From: an uncultured Acidobacteriota bacterium
GTDB lineage: Bacteria; Acidobacteriota; Thermoanaerobaculia; UBA5066; Gp7-AA6
NCBI GenBank assembly: GCA_963764715.1
Contig: CAVXTP010000006.1
Span: 160,001 to 224,000, forward strand
Length of the DNA stretch: 64,000 nucleotides
Reading direction: 5' to 3'
Program-made: the position numbers and the translations under genes
In this document: positions 1 to 64,000 of the stretch, in pieces
Layout: each line of letters begins with the position of its first letter
Position numbering within the stretch: the stretch's first letter is position 1
Notes under the pieces: generated by a model
Database searches by the model: none
Told to the model about the DNA's origin: nothing
What the model saw: only the letters and a program-made list of their open reading frames with translations

Positions 1-324
1 CAGATCCGCCAGATCGCCGCGATCGTCGGTGAGACCGTTCCGGGCTGCACGATCGAGTTTGCCGAGGGCGCCGGTCCCGACGCCCGCTCCTACCGCGTCA
101 GCTTCGAGAAGATCGCGCGCCAGGTGCCCGCGTTCCGGCCGCGCTGGACGGTCCGCGAGGGAGCCCGCGAGCTCTACGAGGCGTACCGCAAAAGCGACCT
201 GAGGCTCGAGGATTTCGAGGGGCCGAAGTACCGCCGGATCGACAGCCTCCGGGGACTGCTCTCCTCCGGCCGGCTCGACGAGACCATGCGGTGGACCCCC
301 GCCCCGGCGTCGGCCGGCCGCTGA
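1..324 (+). CDS. 3' end of NAD-dependent epimerase/dehydratase (extended SDR), 5' truncated by window
   Basis: Frame 1 is open from base 1 (QIRQIAAIVGETVPGC...GPDARSYRVSFEKI...). The D-x-R-S-Y-R-V-S-F-x-K-I C-terminal pattern is typical of nucleotide-sugar epimerases. Stop at 324. Confidence 0.75.
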   Translation, partial: QIRQIAAIVGETVPGCTIEFAEGAGPDARSYRVSFEKIARQVPAFRPRWTVREGARELYEAYRKSDLRLEDFEGPKYRRIDSLRGLLSSGRLDETMRWTPAPASAGR

Positions 325-339
325 ACTTCGACGGTCGAC

Positions 340-364
340 AGAACCTCCACGGATCGCCGGCGTA
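340..364 (+). promoter_or_regulatory. Possible ECF-sigma promoter (AGAAC-N16-CGTA)
   Basis: AAC at 342-344, a 16-nt spacer and CGTA at 361-364 match the AAC-N16-CGT ECF (SigW-like) layout. A CCCGTT-GA-AACGGG palindrome follows at 366-379. Confidence 0.35.
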
Positions 365-410
365 TCCCGTTGAAACGGGCGTCCGCCAAGGGCGTCGGGA
401 GGAGGTCGTC

Positions 411-1364
411 ATGCTCGGTTCCACGCGTCGGCGTCTCGGGGTTCTCTGCCTCGCGGTGGCCCTCGGCCCGGCCGCGCTTGCCGCCGCGCAGGAGGTCACC
501 GGGCGCTGGCTGCTCGACTTTCGGAACGACGGATCGCTCGACCTGACGCTGAAGCGCCGCTCGAGCGGCAGCGGACGCTGGAACTGGTCGAGCTCGGACG
601 ACTACGTTCTCGGCGACTTCCGAGGCCTCTCGAGGCCCTCCGGCGAGGGCGACGTTCCGGCCCGCTTCGAGCTCGTCCGCGACGCCGGCACGGTGTCGTT
701 CGAGGGTCAGGTCGACCGGAACGGCGGCTCCGGACGCTTCACGTTCGCCGCGAGCGCCGAGTACCTCGCCGCGCTGCGGACCATGGGTTACCCGGCCCCC
801 GACGGCGACGAGCGCCTCTCCCTGGCGTTGCAGGACGTCAGCCGCGCGTTCATTCGAGAGCTGAAGGACCTCGGCTACGACCGGGTTCCTCTCGACGACC
901 TCATCGCGATGCGCATCCACGGGGCCACGCCGGCGTTCATCCGGGAGCTCAAGGCCCTGGGCTATTCCGGTCTCTCCACCGACGATCTCGTCGCCATGCG
1001 CATCCACGGCGCCTCGCCCGAGTTCATCCGCGAACTGAAGGACCTCGGCTACTCCGGCCTCTCCGCCGACGACCTCGTGGCCATGCGCATCCACGGCGCC
1101 CTGCCCGAGTTCATCCGGGAGCTGAAGGCCCTGGGCTACAGACACCTCTCGGGCGACGACCTCGTGGCCATGCGGATCCACGGCGTCAGCCCGGACTTCA
1201 TTCGCCGGCTCCGGGAGGCCGGCTTCCGAAACGTCTCGGCCGACGACCTCGTCGCGATGCGGATCCACGGCGTCTCGGTCGAATACGCGGCGAAGGCGAA
1301 GGCCCGGGACAAGAACGTGTCCGTCGACGATCTCGTCGACATGAAGATCCACGGCCGGAGCTGA
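411..1364 (+). CDS. Secreted protein with C-terminal 29-aa tandem repeats (317 aa)
   Basis: GGAGGAGG RBS before ATG 411. N-terminal signal peptide (RRRLGVLCLAVALGPAALAAAQ). Six DDL(I/V)xMxIHG motifs. Confidence 0.85.
   Translation: MLGSTRRRLGVLCLAVALGPAALAAAQEVTGRWLLDFRNDGSLDLTLKRRSSGSGRWNWSSSDDYVLGDFRGLSRPSGEGDVPARFELVRDAGTVSFEGQVDRNGGSGRFTFAASAEYLAALRTMGYPAPDGDERLSLALQDVSRAFIRELKDLGYDRVPLDDLIAMRIHGATPAFIRELKALGYSGLSTDDLVAMRIHGASPEFIRELKDLGYSGLSADDLVAMRIHGALPEFIRELKALGYRHLSGDDLVAMRIHGVSPDFIRRLREAGFRNVSADDLVAMRIHGVSVEYAAKAKARDKNVSVDDLVDMKIHGRS
894..1355 (+). repeat. Intragenic 87-bp (29-aa) tandem repeat
   Basis: GACGA(C/T)CTC..ATGCG.ATCCACGG units start at 894, 981, 1068, 1155 and 1242. 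A more divergent unit (ATGAAGATCCACGG) starts at 1326. Confidence 0.9.
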
Positions 1365-1387
1365 CGCCCGGCCGGAGGGACCCCACC

Positions 1388-1441
1388 GTCCGGAATCGGA
1401 CAGTCGGGTCCCGAAGCCGAGCATCCGCGCCCGCCCGGATG
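1388..1441 (+). promoter_or_regulatory. Putative upstream activator (bEBP enhancer) sites
   Basis: Perfect inverted repeat GTCCG-GAAT-CGGAC at 1388-1401, a weaker copy at about 1408-1423, and CATCCG-N8-CGGATG at 1422-1441. They lie 70-125 bp upstream of the predicted start site of the sigma54 promoter. Confidence 0.55.
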
Positions 1442-1458
1442 GCACCGCACGACCCTGT

Positions 1459-1471
1459 TTTCAACGACTTA
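1459..1471 (+). promoter_or_regulatory. IHF-like binding site
   Basis: TTTCAACGACTTA has one mismatch to WATCAANNNNTTR and sits between the enhancer and the -24/-12 box. Confidence 0.55.
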
Positions 1472-1485
1472 CGAACGATCGACAC

Positions 1486-1500
1486 TGGCACGCTTCTCGC
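1486..1500 (+). promoter_or_regulatory. Sigma54 (RpoN) -24/-12 promoter
   Basis: TGGCACGCTTCTCGC gives TGGCAC-N5-TCGC with exact GG-N10-GC spacing, 15 nt before the GTG start of the adaptor gene. Confidence 0.75.
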
Positions 1501-1515
1501 CCTTGCAGGCTCAAC

Positions 1516-2775
1516 GTGGACATCATTCGCGAAGACATCTCCGAAAAGAAACGCCGCAAGCGGATCGTCATGGCCGCGGCCGGCGCCGCGGCGATCCTGC
1601 TGATCACCCTCGGCCTGTCGCGCCTGAAGCCGGCCGCTCCGACGGTCGAGAAGAGCACGATCTGGATGGACACGGTCAAGCGCGGCCCGATGCTGCGCCA
1701 GGTCCGGGGCCCGGGCTCGCTCGTCGTCGAGTCGTCCGGAATCCGCGTGCTCTCGGCCCAGACCGACGGCCGCGTCGAGCGCCTCCTGCTCGAGCCCGGC
1801 GCGATCGTGCAGCCGGACACCGTGATCCTCGAGATGTCGAACCCGACGCTCCAGCGCGACGCGCTCGACGCCGAGCAGGCCCTCAAGGCGGGCCAGGCGG
1901 AGCTCGCCAACACGCGGATCAAGATCCAGCGCGACACGCTCGACCAGAAGGCGGCGGCGGCGACGGTCGAGTCGGACTTTCACCAGGCGCAGCTCCAGGC
2001 GCAGACGAACGAAGGCCTCTTCAAGGAAGGGATCGTCGCCTCCCTGACGCTCAAGCTGTCGGAGGTGCGCGCCGAGGAGCTCAAGACGCGCAACGCCCTC
2101 GAGCAGGAGCGGATGGCGATCGCCGAGGATTCGGCGAAGGCGCAGAACGAGGCGGCCGAGGCCCACTTCCAGCAGCTCAAGGTCCAGGCCGACCTGATGC
2201 GCTCGCAGATGGAAGGCCTCAAGGTCCGCGCCGGCATCCCGGGCGTCCTGCAGGAGATCCCGATCCAGGTCGGCCAGCGCGTCACGCCGGGCACCATGCT
2301 CGCCAAGGTCGTCCAGCCGACCAAGCTCAAAGCGCAGCTGAAGATCGCCGAGACGCAGGCCAAGGACGTCGCGATCGGGCAGCCCGCCTCGATCGACACG
2401 CGCAACGGCATCGTCCCGGGCAAGGTTTCGCGCGTCGACCCGTCCTCGCAGAACGGGACGGTCACCGTCGACGTCGCCCTCGAAGGCGAGCTGCCGCTCG
2501 GCGCCCGGCCGGACCTCTCGGTCGACGGGACGATCGAGCTCGACCGGCTGAAGGACGTGCTCTACGTCGGCCGGCCGGCCTTCGGCCAGGAGAAGAGCCT
2601 CGTCGGCCTCTTCCGGGTCGAGGAGGACGGCGACGAGGCGGTCCGCGTCAAGGTCAAGCTCGGCAAGAGCTCGGTCAACACGGTCGAGATCCTCGAGGGT
2701 CTCAAGCCGGGGGACAAGGTGATTCTTTCGGACATGAGCGCGTGGGACGCTCACGACCGCGTACGTTTGAAGTAG
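1516..2775 (+). CDS. Efflux membrane-fusion/periplasmic adaptor protein (HlyD/MacA/YknX-like)
   Basis: N-terminal TM anchor, lipoyl half-motifs ([11 protein letters not shown]; [20 protein letters not shown]), long coiled coil, C-terminal [14 protein letters not shown]. Confidence 0.9.
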
Positions 2776-2786
2776 GGGGAACAGGC

Positions 2787-3536
2787 ATGAGCTCCAACGG
2801 ACATCCGGTCATCAAGCTCGACGGCGTCACGAAGGTCTTCTTCACGGACGAAGTCGAAACGCACGCGCTCTCGGGCGTGCACCTCGAGATCGCCCACGGG
2901 GAGTACGTGTCGATCGCCGGGCCGTCGGGCTGCGGCAAGTCGACGCTGCTCTCGCTGCTCGGCCTGCTCGACTCGCCGACCGAGGGGAAGTACTCGCTGA
3001 ACGGCAAGCCGGCCGAGTCGCTGACGCTCTCCGAGCGCGCGCGGATCCGCAACCGCGAGATCGGATTCATCTTCCAGTCGTTCAACCTGATCGGCGACCT
3101 CTCGGTCTACGAGAACGTCGAGCTGCCCCTGACCTACCGGGGCATGCCCTCGCACGAGCGCAAGAAGCGCGTGCAGGAGTCCCTCGAGAAGGTCGGCATG
3201 GCGCACCGGATGAAGCACTTCCCCTCGCAGCTCTCGGGCGGCCAGCAGCAGCGCGTCGCCGTGGCCCGCGCCATCGCGGGCTCGCCCCTCATCCTCCTCG
3301 CCGACGAGCCCACGGGCAACCTCGACTCGGTCAACGGCGAGGCGGTCATGAACCTGCTCCAGGACCTCCACCGCGCCGGCGCGACGATCTGCATGGTCAC
3401 GCACGACCCGCGCTTCGCCAAGCACGCGGGCCGGACGATCCACCTGTTCGACGGCCGCGTGGTGGAAGAGGAGAAGGGCGAGGAGCGGGCGCACAGCGAG
3501 GAAGAGCTCAAGGAAAGCGGCTACCGGATGAACTGA
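2787..3536 (+). CDS. ABC transporter ATP-binding protein (MacB/LolD-type), ATPase 1
   Basis: Walker [44 protein letters not shown] 2787 follows a GGGGGA RBS. Confidence 0.95.
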
Positions 3537-5965
3537 TGCGGACCCTCACGCAGGATCTCCGCTACGCCCTGCGCGGGATCGCCCGCAACCCCGGTTTCAC
3601 GGCCGTCGCCGTCCTGACGCTCGCGCTCGGCATCGGCGCGAATGCCGCGATCTTCTCGATGCTGAACGCGATGGTGCTGCGGCCGATGCCGGGGGTCGCC
3701 GACCCGGGCCGGCTGGTCTGGATCACCCACCTCGAGGGCGGTCGCACCGCGCGCGTCTCGTACCCGGACGCGCTCGACTATCGCGACCACGCCGACGTCT
3801 TCGCCGGTCTCGCGGCCGTCGACAACGTCCCGGTGCACGTCGCCACGGCGGATGCGACCGAGCGTGTCGGGGCGCAGATCGCGGGCGGCGACTACTTCTC
3901 GGTCCTCGGCCTGGTGCCGGCCGCCGGAAGGTTCTTCACGGCCGAGGACGACCGCGCCCGCCGCGCCGCGATCGTCATCTCCGCGGGCCTCTGGCAGCGC
4001 CGGTTCGGCGGAGATCCCGCCGCCGTCGGCCGGGCGGTGACGATCAGCGGCCGCAGCTTCACCATCCTCGGCGTCGCGCCGCCGGGGTTCGCCGGGCTCG
4101 ACCTCGACTCTCCGCCCGACGTGTTTCTTCCGGTGGAGACGTGGCTCTCGGGCACCGACCGGGCGGCGAGCCTGAACTCGCGCCGGTCCGCGCGCTTCCG
4201 CGTGCTCGCCCGGCTCGCGCCGGGGGCGTCCCTCGCCGCAGCGGACGCGGCCGTCAAGGCGACGGCGGCCGCCAACTCGCGCCTGCGCCCGGCGGACCTG
4301 CGCGGCACGACGGCCTCCGTCGAAACGCCCCGGGGATGGGTCCCGCCGGGGCACATGTACGAGATCCTGCCGATGGCGGGGCTGGCGCTGGCGGCGACCG
4401 GCCTCGTGCTCGTGATCGCCGCGGCCAACGTCGCCAACCTGCTGCTCGGCCGCGCCGCGCGGAGGCGGCGGGAGATGGGGATCCGTCTCGCCATCGGCGC
4501 CTCGCGCGGGCGCATCCTGCGTCAGCTTCTGACCGAGAGCGTGCTCCTCGCCGGCCTCGGCGCGGCCGGCGGCCTGCTGCTGTCGTCGTGGCTCCTCGAC
4601 CTGCTGCTTTCCCATTTCGACGTGCCGCCGCTCCTTCGGCCGGTCCTCGACGGGGGCATGCTCGCCTACGGCGTCGTCGTCGCGGTCGCGACCGGGATCC
4701 TCTTCGGCCTCGCTCCGGCCTGGAACGCCGCCCGTCCGGATGTCCTCGCCGCCCTCAGGGGCGGTTCGAGCTCCGGCGCCGGGCGCCCGGGCCAGAGGCT
4801 GCAGGGCGCGCTCGTCGTCGTGCAGGTCGCCCTCTCGCTCGTCCTGCTCGCCGCCGGCGGCCTGCTGCTGCGGAGCCTCGCGAAGGCGGCCGCGGTCCCC
4901 GCGGGCTTCGACCGGGAGTCGGCGGGCGAGGTCGTCACGCTGTCGTTCGACCCGGTGACCCAGGGCTACCCGCCGGCGCGCGCGCAGCAGTTTCGCGAGG
5001 CGATGCTCGAGCGGGCGAAGAGCCTGCCCGGCGTGCGCGCCGCCGCTCTCACCGAGCTGCTGCCGCTCTCCAACCGCGCCATCGCCGACGACTTCGCGCC
5101 GGAGGGCGGGGCGGCCGAAGCGCGGGAGCAGATCTTCTTCACCACCGTCTCCCCCGGCTACTTCGCGACGCTCGGGATCCCGCTCGTCGCCGGACGCGAC
5201 TTCACGCCGGAAGATCGCTCGGGCGCGCCGGCCGTCGCGGTCGTCAACGAGACGCTCGCCCGGCGCTTCTGGCCCGGCGTCAGCCCGCTCGGCCGGCGCT
5301 TCGCGACCATCGACCGCCCCGGCGAGGGCTTCGAGGTCGTGGGCGTCGCCCGGGACGGCAAGTACCTGACCCTCACGGAACCGGCGCGTCCGTTCGCGTA
5401 CTTCCCCCTCGCCCAGGGGGCGCACCTGAACGAGAACACCCTGCTCGTCCGCGGCTCGGGCGGCCGGGCGCTCTCGGCCGCCGTGCGGGCCGCGGCCCGC
5501 GGCCTCGACCCGACGCTGCCGCTCTTCCAGGCGGAGACGCTCGAGGAGGCGCTGCGCCGGAGCACCGCCGGCCGGCGGCAGGGAACGCTTCTCCTCGCCA
5601 CGTTCGGCGCGCTCGCCCTGCTGCTCGCGGCCGTCGGCCTCTACGGCGTCGTGGCCTTCGCGGTCGGCGAGCGCCGGCGCGAGATCGCGGTCCGCATGGC
5701 GATCGGAGCGGCGCGCCGAGACATCGTTTCGCTCTTCGTGGGCCGGGGCGCGCGGCTCGCCGGGCTCGGTGTCGCGATCGGCCTGGCCCTGGCCGCGGCG
5801 ATCACCCGCCTCCTCTCGGGCATGCTCTTCGGCGTCACGCCTCTCGACGTCACGACGCTCGCGGCCGTGTCGGCCCTCCTCGCCGCGGTCGCGCTCGCGG
5901 CGAGCGCGCTGCCCGCGCGGCGCGCGGCGCGAATCGATCCGGCCTCGGCGCTGCGAAACGACTGA
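3536..5965 (+). CDS. Duplicated MacB/FtsX-type ABC permease (ADOP family), copy 1
   Basis: [20 protein letters not shown]-terminus, [21 protein letters not shown], second [13 protein letters not shown]-terminal [13 protein letters not shown]. Confidence 0.92.
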
Positions 5966-5975
5966 AGGAGCACCC

Positions 5976-8462
5976 ATGACGACGCTCTTGCAGGATCTCC
6001 GTTACGCCCTTCGCTGGCTCGCCCGCAACCCCGGATTCGCGGCCGTGGCGATCCTGACGCTCGCTCTCGGCATCGGGACCGTCACGACGATCTTCTCGAT
6101 CCTCGACGCCGCGGTGCTCCGCCCGCTCCCGTACCGCGACCCGGACGCCCTCGTGAAGCTCTCGATCACGCACCAGGAAGGCAACACCCCGGCCGAGCCC
6201 TTCGCCTGGTCCTACCCCAAGTTCGAGAGCCTGCGCCGGCACGCGCGGTCCTTCGCCGCGGTCGCCGCGTTTTCCTCCGCCGACCTGAACCTCACGGGAG
6301 TCGCCGAGCCCGAGCGCCTGAGCGGGGAGATCGTCTCTGCGTCGTACTTCCCGGTCCTGGGCGTCCCGGCGGCGCTCGGCCGCACGTTCACGGCCGAGGA
6401 GGACGGGGCGCCGGGAGCGCATCCGGTCTGCCTGATCTCGCACGGCCTCTGGCAGCGCCGGTTCGGCGGTTCGGCCTCCGTCCTCGGCCGGGCGATCTCG
6501 GTCAACCGCCGGCCGCTGACGGTCGTCGGCGTGCTTCCCGAGCGCTTCGCGGGACTCGGCGGCGACGCCGAGATCTGGGTGCCGATGGCCATGGCCTCCG
6601 CGTTCATCTACCCCGAAATCCTGACCGAGGACGGCAACCACTGGCACGACGTCGTCGGGCGGCTCAAGCCCGGCGTCTCGGCCGCCGCGGCCGACGCCGA
6701 GATGCGGGTCGTCGGAAAGCAGATCGCCGACGAGCATCCGATGGAAGTCCGCGGCGCCGTCTGGGGAGCGGCGGCGGCGCCGTTGAACGACAGCCGCGTC
6801 GACCCGGCCCTGCGGCGCTCGGTGCTCGTGCTCTTCGGCGCGGTCACCTTCGTCCTGCTCATCGCGTGCGCCAACGTCGCGGCGCTCCTTCTCGCCCGGG
6901 CGTCGTCCCGCGGACGGGAGGTGGCGATCCGCCTCGCGATCGGCGCGGGCCGCCGCCGCATCGTCCGCCAGATGCTGACCGAGAGCGTCGTCCTCGGGGT
7001 CGCCGGAGGCGTCGCGGGCGTCCTGCTGTCCCTCTGGGGCGTCGAAGCCCTGTCCCGGATCGAGCGCCTTTCGGGGGTGGGCGACCGGTCGTTCCTGTTC
7101 CGCTTCACCGCCGTCGAGCTCGACGCCCGCGTCCTCGTCTTCGCGCTCGCCGTTTCGCTTCTGACGGGCCTCGTCTTCGGAATGGCTCCGGCTCTCCACG
7201 CCACCCGGGCGGACCTCGGCGCCGCGCTCAAGGAAGGCGGCGCCGGGGCCGTCGCCGGAGCGGGCCGGCGGCGTCTGTCGCTGCGCGGCATCCTCGTTCC
7301 TTTGCAGGTCGCTCTCGCGCTCGTGCTGCTCGTGGGCGCCGGCCTCCTGACGCGCACTCTCGGCCGGCTGTCCGGCTACGACGCCGGCTTCCGGCCGGAG
7401 GGCGTTCTCACGCTGCGTTTCGATCCTTCCGGCGTGCTCGACGGCGACCGTTCGCAGGCGGCCGTGTTCCGCCGCGCGATGCTCGAGCGTCTCGCCGCCC
7501 TTCCGGGAGTCACGAGCGCGGCGACCGGGCGCACCCCGCCGGTCTCCTCCCGCAACATGATCGCCGTCATCCGCCAGGTCGACGACCGCCGCTTCTCGAT
7601 CGAAGAGGGCGCGACGCAGATCGGGATCCACGACGTCAGCCCGGACTACTTCCGCACGCTGTCGATCCCGATCCGCAGCGGTCGGGCCTTCACCGGGGAG
7701 GACCGCGAGGGCTCCCGGAGGGTCGTCGTCGTCTCCGAAACGACGGCCAAGCGCCTGTGGCCCGGCCAGGACCCGATCGGACGCCGGCTCTCGGCGACGA
7801 CGTTCTACTTCGGCGACGGCCAGACCGCCGAGGTCGTGGGCGTCGCGGGCGACGTGCTCTACGGACGGCCCGGCGAACGCCAGGCGCTCGACCTCTACTA
7901 CCCCTCGTTCCAGGGCGGGCTCCCCTGGGGCACGCTTTTCGTCAAGACCTCCGGCGATCCGGCGGCCCTCGCTCCGGCCGTTCGCCGCGAGATCAAGGCG
8001 CTCGCCCCGAACCTCCCGGTGTTCGACGTCGCGACCATGGAGACCCGGGCCGCGCGGACTTTCTCGCGCGAGCGGTTCGGCGCGGGGCTGCTGGGACTTC
8101 TCGCCGGCATCGCCCTCTTCCTCGCCTCCGTCGGCATCTACGGGCTCGTGGCCGAGACCGTCTCGGCGCGAAGCCGCGAGATCGGGCTTCGCATGGCGCT
8201 CGGCGCGCGGCCGGGGGACATTCTCCGGGGCGTCCTGCAGCACGGCCTGACGCTCGCGGTCGCGGGTCTGGCCGCGGGTCTCGCCGCCGCGTTCGCCCTC
8301 TCGCGGCTGCTCTCGAGCCTCCTCTTCGGCGTCGCCGCGAGCGACCTGGCGACGTACGCCGCCGTCTCCGCGATCCTGCTCGCGGTCGCCGCCGCCGCGA
8401 GCTGGATCCCGGCGCGCCGCGCCACGCGCATCGACCCGATGCTGGCGCTGCGGAGGGAGTGA
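5976..8462 (+). CDS. ADOP-family ABC permease, copy 2
   Basis: AAGGAG RBS then [13 protein letters not shown]. Same duplicated FtsX/MacB motifs. Confidence 0.92.
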   Translation: MTTLLQDLRYALRWLARNPGFAAVAILTLALGIGTVTTIFSILDAAVLRPLPYRDPDALVKLSITHQEGNTPAEPFAWSYPKFESLRRHARSFAAVAAFSSADLNLTGVAEPERLSGEIVSASYFPVLGVPAALGRTFTAEEDGAPGAHPVCLISHGLWQRRFGGSASVLGRAISVNRRPLTVVGVLPERFAGLGGDAEIWVPMAMASAFIYPEILTEDGNHWHDVVGRLKPGVSAAAADAEMRVVGKQIADEHPMEVRGAVWGAAAAPLNDSRVDPALRRSVLVLFGAVTFVLLIACANVAALLLARASSRGREVAIRLAIGAGRRRIVRQMLTESVVLGVAGGVAGVLLSLWGVEALSRIERLSGVGDRSFLFRFTAVELDARVLVFALAVSLLTGLVFGMAPALHATRADLGAALKEGGAGAVAGAGRRRLSLRGILVPLQVALALVLLVGAGLLTRTLGRLSGYDAGFRPEGVLTLRFDPSGVLDGDRSQAAVFRRAMLERLAALPGVTSAATGRTPPVSSRNMIAVIRQVDDRRFSIEEGATQIGIHDVSPDYFRTLSIPIRSGRAFTGEDREGSRRVVVVSETTAKRLWPGQDPIGRRLSATTFYFGDGQTAEVVGVAGDVLYGRPGERQALDLYYPSFQGGLPWGTLFVKTSGDPAALAPAVRREIKALAPNLPVFDVATMETRAARTFSRERFGAGLLGLLAGIALFLASVGIYGLVAETVSARSREIGLRMALGARPGDILRGVLQHGLTLAVAGLAAGLAAAFALSRLLSSLLFGVAASDLATYAAVSAILLAVAAAASWIPARRATRIDPMLALRRE

Positions 8463-8533
8463 CGATGCTCTTCGACGTCCGTCACGCGTTCCGCGCGCTC
8501 CGGCGCTCGCCGGGAAACGAGGCCAACCGATGA
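8459..8533 (+). pseudogene. Remnant of a deleted ADOP permease (N-terminal stub)
   Basis: (V/M)[23 protein letters not shown] matches the permease N-terminal motif LxDxRxAxRxLxxSPG and then ends. It overlaps the upstream stop (GTGA) and the downstream start (ATGA). Confidence 0.75.
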
Positions 8534-10962
8534 GCACGCTGTTCCAGGACCTGCGGTTCGCGCTCCGAAGCCTCCGGAAGAGCCCGGGTTTCGCGGCGGC
8601 GGCGATTCTCATCCTCGCCCTCGGGATCGGCGCCAACACCGCGATCTTCAGTCTCCTGGACGCGGTCGTCCTGCACCCGTTGCCGGGCGTCTCCCGTCCG
8701 GAAGCGCTCGTGGATTTCTCGGGGAACACGGTTTCGTATCCCTGGTACCGGGAAGTCCGCGAGGGGACGGCGTCGAGCCTCTCGGGCCTCGCGGCGTGGC
8801 GCGTGCGCGACATGAGCCTCTCGGGCGGCGCCGCGGCCGAACGGATTGGCGGAGGCATCGTCTCCGGCAACTACTTCGACGTGCTCGGCGCGCGTCCCGC
8901 GCTCGGCCGCCTGCTCGCCCCGGCCGACGAGCAATCCGGCGAGCCGGTCGTGGTTCTCGGCCACCGGCTCTGGAAGCAGCGATTCGGCGCCGACCCCGCA
9001 GTCGTCGGAAAGTCCGTCCCGTTGAACGGCGCCCCGTTCACCGTGATCGGCGTCGCGCCGGAGGGATTCCGCGGCGCCGCCTTCGGACAGTCCCCGGACG
9101 TGTGGGTGCCGATCGGAGCGTGGCCGCGGCTGGCGACGGGCCGGTTCCGTTCCCTCGACCTCGGCGCCCGCGGATGGGGCTGGCTCTCGGTCACCGGACG
9201 TCTTCGATCCGATGTCCCCGTCGCGCAGGCGCAGGCCGCCGTTCAGGTCGCCGCCCGGCAACAATCGGCGGCGTTCCCGGACGACTCGCCCGACCAGGCG
9301 CCGGTGATGCTGCGATCGACGCTGCGGGCCGCCGCGGGATTCGGGCAATCGGGCGACCCCGTCGCGTTTCTCGCCCTGCTCGTCGGAGCCGTCGGCGTCA
9401 CGCTCGCGATCGCCTGCGCGAACCTCGCCAACCTCCTGCTCGCGCGCGCGACGGCGCGCCAGAGGGAGATCGCCGTCCGACAGGCGATCGGCGCAACGCG
9501 GTCGCGCCTCGTGCGCCACCTCCTGACGGAGAGTCTCCTTCTCGGCGTGCTCGGGGGCGCCGCGGGGCTCCTCGTCGCGAGCTGGTCGCTCGGCCTCATC
9601 GGCCGGATGCCGCTCCCGGACGACCTTTCGTTCGCCGTCTTCGGGCCGTCGCTCGACGCGCGCGCACTCGGGTTCTCGCTCCTCCTGTCGATCGCGACGG
9701 GGCTCGCCTTCGGACTGCTGCCGGCGATTCAGGCTTCGGCAGGCTCCGTCGGCTCGGCCCTCAAAGCGTCGTCGGCCGCGGGCCCGCCGCGCTCGCGCGC
9801 CCGCGACGCCCTGGTCGCGGCCCAGGTCTCGCTGTGCCTCCTGCTCCTCGTCGCCGCCGGTCTCCTCGGCCGCAGTCTCCAGAGCGCTCTGGCGACGGAC
9901 CTCGGCTTTCCGTCGCACGGGTTGATGGTCTCGACCGTCGACCTCGGCCTCCAGCGTTACGACGCTCCGAGGGCGGCCGTCTTTCTGCGCGAGCTCCGAG
10001 ACCGCGTCGCATCCTCGCCCGGCGTCCGGTCGGCGAGCTGGGCCGGCCTCGTCCCGCTCGGCGGTGGTCAGTGGGTGGAGAGTTTCTCGATCGAAGGTCG
10101 GCCGTCGCCGGAGAGCCGCCGCGACGAGGCCGAGATCAACGTTCTCGGCGCGGGCTTCTTCCGCACCATGGAAATCCCGGTTCTCGAGGGTCGCGAATTC
10201 GACGACCGGGTGGACCGCGAGGGTTCTCCCGCCGTCGCTCTCGTCAACGAGGCGATGGCAAGACGGTACTGGCCCGGACGGAGTCCGGTCGGGCGCCGCA
10301 TCGACATCGGCGGCGCTGCCCGGACGGTCGTCGGCACGGTCCGCGATTTCCGGACGGGATCGCTGAGGGACCGGCCGGCCCCCCAGGTCTACCTGCCCAT
10401 GGCGCAGGACCCGGGCGCCGGACTGCAGCCCCTGAACCTGCTCGTGCGCGGCCGCTCGGGAGCTTCCGGCGTCGCCGAGGCGATCCGATCCGAGATCCGG
10501 CGTCTCGACCCGAGCCTGCCCTCGCGCCTGGGAACCTTCGACGAAGAGCTCGGCGGGCAGCTCGTCCCGCAGCGGCTGGGATCGGCGCTCCTCGGCCTCT
10601 TCGGCCTGCTTTCGCTGGTGCTCGCCGCCGTCGGGATCTACGCCGTGATCTCCTTCGGGGTCGCGGCGCGGACGCGCGAGATCGGCGTCCGGATGGCGCT
10701 CGGCGCCCGGGCCGCGGACGTTCGGAGGCTCGTCGTCGCGCAGACCGCGCGCCCCGTCGCCGCGGGCGTCGCGCTGGGTGTCATCCTCGGGGCCGTCGCG
10801 GCGCGTCTGCTCGCCGGGTTCCTCTACGGCGTTTCGCCGTCGGACCCCGTCACGTTCGCCGGCGTGACCGCGCTCCTGCTCTTCTGCGCCCTCGGCGCCG
10901 CGTACCTCCCGGCGCGCCGCGCTTCGCGCATCGACCCGATGACCGCCCTGAGGACGGACTAG
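8530..10962 (+). CDS. ADOP-family ABC permease, copy 3
   Basis: [21 protein letters not shown]...[17 protein letters not shown]. Confidence 0.92.
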
Positions 10963-10972
10963 GAGGGACCGC

Positions 10973-13363
10973 ATGGCCGCCCTGACCCAGGACGTCCGAT
11001 ACTCGTTGCGCTCGCTGGCGAGGAACCCGGGCTTCACCGCGGTCGCCGTCGCGACGCTCGCCCTCGGGATCGGCGCGAACACCGCGATTTTCAGCGTGGT
11101 CGACGGCGTTCTCTTGCGGCCGCTGCCGTTTCCGGAGCCGGAGCGGCTCCTCACTCTGCCCCACAACGTCTCGCCGCCCGAGCTCGCCGACGCCGCGGCG
11201 ATGACCCGATCTTTCGAGAGCGCGGGCGGCGCGGCGCTCCAGCCCTTCGACCTGCAGGCCGGGGCGCAGCCGGTCCAGGGGATGTCGGCGATGGCGAGCG
11301 GCGCCCTGTTCGAAACGCTCGGCGTCCGGGCCGCGCTCGGCCGCACGCTCTCCCGCGAAGACGACCGGCCGGGCGGTGAGCGCGTCGTGGTCCTCGGCGA
11401 CGCCCTCTGGCGGCGCGAGTGGGCCGCCGATCCGTCGATCGTCGGCAAGTCGATCCGCCTTTGGGGAGCGCCGTGGACGGTGGTGGGGGTGATGGCCCGC
11501 GGGTTCGCGCTGCCCGAGCAGACGGTGGATCTTTACGTGCCGCTCTGGGTCGCCTATCCGACCGCGGCGCCGGAGCGCGGCGTCCACTTCCTGCGCCCCG
11601 TCTTCCGCCTCAAGCCGGGCGTCTCGACGGACGCGGCGCGGGCCGACCTGGGCGCCGCCTTCGCCGAGCTCGGCCGGCTCCATCCCGAATCGGACAAGGG
11701 CCTCGAGCCCGCGCTCACGCCGCTGCTCGAGAACGTCGTCGGCGACAGCCGGCGCGCGATGTCGATCCTCGTCGCCGCCGTCGGCCTGGTCCTCATGATC
11801 GCGTGCGCCAACCTCGCCAACCTCCAGATGACCCGGGTCCTCGCGCGCTCCGGCGAGCTCTCGATCCGGGCGGCTCTCGGCGCCTCGCGGCGGCGCATCC
11901 TGACCCAGATCCTGACGGAGTGCGCGGTGCTCGCGCTCGCCGGCGGCGTCGTCGGCTTTCTGCTGAGCGCCTGGGGCGTCGAGGCGCTGCTGTCGCGGTT
12001 TCCGGACGCCCTGCCGCGGCTGACGAACGTCGGCCCGAACGGGCGCGTCGCCGTTTTCACCTTCGCCGCCTCGCTCGCGACGAGCGTGCTCTTCGGGATC
12101 GCGCCGGCCTGGCAGGCTTCGGGCCGACGCTTTTCGCGCCTTCTCGGCTCGGGCCGCACGGCGGGACTGCGCGAGTCGGGCCGGGCGCGCTCGTCCCTGG
12201 TCGTCGCCGAGATCGCGATCGCGCTCGTGCTGCTCGTCGGCGCCGGCCTGCTGCTTCGCGTCCTGTGGCGCCTCGAGGGCGTGGCGCCGGGGTTCCGGAC
12301 GCAGGGCATTCTGGCGGCGCACATCGACCTGCCGCAGTCCCGCTACGACCGGAGGGACTCGCAATCGTTGTTCCGCCGCCGCCTCATCGCCTCGTTCGAC
12401 GGGGAGCCCGGCATTCGCGCCGCCCTGGTCAGCGAGCTTCCGATGTCGGGCGACGCGCTCGACCACGACTTCGCGATCGACGGAGCGCCGCCGGTCGCTC
12501 CCGGCGACGAGCCCTCCGTCTACTCGCGCAGCGTCCTCGGCGACTACTTCGGCACGATGGGGATCCCGCTGCGCGCCGGCCGGCTTCTCGCGGACTCGGA
12601 CCGCGAGGACGCGCCGCTCGTCGGCGTCGTCAACGAAGCCCTGGCGCGGCGTTACTTCCCGGGCTCCGACCCGATCGGCCGGCGCGTGGGCTGGGCGCGG
12701 CAGCGCGAGATGCAGTGGATCACGATCGTCGGTGTCGTCGGCGACGTGCGGCACTTCGGCCTCGCCGACGACGACCGGCCCGCCGTCTACACCCCCTTCG
12801 TGCAAGCCCCGCAGGACTGGAAACGCTGGTCCGAGCTCGTCGTCCGCGGCCCCGCCGGCGCCGCCGGCCTCGAGGAGCTCGTGCGCCGCAAGCTGCAGGC
12901 GATCGACCCGCTCCTCCCGATCGCGAAGATCCGCCGGATGGACGAGGTGATCGGGAGCTCGCTGACGCGTCAGCGCTTCGGCGCCGAGCTGCTGTCCGCC
13001 TTCGCCGTCGCGGCGCTGGGCCTCGCCTGCGTCGGCATCCTCGGCGTGATGGGCAGCGCGGTCCGACGCCGCCGCGCCGAGATCGGCGTGCGCATGGCCC
13101 TCGGGGCGGCGCCGGGCCGCGTCGTGCGCGAGATTCTCGCGGACGGGCTGCGCCTGATCGGCCTCGGAATCGGCATCGGCCTCGCGGCGGCGATGGCTCT
13201 GACGCGCACGATGCGGAGCCTCCTCTTCGGCCTGCCGCCGACCGATCCGGCGACTTTCGCGGGCGTGGCCCTGCTCCTCGCGGCGGCGGCCGTCGCAGCC
13301 TGCTGGATCCCGGCGCGACTGGCCGCGCGCACGGATCCGATGACCGCCCTTCGGTCGGAGTGA
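10973..13363 (+). CDS. ADOP-family ABC permease, copy 4
   Basis: [21 protein letters not shown]...IACANLANL...DPMTALRSE. Confidence 0.92.
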
Positions 13364-13365
13364 GC

Positions 13366-13425
13366 ATGCGGACCCTCTTCCAGGACGCCCCTGACGGTCC
13401 CATGCGAACGCTGAGAACGGAGTGA
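13366..13425 (+). pseudogene. Remnant of a deleted ADOP permease (N-terminus fused to C-terminus)
   Basis: MRTLFQD-APDG-PMRTLRTE*. The first 7 residues match permease starts and the last 8 match permease ends (PMxALRxE*). Confidence 0.8.
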
Positions 13426-13429
13426 CACG

Positions 13430-15847
13430 ATGACCGGACTCCTCCAGGACTTGCGATACGCCGCCCGCTCGCTCGCCCGGAGCCCCGGCTTCGCGGCCGC
13501 GGCGATCGTGACGCTCGCCCTCGGCATCGGCGCCAACGCCGCGGTCTTCAGCCTCGTGCGGAGCGTCCTGCTGCGGCCCCTCCCCTTCCCGCGCCCCGAC
13601 GCCCTGATGTCGATCGCCGAGGGAAACCCCGAGAAGGGATGGTCGGCGATGCCGGCCTCGGCGCCGAACTTCCTCGACTGGGAATCCGGCGCCCGGTCCT
13701 TCGCGTCGATGGGCGCGTACACGACGGGCCCCGTGGCCCTGACCGGGCGCGGCGAGCCCGAGCAGCTCTCGGCGACCTGGGCGACCGCGGGCTTCTTTCC
13801 GACGCTCGGCGTCGGGGCGGAGATCGGACGGACGTTCGGGGCCGCCGAGAGCCTCGCAGGCCACGACCGCGCGATCGTCCTGTCCCACGGGCTCTGGATG
13901 CGCCGCTTCGGCGGCGACCCGTCCGTCGTCGGAAGCGCCGTCCGGATCGACGGCCAGCCGTACACGGTGCTCGGGGTCATGCCTCCGTCGTTCCGGTTTC
14001 CGGAAGAGGGCGCCGATGCCTGGGTGCCCCTCTCCTTCGGCCCCGACGTCGCGACGCAGCGCGGCGCGCACTACCTCGAGGTCGTGGCCCGGCGGCGGCC
14101 CGAAGTCGCGGCCGACCGGGCGAGCGCCGAGATCCGCGCCATCGCCGACCGGCTGCGCCTCGCCTACCCGCGCACCAACGGGGGCTCCACCGCCGTCGTC
14201 CGGCCGCTCGCGGAGACCCTCGTGGGCGACGTGCGGCCGGCGCTGCTCATGCTGCTCGGCGCCGTCGGGCTCGTGACCCTGATCGCCTGCGCGAACGTGG
14301 CGAACCTGCTCCTGATCCGCGCCACCCGGCGGAGCTCCGAGATCGCGGTCCGCACGGCCCTCGGCGCGAGCCGCGCACGGCTGGCGCGGCAGCTCCTGAC
14401 CGAGAGCCTCGTCCTCGCGGCCGCCGGCGCCGCCGCGGGCCTGGCGCTCGCGGCCGTGTCGCTCGACGCGATCGTGCGCCTGGCGCCCGCGAACGTGCCG
14501 CGCCTGTCCGAGGTGCGGATCGACGGGGGCGTGCTCGGCTTCACCGCGCTCTGGACGCTGGCGGCGGCCCTGGTGTTCGGTCTCGCGCCCGCGCTCGGCT
14601 CGCTCAGGGCCGGGCCGATGCGGTCGCTCCGGAGCTGGGGCAGCGACGCCGCCTCCGCGCGCGGCCCCGTGCGGCTGCGCCGCGTCCTCGTGGCCGGACA
14701 GATTGCGGTCGCGCTCGTCCTCCTCGTCGGCGCCGGCCTTCTCGTCAAGAGCCTGGCGCGCCTCTCGGCCGTGGACCCGGGTTTCCGCGCCGAGCAGGTC
14801 CTCGCGTTCGACCTGACGCTTCCCGAGGCCCGTTATCCGAACGAAGCCCGCCAGGGCGAGTTCACGCGGGAGCTCCTGTCGCGCATGCGCGCTCTGCCCG
14901 GAGCGCAGTCGGCCGCGGCGATCTTCGGCCTCCCGCTGACGGGCCTTTCCTTCAGCAGCAGCATGCGCATCGGGGGCGCGCCCGAGGGCGCCGACGAGCC
15001 CTCGGCCCAGTTGCGCGTGGCGAGCGAGGACTACTTCCGGACGCTCGGCATTCCGCTCGTCGCCGGCCGGTTCTTCGGTCCCGAGGACCGGTACGGCGCG
15101 CCGCACGCCATCCTGGCCAGCCGGGCCGCCGCCCGGCGGTTTTTCCCGGCGGGCGACGCCCTCGGAAAGCACGTCCGGTTCGGGGCGCGCCCGGGCGCGA
15201 CCCGCATCGAGGGCGAGATCGTCGGCATCGTGGGCGACGTGCGCGACGCCGAGCTCGGCGTCGGTCCGCAGCCCGAGTTCTACGCCTCGATCGCGCAGGC
15301 GCCCGTGGCCGGGTTCCACGTCGCGATCCGGACCTCCGGCCGCCCCGGTGCGCTCGCCGAAGCGGTCCGCGCCGCGGCGCACGGGCTCGATCCCGAGATC
15401 GTCGTCAACGGACTCTCGAGCCTCGGCGAGATCGTCTCGCGGTCCGTCGCCCGGCCGCGCTTCACCGCGAGGCTCCTCCTGCTCTTCGCCGCCATGGCGC
15501 TCGCCCTGTCGGCCGTCGGGATCTACGGCGTGATCGCCTTCGCCGTCAGCCAGCGGACGCGGGAGATCGGGATCCGCATGGCCCTCGGCGCCGATCGCCG
15601 CGCCGTGCGCGGGCTCGTGATGCGCGACGGCCTGCGCCTGACGCTCTGGGGCCTGGGGCTCGGCCTCGCCGGCGCGGTCGCCGCGGCCCGCCTGCTCGCC
15701 GGGTTCCTCTTCGAGGTCCGCCCCGGGGACCTCGCGACGCACGCGACCGTGACGCTGGTTCTCCTCGCGGTCGCCCTCCTCGCCTGCTGGATCCCGGCGC
15801 GGCGCGCCTCGCGGGTGGAACCGATGGCCGCACTGAGGTCGGAGTGA
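13430..15847 (+). CDS. ADOP-family ABC permease, copy 5
   Basis: MTGLLQDLRYAARSLARSPGF...EPMAALRSE. Confidence 0.92.
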   Translation: MTGLLQDLRYAARSLARSPGFAAAAIVTLALGIGANAAVFSLVRSVLLRPLPFPRPDALMSIAEGNPEKGWSAMPASAPNFLDWESGARSFASMGAYTTGPVALTGRGEPEQLSATWATAGFFPTLGVGAEIGRTFGAAESLAGHDRAIVLSHGLWMRRFGGDPSVVGSAVRIDGQPYTVLGVMPPSFRFPEEGADAWVPLSFGPDVATQRGAHYLEVVARRRPEVAADRASAEIRAIADRLRLAYPRTNGGSTAVVRPLAETLVGDVRPALLMLLGAVGLVTLIACANVANLLLIRATRRSSEIAVRTALGASRARLARQLLTESLVLAAAGAAAGLALAAVSLDAIVRLAPANVPRLSEVRIDGGVLGFTALWTLAAALVFGLAPALGSLRAGPMRSLRSWGSDAASARGPVRLRRVLVAGQIAVALVLLVGAGLLVKSLARLSAVDPGFRAEQVLAFDLTLPEARYPNEARQGEFTRELLSRMRALPGAQSAAAIFGLPLTGLSFSSSMRIGGAPEGADEPSAQLRVASEDYFRTLGIPLVAGRFFGPEDRYGAPHAILASRAAARRFFPAGDALGKHVRFGARPGATRIEGEIVGIVGDVRDAELGVGPQPEFYASIAQAPVAGFHVAIRTSGRPGALAEAVRAAAHGLDPEIVVNGLSSLGEIVSRSVARPRFTARLLLLFAAMALALSAVGIYGVIAFAVSQRTREIGIRMALGADRRAVRGLVMRDGLRLTLWGLGLGLAGAVAAARLLAGFLFEVRPGDLATHATVTLVLLAVALLACWIPARRASRVEPMAALRSE

Positions 15848-15852
15848 GCGGG

Positions 15853-18297
15853 ATGAACAGCCTCGCCCGCCAGATTCGCTACACGCTTCGGTCGCTCCGA
15901 AAGAGCCCGGGCTTCTCGGCCGCGGCGATCGGGACCCTCGCCCTCGGAATCGCCGCGACGACGACCATCTTCTCGCTCCTCCACTCGGTCGTTCTCGCGC
16001 CGCTCCCCTACCGCGAACCCGAACGGCTGACGGTCCTCTGGGAAGTCGGGCCGGACGGCCGGCTCTGGCGCCCGGCACCGACCTCCTATCGCGCGTGGCG
16101 CGAGCACGCCCGCTCCTTCGAGAGCCTCGCCGCCTTCCAGGGCGCGACATGGACGCTGACGGGCGAGGGCGAGCCGGTCTCGCTCCATGGCAGCCGGGTC
16201 ACGCCCGAATACTTCGATCTTCTCGGCGTTCTCCCGGTCCTCGGCCGCGCCTTCCGGCCGGAGGAAGCGAAATCGGGCGCCGCGCCGGTCGTCCTTCTCG
16301 GGCACGAGCTCTGGGTCTCGCGCTTCGGCGCGGACCCCGGAATCCTCGGCCGCACGGTGACACTCGAGGGCACGCCCCGCACCATCGTCGGCGTGATGCC
16401 GCCCGCACCTTACCCGACCGCGGCCCTGACGATCGGCCGCATCGCCTTCGCTCCAGGAGGGCCGGAGTTCTTCGCTCCCGCCGCGCTCGAGGGCGCAGGA
16501 GCGCCGCGGGGCCGCAGCTACGTGCTCGGCGTCCTCGGGCGCTTGAAGCCGGGCGTGACCCTGGCGGCGGCCCGGCAGGAGATGACGGCGCTCGCCCGGA
16601 GACTCGCGGCCGAGGACTCGAGCAACCGGGGCGCGGACACGCGGCTTGCGCCGCTCGATCTCGAGACGCAGGGTGCGATGCGGCCCGCTCTCTGGCTCCT
16701 CTTCGGGGCGGTGATCTTCGTGCTCGCGATCGGCTGCGCCAACGTGGCGAGCCTCCAGCTCGCGCGGGCCGAGGCCCGCGGGCGGGAAATCGCGGTCCGC
16801 TCGGCCCTCGGCGCCGGACGCGGACGGATCGCCGCCCAGTTCCTGGTCGAGGCGCTCGTTCTCTCCGCGGCGGCCGGCGCCCTGGGAGTTCTCCTCACGT
16901 ACTGGGGGCTGCCGCTGCTCGTCACCCTGGTGCCTCCGGACGTCCCGAGGCTCGGGCAGGTGCGGGTCCACCAGGGGGTCCTGGCCTTCGCGGTCGCCGT
17001 CTCGCTGGTGGTGGGCGTGCTCTCCGGCCTCGTGCCGGCGCTGACCGCGGCGCGCCGGGGCGCCGCGCGCGGGCTGTCCGAGGTGGGCCGGGGCGCGACC
17101 GGCACTCGCGGAGCGCGACGCTCCCTGCGGCTGCTGGTTCTCGGCGAAACCGCGGTCGCCGTGCTGCTCGCCTCGGGCGCGCTGCTGCTGACGCAGAGCT
17201 TCCTGCGGCTCTCTCGGGTCGACCCGGGGTTCCGCGCCGCCAACGTCACGGTCGCGCGATTTTCCCTGCCGCGCTCGCGCTACCAGACCTGGGGCGACGT
17301 CGCCCGCTTCGAGGACGCCCTGCTCTCGAGAGCGCGGGCCCTGCCCGGAGTCTCCTCGGCCGCCCTGGCCTACAACCATCCGCTCGAGGCCCAGTGGATC
17401 GGCGGCGGCGAGGCCGAGCCGGGCACCGGCGATCCCGGCGGCGAACGGTCTCCGTCCTGGTTTCGAGCCGTCAGCGACGGCTACTTTCGCTCGGTCGGTG
17501 TGTCGCTTCTCGAGGGGCGCGACTTCTCCCCTACCGATGACGCGCGGCACCCGGCGGTCGCGATCGTCAACCGGGCCTTCGCCCGCGCGAACTTCCGGGA
17601 CGGCCGCGCCCTGGGGCGCTTCCTGGAGTCCGGCGACGGCGTCTCCTGGTGGGGCGAGGGCCTGCCGACCCGCTTCGAGATCGTCGGCATCGCGGCCGAC
17701 GAGAAGTTCCTGGGCCTCGACAAGGGGACCGCGCCCGCCTACTACCTCACCGTCCGCCAGTTTCCGATCGAGGACATGCAGCTCGTGGTCCGGGGCTCCG
17801 CGTCTGCGCCGGACCTGCGCCGGGCGTTCCACGACCTGGACCCGGCCCTTCCGATCCAGGGCGTTTCGACGATGACGGGCGTCTACGCCGAGGCCCTGGC
17901 GCCCTCGCGCCTGAACATGCAGCTCATGCTGACCTTCGGCGGTCTCGCCGTGGGTCTCGCGATGGTCGGCGTCTACGGGCTGCTTTCCTACGTCGTCGGG
18001 CTGCGCCGCCGCGAGCTCGGCATCCGGATCGCGCTCGGCGCCCGGTCGCCGCAGGTGCTCGGCACCGTGCTCGCGGAGACGGCGCGGCTGGCGCTCGGAG
18101 GAATCGCTCTGGGACTCGCCGGCGCGCTCGCTCTGGCCCCGCTTCTCTCGCGCGTCCTCTTCGGCGTCGCCGCGACCGACCCCGCGACCCTCGCGGCGGC
18201 CGCCCTGGCCCTCGGGGTCGTGATGTTCCTGGCGAGCGGCCTGCCGGCACGGCGCGCCGCCCGCATCTCCCCCAGCGAAGTGTTGAAAGGCGAATGA
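15853..18297 (+). CDS. ADOP-family ABC permease, copy 6
   Basis: [21 protein letters not shown]...CANVASL...[17 protein letters not shown]. Confidence 0.9.
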   Translation: MNSLARQIRYTLRSLRKSPGFSAAAIGTLALGIAATTTIFSLLHSVVLAPLPYREPERLTVLWEVGPDGRLWRPAPTSYRAWREHARSFESLAAFQGATWTLTGEGEPVSLHGSRVTPEYFDLLGVLPVLGRAFRPEEAKSGAAPVVLLGHELWVSRFGADPGILGRTVTLEGTPRTIVGVMPPAPYPTAALTIGRIAFAPGGPEFFAPAALEGAGAPRGRSYVLGVLGRLKPGVTLAAARQEMTALARRLAAEDSSNRGADTRLAPLDLETQGAMRPALWLLFGAVIFVLAIGCANVASLQLARAEARGREIAVRSALGAGRGRIAAQFLVEALVLSAAAGALGVLLTYWGLPLLVTLVPPDVPRLGQVRVHQGVLAFAVAVSLVVGVLSGLVPALTAARRGAARGLSEVGRGATGTRGARRSLRLLVLGETAVAVLLASGALLLTQSFLRLSRVDPGFRAANVTVARFSLPRSRYQTWGDVARFEDALLSRARALPGVSSAALAYNHPLEAQWIGGGEAEPGTGDPGGERSPSWFRAVSDGYFRSVGVSLLEGRDFSPTDDARHPAVAIVNRAFARANFRDGRALGRFLESGDGVSWWGEGLPTRFEIVGIAADEKFLGLDKGTAPAYYLTVRQFPIEDMQLVVRGSASAPDLRRAFHDLDPALPIQGVSTMTGVYAEALAPSRLNMQLMLTFGGLAVGLAMVGVYGLLSYVVGLRRRELGIRIALGARSPQVLGTVLAETARLALGGIALGLAGALALAPLLSRVLFGVAATDPATLAAAALALGVVMFLASGLPARRAARISPSEVLKGE

Positions 18298-18968
18298 ACA
18301 CGATGATTCAGCTCACCAGCGTCGAAAAAGCCGTCGCAACCCGCGCCGGCCAGACCTTTCTCCTCCGCCGCATCGACCTCACGATCGCCGAGGGCGAGTT
18401 CGTCACGATCATGGGACCGTCGGGCGCCGGCAAGTCGACCCTGCTCTCGATCCTCGGCATGCTCGACCACGACTGGTCGGGCGAGTACCGACTCCTCGAG
18501 CACGACGTCCATCGCCTGAAGCCGCGCGAGCGCATCGAGCTCAACAAGAAGTACGTCGGCTTCGTCTTCCAGCAGTACCACCTGCTCGACAACCTCACGG
18601 TGGCCGAGAACCTCGACATCCCGCTGTCCTACCGCAACGTGAAGGGCTCGGAACGGGCCTCGACGGTGGCCGACACGCTCGACCGCTTCCAGATCGTCGG
18701 CAAGAAAGATCTCTTCCCAAACCAGCTCTCGGGCGGCCAGCAGCAGCTCGTCGGCGTGGCGCGCGCGCTCATCGCGAAGCCGAAGCTGCTCCTCGCCGAC
18801 GAGCCGACCGGGAACCTCCACTCCGACCAGGGCCGCGAGATCATGCGCCTCTTCAAGAAGCTCAACGACGAGGGCACGACGATCGTGCAGGTCACGCACT
18901 CCGAGGAGAACGCGACCTACGGCAACCGCATCGTCCGGCTGCGCGACGGCTGGATCGTCAACGACTGA
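18294..18968 (+). CDS. ABC transporter ATP-binding protein (MacB/LolD-type), ATPase 2
   Basis: [43 protein letters not shown] overlap with permease 6. Confidence 0.93.
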   Translation: MNTMIQLTSVEKAVATRAGQTFLLRRIDLTIAEGEFVTIMGPSGAGKSTLLSILGMLDHDWSGEYRLLEHDVHRLKPRERIELNKKYVGFVFQQYHLLDNLTVAENLDIPLSYRNVKGSERASTVADTLDRFQIVGKKDLFPNQLSGGQQQLVGVARALIAKPKLLLADEPTGNLHSDQGREIMRLFKKLNDEGTTIVQVTHSEENATYGNRIVRLRDGWIVND

Positions 18969-18983
18969 GGATCGAGGAGCACG

Positions 18984-21413
18984 ATGTCTTCCTGGCTGCA
19001 GGATCTCCGCTTCGCCGTCCGGCGCCTCGCCGCGACTCCCGGGTTCACCGCGGTCGCCCTGGTGACGCTCGCCCTCGGCATCGGCGCCAACGCCGCGATC
19101 TTCAGCGTCGTCGACGCGGTTCTGCTGCAGCCCCTGCCCTACCGCGAGGGCGAGCGGCTGGTCATGCTCGGCGACCGGACGCCGGACGGCGCCTCGGCCA
19201 ACAACGTCGGGTATGCGACGTACGAGGATCTCCGGGACTCGAGCCGGAGCTTCGAAGCGATGGCGGCCGTGCGGAACTGGAACCCGACGCTTTCCGCGGA
19301 TGGTCAGGCCGAGCGCATCCCGGCGATGCGGGTGACCTCGGGCTTCTTTCCGCTCCTGGGCGTCTCACCCGCACTTGGCCGCGGCTTCCTGCCGGAAGAG
19401 GATCGCCCCGACACCTGGCGCGCCGTCGTCCTCTCGGACGGACTGTGGCGCCGGAGCTTCGGCGCGGACCCTTCGGTCGTTGGCCGAGTGATCCGGTTGA
19501 ACGACATGGATTTTCGGGTCGTCGGCGTGATGCCTCGCGACCTTCGGGAGCTCGTCTCGGCGCGTTATTACGCGAAGGCCGAGCTCTGGGCGCCGGTGGG
19601 TTACGCGAAGGGCCTGCCGTACGCGTGCCGCGACTGCCAGCACCTGAAGGCGATCGCGCGGCTCGCACCGGGGGCGACGCTCGATTCGGCCCGCGCCGAC
19701 CTCGACGGCATCCGGAAGCGCCTCGCTGCCGAGTACCCGACGAGCTATCCGAGCGGCTCGATGGCGGTCGTGCCCCTGTCCCGGGAGCTGACGGCCGGGG
19801 TGTCCGCGCCGCTGCTGGTCCTCGCGGGCGCGGTCGGATTCGTGCTCCTGATCGCCTGCGCGAACGTCGCGAACCTCACGCTCACGCGGTCCCTTCAGCG
19901 TTCCCACGAGATGGCCGTGCGGGGAGCCCTCGGCGCCAGCCGCTACCGGCTCATCCAGCACGTCCTGGCCGAGAGCTTCGTCCTCTGCGCCGCCGGGGGC
20001 GCCCTCGGCCTGGCGCTGGCTTCGGCGCTGCAGACGACGCTGATCCGGCTCGCGCCGGTCGGCGCGCCGCGGCTCGACCGCGTCGGCGTCGACCTTCGGG
20101 TCGTGGCGTTCGCCGCGCTGATCTCGACCGCCGCGGCGCTGCTGTCGGGCCTCCTCCCGGCGGTGCGCGCCTCGGCGGCCCGGCTCACGGAGTCTCTGGC
20201 CTCGCGGACGCGCGGAAGCGCCGGCGCCGCCTCGTCCCGAGCGCGCCGCGTCCTGACCGTCGTGGAGCTCGCCCTCGCGGTCGTCCTCGTCGCCGGAGCG
20301 TTCCTGATGCTCCGGAGCGTGGCGCGCCTGCTGGATACGCCCCTGGGCTTCGCTCCCGAGCGCGTGCTGACGATGGCGGTGACGCTGAGCGGCGACGCCT
20401 ATGCGCAGGACGCGGCCTGCGTGGCTTTCCAGAACCGGGCGCTCGAGCGCGTGCGCTCGCTTCCGGAAGTCGAAGCCGCCGGCTTCGCGGGCCAGATCCC
20501 GCTCGGCGGCAACGGCGACTCGATGGGCTTTCACATCGAAGGCCGTATGAAGGCGAACGTCGCCGAGGATCCCTCCGTCGAACGGTACTCCGTCACGCCG
20601 GACTACTTCCGCGCGATGGGGATCCCGCTCGTCCGCGGGCGCCTCTTCGCCGACGCCGACGACGCCGGCTCCGTTCCGGTCATGGTCGTGTCCGAGACGA
20701 CGGCTCGATCGCTCTGGCCGGGGATCGACCCGCTCGGTGAGCGCGTGCGCATCGGCGGCAACAACGGCCCCTGGCGCACCGTCGTCGGCATCGCCGGCGA
20801 CGTCCGTCACACCGACGTGGCATCGGCCCCGACGCCCCAGATGTACCTGCCGCAGGCGCAGGTGACCGACGGGGCCCTGACCCTGGCCGTCCGGACGCGG
20901 ACATCGGACCCGGAGACGCTCGCCTGGCCCCTTCGGGCGGCGATCCGGGAAGTCGACCCGAGCGTGGCGATCGACAGCATCGCGACCATGAGCTCCCTCG
21001 TGGACCGATCGGCCGCGCCGCGGCGATTCGTGATGCGACTGCTGGCGGCGTTTGCGGCCGCCGCGCTGCTGCTCGCGGCCATCGGCCTTTACGGCGTGGT
21101 CGCGCATGCCGCCGCGCAGCGGACCCGAGAGATCGGAATTCGCGTCGCCCTCGGCGCCACCCCACGGGACGTGACGCGCCTCGTTCTTTCGAGTGGAGCC
21201 GGGACCGTGGCCGCCGGCCTCGTCGCCGGCGTTGCGGCGGCGGTCGTCCTGATGCGCCTGATCCGGTCGGTTCTCTACGAGGTCAGTCCGAGCGACCCGC
21301 TCGCGATCGGCGGCGCCGCCGCCGTCCTCGCCCTCGTCGCGCTCGCCGCGCACTGGCTGCCGGCGCGGCGCACCGCCCGCATCGATCCCGTCGTGGCTCT
21401 CAAGTCGGAGTGA
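18984..21413 (+). CDS. ADOP-family ABC permease, copy 7
   Basis: GAGGAG RBS. MSSWLQDLRFAVRRL...IDPVVALKSE. Confidence 0.92.
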   Translation: MSSWLQDLRFAVRRLAATPGFTAVALVTLALGIGANAAIFSVVDAVLLQPLPYREGERLVMLGDRTPDGASANNVGYATYEDLRDSSRSFEAMAAVRNWNPTLSADGQAERIPAMRVTSGFFPLLGVSPALGRGFLPEEDRPDTWRAVVLSDGLWRRSFGADPSVVGRVIRLNDMDFRVVGVMPRDLRELVSARYYAKAELWAPVGYAKGLPYACRDCQHLKAIARLAPGATLDSARADLDGIRKRLAAEYPTSYPSGSMAVVPLSRELTAGVSAPLLVLAGAVGFVLLIACANVANLTLTRSLQRSHEMAVRGALGASRYRLIQHVLAESFVLCAAGGALGLALASALQTTLIRLAPVGAPRLDRVGVDLRVVAFAALISTAAALLSGLLPAVRASAARLTESLASRTRGSAGAASSRARRVLTVVELALAVVLVAGAFLMLRSVARLLDTPLGFAPERVLTMAVTLSGDAYAQDAACVAFQNRALERVRSLPEVEAAGFAGQIPLGGNGDSMGFHIEGRMKANVAEDPSVERYSVTPDYFRAMGIPLVRGRLFADADDAGSVPVMVVSETTARSLWPGIDPLGERVRIGGNNGPWRTVVGIAGDVRHTDVASAPTPQMYLPQAQVTDGALTLAVRTRTSDPETLAWPLRAAIREVDPSVAIDSIATMSSLVDRSAAPRRFVMRLLAAFAAAALLLAAIGLYGVVAHAAAQRTREIGIRVALGATPRDVTRLVLSSGAGTVAAGLVAGVAAAVVLMRLIRSVLYEVSPSDPLAIGGAAAVLALVALAAHWLPARRTARIDPVVALKSE

Positions 21414-21422
21414 GGTGACGAG

Positions 21423-23882
21423 ATGAGTCTGCTCCAGGACCTCCGCTTCGCCGCCCGCACGCTGAAGAAGAGCCCAGGCTTCGCGGCCCTCGCGATCCTG
21501 ACGCTCGCCCTCGGGATCGGCGTCAACGTCGCGATCTTCTCGGCGGTCGACGCGGTCCTGTTCCGGCCGCTCGCCGTGCGCGACCCGGCCTCGCTCGTCC
21601 GGATCTGGGCGACCGACGAGAAGGGGCAGGAGCTCTACAACCACTCGTATCCGGTCTTCACGGACTACCGCGACGGCGCGTCGGCGTTCGCCGGGATGGC
21701 GGCCTTCGACGACTCCGAGGCCTTCCACCTCTCGACGGGCGGGAAGCCCGAACGGGTGACGGGGGCCCTCGTGAGCGGGAGCTTCTTCGAGCTGCTCGGC
21801 GCGCGGCCCGAACGCGGCCGGCTCCTTTCGCTCTCCGACGACGCGGCGCCCGGCGCCGCCGCCGTCGCGGTCATCAGCCATCGCCTCTGGGCCGGCCGTT
21901 TCGGGTCGGACGAGGCCACCGTGGGCTCGACGGTCCGGTTGAACGGCCACCCCTACACGATCGTCGGCGTGGCGCCTCCCGGTTTCACCGGCGTCAACCT
22001 CGACAACCTTCCGGACGTCTGGGTCCCGATCGCGATGGTCGACCACGCCCTTCCCGAGTTCGCGGACGACAAAGTCCTGACCGGCCGCAACCTCTCCTGG
22101 CTCGACGTCATTGCCCGTCTCAAGCCCGGCGTGTCCGCCGCCACCGCGCAGGCCGAGCTCGACACGATTGCGAAGCGCCGGGCGCTGGGCCAGGCGAAGG
22201 ACCATCAGGACCCAATGGCGAAGGTCCTCCCGGCCGGCGACTTCGCCGTCGGCCCGAGTTCCCGCGACGAGGCGCGCCGCCTGTCCTGGCTCCTCGTGGG
22301 GATGGCCGGTCTCGTGCTCCTGATCGCCTGCGCGGACGCCGCGGGCCTCCTGCTCCTGCGCGCCGAGCGGCGCCGGCGGGAGATCGGCGTTCGGGTCGCC
22401 CTCGGCGCCTCCCGCCGGCAGATCGCGCGGCAGCTCTTCGTCGAGAGTCTGCTGCTCGCGACGCTGGCGGCCGGGACCGGCCTCGTCTTCGCGATCTGGG
22501 GCGGCGACCTGCTCGCGGCGCTCGTGCCTCCCGAGTTCGCGCTCCCGATGGGCGCGGCGACCTCCGTGCTCGACCTGCGCGCGCTCGCCTTCGCGGCGGC
22601 CGCGGCGTTCGCGTGCGCCGTCCTCTCCGGGCTCGTGCCGGCCCTGCGCGGAGGCCGGATCGACGTGCTGACCTCGATCAAGGGCTCGGGGCCGCAGGCC
22701 GGCCGGCCGCGGTTCGGCCCGCGCGACGCGCTCGTCGTCGGCCAGATCGCGCTGACGGCGGTTCTCCTCGTCGGCGCAGGCCTGACGGCGCACACGCTGG
22801 CGCGCGAGGCCGCCGTCGACCCGGGCTTCGATCCCGCCGGGCGGCTCGAGGCGTCGCTCGACCTGGCCCGCCAGGGCTACGACCGTGCTCGGGGCTCGGC
22901 CCTGTTCGCGGAGCTGCTCGAGCGCGTGCGCGCGATCCCCGGCGTCCGCTCCGCGGCCCTCGCCCGGACGACGCCCGTGCAGAGCGCGGGCATGCGGACC
23001 TCCATCGAGAGCGACGGGTACACGCCCGCTCCCGACGAGATCCCGCAGGCGGACCTCAACATCGTCACGCCCGGCTTCTTTTCCGCGCTCGGCGCGCGAC
23101 TGGTGGCCGGCCGCGACTTCGACGCGCGCGACAGGGCCGACGGCCCCGCGGTCGCGATCGTCAGCGAGGCGATGGCTCGCAAGTTCTGGCCGGGCGTCGA
23201 TCCGGTCGGCCGCCGCATCATGAACCTCGGGCCTCCCGGGGTCGGCGGCGAGGTCATCGGCGTCGTGCGCGACGTCCGCTTCCGCAGCCTGCGCCGGGCG
23301 CCGGATCCCACGGTCTACGTCCCGCTGTCCCAGTTCTACATGCCCCGGATGACGATCCTCCTCGACGCGAAGACCGACGCCGCCGCCCTGGCGGGACCCC
23401 TGGCGCAGGCCGTCGCCGGCCTGGATTCGGGGCTTCCGCTCTTCCACGTCCGCACGCTGGAGGAGAAGCTCGGCCTCGCCCTCGGGCAGAGCCGGCTGAT
23501 CGCGCTTCTCGTCGGCGCCTTCGGCCTGCTGGCGCTGCTGCTCTCGGCGACCGGGCTCTACGGCGTCGTCTCGTACGCGACCCAGGCGCGCACGCGCGAG
23601 TTCGGAATCCGGATGGCCCTCGGCGCGCAGAAGGCGCACGTGCGCGGCCTCGTCCTCCGGCGCGGCTCCCGGATCGCGATCCTCGGGCTCGCGGCGGGTC
23701 TTGCCGCCGCCGCCGCCGCCTCGCGCCTGGCGGCCCAACTTCTCTTCGGCGTTTCCCCTCTCGATCCGCTTTCGTACGCCGCCGCCGCCTCCATCCTCGC
23801 CGCCGCGGTGCTCGCCGCCAGCGCCGTGCCCGCCGAGCGTGCCGCTCGCGTGGAGCCGATGGCCGCCCTGAGGAGCGAATGA
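21423..23882 (+). CDS. ADOP-family ABC permease, copy 8
   Basis: MSLLQDLRFAARTLKKSPGF...EPMAALRSE. Confidence 0.92.
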   Translation: MSLLQDLRFAARTLKKSPGFAALAILTLALGIGVNVAIFSAVDAVLFRPLAVRDPASLVRIWATDEKGQELYNHSYPVFTDYRDGASAFAGMAAFDDSEAFHLSTGGKPERVTGALVSGSFFELLGARPERGRLLSLSDDAAPGAAAVAVISHRLWAGRFGSDEATVGSTVRLNGHPYTIVGVAPPGFTGVNLDNLPDVWVPIAMVDHALPEFADDKVLTGRNLSWLDVIARLKPGVSAATAQAELDTIAKRRALGQAKDHQDPMAKVLPAGDFAVGPSSRDEARRLSWLLVGMAGLVLLIACADAAGLLLLRAERRRREIGVRVALGASRRQIARQLFVESLLLATLAAGTGLVFAIWGGDLLAALVPPEFALPMGAATSVLDLRALAFAAAAAFACAVLSGLVPALRGGRIDVLTSIKGSGPQAGRPRFGPRDALVVGQIALTAVLLVGAGLTAHTLAREAAVDPGFDPAGRLEASLDLARQGYDRARGSALFAELLERVRAIPGVRSAALARTTPVQSAGMRTSIESDGYTPAPDEIPQADLNIVTPGFFSALGARLVAGRDFDARDRADGPAVAIVSEAMARKFWPGVDPVGRRIMNLGPPGVGGEVIGVVRDVRFRSLRRAPDPTVYVPLSQFYMPRMTILLDAKTDAAALAGPLAQAVAGLDSGLPLFHVRTLEEKLGLALGQSRLIALLVGAFGLLALLLSATGLYGVVSYATQARTREFGIRMALGAQKAHVRGLVLRRGSRIAILGLAAGLAAAAAASRLAAQLLFGVSPLDPLSYAAAASILAAAVLAASAVPAERAARVEPMAALRSE

Positions 23883-26389
23883 TGAATGCCCTGCTCCAGG
23901 ACCTGCGCTACGCGCTGCGTTCGCTTCGCAAGAGCCCGGCCTTCGCCGCCGCCGCGATCGCGACGCTCGCGCTCGGCATCGGCGCCAACGCCGCGATCTT
24001 CGCGCTCGTCGACCGGGTGATGCTCCGGCTGCTGCCGGTCCGCGCGCCGCGTGAGCTCGTCCTCCTCCGCTCCCCGGGCCCCCGCCAGGGACATACGTGG
24101 AGCGACGGCGACGACGCCTTCTCCTTCTCGTACCCCATGTACCGCGACCTGCGCGATCGCAACGAGGTCTTCGAAGGGCTCCTCGGCGTCTTCCCGTTCG
24201 CGGCGAGCGTCGCGGCCGGCGGAACGACCGAGCGGGCGGCGGGAGAGCTCGTCACGGGAAATTACTTCGGCGTGTTGGGCGTGCCGCCGGAGCTCGGCCG
24301 GGTCTTCACTCCCGACGACGACCGGGCGCCCGGCGCGCATCCGCTGACGGTCCTCTCGCACGGTTACTGGGCCCGCCGCTTCGGGAGCGACCCGTCGATC
24401 CTCAACAAGACGATCGTCGTCAACGGCCAGTCCCTCACCGTCGTGGGCGTCGCGCACGCCGCCTTCGCCGGCGTCCAGCCCGGCCGCCGCGCGGACCTCT
24501 TCGTCCCGCTCGCGATGAAGGCGGGGATGACGCCGTTCCAGGAGACCCTCGAAAGTCCCAGGGACTACTGGCTGCAGCTGATCGGACGGCTGAAGCCTGG
24601 CCTGTCGCCCGCCGCCGCCGAGGCTTCACTCGCCGCGACGTATCGGCCGCTCCTCGAGGCCCTCCTTCCGCAGATGACGAACTGGGACGACACCCGCAAG
24701 AAGGAATTCCTCGCGCGCCGGATCGAGCTTCCGGCCGGGGGCGTCGGCCGGTCCAACATGCGGCAGGGGTTCGGCACGCCGCTGCTCTCGCTGATGGGGA
24801 TGGTCGGCCTCGTGCTCCTGATCGCCTGTTCGAACCTCGCGGGTCTGCTCGCCGCGCGCGGCGTCGCCCGCCAGCGCGAGTACGGCATCCGCCTCGCGAT
24901 CGGCGCCAATCCGGGGCAGCTGCTCCGCCAGTCCGTCGTCGAGTGCCTGACCTTCTCGATCGCGGGCGGTGCGCTCGGCCTCGCGCTGGCGACCTGGACG
25001 CTCTCGGCGCTCCTGTCCACCTTCCCCCCGGACGCCGACCTGCGACAGGTTGCCGTCTCGATCGACCCGCGGGTCATCGGCTTCGCCGCCGTCCTCGCCG
25101 TCGTCGCGGGGATCCTCTTCGGCGTCGGCCCGGCGTACCGCGCGTCTCGGCTCGATCCGGCTCGGACCCTGCGCGGCCAGAGCCGCGGCGCGAGCTCGGC
25201 CGGGCGCGAAGCCATCCGGACGCGCGGCTGGCTCGTGACGGCGCAGGTCGCCCTGACGCTCGTGCTGCTCGTGGCCGCCGGTCTCTTCACCAGGAGCCTC
25301 GCCAACCTCGGTCGCGTCGACCTGGGCATCAAGCCGGACAACGTTCTTTCCTTCTCGCTCGCTCCCGAGTCGAACGGCTACACGCCCGAGCGGACGGCGC
25401 AGCTCGTGCGGCGGCTCTCCGAGACGCTGGCCGCCGCCCCGGGGGTCCGCTCGGTCTCGGCCGCCGAGGTCGCCGCCATGACCGGAAGCGACGAGACGAG
25501 CAACGTCCGGACGTCGGGTCCCGCCAACGAAGAGACCAAGGGCATCCGGGTCTGGCGCAACCAGGTCGGGCCGCAATACTTCTCGACGCTCGGCATCCCG
25601 CTCGTCGCCGGCCGGGAGTTCCGGTTCGAGGACGATCTGCGGGCGGCCCCGGTCGCCATCGTCAACGAGACGATGGCGCGCAAGTTCTTTCCGGGCCGCT
25701 CCGCGATCGGCGAGCGGCTCGGGATCGGCCGCGGCGAGGAGGCGCCCGGGATCGAGATCGTCGGCATCGTCCGCGACGCCAAGGCGGGGCGTGTCGGCGA
25801 AGAGGACCACCCCTTCGCGTTCACGCCGTACCTCCAGGATTCGAAGCTGGGCTCGCTCACCTTCTACCTGCGGGGCGAGCTCCCGCCCGACCGCCTCGCA
25901 CCGGCTGCGCGCGCCGCGGTGGCGAGCCTCGATCCGCAGCTTCCGGTCTTCGACCTCAAGACGCTGACGGCCCAGATCCGCGAGTCCCTGCTGACGGAGC
26001 GCCTCATCTTCGTCCTGTCCGTCGCCTTCGGCGGCCTCGCGGCGCTTCTCGCCGCGATCGGGATCTACGGGGTCCTCGCCTTCTCGGTCGCCGAGCGGCG
26101 GCGGGAGATCGGCGTGCGCATGGCCCTCGGCGCCGACCCGGCGACCGTCCGCCGCCTGGTCCTGTCCGAGGTCGGACGCTTCCTCGTCATCGGCGCGGCC
26201 GTCGGACTGCCGGCCGCCTGGGCGCTCGCCCGGGTCATCGAGTCGATCCTGTTCGGCGTGAAGGCCGCCGATCCCTTCGTCTTCGCCTCGGGCCTCGCGC
26301 TCATGGCGGCGGTCGCCCTGGGCGCCGGCTACCTGCCGGCGCGGCGCGCCGCGAAGATCGACCCGCTCGACGCCCTCCGGGGCGACTGA
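23879..26389 (+). CDS. ADOP-family ABC permease, copy 9 (start may be 23882)
   Basis: [20 protein letters not shown]...FSYPMYRDLRD...IDPLDALRGD. Confidence 0.92.
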   Translation: MMNALLQDLRYALRSLRKSPAFAAAAIATLALGIGANAAIFALVDRVMLRLLPVRAPRELVLLRSPGPRQGHTWSDGDDAFSFSYPMYRDLRDRNEVFEGLLGVFPFAASVAAGGTTERAAGELVTGNYFGVLGVPPELGRVFTPDDDRAPGAHPLTVLSHGYWARRFGSDPSILNKTIVVNGQSLTVVGVAHAAFAGVQPGRRADLFVPLAMKAGMTPFQETLESPRDYWLQLIGRLKPGLSPAAAEASLAATYRPLLEALLPQMTNWDDTRKKEFLARRIELPAGGVGRSNMRQGFGTPLLSLMGMVGLVLLIACSNLAGLLAARGVARQREYGIRLAIGANPGQLLRQSVVECLTFSIAGGALGLALATWTLSALLSTFPPDADLRQVAVSIDPRVIGFAAVLAVVAGILFGVGPAYRASRLDPARTLRGQSRGASSAGREAIRTRGWLVTAQVALTLVLLVAAGLFTRSLANLGRVDLGIKPDNVLSFSLAPESNGYTPERTAQLVRRLSETLAAAPGVRSVSAAEVAAMTGSDETSNVRTSGPANEETKGIRVWRNQVGPQYFSTLGIPLVAGREFRFEDDLRAAPVAIVNETMARKFFPGRSAIGERLGIGRGEEAPGIEIVGIVRDAKAGRVGEEDHPFAFTPYLQDSKLGSLTFYLRGELPPDRLAPAARAAVASLDPQLPVFDLKTLTAQIRESLLTERLIFVLSVAFGGLAALLAAIGIYGVLAFSVAERRREIGVRMALGADPATVRRLVLSEVGRFLVIGAAVGLPAAWALARVIESILFGVKAADPFVFASGLALMAAVALGAGYLPARRAAKIDPLDALRGD

Positions 26390-26410
26390 AGATCGAAAAA
26401 GGAGACCTCC

Positions 26411-28897
26411 ATGTCGACCCTCGGACAGGACCTGCGTTACGCGCTCCGCACCCTCCGCAAGAGTCCTGGCTTCGCGGCCGTCGCGATCGGCACGCTCGCC
26501 CTGGGGATCGGGGCGAACGCCGCCATCTTCTCGGTCGTGAACACCGTGCTCCTGAAGCCCCTGCCCTTCGACCGGGCCGGTGAGCTCGTCCGCGTGACGT
26601 CGGACTTCACGCGCCGCGGCACCACCGACGTCGGCCTGTCGGCGCCCGAGCTCTTCGACTACCGCGACCGGTCGGGCGTCTTTTCGGCGATCTCCGGGCT
26701 CTACCCCATCACGGCCAACGTCACCGGCGGCGACCGCCCCGAGCGGGTCGAGACGCTGCTCGTCGACGTCGATTACTTCGACATCCTCGGCGTCAAGCCG
26801 CAGGTGGGCCGCCTCTTCGAGAAGAAGGACTACGACCCCGGCATCGCCGACTTCGTGGTCCTCTCGGACGGTTTCTGGCGGCGCCGGTTCGGAGCGGATC
26901 CGGGCGTCATCGGCAAGCCCCTGCGGATCGACGACGACCTCTGCACGATCCTGGGCGTGCTCCCTCCGGGCTTCCGCCATCCCGGGCGAGTGATCGAAAC
27001 GGAGGTCGAAGTCTGGGCCCCGTCGGGCTGGCTCGGCCCTCCCTTCCAGGGACCCAACCGTCGCGGCTACTTCCTTCAGGGCGCGCTCGGTCGGCTGAAG
27101 CCCGGCGTGACGCCGGCGGCGGCGCAGGCGCGCCTCGACGCCCTCGCCGGGGAGCTGCGCCGCGAGTACGGGAGCGACTACCCCGAGAACGACGGCTGGG
27201 CGCCGCGCCTCGTTCCCCTCCAGGACGATCTCGTGGGCGGCGTCCGCCCCGCGCTGATGGTGCTGCTCGCGGCCGTCGGCCTCGTCCTCCTGATCGGGTG
27301 CGCGAACGTCGCGAACCTCCAGCTCGCGCGCGCCTCGGCCCGGCGCCGCGAAATCGCCGTCCGCCAGGCGCTCGGCGCGTCGCGCGCGCGCCTCATCCGG
27401 CAGTTGCTGACCGAGAGTCTCGTCGTCGCGCTGCTGGGCGGCGCCCTCGGACTTCTCCTCGCCGCGTTCGGCGTCGATCTCCTGATGCGGCTCTCGCCGG
27501 CGAGCATCCTCCGGCTTCCCGAGGTGGGCATCGACCGGTCCGTGCTGCTCTTTACCCTCGGCGCCTCCCTGCTCACGGGAATCGTCTTCGGGATCACGCC
27601 CGCCCTTCAGGGCTCCAGCGCCGGCCTCGGCGAGGCGCTCAACGAAGGCTCCCGCGGGGCGTCCGGCCGCCGCGGCAAACGGGTCCGGTCGCTCCTCGTC
27701 GTCACCGAGTTCGCGCTCGCGCTCGTGCTCCTCGTGGGCGCGGGCCTGCTCGTGCGCACGCTGTGGCGGCTGCAGAAGGTCGACGTGGGCTTCCAGCCGA
27801 CGAACGTGACGACCGCCAGCCTCTGGCTCCCGCAGCCCGACATCCGTGAAAACGGGAGGTACAACGAGAGCTCCGCGCAGGCCGCCTTCTACCGCAAGGC
27901 CCTCGAGCGGATCCGGGCATTGCCCGGGGTGGAGGCTGCCGGCGCGACGAGCGTCCCGTTCAACACCCGTCCGTTCACGACGCGGCTCCAGATCGAGGGA
28001 CGCGACCCCGAGCGCGACGGGACCGCCGTGGCCGCCGGCTCGAGCGCTTCGACCGGTTACTTCCGGACCCTCGGCGTTCCCCTCAAGGCCGGGCGCGACT
28101 TCGATGAGCGCGACGCCGAGGGCGGAGAGCCCGTCATGATCGTCAGCGAGACCTTCGCGCGCCGCTTCTTCCCGAGCGAGGACCCGATCGGCAAGCGCCT
28201 TCGCTTTCCGGGCCGCCCGCTGCAGCGCCAGGTCGTGAACGGCGACAAGCCGGCCCCCTGGATGACGATCGTCGGCGTCGTCGGCGACGTGAAGACGGAA
28301 TCGCTCACGCTCGACGGCCGACCGGCCTTCTATCGGCCGCTCCTCCAGGCGTCGAACGCCCTCTTCACCTTCGTGATCCGCGGCGCGTCCCCGCCCTCGA
28401 CGCTCGGCCCGCAGATCGACGCCGCGGTCCGCTCGCTCGACACCGAGTTGCCGGTCTTCGCGGTGCGCACGATGAGCGAGGCCATGGCGGCGACCGTCGA
28501 GGAGCGTCGCTTCGCGATGCAGCTGCTCGCGATCTTCGCCGCCGCCGCGCTCGCCCTCTCGGCCGTCGGCATCTACGGCGTGATCGCCTACGGAGTCGCG
28601 CAGCGCACCCGGGAGATCGGCATCCGCATGGCGCTCGGAGCGCGTCCGTCGGACGTTCGGCGGATGCTGCTCGCGGAGGGCGCGAAGCTCGCCGGCGCCG
28701 GCGTGGCACTCGGGCTCGCCGGGTCGGTCCTGCTGACGCAGGCGATGTCGGCGCTGCTCTACGGCGTCGGCCCCCGCGACCCCATGACCCTGGCGGCCGT
28801 CCCGGCGGTGCTGGCCGCGGTCGCCCTCGCGGCCACGTTCTTCCCGGCCCGACGGGCGAGCCGGGTCGATCCGACGACCGCGCTGCGCGCCGAATAG
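26411..28897 (+). CDS. ADOP-family ABC permease, copy 10
   Basis: [30 protein letters not shown]...VDPTTALRAE. Confidence 0.92.
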   Translation: MSTLGQDLRYALRTLRKSPGFAAVAIGTLALGIGANAAIFSVVNTVLLKPLPFDRAGELVRVTSDFTRRGTTDVGLSAPELFDYRDRSGVFSAISGLYPITANVTGGDRPERVETLLVDVDYFDILGVKPQVGRLFEKKDYDPGIADFVVLSDGFWRRRFGADPGVIGKPLRIDDDLCTILGVLPPGFRHPGRVIETEVEVWAPSGWLGPPFQGPNRRGYFLQGALGRLKPGVTPAAAQARLDALAGELRREYGSDYPENDGWAPRLVPLQDDLVGGVRPALMVLLAAVGLVLLIGCANVANLQLARASARRREIAVRQALGASRARLIRQLLTESLVVALLGGALGLLLAAFGVDLLMRLSPASILRLPEVGIDRSVLLFTLGASLLTGIVFGITPALQGSSAGLGEALNEGSRGASGRRGKRVRSLLVVTEFALALVLLVGAGLLVRTLWRLQKVDVGFQPTNVTTASLWLPQPDIRENGRYNESSAQAAFYRKALERIRALPGVEAAGATSVPFNTRPFTTRLQIEGRDPERDGTAVAAGSSASTGYFRTLGVPLKAGRDFDERDAEGGEPVMIVSETFARRFFPSEDPIGKRLRFPGRPLQRQVVNGDKPAPWMTIVGVVGDVKTESLTLDGRPAFYRPLLQASNALFTFVIRGASPPSTLGPQIDAAVRSLDTELPVFAVRTMSEAMAATVEERRFAMQLLAIFAAAALALSAVGIYGVIAYGVAQRTREIGIRMALGARPSDVRRMLLAEGAKLAGAGVALGLAGSVLLTQAMSALLYGVGPRDPMTLAAVPAVLAAVALAATFFPARRASRVDPTTALRAE

Positions 28898-28905
28898 GGG
28901 CGCGG

Positions 28906-28914
28906 TGGTAGATT
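28906..28914 (+). promoter_or_regulatory. Extended -10 promoter (TGgTAGATT), probably leaderless, for msrB and the two-component genes
   Basis: TGn-TAGATT ends 6 nt before the GTG at 28921 and there is no SD sequence. Confidence 0.45.
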
Positions 28915-28920
28915 CGCGCC

Positions 28921-29328
28921 GTGGTCGCCGAGGATCCCGGCCGGGTCGAGAAGACTCCCGAGGAGTGGCGCGCGGAGCTGACGCCGGAGCAGTACCGCAT
29001 CCTGCGCGAAAAGGGCACCGAGCGCGCCTTCACCGGCAGGTACTGGAATCACCACGCGCCCGGGACGTACGCCTGCGCCGCCTGCGGGAATCCCCTCTTC
29101 GATTCCGGGTCGAAGTTCGAGTCGGGGACGGGCTGGCCGAGCTTCACGACGCCGGCCTCCCCGGCGAGCGTGAAGACCCACGAGGACGCCAGCCTCTTCC
29201 TCTCCCGTACGGAGGTCCTGTGCCGGCGCTGCGACTCGCATCTCGGCCACGTCTTCGACGACGGGCCGGAACCGACGGGCCTGCGGTACTGCATGAACTC
29301 CGCCGCGCTCGACTTCCGGCCCCGGTGA
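28921..29328 (+). CDS. msrB: Peptide-methionine (R)-S-oxide reductase
   Basis: GTERAFTG, CAACG, SGTGWPSF, CRRCDSHLGHVFDDGP, RYCMNS. Confidence 0.95.
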   Translation: MVAEDPGRVEKTPEEWRAELTPEQYRILREKGTERAFTGRYWNHHAPGTYACAACGNPLFDSGSKFESGTGWPSFTTPASPASVKTHEDASLFLSRTEVLCRRCDSHLGHVFDDGPEPTGLRYCMNSAALDFRPR

Positions 29329-29350
29329 CCCGGCTCCGGTCGCCGCTGCC

Positions 29351-30706
29351 ATGAACCGTGCGCCGCGCGTCCTGATCGCCGACGACCAGCGCGACGTCCT
29401 GGAGGCCCTGCGCCTGCTACTCAAGGGCGAAGGTCTCGAGTGCGAGACGGCGAGCTCGCCCTCCGGAGTCCTCGCCGCGCTCGAGTCGCGCGAGCGGGAC
29501 GCGGCGCTGATCGACCTGAACTACACGCGCGACACGACCTCGGGGCAGGAGGGCCTCGACCTGCTGGCGAAGATCCAGGAGATCGACCCGACCCTGCCGG
29601 TGATCGTCATGACGGCCTGGGGCACCGTCGACCTCGCCGTCGAGGCGATGCGCAAGGGCGCCCGCGACTTCGTGCAGAAGCCGTGGGACAACGCCCGGCT
29701 GCTGACGACGCTCCGCACGCAGATCGCCCTCGGCCAGGCCCTGCGCGTCGGCCAGCGGCTCGAGGCCGAGAACCGGATCCTGCGCCACGAGGGCTTCCCG
29801 TCGATGGTCGCGGCCTCTCCGGCGATGCGCCCGGTCCTCGACGTCGTCGCGCGCGTCGGCCCGTCGGACGCCAACGTCCTGATCACCGGGGACAACGGCA
29901 CCGGGAAGACGCTCGTGGCCCGGGCGCTCCATGCCGCCTCGCCCCGCGCCGCGCGCCCCTTCCTGACGCTGAACGCCGGCGGCATCTCCGAGGGCGTGTT
30001 CGAGAGCGAGCTCTTCGGCCACGTCAAGGGCGCATTCACCGACGCCCGCGCCGACCGCGTCGGCCGCTTCGAGCTCGCCGACGGCGGCACCCTCTTCCTC
30101 GACGAGATCGGCAACGTCCCCCTCTCGCAGCAGGGCAAGCTCCTGCGCGTCCTCGAGACCGGGGAGTTCGAGCGCGTGGGTTCCTCCCGGACGCGGCGCT
30201 GCGACGTGCGGATCCTCTCGGCGACCAACGCCAACCTCGGCGCCGAGGTCGCCTCCGGGCGGTTCCGCCAGGACCTCCTCTTCCGTCTGAACACGATCGA
30301 GATCCACGTGCCCTCGCTCGCCGAGCGCCGCGAGGACATTCCACTCCTCGCCCGGCAGTTCCTGAAGAGCCACGCCGAGCGCTATCGCAAGAACGTCGCG
30401 GGCTTCGAGCCCCCGGCGATGGAGGCGCTGCTCGCCCACCGCTGGCCGGGCAACGTGCGCGAGCTCGACCACGCCGTCGAGCGGGCCGTCCTGATGTCCG
30501 GGGGCGGCGCGATCCGCGCCGGCGACCTCGGCCTGAAGCGCGGGGCCGACGGGGCGCGGCTCGAGGACCTGTCGCTCGAGGAAGTCGAGAGCCTCCTCGT
30601 GCGCAAGGCCATGGACCGGTTCGGCGGCAACGTGAGCCAGGCGGCGAAGGCCCTGGGCCTTTCGCGCAGCGCCCTCTATCGCCGGCTCGAAAAGCACGGA
30701 CAATGA
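29351..30706 (+). CDS. Sigma54-dependent response regulator (NtrC family: REC-AAA+-Fis HTH)
   Basis: Receiver domain (LIADD...IDLN), GDNGTGKT, ESELFGHVKGAFTDA, LFLDEIG, WPGNVREL, GNVSQAAKALGLSRSALYRRL. Confidence 0.95.
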   Translation: MNRAPRVLIADDQRDVLEALRLLLKGEGLECETASSPSGVLAALESRERDAALIDLNYTRDTTSGQEGLDLLAKIQEIDPTLPVIVMTAWGTVDLAVEAMRKGARDFVQKPWDNARLLTTLRTQIALGQALRVGQRLEAENRILRHEGFPSMVAASPAMRPVLDVVARVGPSDANVLITGDNGTGKTLVARALHAASPRAARPFLTLNAGGISEGVFESELFGHVKGAFTDARADRVGRFELADGGTLFLDEIGNVPLSQQGKLLRVLETGEFERVGSSRTRRCDVRILSATNANLGAEVASGRFRQDLLFRLNTIEIHVPSLAERREDIPLLARQFLKSHAERYRKNVAGFEPPAMEALLAHRWPGNVRELDHAVERAVLMSGGGAIRAGDLGLKRGADGARLEDLSLEEVESLLVRKAMDRFGGNVSQAAKALGLSRSALYRRLEKHGQ

Positions 30707-30710
30707 CTCC

Positions 30711-32042
30711 ATGGCCGCCCGCGCGCTGACGCACGAACGGCGGATCCTGCTCCTGGCGCTCTTCGCCGCGCTGCCCGCGATGGCGACGGCCCTCGTCCTG
30801 CTCTGGACCGGCGACTTCACTCCGAAGCTCCGCTGGACGCTGACCACGGTCCTCGTCCTCGCCTTCCTCGCGTTCACGCAGGCGCTGCGCGAGCGCGTGG
30901 TGCGCCCGCTCCAGACGGTCTCGAACCTGCTCGCGGCCATGCGGGAGGAGGACTTCTCGATCCGCGCGCGCGGCGCGCGTCCGGACGACCCGCTCGGCGA
31001 GGTGCTCCTCGAGGTCAACGCCCTGGCGGCGACGCTCCGGGAGCAACGCCTCGGCGCACTCGAGGCCACGGCGCTGCTATCGAAGGTCATGGCGGAGATC
31101 GACGTCGCGGTGTTCGCGTTCGACGAGCGCGGCGAGCTGCAGCTCGTCAACCGGTTCGGCGAGACGCTGCTCGGCCAGCCCGAGCCGCGGCTGCGCGGGC
31201 GGCGCGCCGAGGAGGTCGGCCTCGCCGCGTTTCTCGTCGACGGCGCGCCCCAGATCCGGGAGGCCGCGTTCCCCGGGCGGTCCGGGCGGTGGGAGATCCG
31301 GACGAGCACGTTCCGCCAGGGCGGCGCCCCCCACCGGCTGCTCGTCCTCGCCGACGTCAGCCGCCCACTGCGCGAGGAAGAGCGACAGGCGTGGCAGCGG
31401 CTCATCCGCGTGCTCGGACACGAGCTCAACAACTCGCTCGCCCCGATCCAGTCGATCGCCGGCAGCCTGCAGCGGCTCGCGAGCCAGAGCGAGCCGCCGG
31501 CCGACTGGCGCGACGATTTGCGCCGGGGCCTCTCGGTCATCGCCTCCCGCGCGGAGGCGCTCTCGCGCTTCACGTCGGCGTACGCCCGGCTCGCCCGGCT
31601 CCCGCCGCCCTCGCCGGCGCCGGTCGACGTGGGCAGCCTCCTCGCCCGGGTCGCGAGCCTCGAGCCGCGCCTGCCGGTCGGGGTCATTCCGGGGCCGTCC
31701 ATGACGGTCCAGGCCGACGCCGACCAGCTCGAGCAGCTCCTCATCAATCTCGTGCGCAACGCCGCCGACGCGGCGATCGAGACCCGGGGAGGCGTCGCCC
31801 TCGGGTGGAAGCGCGGGGCGCGCCAGGTCGAGATCTGGGTGGCCGACGACGGCCCCGGCCTCCCGACGACGACCAACCTCTTCGTGCCGTTCTTCACCAC
31901 GAAGCCCGGCGGCTCGGGGATCGGCCTCGTGCTCTCGCGCCAGATCGCCGAGGCCCACGGCGGGAGCCTCTCGCTCGAGAACCGGCGCGGCCATCACGGC
32001 TCGATCGCGCGCCTGCGCCTTCCGCTCGGCGCGGCCGCTTGA
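30711..32042 (+). CDS. Sensor histidine kinase (2 TM with short loop, HAMP/PAS-like region, HisKA, HATPase)
   Basis: H-box HELNNSL, N-box LINLVRNA, DDGPG, PFFTTK, GSGIGL. Confidence 0.92.
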   Translation: MAARALTHERRILLLALFAALPAMATALVLLWTGDFTPKLRWTLTTVLVLAFLAFTQALRERVVRPLQTVSNLLAAMREEDFSIRARGARPDDPLGEVLLEVNALAATLREQRLGALEATALLSKVMAEIDVAVFAFDERGELQLVNRFGETLLGQPEPRLRGRRAEEVGLAAFLVDGAPQIREAAFPGRSGRWEIRTSTFRQGGAPHRLLVLADVSRPLREEERQAWQRLIRVLGHELNNSLAPIQSIAGSLQRLASQSEPPADWRDDLRRGLSVIASRAEALSRFTSAYARLARLPPPSPAPVDVGSLLARVASLEPRLPVGVIPGPSMTVQADADQLEQLLINLVRNAADAAIETRGGVALGWKRGARQVEIWVADDGPGLPTTTNLFVPFFTTKPGGSGIGLVLSRQIAEAHGGSLSLENRRGHHGSIARLRLPLGAAA

Positions 32043-32046
32043 CGCC

Positions 32047-32937
32047 GTGAGATACCGGGAAGACCGGGTACGCCCGGCGCTCGCGTCCCGCATCGAGTGC
32101 CTCTGGCTCGCGGAGGACGGCGAGGCGCGACCGGGCCCGGCCGAACGCATCCTGCCGGACGGGTGCGTCGAGTGGATCATCCACCTCGGCGCGGCCTACG
32201 CGCGCATCGGGGACGACGGACGCTCGTCCCGGCAGCCCGCGAGCTTCGTCGTCGGGCCGATGTCGCGGCCGATCTCCATCGCGCCGACCGGGCCCGTCCG
32301 AACGCTCGGCGTGCGCTTCCGCCCCGGGGGCGCGCGCGAAGCCCTCGGCGTGCCCCTCGACGTCCTCGCGGACGGGGCGGCCACGGCCGAGGAGCTCTGG
32401 GACGCGGCGGGCCGGAGGATCGAGGACGCGGTCGGTAACGCTTCCGACGACGCGGCGCGCCGCGAAGCCCTCGAGGACTTTCTCGAGGCTCGCCTGGCGC
32501 GCTCGCGGGCCGGCGACGAGCGGCTCGAGTCCGCCGTCGGCGAGGTGCTGGCGGGACGGGGCCGACGGCCCGTCGCCGAGATCGCCCGCCGCGCCGGGTG
32601 GGGACGCCGGCAGCTCGAGCGCGCGTTCCGCGCGGCCGTCGGGCTGACGCCGAAGACGCTGTCGCGCGTGATCCGGTTCCAGAACCTCCTGCGCCTCGCC
32701 GGCCGCCTGCCCCGCGCTTCCTGGGCGGACCTCGCCGCGCGTTGCGGCTACGCCGACCAGGCGCACCTCGTCCGCGAATTCCGCGAGCTCGCCGGAGTCA
32801 CGCCCGCGTCCGGCCAGGCCGCCTCCGGGGAGCTCGGGCGGCACTTCGTCGCGCCGGAGCGCCTCGACGCCCTGCTTTCGGGCCGCGCCCGGGCCGATGA
32901 CGCGTTCGTTCAAGACGGCGCGCGTCGGCCTGCGTAG
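32047..32937 (+). CDS. AraC-family transcriptional regulator (DUF6597-like N-terminus)
   Basis: ERILPDGC N-terminal motif. RQLERAFRAAVGLTPK and CGYADQAHLVREFR HTH motifs. Confidence 0.88.
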   Translation: MRYREDRVRPALASRIECLWLAEDGEARPGPAERILPDGCVEWIIHLGAAYARIGDDGRSSRQPASFVVGPMSRPISIAPTGPVRTLGVRFRPGGAREALGVPLDVLADGAATAEELWDAAGRRIEDAVGNASDDAARREALEDFLEARLARSRAGDERLESAVGEVLAGRGRRPVAEIARRAGWGRRQLERAFRAAVGLTPKTLSRVIRFQNLLRLAGRLPRASWADLAARCGYADQAHLVREFRELAGVTPASGQAASGELGRHFVAPERLDALLSGRARADDAFVQDGARRPA

Positions 32938-32964
32938 AGTCCGCGGTCGAAAAGGAGGTCTCCC

Positions 32965-33411
32965 ATGCTCTCGATCCTTCTGGCGCTGACGCTCACCGCC
33001 GCCCCGGGAACGCCCGCCGACGCCGCCAGCCTGTCCTGGATGAGCGGAAGCTGGGCGGGCTCGCAGGACGGAACGGAGGCCGAGGAGGTGTGGACGTCGC
33101 CCCGGGGCGGCTCGCTCCTCGGGCTCCACCGCGACGTCAAGGCCGGCCGCACGGTCTCCTTCGAGTTCCTGCGCATCGAGGCCTCCGGCGGGGCCCTCGT
33201 CTACTGGGCGAGCCCCGGCGGAAAGCCCGCGACGCCGTTTCGCGCCGTCGAGAGCGCGAAGAACCGGATCGTCTTCGAGAACCGCGAGCACGACTTCCCG
33301 AACCGGATCCTGTACTGGCTCGGGACCGACGGCGCCCTCCATGCCCGGATCGAGGGCACGCTCCAGGGCAAGCCCGCGGGCGAGGAATGGGCGTGGCGAA
33401 GGACGAACTGA
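32965..33411 (+). CDS. Secreted protein (DUF6265-like)
   Basis: AAGGAGG RBS, signal peptide, LSWMSGSW, FENREHDFPNRILY. Confidence 0.75.
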   Translation: MLSILLALTLTAAPGTPADAASLSWMSGSWAGSQDGTEAEEVWTSPRGGSLLGLHRDVKAGRTVSFEFLRIEASGGALVYWASPGGKPATPFRAVESAKNRIVFENREHDFPNRILYWLGTDGALHARIEGTLQGKPAGEEWAWRRTN

Positions 33412-33465
33412 CCGCCGGGGACCGGCGCCTGCCCGCGGTCGTCGCCTATCCGCCGGCCCTCCCCT

Positions 33466-33495
33466 GATCGTCCCGGAAAACCGGCGTTCCGTCCC
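33466..33495 (+). promoter_or_regulatory. LytTR-type direct repeat (CGTCCC, 21-bp period)
   Basis: GATCGTCCC (33466-33474) and TTCCGTCCC (33487-33495) lie upstream of the LytS-type sensor. Confidence 0.4.
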
Positions 33496-33560
33496 CCGCG
33501 CTTCATCGACGATCCGCGCCGCCCTTGCGGGCCAGCCTCGTTCTCGGGCTTTTCTGAGGC

Positions 33561-36533
33561 GTGAACCGGGTCCGCCTCGGCCTCGCCGGGCTTCTCCTGC
33601 TCGCCGCCTGTCAGCTCTGGGGGCTCGATCCCTCCACACCCCTGACCCAGTTCGGCCACGACGTCTGGACGAGCGACTCGGGGCTGCCCCAGAACTCGAT
33701 CACGGCGATGGTCCAGGCGCGCGACGGCTACATCTGGCTCGGGACGCAGGAGGGCCTGGTCCGGTTCGACGGGTCGCGCTTCGTCATCTTCGACACCCGC
33801 AACACGAAGGCCCTGAACGACGACTGGGTGCAGGCGCTGCTCGAGAGCCGCGACGGCACGCTGTGGATCGGCACGGTGACCGGCCTGGCGCGCCGCCGGG
33901 ACGGAGAGTTCCTCCCGCCCCTCGAGGGACCGCTCTCCCGCGCGATCGTGCGGGGACTCTTCGAGGGCCGCGACGGGTCGGTCTGGGTGGCCTCGAGCTT
34001 CGGAGTCACGCGATTCCGGGGAGCGGAGATCCGCACGTGGGCGGAGCCGGACGGTCTTCCGCCGGGCCGGGTGCTCTCGATCGCCGAGGACGCGGAGGGA
34101 ACGCTCTGGGTCGGCGGAACCTGGGGAGTCGCCCGCCTCGCGGGCGACCGTTTCGAGCCCTGGTCGGTGCGCGACGGCTTCCCGGGCGCCGCGCTGTCGA
34201 TGCTGGCCGACCCCGAAGGCGGGTTGTGGGTCGGGCTGGGTTGCGGGCTCGCCCGCGTCTCCGGTCGCTCGACGCAGCTCCACGGGGCCGCGGAGGGATT
34301 GACGAACAACTTCGTCCGGGCGCTCCGGCGCGACCGGGCCGGCAGCCTCTGGCTCGCGACCGACGGCGGTCTCTTCCGCTATCGGGACGGCCGTTTCGTG
34401 CGGCACGGCGAAGGCGACGGTCTCTCGTCCAATCGGATCCTGTCGATTCTTGAGGACCGCGAGGGAAGCCTGTGGATCGGGACCGCCGACGGGGGCCTCG
34501 ACCGGATCCGGGAGCGGCGCATCGCCTATTACACCGAGGCGGAAGGCCTCTCGGACAACCGGCTGTGGTCGGTGTTCGAGGACAGCCGCGGGAATCTCTG
34601 GACCGGAACGGCCGAGGGAGTTCTCAACCGCATGCCGGCCGGCAGCGACCGCTTCGAGCCGGTGGCCAGGCTCGGCGCGGCGATCATGGCGATCGCCGAG
34701 GATACGCAGGGCGGGCTCTGGGTCGGCACCCGCGGCGGAGGCGTCGTCGCCCTGCGCGACGGCCGGACGCGCCGCTACGTCCAGGCGGACGGGCTGTCGG
34801 GCAACTGGGTCTCCTCGCTCCTCGTCGACCGGCACGGCGCGGTCTGGGTCGGCACGATGGCCTCGGGCCTGAACCGGATCGAGAACGGCGTCATCTCCGG
34901 ATTCCGCGGACCGGGCGTGCTCGGCTCCGACGCCGTCTTCTCGATCTACGAGGACCGCGCCGGAAGCCTCTGGATCGGAACGTTCGGCGGCGGCGTCACC
35001 CGCTACGCGAACGGCCGGTTCGACACGTTCACGACGAAGGACGGCCTCGCCCACGACGTCGTGATGTCGACCTACGAAGACGCCGACGGTACGTTCTGGT
35101 TCGCCACCCGGGGCGGGCTCTCCCGCTTCCGCGACGGCCGCTTCACGACCTTCCGGCAGAAGGAGGGCGTCTTCCACGACGCCGCCCAGCGCGTCATCGA
35201 GGACGGGCGCGGATACCTCTGGCTGACCAGCAACCGGGGGATCTTCCGCGTCTCGCAGGCCGAGCTCGCGGAGGCGGCGCGCGCTCCCGGCCGGATCTCC
35301 GACGCGGCGACGTTCACCACGGCGACCGTCATGGGAGTCGCGGAATGCAACAACGCGCAGCACGGCGCGTGGAAAACCCGCGACGGGCGCCTGTGGTTCG
35401 CCACGGTCAAGGGCCTCGCCATGGCCGATCCCGCGCGCATCACGACCAATCCGGTGCCGCCGAACGTGGTCGTCGAGCAGGTCACCGCGGACGGGCAGAC
35501 GCTGCCCCTCGCCGGAGGCGTGAGCCTTCCGGCCGGCACGCGCCGGCTCGAGATCGCCTACACGGCCCTCGCGTTCCGCAACCCGGGGGCCGTCCGGTTC
35601 CGATTCCGGCTCGAGGGCTTCGAGAAGGACTGGGTCGACGCGGGGCCCCGGCGCACCGCGTACTACACGAACCTTCCGCCCGGGCGGTACCGCTTCCGCG
35701 TCCGCGCCGCGAACGAGGACGGCGTGTGGAGCGAGGCCGGCGCCTCGACCGCGGTGGTGCTCGCGCGCCACCTCCACGAAACCGCGTGGTTCCGGGCTCT
35801 CGCCGCGGCGCTGCTCGCGGCCGGCGGCTCCGCGCTCTACCGCCTGCGGGTCCGGCGGCTCGAGGTGCGCGAGCGGTTGCGCACGGCGCTCGTCGAGGCG
35901 CAGCTCGACGCGCTCCAGTTCCAGCTCCGCCCGCACTTCCTCTTCAACACGTTGAACAGCATCCTGCCGCTCGTCGGCAAGGACCCCGAGCGGGCGCGGC
36001 AGATGGTCGTGCGGCTCGGGGACCTCCTGCGGGTCTCGCTGCGCTCCGAGGAGCATCCGCTCGTCACGCTCGAGGAGGAGATCGCGATCCTCGAGAAGTA
36101 CCTCTCGATCGAAGAGGTCCGCTTCCGCGACCGGCTCGACGTTTCGATCGCCGTCGACCCCGCCGTCGCGGCGGCGAAGGTGCCGAGCTTCCTGCTTCAG
36201 CCCCTCGTCGAGAACGCGATCAAGCACGGACTCGGCGGGCGGGCCGGGCGCGGCCGCATCGCGGTGACGGCCCGGGAGGAGTCCGGCATGCTCGCCCTCG
36301 TCGTGCGGGACAACGGCCCCGGGCCCCGCGCGAGCTCGATCGACACGACCGGCGGGATCGGCCTCGCGAACACGCGCCGCCGGCTGGAGGCGCTGTACCC
36401 CGGGCGCCACGGGCTCGAGCTCCTGGCGGCCGCCGGCGGAGGCGCCGAAGTGCGGCTGACGATCCCGCTCGTCCTCGCCGCCGTCCGCACCGCCCCGGCC
36501 GAGGCCGCGGCGAGCTTCTCGCGCGCGTCCTGA
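33561..36533 (+). CDS. Beta-propeller (Reg_prop/Y_Y_Y) LytS-type sensor histidine kinase
   Basis: Signal peptide, many DxxGxLWxGT propeller repeats, YTNLPPGRYRFRVRA (Y_Y_Y), a TM helix, QLRPHFLFNTLNSI, LQPLVENAIKHG, GIGLANTRRRL. Confidence 0.92.
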   Translation: MNRVRLGLAGLLLLAACQLWGLDPSTPLTQFGHDVWTSDSGLPQNSITAMVQARDGYIWLGTQEGLVRFDGSRFVIFDTRNTKALNDDWVQALLESRDGTLWIGTVTGLARRRDGEFLPPLEGPLSRAIVRGLFEGRDGSVWVASSFGVTRFRGAEIRTWAEPDGLPPGRVLSIAEDAEGTLWVGGTWGVARLAGDRFEPWSVRDGFPGAALSMLADPEGGLWVGLGCGLARVSGRSTQLHGAAEGLTNNFVRALRRDRAGSLWLATDGGLFRYRDGRFVRHGEGDGLSSNRILSILEDREGSLWIGTADGGLDRIRERRIAYYTEAEGLSDNRLWSVFEDSRGNLWTGTAEGVLNRMPAGSDRFEPVARLGAAIMAIAEDTQGGLWVGTRGGGVVALRDGRTRRYVQADGLSGNWVSSLLVDRHGAVWVGTMASGLNRIENGVISGFRGPGVLGSDAVFSIYEDRAGSLWIGTFGGGVTRYANGRFDTFTTKDGLAHDVVMSTYEDADGTFWFATRGGLSRFRDGRFTTFRQKEGVFHDAAQRVIEDGRGYLWLTSNRGIFRVSQAELAEAARAPGRISDAATFTTATVMGVAECNNAQHGAWKTRDGRLWFATVKGLAMADPARITTNPVPPNVVVEQVTADGQTLPLAGGVSLPAGTRRLEIAYTALAFRNPGAVRFRFRLEGFEKDWVDAGPRRTAYYTNLPPGRYRFRVRAANEDGVWSEAGASTAVVLARHLHETAWFRALAAALLAAGGSALYRLRVRRLEVRERLRTALVEAQLDALQFQLRPHFLFNTLNSILPLVGKDPERARQMVVRLGDLLRVSLRSEEHPLVTLEEEIAILEKYLSIEEVRFRDRLDVSIAVDPAVAAAKVPSFLLQPLVENAIKHGLGGRAGRGRIAVTAREESGMLALVVRDNGPGPRASSIDTTGGIGLANTRRRLEALYPGRHGLELLAAAGGGAEVRLTIPLVLAAVRTAPAEAAASFSRAS

Positions 36534-36543
36534 CGCGGGCGGC

Positions 36544-38739
36544 TCAGCGCGGGACGCTCTTCGCCCGGACTTCCTCCGACGTCAGATCGCCGGGCCGGAT
36601 CGGCACGCGGCGCAGGCGCTTGCCCGTGGCCTGGAAGACGGCGTTGGCGACCGCCGGGGCGACCGGGGGCACCGGCTGCTCGCCGAGGCCGGTCGGACGC
36701 CGGTCGCTCTCGACGAGGTGCGTCTCGACGCGCGGCATCTCCGAGATCGCGAGGACCGGGAAGTCGGCGAAGCTCGTCTCGACGACGCGCCCGCCCCGGT
36801 AAGTGATCTCGCCCTTCAGGGCGTACGACAGCCCCCACGCGATTCCGCTCTCGACCTGCCCCCGCACGCCCAGGCGGTTGACGATCTGGCCGCAGTCGAG
36901 GGCCGTGACCACCCGGTGAACGCGCACGTCGCCCGCCGGGCCCACCGACACCTCGGCGACCTGCGCGATCATCGTGCGCGCGTGGTAGACGTTGCAGGCG
37001 ATCCCGCGGCCGGCGCGGCGCCCGGCGGGAGCCTCGAGCCGGCGGTCCCAGCCGGCCTTCTCCGCAGCGAGCTTCACGACGGCCGCCAGGCGCGGGCGGT
37101 CGATCTTCCACCGCCCGTTCGGAAGCGTCAGGACGGGCTCGCCCTCGAGGAGCGAAAGGCGCAGCGCGACGGGATCGCGCCCGAGCCGCGCGGCGACCTC
37201 GTCCACGAAGGACTCGCGCGCGAAGACGTTCGGCGGATAGTAGACCGCCCGCCAGGCCCCGGTGCGGACGGGCGACTCGACCTCCGTGTATTCCGCCGAG
37301 AGGTTCTCGATCGCGTACGGCGTGTCGTAGCCGCCCCACGGACTCACGTCGTTCTCGCTGTCGGCCGGGTCGAAGTCGCCGAACATCGAAAGATGGAAGC
37401 ACGTCGAGCGGTGGGTCCACGCCGTGATCTTCCCGGAGGCGTCGATCCCGGCTTCGAGGTCCGCCCGTTCGCTCGGGTGGACGTAATCGCCGAGGAAGTC
37501 GTCCTCGCGCGACCAGACGACCTGGACCGGGATCCCGGCGGCGCGCGCGACCTCGACCGCCTCCGTGGCGTAGTCGGCATGGAGCCGCCGGCCGAACCCT
37601 CCGCCGAGGAGCGTGACGTGCACGTCGACCTTGTCCGGCGGGAGCTTCAGGAGCTCGGCGCACGCCTTCTGGACCCGCTGAGGGTTCTGGGTCGGGGCCC
37701 AGATCTCGCACCGACCGCGCGAGACCTTCGCCGTGCAGTTCTGGGGCTCGACCGTCGCGTGGGCCTGGAAGCCGTCCCGGTACGAGGCCGCGACCCGCGT
37801 CGGGGCGGCCTGGAGCGCCGCCGCCGCGTCGCCCTGCCTTCGCGTCCGGTGGCGGGCATGGCCCGGAGTCGAGTCGGGGTCGTCGAGGCGACGGGCGAGC
37901 TCGGCGCTCGTCAGCGACGCGTTGGCGCCCTCGTCCCACGACGCCCCGAGCGCGTCGCGGCCGGAGAAGGCGGCGAAGCTGTCGCGCGCGACGACCGCGA
38001 CGCCCGTCGAAACCTCCACGACCTTTTCGACGCCCGGGACCGCCATCGCCTTCGCGGCGTCGAACCGGACGAGCTTTCCTCCGGGGACCGGACAACGCGC
38101 GACCGCCGCAAAGCGCATCCCCGGAACGCGAACGTCGAGCCCGTAGACCGCCCGTCCCGAGACGATCGCGGGGCCGTCCACGCGCGGCACATCCGTCCCG
38201 ACGAGGCGAAAGTCCTTCCGGTCCTTCAGGCGCGGCTCCTTCGGGACGGGAAGCGTCCCGGCGACCACGGCGAGCTTCCCGTAGGGCAGACGGCGCCCGG
38301 TCGGGGCGTGGGTCACGGCGCCGTCCCGCGCCGCGCACTCCGCCGCGGGGACCTTCCAGGTCTGCGCCGCCGCCGACACCAGCATCTCGCGCGCCGCGGC
38401 GCCGGCCACGCGGAGCGGCATCCAGGAGTCCTCGACGCTGTCGCTTCCGCCGGTGCCGAGGTTTTCGTAGCCCGGCCCCGGCGAGGCCTGAACGAGCCGG
38501 ACGCCGGAAAGGTCGACCTCGAGCTCCTCGGCGAGGATCATCGCGAGGGACGTCCGCACGCCCTGCCCCATCTCGGAGTGGCCGACGACGAGCGTCACCG
38601 CGCCGTCCTTCCCGATCGAGATCCAGGGATTGGGGGCGAACGGCGGCGTAGCGTCCTGGCCGAAGAGCGGGACCTCGACGAGGAGCGCCGCGCCCCCGGC
38701 CGCGCCGGCCTTCAGAAACTCTCGCCGCGTCGCGCTCAT
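36544..38739 (-). CDS. Molybdopterin oxidoreductase large subunit, isoquinoline 1-oxidoreductase beta (IorB)-like, Tat-exported
   Basis: [10 protein letters not shown] Tat motif, [42 protein letters not shown]. Confidence 0.9.
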
Positions 38740-39221
38740 CGGGTGCTCCCGTCCGCGGCGAGACGGCCGGCGGCGTGGACGGCGCGCCGGATGCGCGCGT
38801 AGGTCCCGCAGCGGCAGACGTGGTCGGAGAGCGCGCCGTCGATGTCGGCGTCGGCCGCGGCTGGCTTCTCGCGCAGGAGCGCCGCCGCCTCCATGATCAT
38901 TCCCGGCTGGCAGTAGCCGCACTGCGCGACGTCCTCCGCGAGCCAGGCCCTCTGGCAGGGGTGCCGGCCGTCGGCCGAGAGGCCCTCGATCGTCGTCACG
39001 CGCTTCCCGCCGGCGGCCACTTCGGCGAGCGTCACCTGGCACGACCGGACGGCCCGACCGTCCACGTGCAGCGTGCACGCGCCGCAGATGCCGGCGCCGC
39101 ACCCGTATTTCGTTCCGGTCAGGCCGAGAAAATCCCGCAACACCCAGAGAAGCGGCGTGTCCGGGTTTCCGGCCTCGACCGTGCGCTTCCGGCCGTTGAC
39201 GGTGAGCTCCCAGGTCTTCAT
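38736..39221 (-). CDS. (2Fe-2S)-binding small subunit (IorA/CoxS-like)
   Basis: [31 protein letters not shown]-coupled to the large subunit. Confidence 0.93.
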
Positions 39222-39246
39222 GCGCGCAGGGTCCCCCCGCGGTTCA

Positions 39247-39309
39247 AACGGAAAAGCCGCTCCCGGGTTTCTCTCCCCGGACGAGCGGCCCGATTCGGAG
39301 GACGGAAAT
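39247..39309 (-). promoter_or_regulatory. ECF-like promoter (GAAAC-N16-CGTT) preceded by 21-bp-period CGTCC direct repeats
   Basis: Minus strand reads TTCCGTCC...GCTCGTCC (cores at 39300-39304 and 39279-39283), then GAAAC (39267-39271), 16 nt and CGTT (39247-39250). Confidence 0.45.
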
Positions 39310-39315
39310 CCCGAG

Positions 39316-40296
39316 CTACCGCGCGCGCGCGACCGTGAGGGTCACCGTCAGTGCCATCTCGCCCGCCGCCGGCTCGACCCGCGCCGTCTGGACCCAGGCC
39401 TCGCCGCCCGACGCGTACCGCCACGTCCCGGCGGACTGCTTCTTCCAGCCCGGCGAGTCGGCGAAGGCCTTGTCGAGCCGGGCGAGGAACGTCGCCGGGC
39501 TCGCGTCGGTGCGGATCTTCCAGCTCGCCTCCCAGCGCTCGCGGGTGCCCTCGTACCGCAGGAGCGTGCGGGAGTACTCGCTCGCCACCTGGAAGCCGGC
39601 ATCGAGGTACTGGTCGGCCAGGCTCGCGCGCGCCCAGCCCGAGTCGGGGCGCCAGTCGTACTCCATCCCGACGGCGGCGATCTGGGCCGTGCCCTTGCCG
39701 TAGAGCTTCTCGATGACGTGCAGGGCGCCGTCGATCCCCGAGGACAGGCCCGCCGACGTGATGATCTTGCCGTTGTCGACGAACCGCTTGTCTCGCACGA
39801 CCTTCGTCTTCGGCGCCGCCGTCTTCAGGTCGTCGATCATTCCGGCGAAGGTCGTGGCCTCGAGGCCGTCGAGAAGCCCCGCCTGCGCCAGGAAGAAGGC
39901 CCCGTTGCAGACCGAGAGCACCACCTCGGCGCCCTTCGCGGACTGCTGGATCCAGCGGATGAGGGCCTCGTGGGAGAGCTGGGGACCGACGTTGCCTCCC
40001 GGGATCACGAGCACGTCGGGCCGCGGCGCCCGGGCGAGATCGTAGGACGGGATCACCGTCATGCCCATCGCCGTCTCGAGGGGCGAGGTCGTCTCGCCGA
40101 CCGAGTAGATGCGGAAGGCCTTCTTGCCGTCGACACGGGCGTGGCCGAGGACTTCCCAGGGTCCGGTGTAGTCGATGATCTGGACGCCGGGGAAGAGCAG
40201 CACGGCGACGTTCTTCTCGCCGCCTTCCTTCGGGCCGAGGGCCAGGGCCGGGAAGGAGAAAGCCAGGATCAGGATCGCGAGGACAGTCCGTTTCAT
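39316..40296 (-). CDS. Secreted DJ-1/PfpI-family protein
   Basis: Signal peptide [33 protein letters not shown], catalytic [16 protein letters not shown]. Confidence 0.88.
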
Positions 40297-40310
40297 GAGG
40301 GCCTCCGATT

Positions 40311-42974
40311 TCAGGCGTTTCGAAGAGCGACCATGGGATCGACCGTGGTCGCTCGGCGGGCCGGCACGAAGCAGGCGACCGCGGCGACGAAGGCGAGCAC
40401 GACCGCGACGGCCGCGTAGGTCGGCGGGTCGCCCGGCGTGGTTTCGTACAGGAGTCCCGCCAGGAGGCGCGAGAGCGCGAAGGCGCCCGCGACTCCGATC
40501 GCGAGCCCCAGCGCGACCAGGCGCATGCCCTGGCCGAGCACCATCCGCACCACCCCGCCCGGGAGGGCGCCGAGCGCCATGCGGATGCCGAACTCCTGGC
40601 GCCGCTGCCCGACGGTGAAGCCGATGACGCCGGCGATCCCGGTGGCCGTGATGACGAGAGCGAGGCCGGCGAACGCCGCGAGCAGGACCGCCGTCAGGCG
40701 CGGCATGTCGAGGGCGCTCGCGTGCATGTCCTCGAGGGTCCGGAACCGGTCGACCGGCTGCTCGGGGCCGATCGAGTGCACGGCCTCCCGGACCGTCTTG
40801 GTCAGCGCCATCGGCTCGGCCGTCGTCCGGACGAGACACGCGGTCGAGAGACCCGGGAACTGCAGAATGGAGAGGTAGATCTGGTCGATCGGCAGCCTGG
40901 CGAGGCCGTACTGCCGGACGTCCCCCGAGACGCCGACGATGGTCAGCCAGCGAACTTCGCCGGGCTCGTTGCCGTCGACGCCGATCCGCCGCCCGATCGG
41001 GTCTTCTCCCGGGAAGACGTGGCTCGCCATGGTCTTGTTGATGACGGCGGAGTCGGGCGCATTCGTGCGGTCGGCGGCCGTCAGGGCACGGCCCTTCAGG
41101 ATCGGCACGCCGATGGTCTTGAAGTAGTCGGCGCTGACCCGCTGGAAGTCGGCCCTCGGCAGGGCCTCCGGCGTCGCGGCCTCCCGGCCCTCGATCCGGA
41201 AGCGTCCGCTGGAGGGCCCGCCTTCGGTCAGCGGGAACCGGCCCGCGAGCGCCGCCGATGCCACGCCGGGCTCGGCCGACAGTTTCGTCAGCAGCCGGTC
41301 GAGGAAGTCGAGCTGCTTCTCCCGCTCGCGGTACCGCGTGAAGTTGAGATCGAGGCGCGAGGTCAGGACGCGCTCGGTCTTGTAGCCGGGGTCGATCTGC
41401 TGCAGTTTCCAGAGGGTGCGCAGCATCAGCCCCGCCCCGGCCAGCAGAACGAAGGAGACCGCGACCTGGCCGACGATGAGGACGTTGCGCATCCGGACCC
41501 GGCCGGGCACCGTGGCCGCCGGGTCGCGGCCGTTCTGCAGCGCCGAGACGAGGCTGCGCCGCGACGACAGCGCCGGGATCAGTCCCAGGCCGACCCCGGC
41601 GACGAGCGAGACGGCGAGCGTGAAGAGAAGCACGGGCCCGTCGACCACGATCTCGGCCGCCCGCGGCGTGAAGCGGGCGGCGAAGAGGACGAGCATCTTC
41701 CGGCCGGCGGCCGCGACCGCGAGGCCGAGAAGGCCCCCGAGGACCGCGACGACGACGCTCTCGGTCAGGAGCTGCCGGGCGAGCCTCCCGCGCCCGGCGC
41801 CGAGGGCCGAGCGGAGCGCCATCTCCCGCTCGCGCCGCACCAGCCGCGAGAGCGTCAGGTTCGCCACGTTCGCGCACGCGATGAGGAGCACGAGCCCGAC
41901 GGTCGCCGTCAGCATGAGGAACGTGGGACGGGCCTGCCGCGTCAACTCTTCGCGCAGCGACACCGCTCCCAGGGCGAGACGGGAGGACGAGGGGTAGTTC
42001 TTCGGATAGTCCTGCGAGAGCCGGGTGGCCACGTCGTGCAGGTCCTTCTTCGCGGCCGACAGCGTCGTGCCGTTCTTGAGGCGGCCGAAGGCGCGCAGCA
42101 TTCCCCCGTCGCGATCGTTCTCCATGGATGGATCCGACCGGAACGGGCAGGCCGAGATCGGCATGTAGACGTCGTTCTGGTCGGGGTATCCCGGGATCGC
42201 GGGCAGAACGCCGATCACGGTGTGGGGACGGTCGTTCATCGTGAAGACGCGGCCCACGACCTTCGGGTCGCCGCCGAAGCTCCGCATCCAGTAGTCGTGC
42301 GAGAGCACGAGGACCGCCTCGGCGCCGTGCTGGTCCTCGCCCTTCGCGAACGTGCGGCCGAGGATCGGCTTGACGCCCAGCAGGTCGAAGAAATCGGCGG
42401 AGACCACGCCCGTCTGGATCCGCTCGGGCTCCTCCTTGCCGAGCAGCACGAACCACATCGAGTGGTACTCGGCCACGGCGTCGAAGCTGTGCGTCAGGTT
42501 CTGCAGGTCCGCGACCTCGGGGGGCGAGAACTGCCCGTCCGAGATGCCCGCGCCGGGCGCATCCACCTGGAGGCGCACCAGCCGATCGCCGCCGCCGTAC
42601 GGCAGGGACTGCAGCAGGACGCCGTGGACGACCGAGAAGATCGCCGTGTTGGCGCCGATCCCGAGGGCCAGCGTCAGGACCGCCGCCGCCGCGTAGCCCG
42701 GGTTCTTGCGCAGCGAGCGCAGGCCGTACTTCACGTCCTGGAGGACGGTCTCGAGCAGGCGCGCGCGGTCCGCGTCGCGGACCTCCTCCTTGGTCTTCTC
42801 GACGCCGCCGAACTTCCGCAGGGCCTCGGTCCGCGCCGCCGCCGGGGACATCCCGCGCCGCACGTTCTCCTCCGTCTCCCGCTGGAGATGGAAGCCGATC
42901 TCGTCGTCGAGCTCGTGCTCGATGCGCTTGCCCGCGAAGAGGGACCTGACGCTGCCGAACAGTCTCTTGAACAT
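40311..42974 (-). CDS. ADOP-family ABC permease with N-terminal permease-prefix domain (copy 11, no ATPase alongside)
   Basis: ELDDEIGFHL...ALRKFGG..KEEVRD prefix, then QDVKYGLRSLRKNPG and the duplicated FtsX motifs. Confidence 0.92.
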   Translation of the reverse strand: MFKRLFGSVRSLFAGKRIEHELDDEIGFHLQRETEENVRRGMSPAAARTEALRKFGGVEKTKEEVRDADRARLLETVLQDVKYGLRSLRKNPGYAAAAVLTLALGIGANTAIFSVVHGVLLQSLPYGGGDRLVRLQVDAPGAGISDGQFSPPEVADLQNLTHSFDAVAEYHSMWFVLLGKEEPERIQTGVVSADFFDLLGVKPILGRTFAKGEDQHGAEAVLVLSHDYWMRSFGGDPKVVGRVFTMNDRPHTVIGVLPAIPGYPDQNDVYMPISACPFRSDPSMENDRDGGMLRAFGRLKNGTTLSAAKKDLHDVATRLSQDYPKNYPSSSRLALGAVSLREELTRQARPTFLMLTATVGLVLLIACANVANLTLSRLVRREREMALRSALGAGRGRLARQLLTESVVVAVLGGLLGLAVAAAGRKMLVLFAARFTPRAAEIVVDGPVLLFTLAVSLVAGVGLGLIPALSSRRSLVSALQNGRDPAATVPGRVRMRNVLIVGQVAVSFVLLAGAGLMLRTLWKLQQIDPGYKTERVLTSRLDLNFTRYREREKQLDFLDRLLTKLSAEPGVASAALAGRFPLTEGGPSSGRFRIEGREAATPEALPRADFQRVSADYFKTIGVPILKGRALTAADRTNAPDSAVINKTMASHVFPGEDPIGRRIGVDGNEPGEVRWLTIVGVSGDVRQYGLARLPIDQIYLSILQFPGLSTACLVRTTAEPMALTKTVREAVHSIGPEQPVDRFRTLEDMHASALDMPRLTAVLLAAFAGLALVITATGIAGVIGFTVGQRRQEFGIRMALGALPGGVVRMVLGQGMRLVALGLAIGVAGAFALSRLLAGLLYETTPGDPPTYAAVAVVLAFVAAVACFVPARRATTVDPMVALRNA

Positions 42975-42986
42975 CGTCGTTCTCCT

Positions 42987-43319
42987 CTAAGTCGCCGCGA
43001 GCACGCGCCCGACCGCGGCGGCGAAGCGCTCCCAGCTCTCGGTCTCGTCGGCGAGCTGGCGGCGGCCGGAGCGGGTGAGCGTGTAGAACCGGGCGCGGCG
43101 GTTGTTCTCGGAGCTGCCCCACTCCGCCGAGATCCAGCCCTTTTGCTCCAGGCGGTGGAGGGCCGGATAGAGAGACCCCTGGTTGACCTCCAGCACGTCC
43201 TGGGACAGCTGCTGGATCCGGGCGGCGATCCCCCAGCCATGCATCGGCCCGGTGCCGAGCGTCTTCAAAACCAGGACGTCGAGTGTTCCCTGCAGCAAAT
43301 CGCTTCGTTCCGTGGCCAT
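42987..43319 (-). CDS. PadR-family transcriptional regulator, acidobacterial type
   Basis: LLQGTLDVLVLK, MHGWGIA, QGSLYPALHRLE, SENNRRARFY. GGGGAGG RBS before ATG 43319. Confidence 0.93.
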   Translation of the reverse strand: MATERSDLLQGTLDVLVLKTLGTGPMHGWGIAARIQQLSQDVLEVNQGSLYPALHRLEQKGWISAEWGSSENNRRARFYTLTRSGRRQLADETESWERFAAAVGRVLAAT

Positions 43320-43324
43320 CGGCC

Positions 43325-43382
43325 CTCCCCTCGAATCTCTACAGGAGAGCATACGCGGTCTCCTGTCGAATGTTTAGGGGAG
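43325..43382. promoter_or_regulatory. Putative PadR operator: two 23-bp imperfect palindromes flanking a -10 box
   Basis: CTCCCCT-N9-ACAGGAG (43325-43347) and CTCCTGT-N9-AGGGGAG (43360-43382) have mutually inverted arms. TATGCT on the minus strand (43348-43353) lies between them. Confidence 0.65.
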
Positions 43383-43443
43383 CGCGAAAAAAATCGGGCC
43401 GTGGCCCGCGATAGGCTTCCCGGAAGGCCCTCAAGGAGGAAAT

Positions 43444-44742
43444 GTGACGAAACGACTCACCCTGTCGATCCTCGGATGCGCGATCGCGGTCGCGGTCTTC
43501 GCGGCGGACCCTCCGCCGACCACGGTCGCGGTCAAGGCGGCGCGGCTTCTCGACGTGAAATCCGGCCGGTATGTCGAGCGCCCCGTCATCGTGGTGGTCG
43601 GAGACCGGATCGACAGCGTCGGAACCACGGTGCCCGCCGGTGCCCGCGTCGTGGACCTCGGCAACCGCGTGCTGCTGCCCGGCCTGATCGACACCCACAC
43701 CCACATCCTTCTCCAGGGCGACCCGACCGCGGTCGAGTACGACGAGCAGATCCTCAAGGAATACCCCGCCCACCGCGTCGCCCGGGCCGTGCGGGCGATG
43801 AAGATCGGCCTCGAGCACGGGTTCACCACGATGCGGGACCTCGAAACCGAGGGGGCCGGCTACGACGACGTGGCGCTGCGCGACGCGGTCAACGAGGGCG
43901 TCGTGCCGGGGCCGCGGCTGAAGGTCGTTGGGCCCGCGCTCTCGACGACGGGCTCTTACCCCATCCAGCATTACCGGCCGGACTGGAAGTTCCCGTCCGG
44001 CGTCATGGTCTGCGACGGCGCCGACGGCTGCCGGAAGGCCGTCCGCGAGCAGCTCTCCTACGGCACCGACTGGGTCAAGGTCTACGCCAACACCGGGGGC
44101 CTGCGGCTGACCTCCGACGGCTACATCGACTCCCCCGCCAACTGGACGAAGGAGGAGATCGAGGCGGTCGTCTCGGAGGCCCACGCCCACGGCGTGCGGG
44201 TCGCCGCCCACGCGCGCTCGGACTCGGGTCTGCGCGTGGCGCTCGCCGCCGGCGTCGATTCGATCGAGCACGGCGACTCGATCCGGCCCGAGGCCGCGGC
44301 CGAGATGGCGCGCCGCGGCATCTTTCTCGTTCCGACGCTCCTCGTGGCCGACTACGTCGCCGGCCCCCGGGCGGCGGCGGGCTGCGCCGTCTGCGCCCAG
44401 ACCGAGAAAGTCCACGCGAAGTCCTTCGACAACTGCCGCAAGGCCGGCGTCAAGATCGCGTTCGGCACCGACGCGGGCGGCTTTCCCTGGACCGAGCTCA
44501 ACCAGGCCAGGGAGTTCGCGTTCGAGGTGAAGCTCGGGATGACCCCGATCGAAGCCATCCGCAGCGCCACCACGGTCGCCGCCGACCTGCTCGGCCTGAC
44601 CGGCCAGGTCGGAACGGCCGAGAAGGGCGCCTTCGCCGACCTCGTCGCCGTCGCGGGAGATCCCCTCGCCGACGTGACGGTTCTCGAGAAGATCGACTTC
44701 GTCATGAAGAACGGCGAGGTGGTGAAGGCGCCCGCGCCCTGA
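43444..44742 (+). CDS. Secreted amidohydrolase (Xaa-Pro dipeptidase-like)
   Basis: AAGGAGG RBS, signal peptide, PGLIDTHTH, GFTTMRD, VAAHA, SIEHG, FGTDAG, ADLVAV. Confidence 0.9.
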   Translation: MTKRLTLSILGCAIAVAVFAADPPPTTVAVKAARLLDVKSGRYVERPVIVVVGDRIDSVGTTVPAGARVVDLGNRVLLPGLIDTHTHILLQGDPTAVEYDEQILKEYPAHRVARAVRAMKIGLEHGFTTMRDLETEGAGYDDVALRDAVNEGVVPGPRLKVVGPALSTTGSYPIQHYRPDWKFPSGVMVCDGADGCRKAVREQLSYGTDWVKVYANTGGLRLTSDGYIDSPANWTKEEIEAVVSEAHAHGVRVAAHARSDSGLRVALAAGVDSIEHGDSIRPEAAAEMARRGIFLVPTLLVADYVAGPRAAAGCAVCAQTEKVHAKSFDNCRKAGVKIAFGTDAGGFPWTELNQAREFAFEVKLGMTPIEAIRSATTVAADLLGLTGQVGTAEKGAFADLVAVAGDPLADVTVLEKIDFVMKNGEVVKAPAP

Positions 44743-45332
44743 TGCTCCGGGTCGGCCTGACCGGGGGCCTGGCCTCCGGCAAGTCCACGGTCGCCGAGAT
44801 GCTCGAGGACCTCGGGGCCGTGGTGCTCGACGCGGACGAGGTCGTCCGCGCGCTCTACCGGGAGGGCGGCGCCGGGGCCGAAGCCGCGCGCGAGCTCTTC
44901 GGGGCGGCCGTCCTCGGGCCGGACGGGCGCGTCGACCGGACCCGGCTCGCCGCGATCGTCTTCACGGACCCGGCCGCGCGCCACGCCCTCGAGGCCCGGA
45001 TCCACCCGCTCGTGGGCGAGGAACGGCGGCGCTTCTTCGAGCGGGCCGAGAAGGCGGGGGCCCGGGTCGCGGTCGTCGAGGCCTCGCAGCTGCTGGAGGC
45101 GAAGACCGAGGCCGACTACGACCGCGTCCTTCTCGTCATGGCGCCGGAGGAGGAGCGGGTCCGCCGCTGGGGCGGGCGGGGCGGGGACCCCGAGGACGCG
45201 CGCCGCCGCATCTCCGCCCAGCTGCGGGCCGAGGTCGCCCGCGAGCGCGCCGACGACGTCCTCGTCAACAACGGAACGCTCGACGACCTGCGACGCAAAG
45301 TCACAGAGCTCTACGGGCGCTGGACGGCGTAA
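44742..45332 (+). CDS. coaE: Dephospho-CoA kinase
   Basis: MLRVGLTGGLASGKSTV, LDAD, LEARIHPLV, RISAQ, ADDVLVNNG. TGATG coupling to the upstream gene. Confidence 0.9.
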   Translation: MLRVGLTGGLASGKSTVAEMLEDLGAVVLDADEVVRALYREGGAGAEAARELFGAAVLGPDGRVDRTRLAAIVFTDPAARHALEARIHPLVGEERRRFFERAEKAGARVAVVEASQLLEAKTEADYDRVLLVMAPEEERVRRWGGRGGDPEDARRRISAQLRAEVARERADDVLVNNGTLDDLRRKVTELYGRWTA

Positions 45333-45344
45333 CATTCGTCGCCT

Positions 45345-46538
45345 ATGCCGGCCAAAAAGATCAAACCGCCGTCCGCAATCCCCGCCCGTCCGGGCGACGT
45401 CCTCCTCCTCGTCGGGACGATGAAGGGGCTCTTCCTCTTCTCGTCAAACGCCGCGCGGCGCCGCTGGAAGGCCGCCGGGCCGTTCTTCCCGGGAAGCTCC
45501 GTCTACGGCGCCGCGTTCGACGGCCGCGCCGGCCGCCGCCGGATCTGGGCCGCGCCCTCGAGCATGCACTGGGGCGCCGAGCTCGCCTGGACCGACGACC
45601 TCGGCCGGAGCTGGAAGCGTCCCGCCGAGCCGCTCGTCCGGTTCCCGGAGACCGCGGGGGCGTCGCTCAAGAACATCTGGCAGATCGCACCGGGCCGCCC
45701 GTCGGAGCCCGACGTCCTCTACTGCGGCGTCGAGCCCTCGGCCCTTTTCGCGTCGCGCGACGCCGGAAAGACGTGGGCTATGAACGAGGGCCTGTGGAAC
45801 CACCCGCACCGCGCGAAGTGGAACCCGGGCGGCGGAGGCCTTTGCCTCCACACGATCCTCGTGGACCCGAACCGGCCGGACCGGCTGACGGTCGCGAGCT
45901 CGACCGGCGGCGTCTACCGCTCGGACGACGGCGGAGCGACCTGGAACCCGCGCAACCGCGGCGTGCGCGCCGAGTTCTACCCCGACCAGCACCCCGAGTT
46001 CGGCCAGTGCGTCCACAAGATCGTCCACCACGCGGCCCGGCCGGGCCGGCTTTTCCTTCAGAACCACTGGGGCCTCTACCGCAGCGACGACGGCGGCGAC
46101 TCGTGGACCGACATCGCCAACGGGGTCCCGTCGGACTTCGGGTTCTGCATGGGCATCCACCCGCGCGACCCCGACACGGCCTTCATCGTGCCGATCCACT
46201 CCGACGGCTTCCGGTGCACCCCCGACGGGAAGCTTCGCGTCTACCGGACGAAGGACGCGGGGCGCTCCTGGCACCCCATGACGCGCGGCCTGCCCCAGAA
46301 GGACGCGCTCGAAACCGTCGTCCGCGACGCGATGGGCGTCGACGCGCTCGATCCCGCCGGCGTCTACTTCGGAACGCGCAGCGGCAAGGTTTACGCGTCG
46401 CGGGACGAGGGCCGTTCCTGGGAGCTCGTGCGCGAAGGCCTGCCGCCGGTCGTCTGCGTCAAGGCGGCGGTGCTCGAGGCGCCCGTGCGCAAGGCCGCCC
46501 GCAAGGCCCGTCCCGCGCGGAGCCGCCGCGCGGCATGA
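45345..46538 (+). CDS. BNR/Asp-box beta-propeller protein (sialidase-like fold, function unknown)
   Basis: Repeated SxDxGxTW Asp-boxes (SRDAGKTW, SDDGGATW, SDDGGDSW, TKDAGRSW, SRDEGRSW). Confidence 0.85.
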   Translation: MPAKKIKPPSAIPARPGDVLLLVGTMKGLFLFSSNAARRRWKAAGPFFPGSSVYGAAFDGRAGRRRIWAAPSSMHWGAELAWTDDLGRSWKRPAEPLVRFPETAGASLKNIWQIAPGRPSEPDVLYCGVEPSALFASRDAGKTWAMNEGLWNHPHRAKWNPGGGGLCLHTILVDPNRPDRLTVASSTGGVYRSDDGGATWNPRNRGVRAEFYPDQHPEFGQCVHKIVHHAARPGRLFLQNHWGLYRSDDGGDSWTDIANGVPSDFGFCMGIHPRDPDTAFIVPIHSDGFRCTPDGKLRVYRTKDAGRSWHPMTRGLPQKDALETVVRDAMGVDALDPAGVYFGTRSGKVYASRDEGRSWELVREGLPPVVCVKAAVLEAPVRKAARKARPARSRRAA

Positions 46539-46813
46539 GCGTCGCCGTCCTCGTCCCGGGGCCGCTCCAGCCCTTCGCGGGCGGCGCGAGCCGCGTCGAC
46601 CTCGACCGGCCCGCGACCGTGGCCGAGGCGCTCCGTCAGCTCGACCGCATCCACCCCGGCCTTTCCCACCGCGTCCTCGACGAGACCGGCGCCGTGCGGC
46701 CTCACGTCAACATCTTCGTGGGGCCGGACAACATCCGGGACGCGGCCGGGCTCGCGACGCGCGTGACGGAGGGCTGCGAAATCGCCATCCTGCCGGCCGT
46801 CAGCGGCGGGTAG
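46535..46813 (+). CDS. MoaD/ThiS-family ubiquitin-like protein
   Basis: 92 aa, VRPHVNIFV, ends ILPAVSGG. ATGA overlap with the propeller gene. Confidence 0.9.
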   Translation: MSVAVLVPGPLQPFAGGASRVDLDRPATVAEALRQLDRIHPGLSHRVLDETGAVRPHVNIFVGPDNIRDAAGLATRVTEGCEIAILPAVSGG

Positions 46814-46826
46814 GGCGCGCGCCCCG

Positions 46827-47396
46827 GTGCGGCTCCGCGCGCCGACGCCCGACGGCTGGCTCGCCGCGGTCCTCGGGGACTTCGGCGCGTTTCTGCTCGA
46901 CCATGCCGCCTGCGAGCGCAAGGCCTCCGCGTCCGCCATGGCCTTCGTCGCCCATTACCCCGACCGCCGCGCGCTCGTCGAAGGTTGCATCGCGCTCGCG
47001 CAGGAGGAGCTCGCCCACTTCGAAGCGGTCTGGCGCCGCGTCGACGCGCGGGGCCTGACGCTCTCGGCCGACACGCGGAGCCCCTACATGGAACGGCTCT
47101 CGAAGGAGTTCCGCAAGGGCAGCGACGCCTACTTCCTCGACCGCCTGCTCTGCGCCGGCATCGCCGAGGCGCGCGGCTGCGAGCGCTTCGGCCTCGTCGC
47201 CGGGGGTCTGCCCCCCGGGGAGGACCGCGACTTCTATCGCGAGATCGCTCGCGCCGAGGTCCGCCATCAGGACCTGTACCTGCGCCTGGCGGGCACGTAC
47301 TTCGATCCCGGGGAGGTCGAGGCGCGGCTCGACGGCCTCCTTTCCGTCGAGGCGCGAATCGTCGCGGAGCTGCCGGTTCGCCCGGCGCTCTACTGA
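46827..47396 (+). CDS. miaE: tRNA-(ms2io6A37) hydroxylase, di-iron ferritin-like
   Basis: LLDHAACERKAS, EELAHF, EARGCERF, EVRH. Confidence 0.88.
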   Translation: MRLRAPTPDGWLAAVLGDFGAFLLDHAACERKASASAMAFVAHYPDRRALVEGCIALAQEELAHFEAVWRRVDARGLTLSADTRSPYMERLSKEFRKGSDAYFLDRLLCAGIAEARGCERFGLVAGGLPPGEDRDFYREIARAEVRHQDLYLRLAGTYFDPGEVEARLDGLLSVEARIVAELPVRPALY

Positions 47397-47416
47397 ACGG
47401 GTAGACTCCCCCGCCC

Positions 47417-48778
47417 ATGCCGTCCAGGCCCGTGTCCCAGTACCTCGCCCGGCACGCGGAGCCCGAGGCGGCCGCGGCGGACCTGGCCGACGCGTTGACG
47501 CGCAAGCTCGGCCACGTGCTCGTCGTTCCCGCCTACGGCGAAGGGCAGAGCCTCTTCGACACTCTCGGTTCGGTGCCGAAGGGACCGAAGGGCGAGACGC
47601 TCGTGATCGTGGTTCTCAATGCCCGGGAAGACTCGCCGCGCGCCGTGCACGAGGCGAACGAGGCCGCGCGGCAACGTCTGCGGGGCGTCGCGAAGGCAGC
47701 GGCCGACCTCGCCGCGCCCCACCCCGCGACCGCGCTCGAAGTCGAGAACGGCACCATCCTCGTCGTCGACCGCGCCCGGCCGGGACACTTCCTTCCCGAG
47801 GGCCAGGGCGTCGGTCTCGCGCGCAAGATCGGCAACGACATCGCGCTGCGGCTGCACGCCGAGGGCCGGGTCGCCTCGCCCTGGATCCACAACACGGATG
47901 CCGACGTGCGGCTGCCGAACGATTACTTCGACCAGACGGCGTCGATCCCGGAGGCGGGCAACGCCGCCGCGCTGTACTTCTTCGAGCACCGGTTCGACGC
48001 CGACCCGACGCTCGCCGAGGCCGCGCGGCTCTACGAGATCTCGCTCCGCTACTACACGCTGGGTCTCGCCTGGGCGGGCTCTCCGTACGCGTACGAGGCG
48101 ATGGGGAGCTGCATCGCCGTCCGGCCCGAGGCCTACGCGGCGGTCCGCGGGTTTCCGAGGAAGAACGCGGCCGAGGACTTCTACGTCCTCGACAAGCTCG
48201 CCAAGGTCGGCTCGATCGTTCGCCTCGCCGGGCGGCCCCTGCTCCTCGAGGGGCGCGTCTCGCACCGCGTGCCGTTCGGGACGGGCAAGGCGCTCTCCGA
48301 CCTCGTCACGAAGAAGCGCGCGCTCTCGGGCTTCCGCCTGTACCACCCCGCCGTCTTCGCCCACGTCGCCGCCTGGCTGCGCGTCCTCGAGGCGTCGGCG
48401 AAGAGCGGGGGCCGCGTCGACGTCGCCCTCGAGGAGCTTCCGCGCGAGAACCCGTTCTTCCTGACCGGGCTCCTCGTCGAATCGCTCGAGAAGATGGGGG
48501 CGTTTCCGGCGATGCGGGAAGCCATTGCGCGGTCCTCGGGCGATCCCGCGACGATGCTCCGCCACTTCCATACCTGGTTCGACGCGTTCCGGACGCTGAA
48601 GCTGGTGCACGCGCTGCGCGACGGAGGGCTGCGCTCCCCCGGCTACCTGCAGGCCCTCGCCGAGGCGCCGTTCACGGGGCTGTCGGGATCGACCGAGGAG
48701 GACCCGGAGGCCCTGCGGCTCGTCCTCGCGGCCGAGGAACGCAAGCTCTCGGAGACGCCGGCGGGACTGACGGCCTGA
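47417..48778 (+). CDS. Hypothetical protein with GT-A (family 2-like) glycosyltransferase features
   Basis: VVPAYGE, VGLARKIG, TDAD (DxD), GS, AAEDFY, RVPFGTG. Confidence 0.6.
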   Translation: MPSRPVSQYLARHAEPEAAAADLADALTRKLGHVLVVPAYGEGQSLFDTLGSVPKGPKGETLVIVVLNAREDSPRAVHEANEAARQRLRGVAKAAADLAAPHPATALEVENGTILVVDRARPGHFLPEGQGVGLARKIGNDIALRLHAEGRVASPWIHNTDADVRLPNDYFDQTASIPEAGNAAALYFFEHRFDADPTLAEAARLYEISLRYYTLGLAWAGSPYAYEAMGSCIAVRPEAYAAVRGFPRKNAAEDFYVLDKLAKVGSIVRLAGRPLLLEGRVSHRVPFGTGKALSDLVTKKRALSGFRLYHPAVFAHVAAWLRVLEASAKSGGRVDVALEELPRENPFFLTGLLVESLEKMGAFPAMREAIARSSGDPATMLRHFHTWFDAFRTLKLVHALRDGGLRSPGYLQALAEAPFTGLSGSTEEDPEALRLVLAAEERKLSETPAGLTA

Positions 48779-48784
48779 CGCTGG

Positions 48785-49018
48785 TTAGTTGACGGCGCAG
48801 GAGCCGGGCCCCCGCGGGTCGCCGCAGGAGCCGCAGCCACCGCCGGCGGGCTCCGACGCCGCGCTCTTGCCTCCCCCGCCGTTGCCGACCGAGAAGACCG
48901 ACAGGAGCTTCTCGACCTTCCGGCTCTCGCAGGACGGGCAGCGGGGCTTGGCGTCGCCGAGGACGATCTCCTCGAAGCGCTTCTCGCAGTCGCGGCAGCG
49001 GTACTCGAAGAGCGGCAT
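48785..49018 (-). CDS. FmdB-family zinc-ribbon protein
   Basis: MPLFEYRCRDC...CPSC...KLLS and a Gly/Cys-rich tail. Confidence 0.88.
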   Translation of the reverse strand: MPLFEYRCRDCEKRFEEIVLGDAKPRCPSCESRKVEKLLSVFSVGNGGGGKSAASEPAGGGCGSCGDPRGPGSCAVN

Positions 49019-49061
49019 GCGCGAATTCTAGCGCACGCGCCGGCGTGCTGCTTACTGCTTA

Positions 49062-52000
49062 CTAGAACGGATACCCGATGGACAGAAACACACGCCCCGT
49101 CTCCCGGGTCGTGGCCTTCTGAATGAGTACACAGGGAGAGGGGTCGCAAGGCGTGCCGTCCGCGTTCTGGGTCGCCGTGACCCTGTAGTCGATGTCGCGC
49201 AATTGCACGGGCCTCGCATACTCGAGGCGCAGCGGACCGATGGGGGTCATGTAGTGGAGGCCGGCGCCGATCGACTGTCGCAGGCCCGTTCGGAGCTGCG
49301 CCGGCACATTCGGGTCGCCCTCGATCGTGAAGTTGATGCCGCTCGCCCTCGCCCAGACCTGAGCGAGGTCGTAGAAGACCGACACACCCAGGTTGCCGAG
49401 AATGGGAAAACGGTACTCGAGAGTCCAGGCCATGAAACCGTTGCCGCCGATGATCCGGGGCCCTGGCGTACAGTCGTAGAGCGCGAGGTCAGGATTGGGG
49501 TCCGTCGGATACTGCTCGGCGCACGTGCCCACAGCCCCCTTCTTCGGTACAGCCTGGGTGTTGTAGTCGACCGTGTCCCCGGGAATGCCGGCGAGATCGG
49601 TCGCGAATCCCCGACCCGTCGACGAACCTCCGGAGTAGAAGCGCTCCGCGATCGGAACCGGGATCCGGTCTTCGGGGGGTGTGACGTCATAGCCCCCGAG
49701 GCCGTACGGGTAGATCCCGCCCATCTTGAACGAGGTCCCGAGCACGCCGCCGAAGATGCTCTTGAACCAGGCCGCCTGGCCCGAGACTTTTCCGTACCGC
49801 GCGTCGGCCGAGGCGAACGGGAAGGCGTACTTGCCGGCGAGCGTCGCGTACCAGCCGGAGTGCGGGTCGAGGATGTCGTCCCGCCGGTCGTAGAAGAAGC
49901 TCGGGCCGACCGCGGACTGCTTGATCGGGAAGGCCGTCTTGGGAAAGCGCTCGACCTCGATCGTCGAGAGGTCCTCCGGATTCTGCGGCCCCTGCACCTG
50001 GTACTCGTAACGCAGTCCGAGCTTGAGGTACCGGCCCCAGGGCCGAACGGTCTCGATGTACCCCCCGTAGCTGTCGACGTTGACGTCCTGGATCGGCAGG
50101 CGGCTCGCGAAGCCGACGACGCTGATCGGGATCCTGGAGTCGAAGGCGTAAGGATCCAGGAACCGCGCGAAGAGATAGCCGCGCGTCGAAATCGGCGCGT
50201 ACTGCACCTCGAGCGAGGCGGACTGCATTCGCCCGAAGAGGTTGCGGTAGGTCAGGCCGGCGATGCCGAAGACGTCGTTGCGGTTGACGTCGGCGCCGGC
50301 GGCGTAGAGGTACCCGAAGCCGTACAGGAGCGACAGCCTCCGCGCTTCGGCTACCTCGACGTCGATGTTGCGCGTCTGGGTCTCGGGATTGGCGGGCTGG
50401 GGGCGGACGTCGATCGAGCGGAAGACCCCCGTGCGCGCCAGGTTTTGCTGCGTGTCGGCGACCTTCTCCTCCGAGAAGGGCTCGCCCTCCTTCCAGGCGA
50501 TCTGCTTGCGAATTCGCTCGACCTCGGTCACGGCGTTTCCGCGGATGATCGTGCGCCCGAAGAACGACCGCTCGCCCTCCTCGACGCGGTACTCGACGTC
50601 GACCTTCGTCCGGTCCTCCGAGAGCGTGTACTTGTCCTGCACCGTCGCGGCGGCCCAGCCCGTGTTGCGGTAGCGGCTCGTCAGCGCGGCGACGTCGCGG
50701 CGCACGTCGACGGGATTGAAGGGCTCCCCCACCTTGACGGTCAGAAGGGCCGCGAGGTCCTCGGGCTGCAGGTGCTCGGCGCCCTCCACCCGGCGCTCGG
50801 CGACGAACGCTCGGGGGCCCTCCGCGACGTCGATCCGCACGTCCAGGCTCCCGGGCTCGGGGCCGTCGGTGACCTTCGAAGTCACTCGCGCGTCGACCCA
50901 GCCGCGGGTCTGGTAGTAGCCCAGGATCGTCGAGACGTCGCCGGCCAGATCTTCGTCGGTCAGGTGGCCCTTGGCCACGAGCGGAAGGCCCTTCGTCCGC
51001 GTCACCATGAGATCGCGGAGCGTCTTCTCCGGCACGGAGACGTCGCCGGCGATCTCGATCGCCTCGACGGCGTATTTCGCTCCGGGCTCGACCGCGAGCC
51101 GGACGACGACCGGATCGGTCCCGTCGGCCTTCGCCGAGACCGTGGCGCGGTAGCGTCCGGAGCGCTGGAGCTCGCCGCGTCGGTCGGTCGCCCACTGCTC
51201 CAGGAGGTCCTCGTCGAAGGGCTGCACCTCGAGGAGGGCGAGGATCTGCTTGCGGGCCGCCTTCTCCTTGAGGCCCGTCGCCTGCAGCTCGAAGAGCGGC
51301 CCCACGGAGATGCGGAAGACGGGCCGGATGCGGCCGTCTTCCGTGGGCTCCGCGGCGATGAGCTCGACCGAGGCCCGGAACCGGCCCTGGGAGAGGAGGT
51401 ACTTCCGCAGCCTCTCGGCGTCGTCCCGGGCTTTCCCCTCGCGGTACACGTCGCCCGCGCCGAGCTTCATCCGCTTCTCGAGCTCCGCCGCAGAGAACGG
51501 AGCCGTGTCGCCGTCGAAGAACGGCTCGGTGACGCGCGCCCGCTTCCCGGCCGAGATACGGTAAACGACCCTGACGGTGAACTCCTTGTCGTCGAAGACC
51601 GCCTCCGGCTCGACGACCGGCTCGATGTAGCCCTCCGCCGCCAGCCGGCGCTCGAGCGCGGCGGCCCCGGCCTCCAGCGCCGAGGCGTTGAACGGGTCGC
51701 CCGCCGACAGCGGAACCACGCGGCGCAGATCTTCGCGCGTGGGCGCGAACTTGCCGTCGAACTCGACCGTCCGCACGATGTACGAGCGCCACAGGTAGAC
51801 CGTGACCGCGAGCCCGCCGTCCGGCAGCAGCTCGGCGTCGACGGCGACGTTCGAGTAGCGGCGCGTGCCGTAGAGGTTCCGGATCGTCGCTCCGGTCTCG
51901 AGCTCCGTGAGCGGCCGCCCGGCGACGATCGCGATGAGCGCGCCGACCTCGCCCGCGTCGACCTCGCCATCGCTCACGTACTCGACGGATTCCACGACCT

Positions 52001-52097
52001 TGCCGTACTGCCCGGGACCCGGATCGGCGCCGACGGCGGGGGCGACCCCGGCCGCGAGGCCGCCGAGGAGAAGGACCGCCGGGAGTACGCGCCGCAT
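49062..52097 (-). CDS. Omp85 (BamA/TamA)-family outer-membrane protein with multiple POTRA domains
   Basis: Signal peptide MRRVLPAVLLLGG, POTRA-like repeats, ERFYSGG..RGF, TPIGPLRLEYA, terminal SIGYPF. TGATG-coupled to tamB. Confidence 0.88.
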   Translation of the reverse strand: MRRVLPAVLLLGGLAAGVAPAVGADPGPGQYGKVVESVEYVSDGEVDAGEVGALIAIVAGRPLTELETGATIRNLYGTRRYSNVAVDAELLPDGGLAVTVYLWRSYIVRTVEFDGKFAPTREDLRRVVPLSAGDPFNASALEAGAAALERRLAAEGYIEPVVEPEAVFDDKEFTVRVVYRISAGKRARVTEPFFDGDTAPFSAAELEKRMKLGAGDVYREGKARDDAERLRKYLLSQGRFRASVELIAAEPTEDGRIRPVFRISVGPLFELQATGLKEKAARKQILALLEVQPFDEDLLEQWATDRRGELQRSGRYRATVSAKADGTDPVVVRLAVEPGAKYAVEAIEIAGDVSVPEKTLRDLMVTRTKGLPLVAKGHLTDEDLAGDVSTILGYYQTRGWVDARVTSKVTDGPEPGSLDVRIDVAEGPRAFVAERRVEGAEHLQPEDLAALLTVKVGEPFNPVDVRRDVAALTSRYRNTGWAAATVQDKYTLSEDRTKVDVEYRVEEGERSFFGRTIIRGNAVTEVERIRKQIAWKEGEPFSEEKVADTQQNLARTGVFRSIDVRPQPANPETQTRNIDVEVAEARRLSLLYGFGYLYAAGADVNRNDVFGIAGLTYRNLFGRMQSASLEVQYAPISTRGYLFARFLDPYAFDSRIPISVVGFASRLPIQDVNVDSYGGYIETVRPWGRYLKLGLRYEYQVQGPQNPEDLSTIEVERFPKTAFPIKQSAVGPSFFYDRRDDILDPHSGWYATLAGKYAFPFASADARYGKVSGQAAWFKSIFGGVLGTSFKMGGIYPYGLGGYDVTPPEDRIPVPIAERFYSGGSSTGRGFATDLAGIPGDTVDYNTQAVPKKGAVGTCAEQYPTDPNPDLALYDCTPGPRIIGGNGFMAWTLEYRFPILGNLGVSVFYDLAQVWARASGINFTIEGDPNVPAQLRTGLRQSIGAGLHYMTPIGPLRLEYARPVQLRDIDYRVTATQNADGTPCDPSPCVLIQKATTRETGRVFLSIGYPF

Positions 52098-55000
52098 CAG
52101 AGGCGCTGGCGCTTCCGGAACGTGACCGAGAAATTGCCGTCCTCGTCCCGCAGGAGCTGGATGAAGACGGAGTCGCTGACCTGCCACTCGACGCGGATGA
52201 TCGGGTCCTTGCTCGAGTCGACCGCGATCGACGACGTGACCGTCAAATCCTGGGTGATCTTCTTGCCGATCGTCGTCCGAAAAGTCGTCAGGGTGCTGCC
52301 CTCGAAGACCGGGTCGATCTGGAACCGGTCGAGCTTGAAGATCTCCTTCCCGCCGCGGGTGATTCCGCCGGTCACCGCGCCCGAAACGAGGCCGCCCGCC
52401 GCCGACACGAGCTGGTCGGTGGTCTTGGACTGCTCCCGCGTATCGGGCGGCGTCCCCGACAGGATGAGGCCCAGGATCTCGTCGTTGGTCAGGGGCGGGT
52501 CGGACGTGAAGGTCGCCGACACGCGGGGCCAGGTTCCGGCGAGCGACACGACCAGGTCGTACCCCTTGACGTCGGCGCGCGCGCGCAGATCGACGAAGGG
52601 CGCGATCCGCGTCGTGTTGGAAAAGGTGATCGCGCCGGCCTCGATCTCGTAGCGGATGTCCGAGAACACCACCCGGCCGCCTTCGTCGAGTAAGATCTGC
52701 CCGAGGAGAACCGGATCCGCGAGCGTGCCGCGGGCCGTCAGGTCGACGGTCCCCGAAAGACGGGCGACGTTGTTCCGAACTTCGAGAGCCGCCGCCGACA
52801 CGATGCGCACGTCGAGCGCGGTGCGCTCCTTCCAGGGCTCCCGCGCCGCCAGGGCGCCCGTGGGACGGCTCTTCGACAGCAGGTCGGACACCGTGAGGTC
52901 GACGTCCTTCGTGTACGTCCCGCGGAGCAGCGTGACCTCGCCCCGGATCTCCCGGTCCTGCGGATCGCCCGAGACGACCAGGTCGGCGTCGACGACCAGG
53001 CGGAGCGCCGGGATCGCCCGGACCGAGACCCTCCGGCCCTGGACCGCCAGGCGGTAGCTCGCGATCGAGCTGCCGTCGAGTCGGAAGCTCCCGGCCACGA
53101 ACGCCTCGCCCTCGGCGACGCGCGCGCGCAGGCCGTCGACCTCACCTGACGAGCCGATCAACCGCACCGTTCCCTCGATGTCGTCGAAGGAGTAGCCGGC
53201 GAAGCGGTACTTGCCGTCGGCCAGTCGGATCGAGCCGTTGAACGCGGGCTCGTCGACCGTCCCGCTCGCGGCCACGTCGACCGTCAGGTGTCCCGCCAGG
53301 CCGACGCCCGGCTGCACGAGCTCGAGCACGGCGGCATCGGCCGTTCCGGAGAGGCGGCCTTCGATCGTCTTGGCGGCGCCGGAGGCGTCGAGCACGCCGC
53401 GCACGGTGAAGTCGCTCTCCTGGCCGACGGCGTGGAGCTCCTCGAGCGTGATCCGTCGGTCGGCGATCCGGATCCTGGCGGGCCCGGAGGTCGCGAGCAC
53501 GCCCGGGCGGCCGCGCGCGTCGAGACGCGCCGCGGTCACCGTCACCTCCCCGGCGACCGGCGACTCGTCGTCCGGCCAGTCGAACCGTCCGCGCGCGCTG
53601 AGGGCGCCGCCCACGCCTTCGGGAAGTTCGAGGGGCGTGAAGAGCGCGAAAGAGGCGAAGTCGGTCGCCTCGAGCTCTGCCTCGACGCGGCCCGGCGTCC
53701 CCAGCGGCTCGCCCGTTCCCTTCAACGTCCAGTGGCCCGGCACCGACACGGTCCCCGACAGCTCTCCCTTCGAGAGCCGCGCTTCGAGGCGGGGCGCGAG
53801 ATCGGGCGGGATCGCGCGGCCGTGGAAGCGGGCCTCGGTGAGCTGCGCCGAGACCGTCAGGTCCGGCCGGTCGAAGGAGCCCGAGCCCGTCAGCTCGAAG
53901 GTCAGCTTGCCCGAAAGCTCGTCGGAGACCTTCGCCACCGCGTGCAGCTCCTCGATCGGCACGGCGTCGCCGGCCGCCCGCACCTCGAAGGTCTTTTCCC
54001 GGAGCGCGATCGCGCCCCGTCCCCCGAGCGTTCCGCCGTCGAGCTCCGCGCGGACCTCCTCGAGCTCGAAGCGGCCCGGCGAAAGCGTCGCGCGTCCGAC
54101 CGCCCGCGGGATCGGCTGTCCCCACACGACGGCGTCTTCGAGGATCATCAGGCCGCCGCCCGACACGTCGTTGGGAGGCGTGCCCGCGAACGGAAAGCTT
54201 CCGGAGAGGCGCCCGGTGATCGGGTAATCGAGGTCGAGATAGTCGAGGAGACGCTCGATCGGGTAGTCCTTGGCGGTGGCGGTCAGGTCGAACCGGGGGC
54301 GCGAGGGATCGCGGCGATAGCGCGCCGTGCCCTCGAGCGAGACCGTCGCGCTCCCGTCGTAGACGCGCAGTGGATGGAAGAAGAACGCGCCCCCGCTCAT
54401 GTCCGCCGCGCCCCGGACGCTTCCGAAGAGGACGCCGGCGTAGCGAGTGTTCTCGGCCGCGATCAGGGACGTCAGGTCGGGGTCGCCCCAGGATTTCGAG
54501 ATGTGTCCCTCGATCTCGCCGCTGCCGCCGAGGCCCAGGAGATCAGGCGCGTTTCCGGCCGCGGCCATGAAGTTCTGGAAGAGCCGGTCGACCTCGGCGA
54601 GGTCGCGGGAGCGCAGGCGAAAGTCGAAGTCCGGCGTCCACTGGCCGATGCGCATGCCGCCGGTGAGCTCCAGGGTCGACGCCGGGAACCGGAAGAGGGT
54701 CGACTGGAATCCGAGGCGCCCGTCGACGACCGCGAGCGCGCCGCCGCCGGATGTCGGGATGCCGTAGCGGCCGCGGACGAGCGAAGCCGCCGGGCCGGGC
54801 TCGATCTGGACCGTCAGGCCCCCGTTCGCCCGCTCGAGCCCTCCCTCCGCCCACCGCAGCGCGATGCCGAGGGTGGCCTGCCCGGACAGGCCGGTGCCGG
54901 GCAGCTTGATGTCGCCGAAGAAGCGCTCGACCGCGATCCCGCGGACGTCGAGCGCGAGCGTCATGGGCTGGGGCCGCTTTCCTCCGGCCAGCCCCTCGAT

Positions 55001-56053
55001 CCGGTACACGCCCGTCGCCTGACCGCCCGCGTAGATCGCCTTCTCGATCCGACCGACCAGGGCCTCGGGCCGCGCGACGACCGTCGCCTCGATGTCGTCG
55101 ACCGGGAACCCCTTCGCGTCGATGTGCGCCGACCCGAGCTTCCCCGCGATGCGGAAGCCGCCCCGCGGCGGGATGCGGACCTCCGCCCGGACCGAGGCGT
55201 CCCCGGTGAACCCGAGACCCGAGCGGAAGATGCGCTCGACTTCCCCGACGTGGAGCTCTCCCGAAACGAGCAGCAGGGTCGTGGGGTCCTTGAAGTCGTC
55301 GACGGACCCGGAGGCATTCAGCTCGCCGAACTCGCCGACGACGCGGAGCGCTTCGATCGAGGCCCCCCGCGCGGCGTCGAGCCGGAAGCGCAGGTCGAGG
55401 CCGAACACCATGGGCTCGGAGGCGGGCAGGTCGAGCTGCACGCGGCGGCAGGCCAGGGTGCCGTCGTAGCGCCGCTCGCCGAGCGACGAAAGCTCCAGCG
55501 CGAACTCGTCGAGGCGCCCGTCGATGCCCGTCACCCGGCCTTCCATCTGAAAGACGCCCCGCTGCACGACGAGCTCGCCGACCCGGACCGAGAGCCCGCC
55601 CTTCTCCGCCGGCCCCGTCAGGCCCGGCGGCAGGTTCCAGGTTCCGTCGTCGAACTGGACGAGACTGATGCGCGGAGCGACCGCCCGGACGCGGCCCAGG
55701 CGGAGCTCGCCGCTCGTCACCGAGACGCCACCGCCGATCGTCAGCTCGGCCGCCGAGAGCAGCGGCTCGCCGCCGAGCCGGGGGTCGTTCGCGACGCGCA
55801 CGTCGGCGAGCTGGATCGAGGGCGGAAAGACGTGAAAGTCGACGCGCCGGAAGGTCACCGGCCGTTTCAGCAGCTCCGAGAGACGCTGCTGCGAGACGCC
55901 CTGCAGGAGGGTCTGGAACCGGTCCGAGTTCCAGATCGAATAGGCGGCGAGGACGAGGAACGAGACGAGGATCAGGAAGAGACGCCGCGCGGAGAGGAGC
56001 TGAGCCTCGTGGGGCGTTTCTTCCCGGCCGTCGCCTGCGCCCTGGCCCGACAT
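52097..56053 (-). CDS. tamB: Translocation/assembly module TamB (AsmA-like)
   Basis: N-terminal TM, a long Gly-rich beta-taco region, and a C-terminal DUF490-like segment (SDPPL...ILGLILSG...TIGKKIT). Confidence 0.82.
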   Translation of the reverse strand: MSGQGAGDGREETPHEAQLLSARRLFLILVSFLVLAAYSIWNSDRFQTLLQGVSQQRLSELLKRPVTFRRVDFHVFPPSIQLADVRVANDPRLGGEPLLSAAELTIGGGVSVTSGELRLGRVRAVAPRISLVQFDDGTWNLPPGLTGPAEKGGLSVRVGELVVQRGVFQMEGRVTGIDGRLDEFALELSSLGERRYDGTLACRRVQLDLPASEPMVFGLDLRFRLDAARGASIEALRVVGEFGELNASGSVDDFKDPTTLLLVSGELHVGEVERIFRSGLGFTGDASVRAEVRIPPRGGFRIAGKLGSAHIDAKGFPVDDIEATVVARPEALVGRIEKAIYAGGQATGVYRIEGLAGGKRPQPMTLALDVRGIAVERFFGDIKLPGTGLSGQATLGIALRWAEGGLERANGGLTVQIEPGPAASLVRGRYGIPTSGGGALAVVDGRLGFQSTLFRFPASTLELTGGMRIGQWTPDFDFRLRSRDLAEVDRLFQNFMAAAGNAPDLLGLGGSGEIEGHISKSWGDPDLTSLIAAENTRYAGVLFGSVRGAADMSGGAFFFHPLRVYDGSATVSLEGTARYRRDPSRPRFDLTATAKDYPIERLLDYLDLDYPITGRLSGSFPFAGTPPNDVSGGGLMILEDAVVWGQPIPRAVGRATLSPGRFELEEVRAELDGGTLGGRGAIALREKTFEVRAAGDAVPIEELHAVAKVSDELSGKLTFELTGSGSFDRPDLTVSAQLTEARFHGRAIPPDLAPRLEARLSKGELSGTVSVPGHWTLKGTGEPLGTPGRVEAELEATDFASFALFTPLELPEGVGGALSARGRFDWPDDESPVAGEVTVTAARLDARGRPGVLATSGPARIRIADRRITLEELHAVGQESDFTVRGVLDASGAAKTIEGRLSGTADAAVLELVQPGVGLAGHLTVDVAASGTVDEPAFNGSIRLADGKYRFAGYSFDDIEGTVRLIGSSGEVDGLRARVAEGEAFVAGSFRLDGSSIASYRLAVQGRRVSVRAIPALRLVVDADLVVSGDPQDREIRGEVTLLRGTYTKDVDLTVSDLLSKSRPTGALAAREPWKERTALDVRIVSAAALEVRNNVARLSGTVDLTARGTLADPVLLGQILLDEGGRVVFSDIRYEIEAGAITFSNTTRIAPFVDLRARADVKGYDLVVSLAGTWPRVSATFTSDPPLTNDEILGLILSGTPPDTREQSKTTDQLVSAAGGLVSGAVTGGITRGGKEIFKLDRFQIDPVFEGSTLTTFRTTIGKKITQDLTVTSSIAVDSSKDPIIRVEWQVSDSVFIQLLRDEDGNFSVTFRKRQRL

Positions 56054-56062
56054 CAAGAAGGT

Positions 56063-56947
56063 CTACACGCCCCAGGAGAGCTTGCCGGCGAGCTGATCGA
56101 AATGATCGGTCTCGGGCGGACGCAGCAGCGTCACCGGGGCGGAGCTGGAACGAATGACCACCGTCAGGCCGGAGAGAATGGGAAAGCCCTCCTGCCCGTC
56201 GAGCGTCAGGTAGACGCCGCCGTCGCGGCGCTCGGGACCGACGACCCGGATGCGGATCTCCGTCGACGCGGGGACGACGAGGGGCCGCTGGGCCAGCGTG
56301 TGCGGGCAGATGGGCGTGATGACGTTGGCAGGCAGTTGCGGATGAAGGATCGGGCCGCCCGCCGAGAGGTTGTAGGCCGTCGAGCCCGTGGGCGTGGAGA
56401 CGATCACGCCGTCCGCGCGAAACTCGGCCACGACGCGGCCGTCGAGGGCGATCGCGAAGGTCGAGATCCGCGCGAGGGCCTCCCGGTTGAGGACCGCGTC
56501 GTTCAAGACCCGGTAGTGGCCGTGGTGCGGCCCGCGGCCGACCGTGACGTCGAGGACGCCGCGCCGGTCCTCGCGAAACCGGCCGGCGAGGACCTCGTCG
56601 AGGCGGCGAATCACGTCTTTCGAAGGGAGGCCCGCGAGAAACCCGAGGAGGCCGACGTTGACTCCGAGAAGCGGCGTTTCGGGCGGGGCCGTGCGCGCGA
56701 CCGAGAGGATGGTCCCGTCGCCCCCGAGGACGATCACGAGGTCGGTCTCCCGGGCGATCCGGGCCCGCGGCACTCCCCCGGTCCGGCCGAGGGCCTCGGC
56801 GGTTCCGTCCTCGAGGATCACCTTCCGCCCCCGGCGCTTGACGGCCCGCTCGATCGACGCCGCCAGCCGCAAGGCCGGGTCGGAGGCCGTCTTGGCCACG
56901 ATCCCGACGCGGGCAAACCTCGGCACGGAGGCCCGGGACCCCTTCAT
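56063..56947 (-). CDS. nadK: NAD(+) kinase
   Basis: LGGDGT, GVNVGLLGFL, LND, ADG..VSTPTGSTAYNLSAGGP, LDGQ. Confidence 0.93.
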   Translation of the reverse strand: MKGSRASVPRFARVGIVAKTASDPALRLAASIERAVKRRGRKVILEDGTAEALGRTGGVPRARIARETDLVIVLGGDGTILSVARTAPPETPLLGVNVGLLGFLAGLPSKDVIRRLDEVLAGRFREDRRGVLDVTVGRGPHHGHYRVLNDAVLNREALARISTFAIALDGRVVAEFRADGVIVSTPTGSTAYNLSAGGPILHPQLPANVITPICPHTLAQRPLVVPASTEIRIRVVGPERRDGGVYLTLDGQEGFPILSGLTVVIRSSSAPVTLLRPPETDHFDQLAGKLSWGV

Positions 56948-56952
56948 CCGCC

Positions 56953-57684
56953 TCAATTTACACGAAATCCGACGAGAAACTCGGCATTGCCGCGCGCGCC
57001 GAGGATCGGAGACGGGACCGCGCCGAGGCCCTCGAGTCCGAGCTCGCGGCCGGCCGCCTCGATCTCGGCGACCACCCGGCGCCGGGTCTCCTCCGACGTC
57101 ACGACGCCGCCGCGGGGCACTTCGCCGCGGCCGGCTTCGAACTGCGGCTTCACGAGGACGACGACCGCCGCGCCGGGCGCGAGGCGCGCGACGATCGCCG
57201 GGAGAATCAGGCGAAGCGAAATGAACGAGACGTCGGCGACGGCGAGATCCACCGGCTCCGGAACGTCGGCCGCCGAGAGGTTGCGGGCATTGACCTTCTC
57301 GCGCACGACGACGCGGGGATCCGCGCGCAGCCGCGCGTCGAGCTGGCCGTAGCCGACGTCGACCGCGTAGACCCGGGCGGCCCCCCGCTGGAGGAGGCAG
57401 TCGGTGAACCCGCCCGTCGAGGCGCCCACGTCGAGGCACGTCCGGCCCGCCGGGTCGAGGCCGAAGTGATCGAGGGCGTGCGCGAGCTTCACCCCTCCGC
57501 GCGAGACGTACGGATGCGGCGGGCCCGCCACCTCGACCACGGCGTCTTCGGGGACTCCCTCGCCGGCCTTCCCGGCCCGGCGTCCCTCGACCGACACGAG
57601 ACCGGCGAGGATCATCGCCTGCGCCTTCTCCCGCGTCGGCGCCAGGCCCCGCGCCACGAGCAGGAGATCGAGCCGCGTCTTCAA
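56953..57684 (-). CDS. tlyA: TlyA-family rRNA 2'-O-methyltransferase
   Basis: TTG start overlapping the upstream stop. RLDLLL S4 domain, YVSRGGVKL, LDVGASTGGFTD, DVSFISL, LVKPQFE. Confidence 0.93.
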   Translation of the reverse strand: MKTRLDLLLVARGLAPTREKAQAMILAGLVSVEGRRAGKAGEGVPEDAVVEVAGPPHPYVSRGGVKLAHALDHFGLDPAGRTCLDVGASTGGFTDCLLQRGAARVYAVDVGYGQLDARLRADPRVVVREKVNARNLSAADVPEPVDLAVADVSFISLRLILPAIVARLAPGAAVVVLVKPQFEAGRGEVPRGGVVTSEETRRRVVAEIEAAGRELGLEGLGAVPSPILGARGNAEFLVGFRVN

Positions 57685-58700
57685 AACGTGATCGCCACCT
57701 TCATCGCGCCTTCGAGCGTGCGGGCGCGCGCGAAGGCTTCCGGCGCGCGCTCGACCGGGAACCGGTGCGAGACGAGGTCGCCGACGCGGACCTGCCGGCG
57801 CGCGATCCAGTCGAGGGCCTCGGCCGTGTCGTCGGGCCCGCAGGAGTACGACGGAACGACCGACACCTCGCGAAAGTAGAGGTCGAAGAGGCCGGCGGCC
57901 CAGGTCTCGCCCGGCGGGGCCATCGTGAAGAGGAGGAGCGTTCCTCCCGGCGCGACGGCGTCGAAGGCCTCCTCGACGACCGAGCGCTTTCCCGGGCCGA
58001 CGAAGACGACGTCGAAGCCCGACGGCGCCACGCGCCGCGCCCCCTCGCGGAGCGATTCCCGCGAAACGTCGATGACGGCGTCGGCCCCGCTCGTTCCGGC
58101 CGCGGCGAGGCGCGAGGCGACGCGGTCCGCCCCCGCGATCGTCGAGGCCCCGAGGGCCCGCCCGAGCCGGACGGCGAGCTGCCCCGCCGGGCCGAGCCCC
58201 ACGCACAGCAGTGACTGTCCCCGGGCGAACCGCGCGCGGCGGAACGCCTTCACGACCGTCGCGAGCGGCTCCACGAAGCTCGCCTCCTCGTCCGAGACGC
58301 CGTCGGGGATCCGGGACGTGTCGCGGGCGAGGTTGCCCGCCGGCACCCGGACGAGCTCGGCCATGCCTCCCGGATCGAGCCTCGACGAGCGCCAGTCGGC
58401 GCAGTGGACGTAGCGTCCGGCGGCGCAGGCCGGGCAGTCCAGGCACGGAGCGTGGTGGTGCGGCGCCACGCGATCGCCGACGCGAAAGCCCGTCACGCCG
58501 TCGCCAAGCGCGGCGATCTCGCCCGCGACCTCGTGCCCCAGGATCGAGCCGGCCTTGCGGCGGACGTACCAGTCGAGGAGGTCCGAGCCGCAGATCCCGG
58601 ACACCCGGGTCCGCAGGAGCGCCTCTCCCGGGCCGATCCGGGGCTCGGGGAGATCGACGACCCCGACCGAGCCGTCGGCCTCGATGCGCACGGCTTTCAT
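57681..58700 (-). CDS. Zn-dependent alcohol/polyol dehydrogenase (MDR family)
   Basis: GICGSD, GHE, CLDCPAC...C structural Zn site, GLGPAG. Confidence 0.9.
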   Translation of the reverse strand: MKAVRIEADGSVGVVDLPEPRIGPGEALLRTRVSGICGSDLLDWYVRRKAGSILGHEVAGEIAALGDGVTGFRVGDRVAPHHHAPCLDCPACAAGRYVHCADWRSSRLDPGGMAELVRVPAGNLARDTSRIPDGVSDEEASFVEPLATVVKAFRRARFARGQSLLCVGLGPAGQLAVRLGRALGASTIAGADRVASRLAAAGTSGADAVIDVSRESLREGARRVAPSGFDVVFVGPGKRSVVEEAFDAVAPGGTLLLFTMAPPGETWAAGLFDLYFREVSVVPSYSCGPDDTAEALDWIARRQVRVGDLVSHRFPVERAPEAFARARTLEGAMKVAITF

Positions 58701-58736
58701 GCGCAGGGATTATGGGTCAGGCGAGGGGCCCGCGGT

Positions 58737-60008
58737 CTATGCGTCGACCCGGGCGATCTCGGCGACGGCCCCGAGGAGCCGGTCGACCTCGTCCTCCGTC
58801 GTGTAGCAGGCGCAGCCGGCGCGGACGACCCCGTCCGCGGCGTGGCCCAGGCGCTCCACGACCGTCAGGGCGTAGAAGTCCCCGCTCGATAGGTAGAGCC
58901 CGCGGCGGCCGAGGGCCTCGGCCACCTCGTCCGCCGGGCGCCCGGCGATCACGAACGAAAGGGTGGGCGTGCGCGGCGCCGACGGCGTCGGCCCGTACAC
59001 CGTCACCCCGTCGATCCGCGCGAGCCCCGTCCAGAGCTTTTCGAGGAGCTTCTGGCCGCGCCGGTGCAGCTCCGCGAAGACCGCGGCCAGGCTCTCCCGG
59101 CGCCCGAGCCCTGGCGTCTCCGCGAGCGCGGCCAGGAAGTCGACGGCCGCCGCCGCGCCCACGATGCCTTCGTGCGAGAGGGTCCCGGTCTCGAGGCGCT
59201 CGGGCGACCAGTCGGGCGCGGGTACGAGCCGTGGAACGTCGAGGGCCTCGATGAGCTCCCGGCGCCCCCACAGGACGCCGAGGTGCGGGCCGTAGAACTT
59301 GTACGGCGAGCAGGCCAGGTAGTCGCAACCGATGCGCCGCACGTCGATCAGGGCGTGCGGGGCGAAGTGCACGGCGTCGACGAACGACAGGGCTCCCGCC
59401 GCGCGCGCCAGGCCGCAGATGCGCTCGACGTCGTTGATCGTCCCGAGGGCGTTCGACGCGGCGCCGATCGCCACGAGCCGGACTCCCGGCCGGATCGCGC
59501 TTTCCAGGTCGGCCTCGTCGAGCTGCCCGGTCTCCGGACGCATCCGCACGGTGCGGATCGTGACGCCCCGGTCGCGCTCGAGGGCTTTCCAGGTGTCCAC
59601 GTTGGCGTGATGGTCGAGCTCCGTGACGACGATCTCGTCGCCCGGGCCCCACCCGCGGCCGAGCGCGCGGGACAGGTGGAAGGTCAGCGTGGTCATGTTC
59701 TGGCCGAACGCGATCTCCGACGGATCGCCGTTCACGAACTCGGCGAAGGTCCGGCGCGCCCCGGCGAGCGCCGCGTCCGTCTCGACCGAGGACGGGTAGC
59801 GCCAGTGCGTGTTGGCGTTGTGCTTGAAGAGATAGTCGGCCATCGCCTTGACGACGCCCACCGGGACCTGCGTGCCGCCGGGGCCGTCGAAGTACGCGAC
59901 CGGCCGGCCGTCGTGCTTGCGCTCGAGCGCCGGGAACCGGCTGCGGATCGAGGCCACGTCGGCAATCGTCGGGGACCGGCCGGGGCCGGCCAGCGTCGGC
60001 GTTTCCAT
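58737..60008 (-). CDS. Cysteine desulfurase-like PLP enzyme (class V, VC1184-like subfamily)
   Basis: YFDGPGGTQVP, LDHHAN, ASNALGT, VDAVH, CSPYKFYGPH, ETGT. Confidence 0.88.
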   Translation of the reverse strand: METPTLAGPGRSPTIADVASIRSRFPALERKHDGRPVAYFDGPGGTQVPVGVVKAMADYLFKHNANTHWRYPSSVETDAALAGARRTFAEFVNGDPSEIAFGQNMTTLTFHLSRALGRGWGPGDEIVVTELDHHANVDTWKALERDRGVTIRTVRMRPETGQLDEADLESAIRPGVRLVAIGAASNALGTINDVERICGLARAAGALSFVDAVHFAPHALIDVRRIGCDYLACSPYKFYGPHLGVLWGRRELIEALDVPRLVPAPDWSPERLETGTLSHEGIVGAAAAVDFLAALAETPGLGRRESLAAVFAELHRRGQKLLEKLWTGLARIDGVTVYGPTPSAPRTPTLSFVIAGRPADEVAEALGRRGLYLSSGDFYALTVVERLGHAADGVVRAGCACYTTEDEVDRLLGAVAEIARVDA

Positions 60009-60076
60009 GGCGGCGGCGAGGATATCAGCGCCGCCCTTGAACGGAGCTCCCTTCTGCCATAGCGTGCGGCGAACCC

Positions 60077-63000
60077 ATGATGCCGCCGGTTTCCGATCGC
60101 CCGAGGCTCGGGGAGGAGGACGCCGTCCGCCTCGCGGCCGAGCTCTTCGGCTTCCGGGCGGCCGCCGCCCGGGCGCTGCCGAGCGAACGCGACCAGAACT
60201 TCTACCTCGCCGGCGAGCGCGGCGAATTCGTCCTCAAGCTCGCGGGGCCGTCCGAGAGCGATGCCGTCCTCGACCTGCAGAACCGCGCCCTCGCCTGGAT
60301 CGCCGGGCGGGACCCCTCGCTCCCCGTGCCCCGAGTCGTGGCGGCGTCGGCGGACGGGCGGACGCGGCTTCTCACCTGGCTGCCGGGCGCGATCCTCGCG
60401 GACGCCGCGCCGCGCCACCCGGCGCTCCTCGAGCGGTCCGGGCATCTCCTCGGCCGGCTCGACGCGGCGCTCTCGGGCTTCGCGCACCCGGCGGCCGTCG
60501 GCCGCGACTTCGCCTGGAACCCCGAGCGGGCCACCGACATCATCGCCCGCCACGCCGGGGCGATCGCCGACCCGGCCCGCCGAGCGCTCGTCGAGGCGTT
60601 CGTGCGCCTCTTCGAGTCCACCGTCCGCCCGAGGCTCTCGGAGCTTCCCCGAAGCGTCATCCACAACGACGCCAACGACTACAACCTGCTCGTCGGGCCT
60701 CCGACGGCCGCCCCGGGGGAGCGCGCGCTCACGGGGATCCTCGACTTCGGCGACATGGTCGAGACCTGGACCGTCGGCGAGCCCGCGGTCGCCGTGGCCT
60801 ACGCCGTCTTCGGCCAGGCGGACCCCCTGGCGGCCGCCGAGCACGTCGTCGCCGGCTATCACGCGGCCCGGCCGCTTTCGGACCCGGAGATCGAGGTCCT
60901 CTGGACGCTCGCCGCCCTCCGCCTGTGCACCAGCGTCTGCCTGTCGGCGCACCGCCGCACGGCCCAGCCCGACAACGCGTATCTCCTCGTCAGCGAAACC
61001 CCGGCCTGGGAGGCGCTCGCGCGCATTCGCGACGTGCACCCCCGCTTCGCGCACTACGCGCTCCGGAACGCCTGCGGGCGGACGCCCTGTCCGCGGACGC
61101 CCGCGATCGAGGCGTGGCTCGCCGGGCACCGGGACGAGATGGCGCCCGTCGTCGCCGCCGACCTCGCGCGGGCCGTCGTCTTCGACCTCTCGGTCTCGAG
61201 CGCCGAGTTCCGGACGCCGGAGGAGCCCCTTTCGACCGCGACGATGACGCCCCGCCTCTTCACGCGGATGCGCGAGAGCGGCACGAACGTCGGGATCGGC
61301 CGTTACGACGAGGCGCGGCTCGTCTACGGGGGCGACGCCTTCGCCGGGGCGGGGGGCGAGCACCCCGAGCGGCGCACCGTGCACATCGCGGTCGACATCT
61401 TCATGGAGCCGGGGTCGCCCGTCTTCGCGCCGCTCCCGGGACGCGTGCACGCCGTCCGCGACAATTCGGCGCGGTTCGACTACGGGCCGACCGTGATCCT
61501 GGAGCATTCCCCCGCGGACGCGCCCCGCTTCTACACGCTCTACGGCCATCTCACGCCGGACTCGATCCGGACGCTCCCGGCCGGCGCGCCCGTCGCGAAG
61601 GGACAGCGCATCGGAGCGATCGGCGGGCCGCCCGGCAACGGCGACTGGCCGCCCCACGTCCACTTCCAGATCGTCACCGACATGCTGGACCGCGACGGCG
61701 ACTTCAACGGCGTCGGCGCGGCGAGCGAGCGCGCGGTCTGGCTTTCGCTCTGTCCCGACCCCAATCTCATCCTGGGCCTCCCCGGCTCTCCGTTCCGCGC
61801 GCCCGCCGCGGACCCGGGCCGCGTCCGCGACGCGCGGAGGCGCCGCCTCGGCCCGTCGCTCTCGCTCGCCTACCGCGCGCCGCTCGAGATCGTCCGCGGG
61901 GCGGGGACGTTTCTCTACGACCACACGGGCCGCGCGTTTCTCGACATGGTCAACAACGTCGCCCACGTGGGCCACTCCCACCCCCGGGTCGTCGAGGCCG
62001 GGCGGCGGCAGATGACGGTCCTGAACACGAACACCCGCTACCTCCATCCCTCGATCGTCCGCTACGCGGAACGCCTGTCCGACACCCTCCCGGTGCCCCT
62101 CTCCGTGTGCTTCTTCGTGTGCTCGGGCAGCGAAGCCAACGAGCTGGCGCTGCGGCTCGCCCGCGCCCGGACGGGCCGGCGCGGGGTCGTCGTCGTCGAC
62201 GGCGCGTACCACGGCAACACCCAGGCGCTCGTCGACGTCAGCCCCTACAAGTTCGACGGGCCGGGCGGCAGCGGCCGGCCGCCACACGTGCGGGTCGTCC
62301 CGATGCCCGACGACTACCGGGGCCTCTATCGGCGCGAAGACCCGGCGCGCGGGGAGAAATTCGCCGAGCACGTCGCGCAGGCCGCGGCTTCGCTCGACGG
62401 GAACGCGGCGGCCTTCCTCTGCGAGAGCCTCCTGTCGTGCGGAGGCCAGGTCGAGCTGCCGCCCGGGTACCTCGCCTCCGCCTACCGGCACGCGCGCGGC
62501 GCCGGCGCCGTCTGCATCGCCGACGAGGTGCAGGTCGGCTTCGGCCGCGTCGGGACCCGCTTCTGGGGCTTCGAGACGCAGGGCGTCGTTCCGGACATCG
62601 TGACGATGGGCAAGCCGATCGGCAACGGGCATCCGCTCGCGGCCGTCGTCACCACGCCCGAGATCGCGGCCGCGTTCGCCAACGGGATGGAGTACTTCAA
62701 CACGTTCGGCGGCAACCCGGTCTCCTGCGAGATCGGCCTCGCGGTCCTCGACGTGATCCGGGACGAGCGTCTGCAGGAACGGGCCCTGCGCGTGGGCGGG
62801 ATTCTGCGCTCGGGCCTCGACCGGCTCGTCGAGCGGCACGCCGCGGTCGGCGACGCGCGCGGGCTCGGCCTCTTCCTCGGCATCGAGCTCGTCGAAGACC
62901 GGGCCGCGCGGACTCCGGCCGCCGCCCGGGCCGGCTACGTGGTCGAGCGCATGAAGGACCACGGCATCCTCCTCTCGACCGACGGGCCCGACCACAACGT

Positions 63001-63103
63001 GATCAAGATGAAGCCGCCGCTGTCCTTCGGCGAGGAGGACGCCGCCCGCGTCCTCGCCGCCTACGACCGGGTGCTCTCGGAGGACTTCGCGAGGCTCGGG
63101 TGA
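60077..63103 (+). CDS. Fusion of APH/hydroxylysine-kinase-like domain, M23 peptidase-like domain and class III aminotransferase/phospho-lyase
   Basis: [21 protein letters not shown] (kinase). HIAVD, LYGHL, PHVHFQ (M23). [42 protein letters not shown] (PLP). Confidence 0.9.
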
Positions 63104-63134
63104 ATCGGGCGCCCCCGGTCCCCGCCGCCGGGCC

Positions 63135-64000
63135 CTAGAGCCGGACCACCGCGGGCCCCGGCCGCGTCGTGAAGAAGCGGGAGCGCACGGTGGGGTTCGG
63201 GAAGGCCGCCGCGTACGCCTCGCCCCAGCGCTTGCGGAAGGCGTCGGCCTCCTCGCTGCGGACGATCGCCCAGACGCTGCCGCCGAAGCCGCCGCCGAAC
63301 GCCGACGCAGCGGCGGCCCCGAGCGCGCGCGCCGAGCGTTGCAGCGCCACGGTCTCGGGCACCTGGTTGGCGAGGCACATCTCGGCGAGCTCCTGCGACC
63401 GGTCGACGAGCTCGCCGATCGGCACGACGTCCTGGCGCGCGAGCCAGGCCGCGACGCCCGGAATGAGCACGGTCGATTCTTCGAAAAACTGGTCGAACCG
63501 CCCCGTCAGCTCCTCGGGCGCGAACCCCTCGACCGGGATGACCCGCAGCAGGTTGCGGATCCGGTCGGGGGCGTCGTACACGGAGGTCGCCGCGTCGAAG
63601 AGGCTCGCATCCTCGCGGCGGGCCGAACGGTTCCAGAGCTCGAGGATGGCGGTGACCGCCAGGGAGAGCCGGTTGTACCGGTCTTTCACGGCCCCGGTCT
63701 TGTCGGAGGCCACGCCGCTCGACGCGACGACGAAGGACCAGCCGTCGGGCATCGGGATCGTGCGCTCGCGGCGCACCGGACAGAAGGCGTACTGCGCGAG
63801 CTCCCCCGGGCGGCTGCAGAGGATCGCGGTCTGGTCCTCGCTGCCGCCGAAGGTCCCCACGCCGTGCTCCCCCGCGAGGGACCCGAAGCCGCGCCCGTTC
63901 TCGAGGGCGCCGAGGTAGCCCCCGAGCTCCTCGGCCGACCGGATCTCCGCCGAGTACTCGGCCCGGGAAGGCAGGTCGTTGACTTCGGACAGGACCGAGA
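63135..64000 (-). CDS. GHMP-family (galactokinase-like) kinase, 5' truncated by window
   Basis: Frame is open to the window end (...ALENGRGFGSLAGEHGVGTFGGSEDQTA...). C-terminal SAFGGGFGGS motif. Confidence 0.75.
   Translation of the reverse strand, partial: SVLSEVNDLPSRAEYSAEIRSAEELGGYLGALENGRGFGSLAGEHGVGTFGGSEDQTAILCSRPGELAQYAFCPVRRERTIPMPDGWSFVVASSGVASDKTGAVKDRYNRLSLAVTAILELWNRSARREDASLFDAATSVYDAPDRIRNLLRVIPVEGFAPEELTGRFDQFFEESTVLIPGVAAWLARQDVVPIGELVDRSQELAEMCLANQVPETVALQRSARALGAAAASAFGGGFGGSVWAIVRSEEADAFRKRWGEAYAAAFPNPTVRSRFFTTRPGPAVVRL

Follow-up and report, generated by a model that had tools for sequence, protein, structure and literature searches.

In the window, i.e. the whole stretch of 64,000 nucleotides analysed here, which derives from a soil acidobacterium, positions 1516-32042 of the forward strand are occupied by an operon-like run of about 30.5 kb in which every gene has the same orientation (Table 1). 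According to the Pfam and NCBIfam matches, the run begins with an MFP periplasmic adaptor, a stand-alone ABC ATPase (ATPase 1) and six ADOP permeases; a second ATPase (ATPase 2) and four further ADOP permeases come next, and msrB, the sigma-54 activator gene and the histidine kinase gene close it. This is the gene content and order claimed in the first-pass annotation. The 15 junctions measure 11, -1, 10, 67, 10, 66, 5, -4, 15, 9, -4, 21, 23, 22 and 4 nt; three of them are overlaps and 13 do not exceed 23 nt, in agreement with the earlier description of gaps mostly under 25 bp. No terminator-like site was found between the array genes, and the search for promoter-like signals gave just one for the entire run. 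We infer that the array is co-transcribed. Details of the first-pass annotation had to be revised: at position 1388, given as the start of the array, a conserved enhancer-like box begins and not a gene, whereas the adaptor starts at 1516, and of the eleven permeases counted, ten are indeed in the array, but the eleventh (P11) lies outside it, on the reverse strand.

Table 1. Features of the permease array, of its control region and of the P11 locus.
Feature	Position	Strand	Basis and remarks
Enhancer-like box GTCCGGAATCGGACA	1388..1402	+	Conserved block in alignment of four genus members
IHF-like block TTTTCAACGACTTA	1458..1471	+	Between box and promoter; conserved in the same alignment
Sigma-54 type -24/-12 promoter TGGCACGCTTCTCGC	1486..1500	+	Motif scan of the window
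MFP periplasmic adaptor, MacA/HlyD type	1516..2775	+	Pfam HlyD_3, HlyD_D23
ATPase 1, stand-alone, MacB/LolD type	2787..3536	+	ABC_tran
P1, ADOP permease, 809 aa	3536..5965	+	TIGR03434 835 bits; 2x MacB_PCD, 2x FtsX
P2, ADOP permease, 828 aa	5976..8462	+	TIGR03434 929 bits
ADOP 5'-end relic	8465..8529	+	Reads MLFDVRHAFRALRRSPG...; out of frame with P3
P3, ADOP permease, 810 aa	8530..10962	+	TIGR03434 869 bits
P4, ADOP permease, 796 aa	10973..13363	+	TIGR03434 882 bits
ADOP 5'-end relic	13366..13429	+	Reads MRTLFQD..., ends in a stop; first 12 nt identical to the P1 start
P5, ADOP permease, 805 aa	13430..15847	+	TIGR03434 949 bits
P6, ADOP permease, 814 aa	15853..18297	+	TIGR03434 814 bits
ATPase 2, stand-alone, MacB type	18294..18968	+	Pfam, NCBIfam; motifs intact
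P7, ADOP permease, 809 aa	18984..21413	+	TIGR03434 912 bits
P8, ADOP permease, 819 aa	21423..23882	+	TIGR03434 871 bits
P9, ADOP permease, 836 aa	23879..26389	+	TIGR03434 898 bits
P10, ADOP permease, 828 aa	26411..28897	+	TIGR03434 966 bits
msrB, methionine-R-sulfoxide reductase	28921..29328	+	SelR, E 7e-53
Sigma-54 activator (bEBP)	29351..30706	+	Pfam; receiver, AAA+ and HTH_8
Histidine kinase	30711..32042	+	Hydropathy, sequence; HATPase_c, E 1e-17
P11, ADOP outside the array	40311..42974	-	TIGR03434 925 bits, NF038403; N-terminal perm_prefix_1
PadR-family regulator, directly upstream of P11	42996..43340	-	TIGR03433 160 bits (cut-off 101.8)

The adaptor scored 111.1 bits with TIGR01730 (cut-off 94.9) and is the sole gene of its type in the genome; it shows one N-terminal transmembrane (TM) helix and a long coiled-coil segment, and its nearest solved structure is MacA (4dk0). 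The catalytic motifs of ATPase 1, as read from the sequence, are all intact, and its top NCBIfam matches are DarD, the MacB NBD and LolD, all of them under the equivalog cut-offs. The two ATPases are 43% identical.

All ten array permeases exceed the cut-off of the ADOP family model TIGR03434 (813-966 bits; cut-off 622 bits), and each contains two MacB_PCD and two FtsX stretches (Pfam). With pairwise identities of 36-46%, they are old paralogs. Their mean identity is 34% in the periplasmic domains versus 45-67% in the membrane parts, the best-conserved segment being the N-terminus with TM1 (67%). The description of the periplasmic domains as very different is therefore correct in that they have diverged more than the membrane parts, but all of them are homologous MacB_PCD domains and not different folds. 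The AlphaFold model of P5 (pLDDT 85.8, pTM 0.80) predicts eight TM helices along with a pair of periplasmic domains and a pair of short coupling helices; in a structure search, the best match of this model was YbbP (9ge6, E 4e-21), followed by MacB, LolCDE and BceAB, the last at ranks 17-19. Comparison with the N-termini of P1-P10 revealed that both long gaps (67 and 66 nt) are occupied by 5'-end relics of ADOP genes. The relic preceding P3 is probably the scar of a deleted permease gene, and that preceding P5 is a probable deletion scar as well.

Control region and regulator genes

The sigma-54 type promoter TGGCACGCTTCTCGC is the only match in the window at no more than one mismatch, the chance expectation being 1.44 per window on both strands. 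The same -24/-12 element is located 15 nt before the GTG start of the adaptor in three relatives (G002, G006 and G011), while family f3 has TGGCAC-N5-TTGT at the equivalent position. About 85-100 nt upstream of the promoter lies the box GTCCGGAATCGGACA, of which this is the sole copy in the 4.36 Mb genome at no more than one mismatch to the relatives' form, and which is a candidate site that the array's own sigma-54 activator would bind. The intervening block TTTTCAACGACTTA resembles the IHF consensus and may function as an IHF site. The promoter element, the upstream box and the IHF-like block are kept in all four genus members examined, although their flanks have diverged. It should be noted that the -12 element reads TCGC here and TTGT in family f3, instead of the consensus TTGC, which counts against the assignment. 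Moreover, the adaptor GTG is only about 15 nt past the -12 element, implying either an almost leaderless message or a different start codon.

The msrB product shows no TM helix in a hydropathy scan. The msrB frame starts at 28921; the ORF starting at 28905 matches no family. The gene is found at the equivalent place in G002, G006, G011 and L018, and is absent at that place in G016. The activator carries the GAFTDA variant of its loop, as do 25 of the 28 motif matches in related loci; the ten other motif matches in the genome read GAFTGA, GSFTGA, GAFSGA or GAYTGA. The kinase lacks a periplasmic sensor domain, its two TM helices being joined by a loop of about 10 residues, so that the signal would be perceived within the membrane or the cytoplasm or by way of the transporter; its HAMP, PAS and HisKA matches are weak and only under the Pfam cut-offs. 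Because the kinase and the sigma-54 activator stand at the end of the operon, induction should feed back on itself, and the one feedback loop proposed in the first-pass annotation agrees with the presence of just one conserved sigma-54 promoter and of the regulator genes at the tail of the same run. The regulator pair accompanies the adaptor and ATPase core across two phyla.

Conservation and distribution of the array

A comparison of copy number and order across related genomes showed that the frame of the array is kept while its permease content turns over. ATPase 1 is 92-100% identical in the close relatives L011-L013 and in three of the four same-genus genomes (92-97% within the genus), with no full-length match in G011, although an ABC ATPase would be expected to be highly conserved anyway. 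Within the genus, ATPase 2 is 88-91% identical and the MFP about 75% where intact (it is frameshifted in G002); permease orthologs are 55-78% identical, and many permease slots hold non-orthologs whose best matches are 40-47%. The dN/dS values are 0.00-0.07 (ATPase 1), 0.04-0.14 (MFP) and 0.12-0.22 (permeases). Array size ranges from 2 permeases (L018) to 12 (G016), with about 9 in G006 and 10 in the present array, so that array content is not fixed among relatives. L011 is collinear for the MFP, ATPase 1 and P1-P4 at 91-100% identity.

When the class was profiled phylogenetically (101 genomes), an ATPase-1 ortholog (best match with at least 66% identity) occurred in 40 of the 42 genomes with ADOP matches and in none of the 59 without (best match there no higher than 57%), a contrast to be read considering that the threshold was chosen after seeing a gap in the identity values and that related genomes are non-independent samples. 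The two exceptions, G105 and G108, have ADOP matches but no ATPase-1 ortholog found with this query. Where a genome has only one or two ADOPs, the ATPase-1 ortholog is directly beside one of them (e.g. in G022, G081, G093 and G104). ATPase 2 has one ortholog per genome in 20 of the 101 genomes; it is missing in four of the 24 ADOP-rich genomes (G029, G051, G074 and G110) and in all 18 genomes with one to three ADOP matches. Among the adaptor's best 80 loci elsewhere, 67 contain an ATPase-1 ortholog, and in 60 one or more ADOPs lie within 10 kb; 4 of 42 full-length adaptor loci have no ADOP nearby. One of these four (L077) consists of the core alone, i.e. MFP, ATPase 1, ATPase 2, activator and kinase. 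ADOPs had been regarded as an Acidobacteria family; however, ADOP systems with this adaptor extend beyond the Acidobacteria, as they are also found in loci labelled Verrucomicrobiota.

In the host genome, tblastn with the window permeases detected 22 ADOP genes, of which 20 pass the TIGR03434 cut-off. Among these ADOPs, ABC ATPases (ATPase 1 and ATPase 2) are next to the ten array genes only; about 12 are away from any ATPase, six of these 12 following PadR genes. Orphan and array ADOPs interleave in the tree and have in common a highly conserved N-terminal cytoplasmic motif; on these grounds they are one family. No outer-membrane factor (OMF) gene is present in the array locus; the genome contains seven, all on other contigs, at least three of which are close to other ATPase/FtsX genes. 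An OMF-like match near the adaptor was found in 2 of 80 related loci by tblastn, which is insensitive for this purpose.

Proposed mechanism and alternative explanations

The association of ten ADOPs with one adaptor, two ATPases and a regulator pair suggests that they are exchangeable parts of one ATP-driven envelope pump. The reading that we prefer, and consider fairly probable, is a MacAB-like type VII ABC envelope system under sigma-54 control, in which one motor serves many fused permeases. Each ADOP, with its eight TM helices, paired periplasmic domains and paired coupling helices, would be a single polypeptide mimicking a MacB dimer, and would dock a pair of stand-alone ATPase subunits (from ATPase 1, ATPase 2 or both) together with the single MacA-like adaptor. 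ATP-driven mechanotransmission would then push a substrate of the periplasm or outer leaflet outward; the route is probably an outer-membrane duct whose gene lies in another part of the genome. We infer the efflux direction, as well as any substrate; since it is in the periplasmic domains that the ten permeases have diverged most, their substrates are probably different. The earlier proposal of interchangeable permeases on shared hardware gains comparative support from the conserved frame with its permease turnover, from the co-occurrence of ATPase 1 with ADOPs, from the core-only loci and from the fact that the array's two ATPases are the only ones adjoining ADOPs in the genome; physical sharing of the ATPases and the adaptor by the permeases would be the corresponding molecular arrangement, predicted from sequence comparison.

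A kinase whose two TM helices are joined by some 10 residues, and which has no periplasmic domain, could also belong to a Bce-like system for sensing or protection, in which the permeases would mainly be co-sensors reporting substrate load to the kinase, and may protect an envelope target instead of exporting. This explanation, which overlaps partly with the pump, appears rather unlikely to us. BceS-type kinases sense through their transporter, and the joint occurrence of the regulator pair with the adaptor and ATPase core in two phyla, as well as the presence of BceAB among the structural matches of P5, are in its favour. However, Bce systems pair with OmpR-type regulators and not with an NtrC-type sigma-54 activator, the cytoplasmic HAMP- and PAS-like segments of the kinase could sense by themselves, BceB is a 10-TM, single-domain protein whereas ADOPs have eight TM helices and two periplasmic domains, and the MacA-like adaptor, given its long coiled coil, suggests a pump coupled to a duct. 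The adaptor, with its MacA/HlyD architecture and its conservation with the core in at least 573 loci, also argues against a set of extractors that, like LolCDE or YbbAP-TesA, pull a lipid, a lipoprotein or a hydrophobic compound from the inner membrane and hand it to a periplasmic partner without an outer-membrane duct. No conserved periplasmic hydrolase or carrier gene was found in the frame, and in at least one related locus (L058) ATPase 2 and the activator flank an OMF-like gene. Such extraction is unlikely, even though the locus lacks an OMF gene and the best structural match of P5 is YbbP, described as an extractor of hydrophobic compounds (PMC12646458).

It is conceivable, but quite improbable, that the permeases are merely tandem paralogs clustered beside an ordinary MacAB-like system, most of them using other ATPases or none. 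The TIGR03434 family was named for permeases without neighbouring ATPases, and the ADOPs of the genome that are distant from ATPases, six of them after PadR genes, would fit this picture. Against it stand the co-occurrence of ATPase 1 and ADOPs, the existence of core-only loci, the packing with overlapping stops and starts, the single promoter-like signal for the whole run, and the fact that relatives hold such ancient and divergent paralogs in the same frame. An assembly artefact (e.g. collapsed or chimeric repeats), named in the first-pass annotation as a possible refutation, could arise because paralogs may be misjoined in high-GC metagenome assemblies. It is hardly credible here, as the paralogs are too divergent to collapse, their ten frames are all intact and align with the family model over its full length, and independent assemblies share the frame, that of L011 being collinear up to P4.

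Comparison with known systems

One published description of such a cluster was found, with no function assigned: the 42-kb cluster of Psychroflexus torquis, which comprises ten ADOP paralogs (eight in the figure legend), is highly translated, and includes other transporter proteins, ATP-binding ones among them (PMC3914696). This is a Bacteroidota genomic island, likened to the array by its description, and the passage devoted to it is purely descriptive, with no shared-motor model, regulator or comparative analysis (PMC3914696).

The darobactin exporter DarBCD (NF038008, NF038010, NF038007) resembles the array in its fused double-FtsX permease, adaptor and stand-alone ATPase. DarD is the top NCBIfam match of both ATPases and DarC the second match of the adaptor, but the scores are far under the equivalog cut-offs (249 vs 375, 67 vs 450, and at most 22 vs 700). 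DarBCD has one permease and is located in a peptide biosynthesis cluster. BceAB-BceRS, which senses and detoxifies antimicrobial peptides, likewise combines a type VII ABC transporter with a kinase devoid of an extracellular sensor domain, but the regulator of the array is NtrC-type. Bce systems have an OmpR-type regulator and no known adaptor, and occur in monoderm hosts.

YbbAP-TesA of E. coli (PDB 9ge6-9ge8) has, like the ADOPs, a fused pseudosymmetric type VII permease, and YbbP shares with the ADOP model two periplasmic domains and two coupling helices; it binds two copies of a stand-alone ATPase (2:1) and has 10 TM helices as against eight in the model (PMC12646458). With the YbbP model NF041854, P3 scored 25 bits (cut-off 999) and the other nine permeases gave no match. 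YbbAP also differs in that it has a single permease, works with a periplasmic hydrolase and lacks an adaptor.

Our preferred reading is patterned on the tripartite efflux pump MacAB-TolC (type VII ABC; PDB 5nik, 5lil, 5gko). By sequence, MacB is the nearest solved structure (E 7e-13); by fold, it forms the second group. Both have a 4-TM FtsX-type unit with a periplasmic MacB_PCD, a MacA-like adaptor and a MacB/LolD-type ATPase. In the array, however, the ATPase is a separate protein and two permease units are fused in one 8-TM chain, ten permease genes accompany one adaptor and two distinct ATPases, the locus has no OMF gene, and control is by a sigma-54 two-component system.

Gene content of the array and fold of its permeases

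Searches with family profiles bore out the gene list of the first-pass annotation: an adaptor, two ATPases, six plus four permeases, msrB, an activator and a kinase, together sixteen genes on the plus strand. The G+C content of the window is about 73%. The genes are closely packed, with 15 junctions of 11, -1, 10, 67, 10, 66, 5, -4, 15, 9, -4, 21, 23, 22 and 4 nt, and Shine-Dalgarno-like purine runs are seen at several of them. No sigma-70-like promoters were found in window positions 1-36000, and the four terminator-like sites in the same stretch are all intragenic. Two details of the earlier list had to be corrected. Its start coordinate, 1388, is that of a conserved upstream block and not of the gene run; and while msrB is present, the ORF at 28905-29354 that had been taken for it has no match in Pfam or NCBIfam, the true frame starting 16 nt further on.

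Features of the window, with coordinates and strand
Feature	Position	Strand	Remarks
Secreted repeat protein	411-1364	+	Signal-peptide-like N-terminus; about six tandem repeats of about 38 aa (DDLVAMRIHG..PEFIRELK.LGY)
Conserved upstream block	1388-1402		GTCCGGAATCG(A/G)ACA
Conserved block	1458-1471		TTTTCAA-N-GACTTA
Candidate promoter	1486-1500		TGGCACG-N4-TCGC
Array	1516-32042	+	MacA/HlyD-type adaptor, ATPase 1, P1-P6, ATPase 2, P7-P10, msrB, NtrC-type sigma-54 activator, histidine kinase
Degenerate ADOP gene start	8465-8529	+	Reads MLFDVRHAFRALRRSPG...; in a gap of 66-67 nt
Degenerate ADOP gene start	13366-13429	+	Reads MRTLFQD...; first 12 nt as in the start of P1
msrB	28921-29328	+	SelR, E 7e-53
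Activator	29351-30706	+	Pfam: Response_reg, E 7e-22; Sigma54_activat, E 1e-62; HTH_8, E 1e-13
AraC-family regulator, then a DUF6265 gene	32047-33411	+	Regulator with DUF6597 and HTH_18; begins 4 nt past the kinase stop
Molybdopterin-binding oxidoreductase subunit	36544-39102	-	
PadR and P11 pair	40311-43340	-	PadR (TIGR03433), then an ADOP with N-terminal perm_prefix_1
BamA-like Omp85 protein	49062-52187	-	Five POTRA repeats; marks a diderm envelope

All ten array permeases (P1-P10) score 813-966 bits against the ADOP model TIGR03434 (model positions 1-803; curated cut-off 622.3 bits), and Pfam marks both MacB_PCD and FtsX twice in each of them. P11, which lies outside the array, scores 925 bits. 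The array permeases, 36-46% identical in pairs, are, as judged from sequence, old paralogs. Their most conserved segment is the N-terminus with TM1 (mean identity 67%), followed by the remaining membrane segments (45-59%) and both periplasmic domains (34%). The earlier contrast between shared membrane and terminal motifs and divergent periplasmic domains was therefore right in direction (45-67% vs 34%), although the periplasmic domains are still homologous.

An AlphaFold model of P5, built from 19 sequences of the window and of G016 (a genome of the sister family), reached a mean pLDDT of 85.8 and a pTM of 0.80. It consists of an N-terminal helix and eight TM helices forming an 8-TM pseudodimer, with two mixed alpha/beta periplasmic domains on top of long helices, and has the layout of type VII transporters, in which the periplasmic domain of a 4-TM unit is inserted between TM1 and TM2, stalk helices are present, and TM2 is joined to TM3 through a coupling helix. 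In the model, the TM2-TM3 and TM6-TM7 loops each hold a short helix at the location of MacB-type coupling helices, and in the invariant alignment columns the two coupling-helix regions of the permeases resemble each other; a regex search of the permeases for coupling helices gave no match. Foldseek placed YbbP, the fused permease of E. coli, at the top (9ge6, E 4e-21), followed by MacB, LolCDE, BceAB and HrtBA, with a probability of 1.00, while by sequence the closest solved chains are those of MacB (5lil, E 7e-13).

The word 'orphan' in the name of TIGR03434 reflects permeases without an adjacent ABC ATPase gene. On this criterion, which comes from the name and not from the family model, the ten array ADOPs are no orphans, as two ATPases flank them. 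The 4.36 Mb genome of the window contains 20 ADOP genes above the TIGR03434 cut-off, or 22 by tblastn with the window's own permeases, and only the ten array members adjoin ABC ATPases, about 12 others having none beside them. PadR genes (TIGR03433) directly precede six of the scattered ADOPs, P11 included; perm_prefix_1 has no match in the ten array permeases. The PadR-ADOP pairing is a putative second regulatory mode of the ADOP permease family.

Both ATPases are stand-alone proteins with intact catalytic motifs, and are 43% identical to each other; ATPase 1 is of the MacB/LolD type. The adaptor scores 111.1 bits against TIGR01730 (MFP; cut-off 94.9), its nearest solved chain is MacA (4dk0), and it is the only adaptor of the array type in this genome. 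No gene for an outer-membrane factor (OMF, OEP) was found in the array, and seven OEP genes lie elsewhere in the genome; the macAB genes of E. coli likewise have no linked tolC. Low-sensitivity tblastn with the OMFs of this genome detected OMF-like genes in 2 of the best 80 of at least 573 related adaptor loci, and in the related locus L058 an OMF-like gene lies within the frame. The secreted repeat protein ahead of the adaptor has no Pfam or NCBIfam match; in several relatives with the label Thermoanaerobaculia or Acidobacteriota its homologs, at times as a pair, lie immediately ahead of the adaptor.

Conserved partners and changing permeases

Homologous loci were fetched from five relatives; several of the relative assemblies contain frameshifts, which make pseudogene calls there unsafe. 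Within the genus, which includes G002, G006 and G011, ATPase 1 is 92-97% identical in three of four genomes (G011 has no full-length match), ATPase 2 88-91%, and the adaptor about 75% where intact, the G002 copy being frameshifted; activator and kinase are about 80% identical in G006, with lower or partial matches in G002 and G011. In this genus msrB accompanies the array. Permease orthologs are 55-78% identical, and many slots of the relatives hold a permease whose best match in the window is only 40-47%, so that these are not orthologs. In the sister family, G016 has the adaptor, ATPase 1, twelve permeases, ATPase 2, the activator and the kinase. Among close relatives, locus L011 is collinear over P1-P4 (adaptor 99%, ATPase 1 100%, P1-P4 91-96% identical); frameshifts, which split the HSPs, had produced the false appearance of an extra permease in it. 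L012 combines an identical ATPase 1 (100%) with P1, P2 and P3 at 88, 83 and 73% and a non-orthologous permease in the position of P4, and locus L018 has only two permeases, both of them between the ATPases. Array size spans 2 to 12 permeases within one order, in keeping with the repertoire of interchangeable permeases that the first-pass annotation had proposed. By their gene content and identities, the locus and its relatives show a partner set that appears to have been retained while the permeases were exchanged.

At least 573 adaptor relatives were confirmed in a collection of species-representative genomes. The best 80 of these are 54-99% identical and carry the labels Thermoanaerobaculia (the closest), Terriglobia, Blastocatellia, Vicinamibacterales and other Acidobacteriota, as well as Chthoniobacterales, Opitutae and other Verrucomicrobiota. 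Within 10 kb of the adaptor, among these best 80 loci (42 of them with full flanks), an ATPase 1 ortholog was found in 67 (38 of the 42), at least one ADOP in 60 (38 of the 42), an ATPase 2 ortholog in 28 (16 of the 42) and the activator in 22 (12 of the 42). An ADOP is lacking nearby in four of the 42 full-flank loci, and one of these four (L077) contains only the adaptor, ATPase 1, ATPase 2, activator and kinase.

The occurrence of the partners was also profiled in 101 genomes across the class, which are related and thus not independent samples. ADOP hits at E 1e-150 or better, with at most eight candidates scored per genome, are present in 42 genomes, 34 of which exceed the TIGR03434 cut-off. 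The best ATPase 1 hit reaches at least 66% identity in 40 of these 42 (the misses being G105 and G108) and in none of the 59 genomes without ADOP hits, 15 of which have hits of 52-57%; the 66% line was set after a gap in the identity values was visible. In genomes with one or two ADOPs, an ATPase 1 ortholog lies directly beside an ADOP (e.g. G022, G081, G093 and G104). ATPase 2 orthologs occur in 20 genomes, one in each, all with at least seven ADOP hits. G024, an unpublished genome with all three proteins, is counted in these tallies; leaving it out gives 39/41, 0/59 and 19/100. An earlier tally, which includes the unpublished genome G018, had found ADOPs in 17 of 21 relatives.

The presence of two ATPases could mean that each serves the permease block downstream of it, six after ATPase 1 and four after ATPase 2, or that the two form an obligate heterodimer. 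The former was rejected, since all twelve permeases of G016 and both permeases of L018 precede ATPase 2, with none after it, and neither array block forms a clade in a tree of 57 ADOPs. The heterodimer is weakened by the distribution of ATPase 2, whose orthologs are absent from 4 of the 24 ADOP-rich genomes (G029, G051, G074 and G110, with 7-8 ADOP hits each and best matches of 44-48%) and from all 18 genomes with one to three ADOP hits, and further by the intact motifs of both ATPases and the likeness of the two coupling-helix regions.

The same tree consists of deep paralog lineages with orthologs common to several genomes, and the scattered ADOPs of this genome are interspersed among those of the array. 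Estimated by NG86 between the window and L011-L013, dN/dS values are 0.00-0.07 (ATPase 1), 0.04-0.14 (adaptor) and 0.12-0.22 (permeases, gene-wide); the permeases are under purifying selection, looser than that on the ATPase motor. For their periplasmic domains the same method gives 0.09-0.31, which at this resolution provides no support for positive or diversifying selection. Between array neighbours, dS relative to L011, the closest relative, ranges about four-fold, from 0.09 (adaptor) to 0.41 (P2) over window positions 1516-13363, and this unevenness hints at recombination inside the array. The two degenerate ADOP gene starts in the gaps are probably scars of deleted permease genes, and suggest that the conserved 5' ends are sites of array recombination.

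Promoter signals and regulators

The candidate promoter is intergenic, upstream of the adaptor, and is kept in all four genus members examined. It is the sole match in the window to TGGCAC-N5-TTGC at up to one mismatch, its -12 region being one base off TTGC; because 1.44 matches per 64 kb are expected by chance on both strands, its placement is the informative part. In G002, G006 and G011, CTGGCACG-N-TTCTCGCCC stands 15 nt before the same adaptor GTG start, while the flanks have diverged, and the two genomes examined of the sister family have TGGCAC-N5-TTGT about 30 nt ahead of the adaptor ATG. Farther upstream, the block at 1388-1402, found by alignment of genus members, has one copy in the 4.36 Mb genome at up to one mismatch, and that at 1458-1471 is one which we take to be IHF-like from the IHF consensus. 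We read this layout as a putative enhancer, an IHF-like site and a sigma-54 promoter, with predicted binding and transcription start. The conserved GTG start of the adaptor is only 15 nt past the -12 element (1500-1516). The adaptor message may be nearly leaderless, or translation may start at the ATG at 1570; the codons next to the GTG differ among relatives in their third positions, which suggests that these codons are translated.

The loop of the activator near residue 226 reads GAFTDA in place of GAFTGA, the motif through which NtrC-family regulators contact sigma-54. The same variant is found in 25 of 28 motif matches of related loci, in two phyla. Elsewhere in this genome, 10 further motif matches have GAFTGA, GSFTGA, GAFSGA or GAYTGA. 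The promoter -12 element is non-consensus as well (TCGC or TTGT). In the kinase, some ten residues connect two TM helices, which leaves no periplasmic sensor domain; weak, sub-threshold matches to HAMP, PAS and HisKA follow, and then a clear HATPase_c. With the regulator genes at the end of the same run, induction would reinforce itself. The AraC-family and DUF6265 genes likewise follow the array in G002, and have no match in the fetched stretches of the other four relatives, so that they may or may not belong to the transcript.

Proposed mechanism and comparison with known systems

Parts, fold, conservation pattern and promoter signals are the observed basis of the following proposal. By analogy with MacB, LolCDE and YbbAP, each ADOP would be a pseudodimeric type VII permease whose two coupling helices bind two ATPase subunits, and would convert ATP binding into movements of its periplasmic domains, the mechanotransmission typical of type VII transporters, in which nothing is carried over the inner membrane; the adaptor points to substrates being expelled via a TolC-like duct. 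In a hub-and-spoke reading, one adaptor and one or two ATPase species would serve every ADOP in the cell, i.e. the ten of the array and the about twelve scattered ones, including those linked to PadR. The permeases would compete for a common motor pool, and the permease genes switched on would set the substrate range of the cell. Recombination between neighbours at their conserved 5' ends would reshuffle the permease set on a short evolutionary timescale and leave scars such as those in the two gaps. Taken as a whole, we consider this reading possible but rather doubtful. If true, it would account for the powering of the 'orphan' permeases, a very large family in soil bacteria with about 22 members in this 4.4 Mb genome alone. 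A shared motor, should that model hold, would bear on how abundant, hard-to-culture soil Acidobacteriota and Verrucomicrobiota cope with chemical stress or export products. The locus and its relatives provide a concrete, testable ADOP partner set: the adaptor with ATPase 1 and, in many cases, ATPase 2, together with a dedicated sigma-54 switch.

No shared-motor model for ADOPs was found in the literature searched (main texts), nor any assignment of ADOP function. PMC11573002 gives ADOP gene counts only, and ADOPs are not mentioned in the searched passages of PMC3174227. The only comparable ADOP cluster found in the literature searched is a 42-kb island of Psychroflexus torquis, described as having ten ADOP paralogs (eight in the figure legend) and ATP-binding transporters and as highly translated, with no function assigned to it (PMC3914696).

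Among characterized systems, YbbP works with a separate ATPase, of which it binds two copies, and its TM helices number 10 (PMC12646458), as opposed to eight in the ADOP model. Only P3 matches the YbbP model NF041854 (25 bits, cut-off 999), the other nine permeases having no match, and no TesA-like gene was seen in the frame in the array or the fetched relative loci. The DarBCD equivalog models are not reached either (DarD 249 vs 375, DarC 66.7 vs 450, DarB at most 22 vs 700), and scores for MacB (NF007826) in the array are 70-221 bits against a cut-off of 966. With MacAB-TolC the array has in common a periplasmic adaptor of the MFP family; however, in MacAB-TolC the ATPase is fused to a homodimerizing 4-TM permease, whereas the array has separate ATPase genes and a fused 8-TM permease. 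We rate the array as a MacAB-like type VII ABC system, probably with one motor and many permeases; if the motor is indeed shared, it would be a broad-range envelope pump, unlike the usual ABC system with its one or two permease genes.
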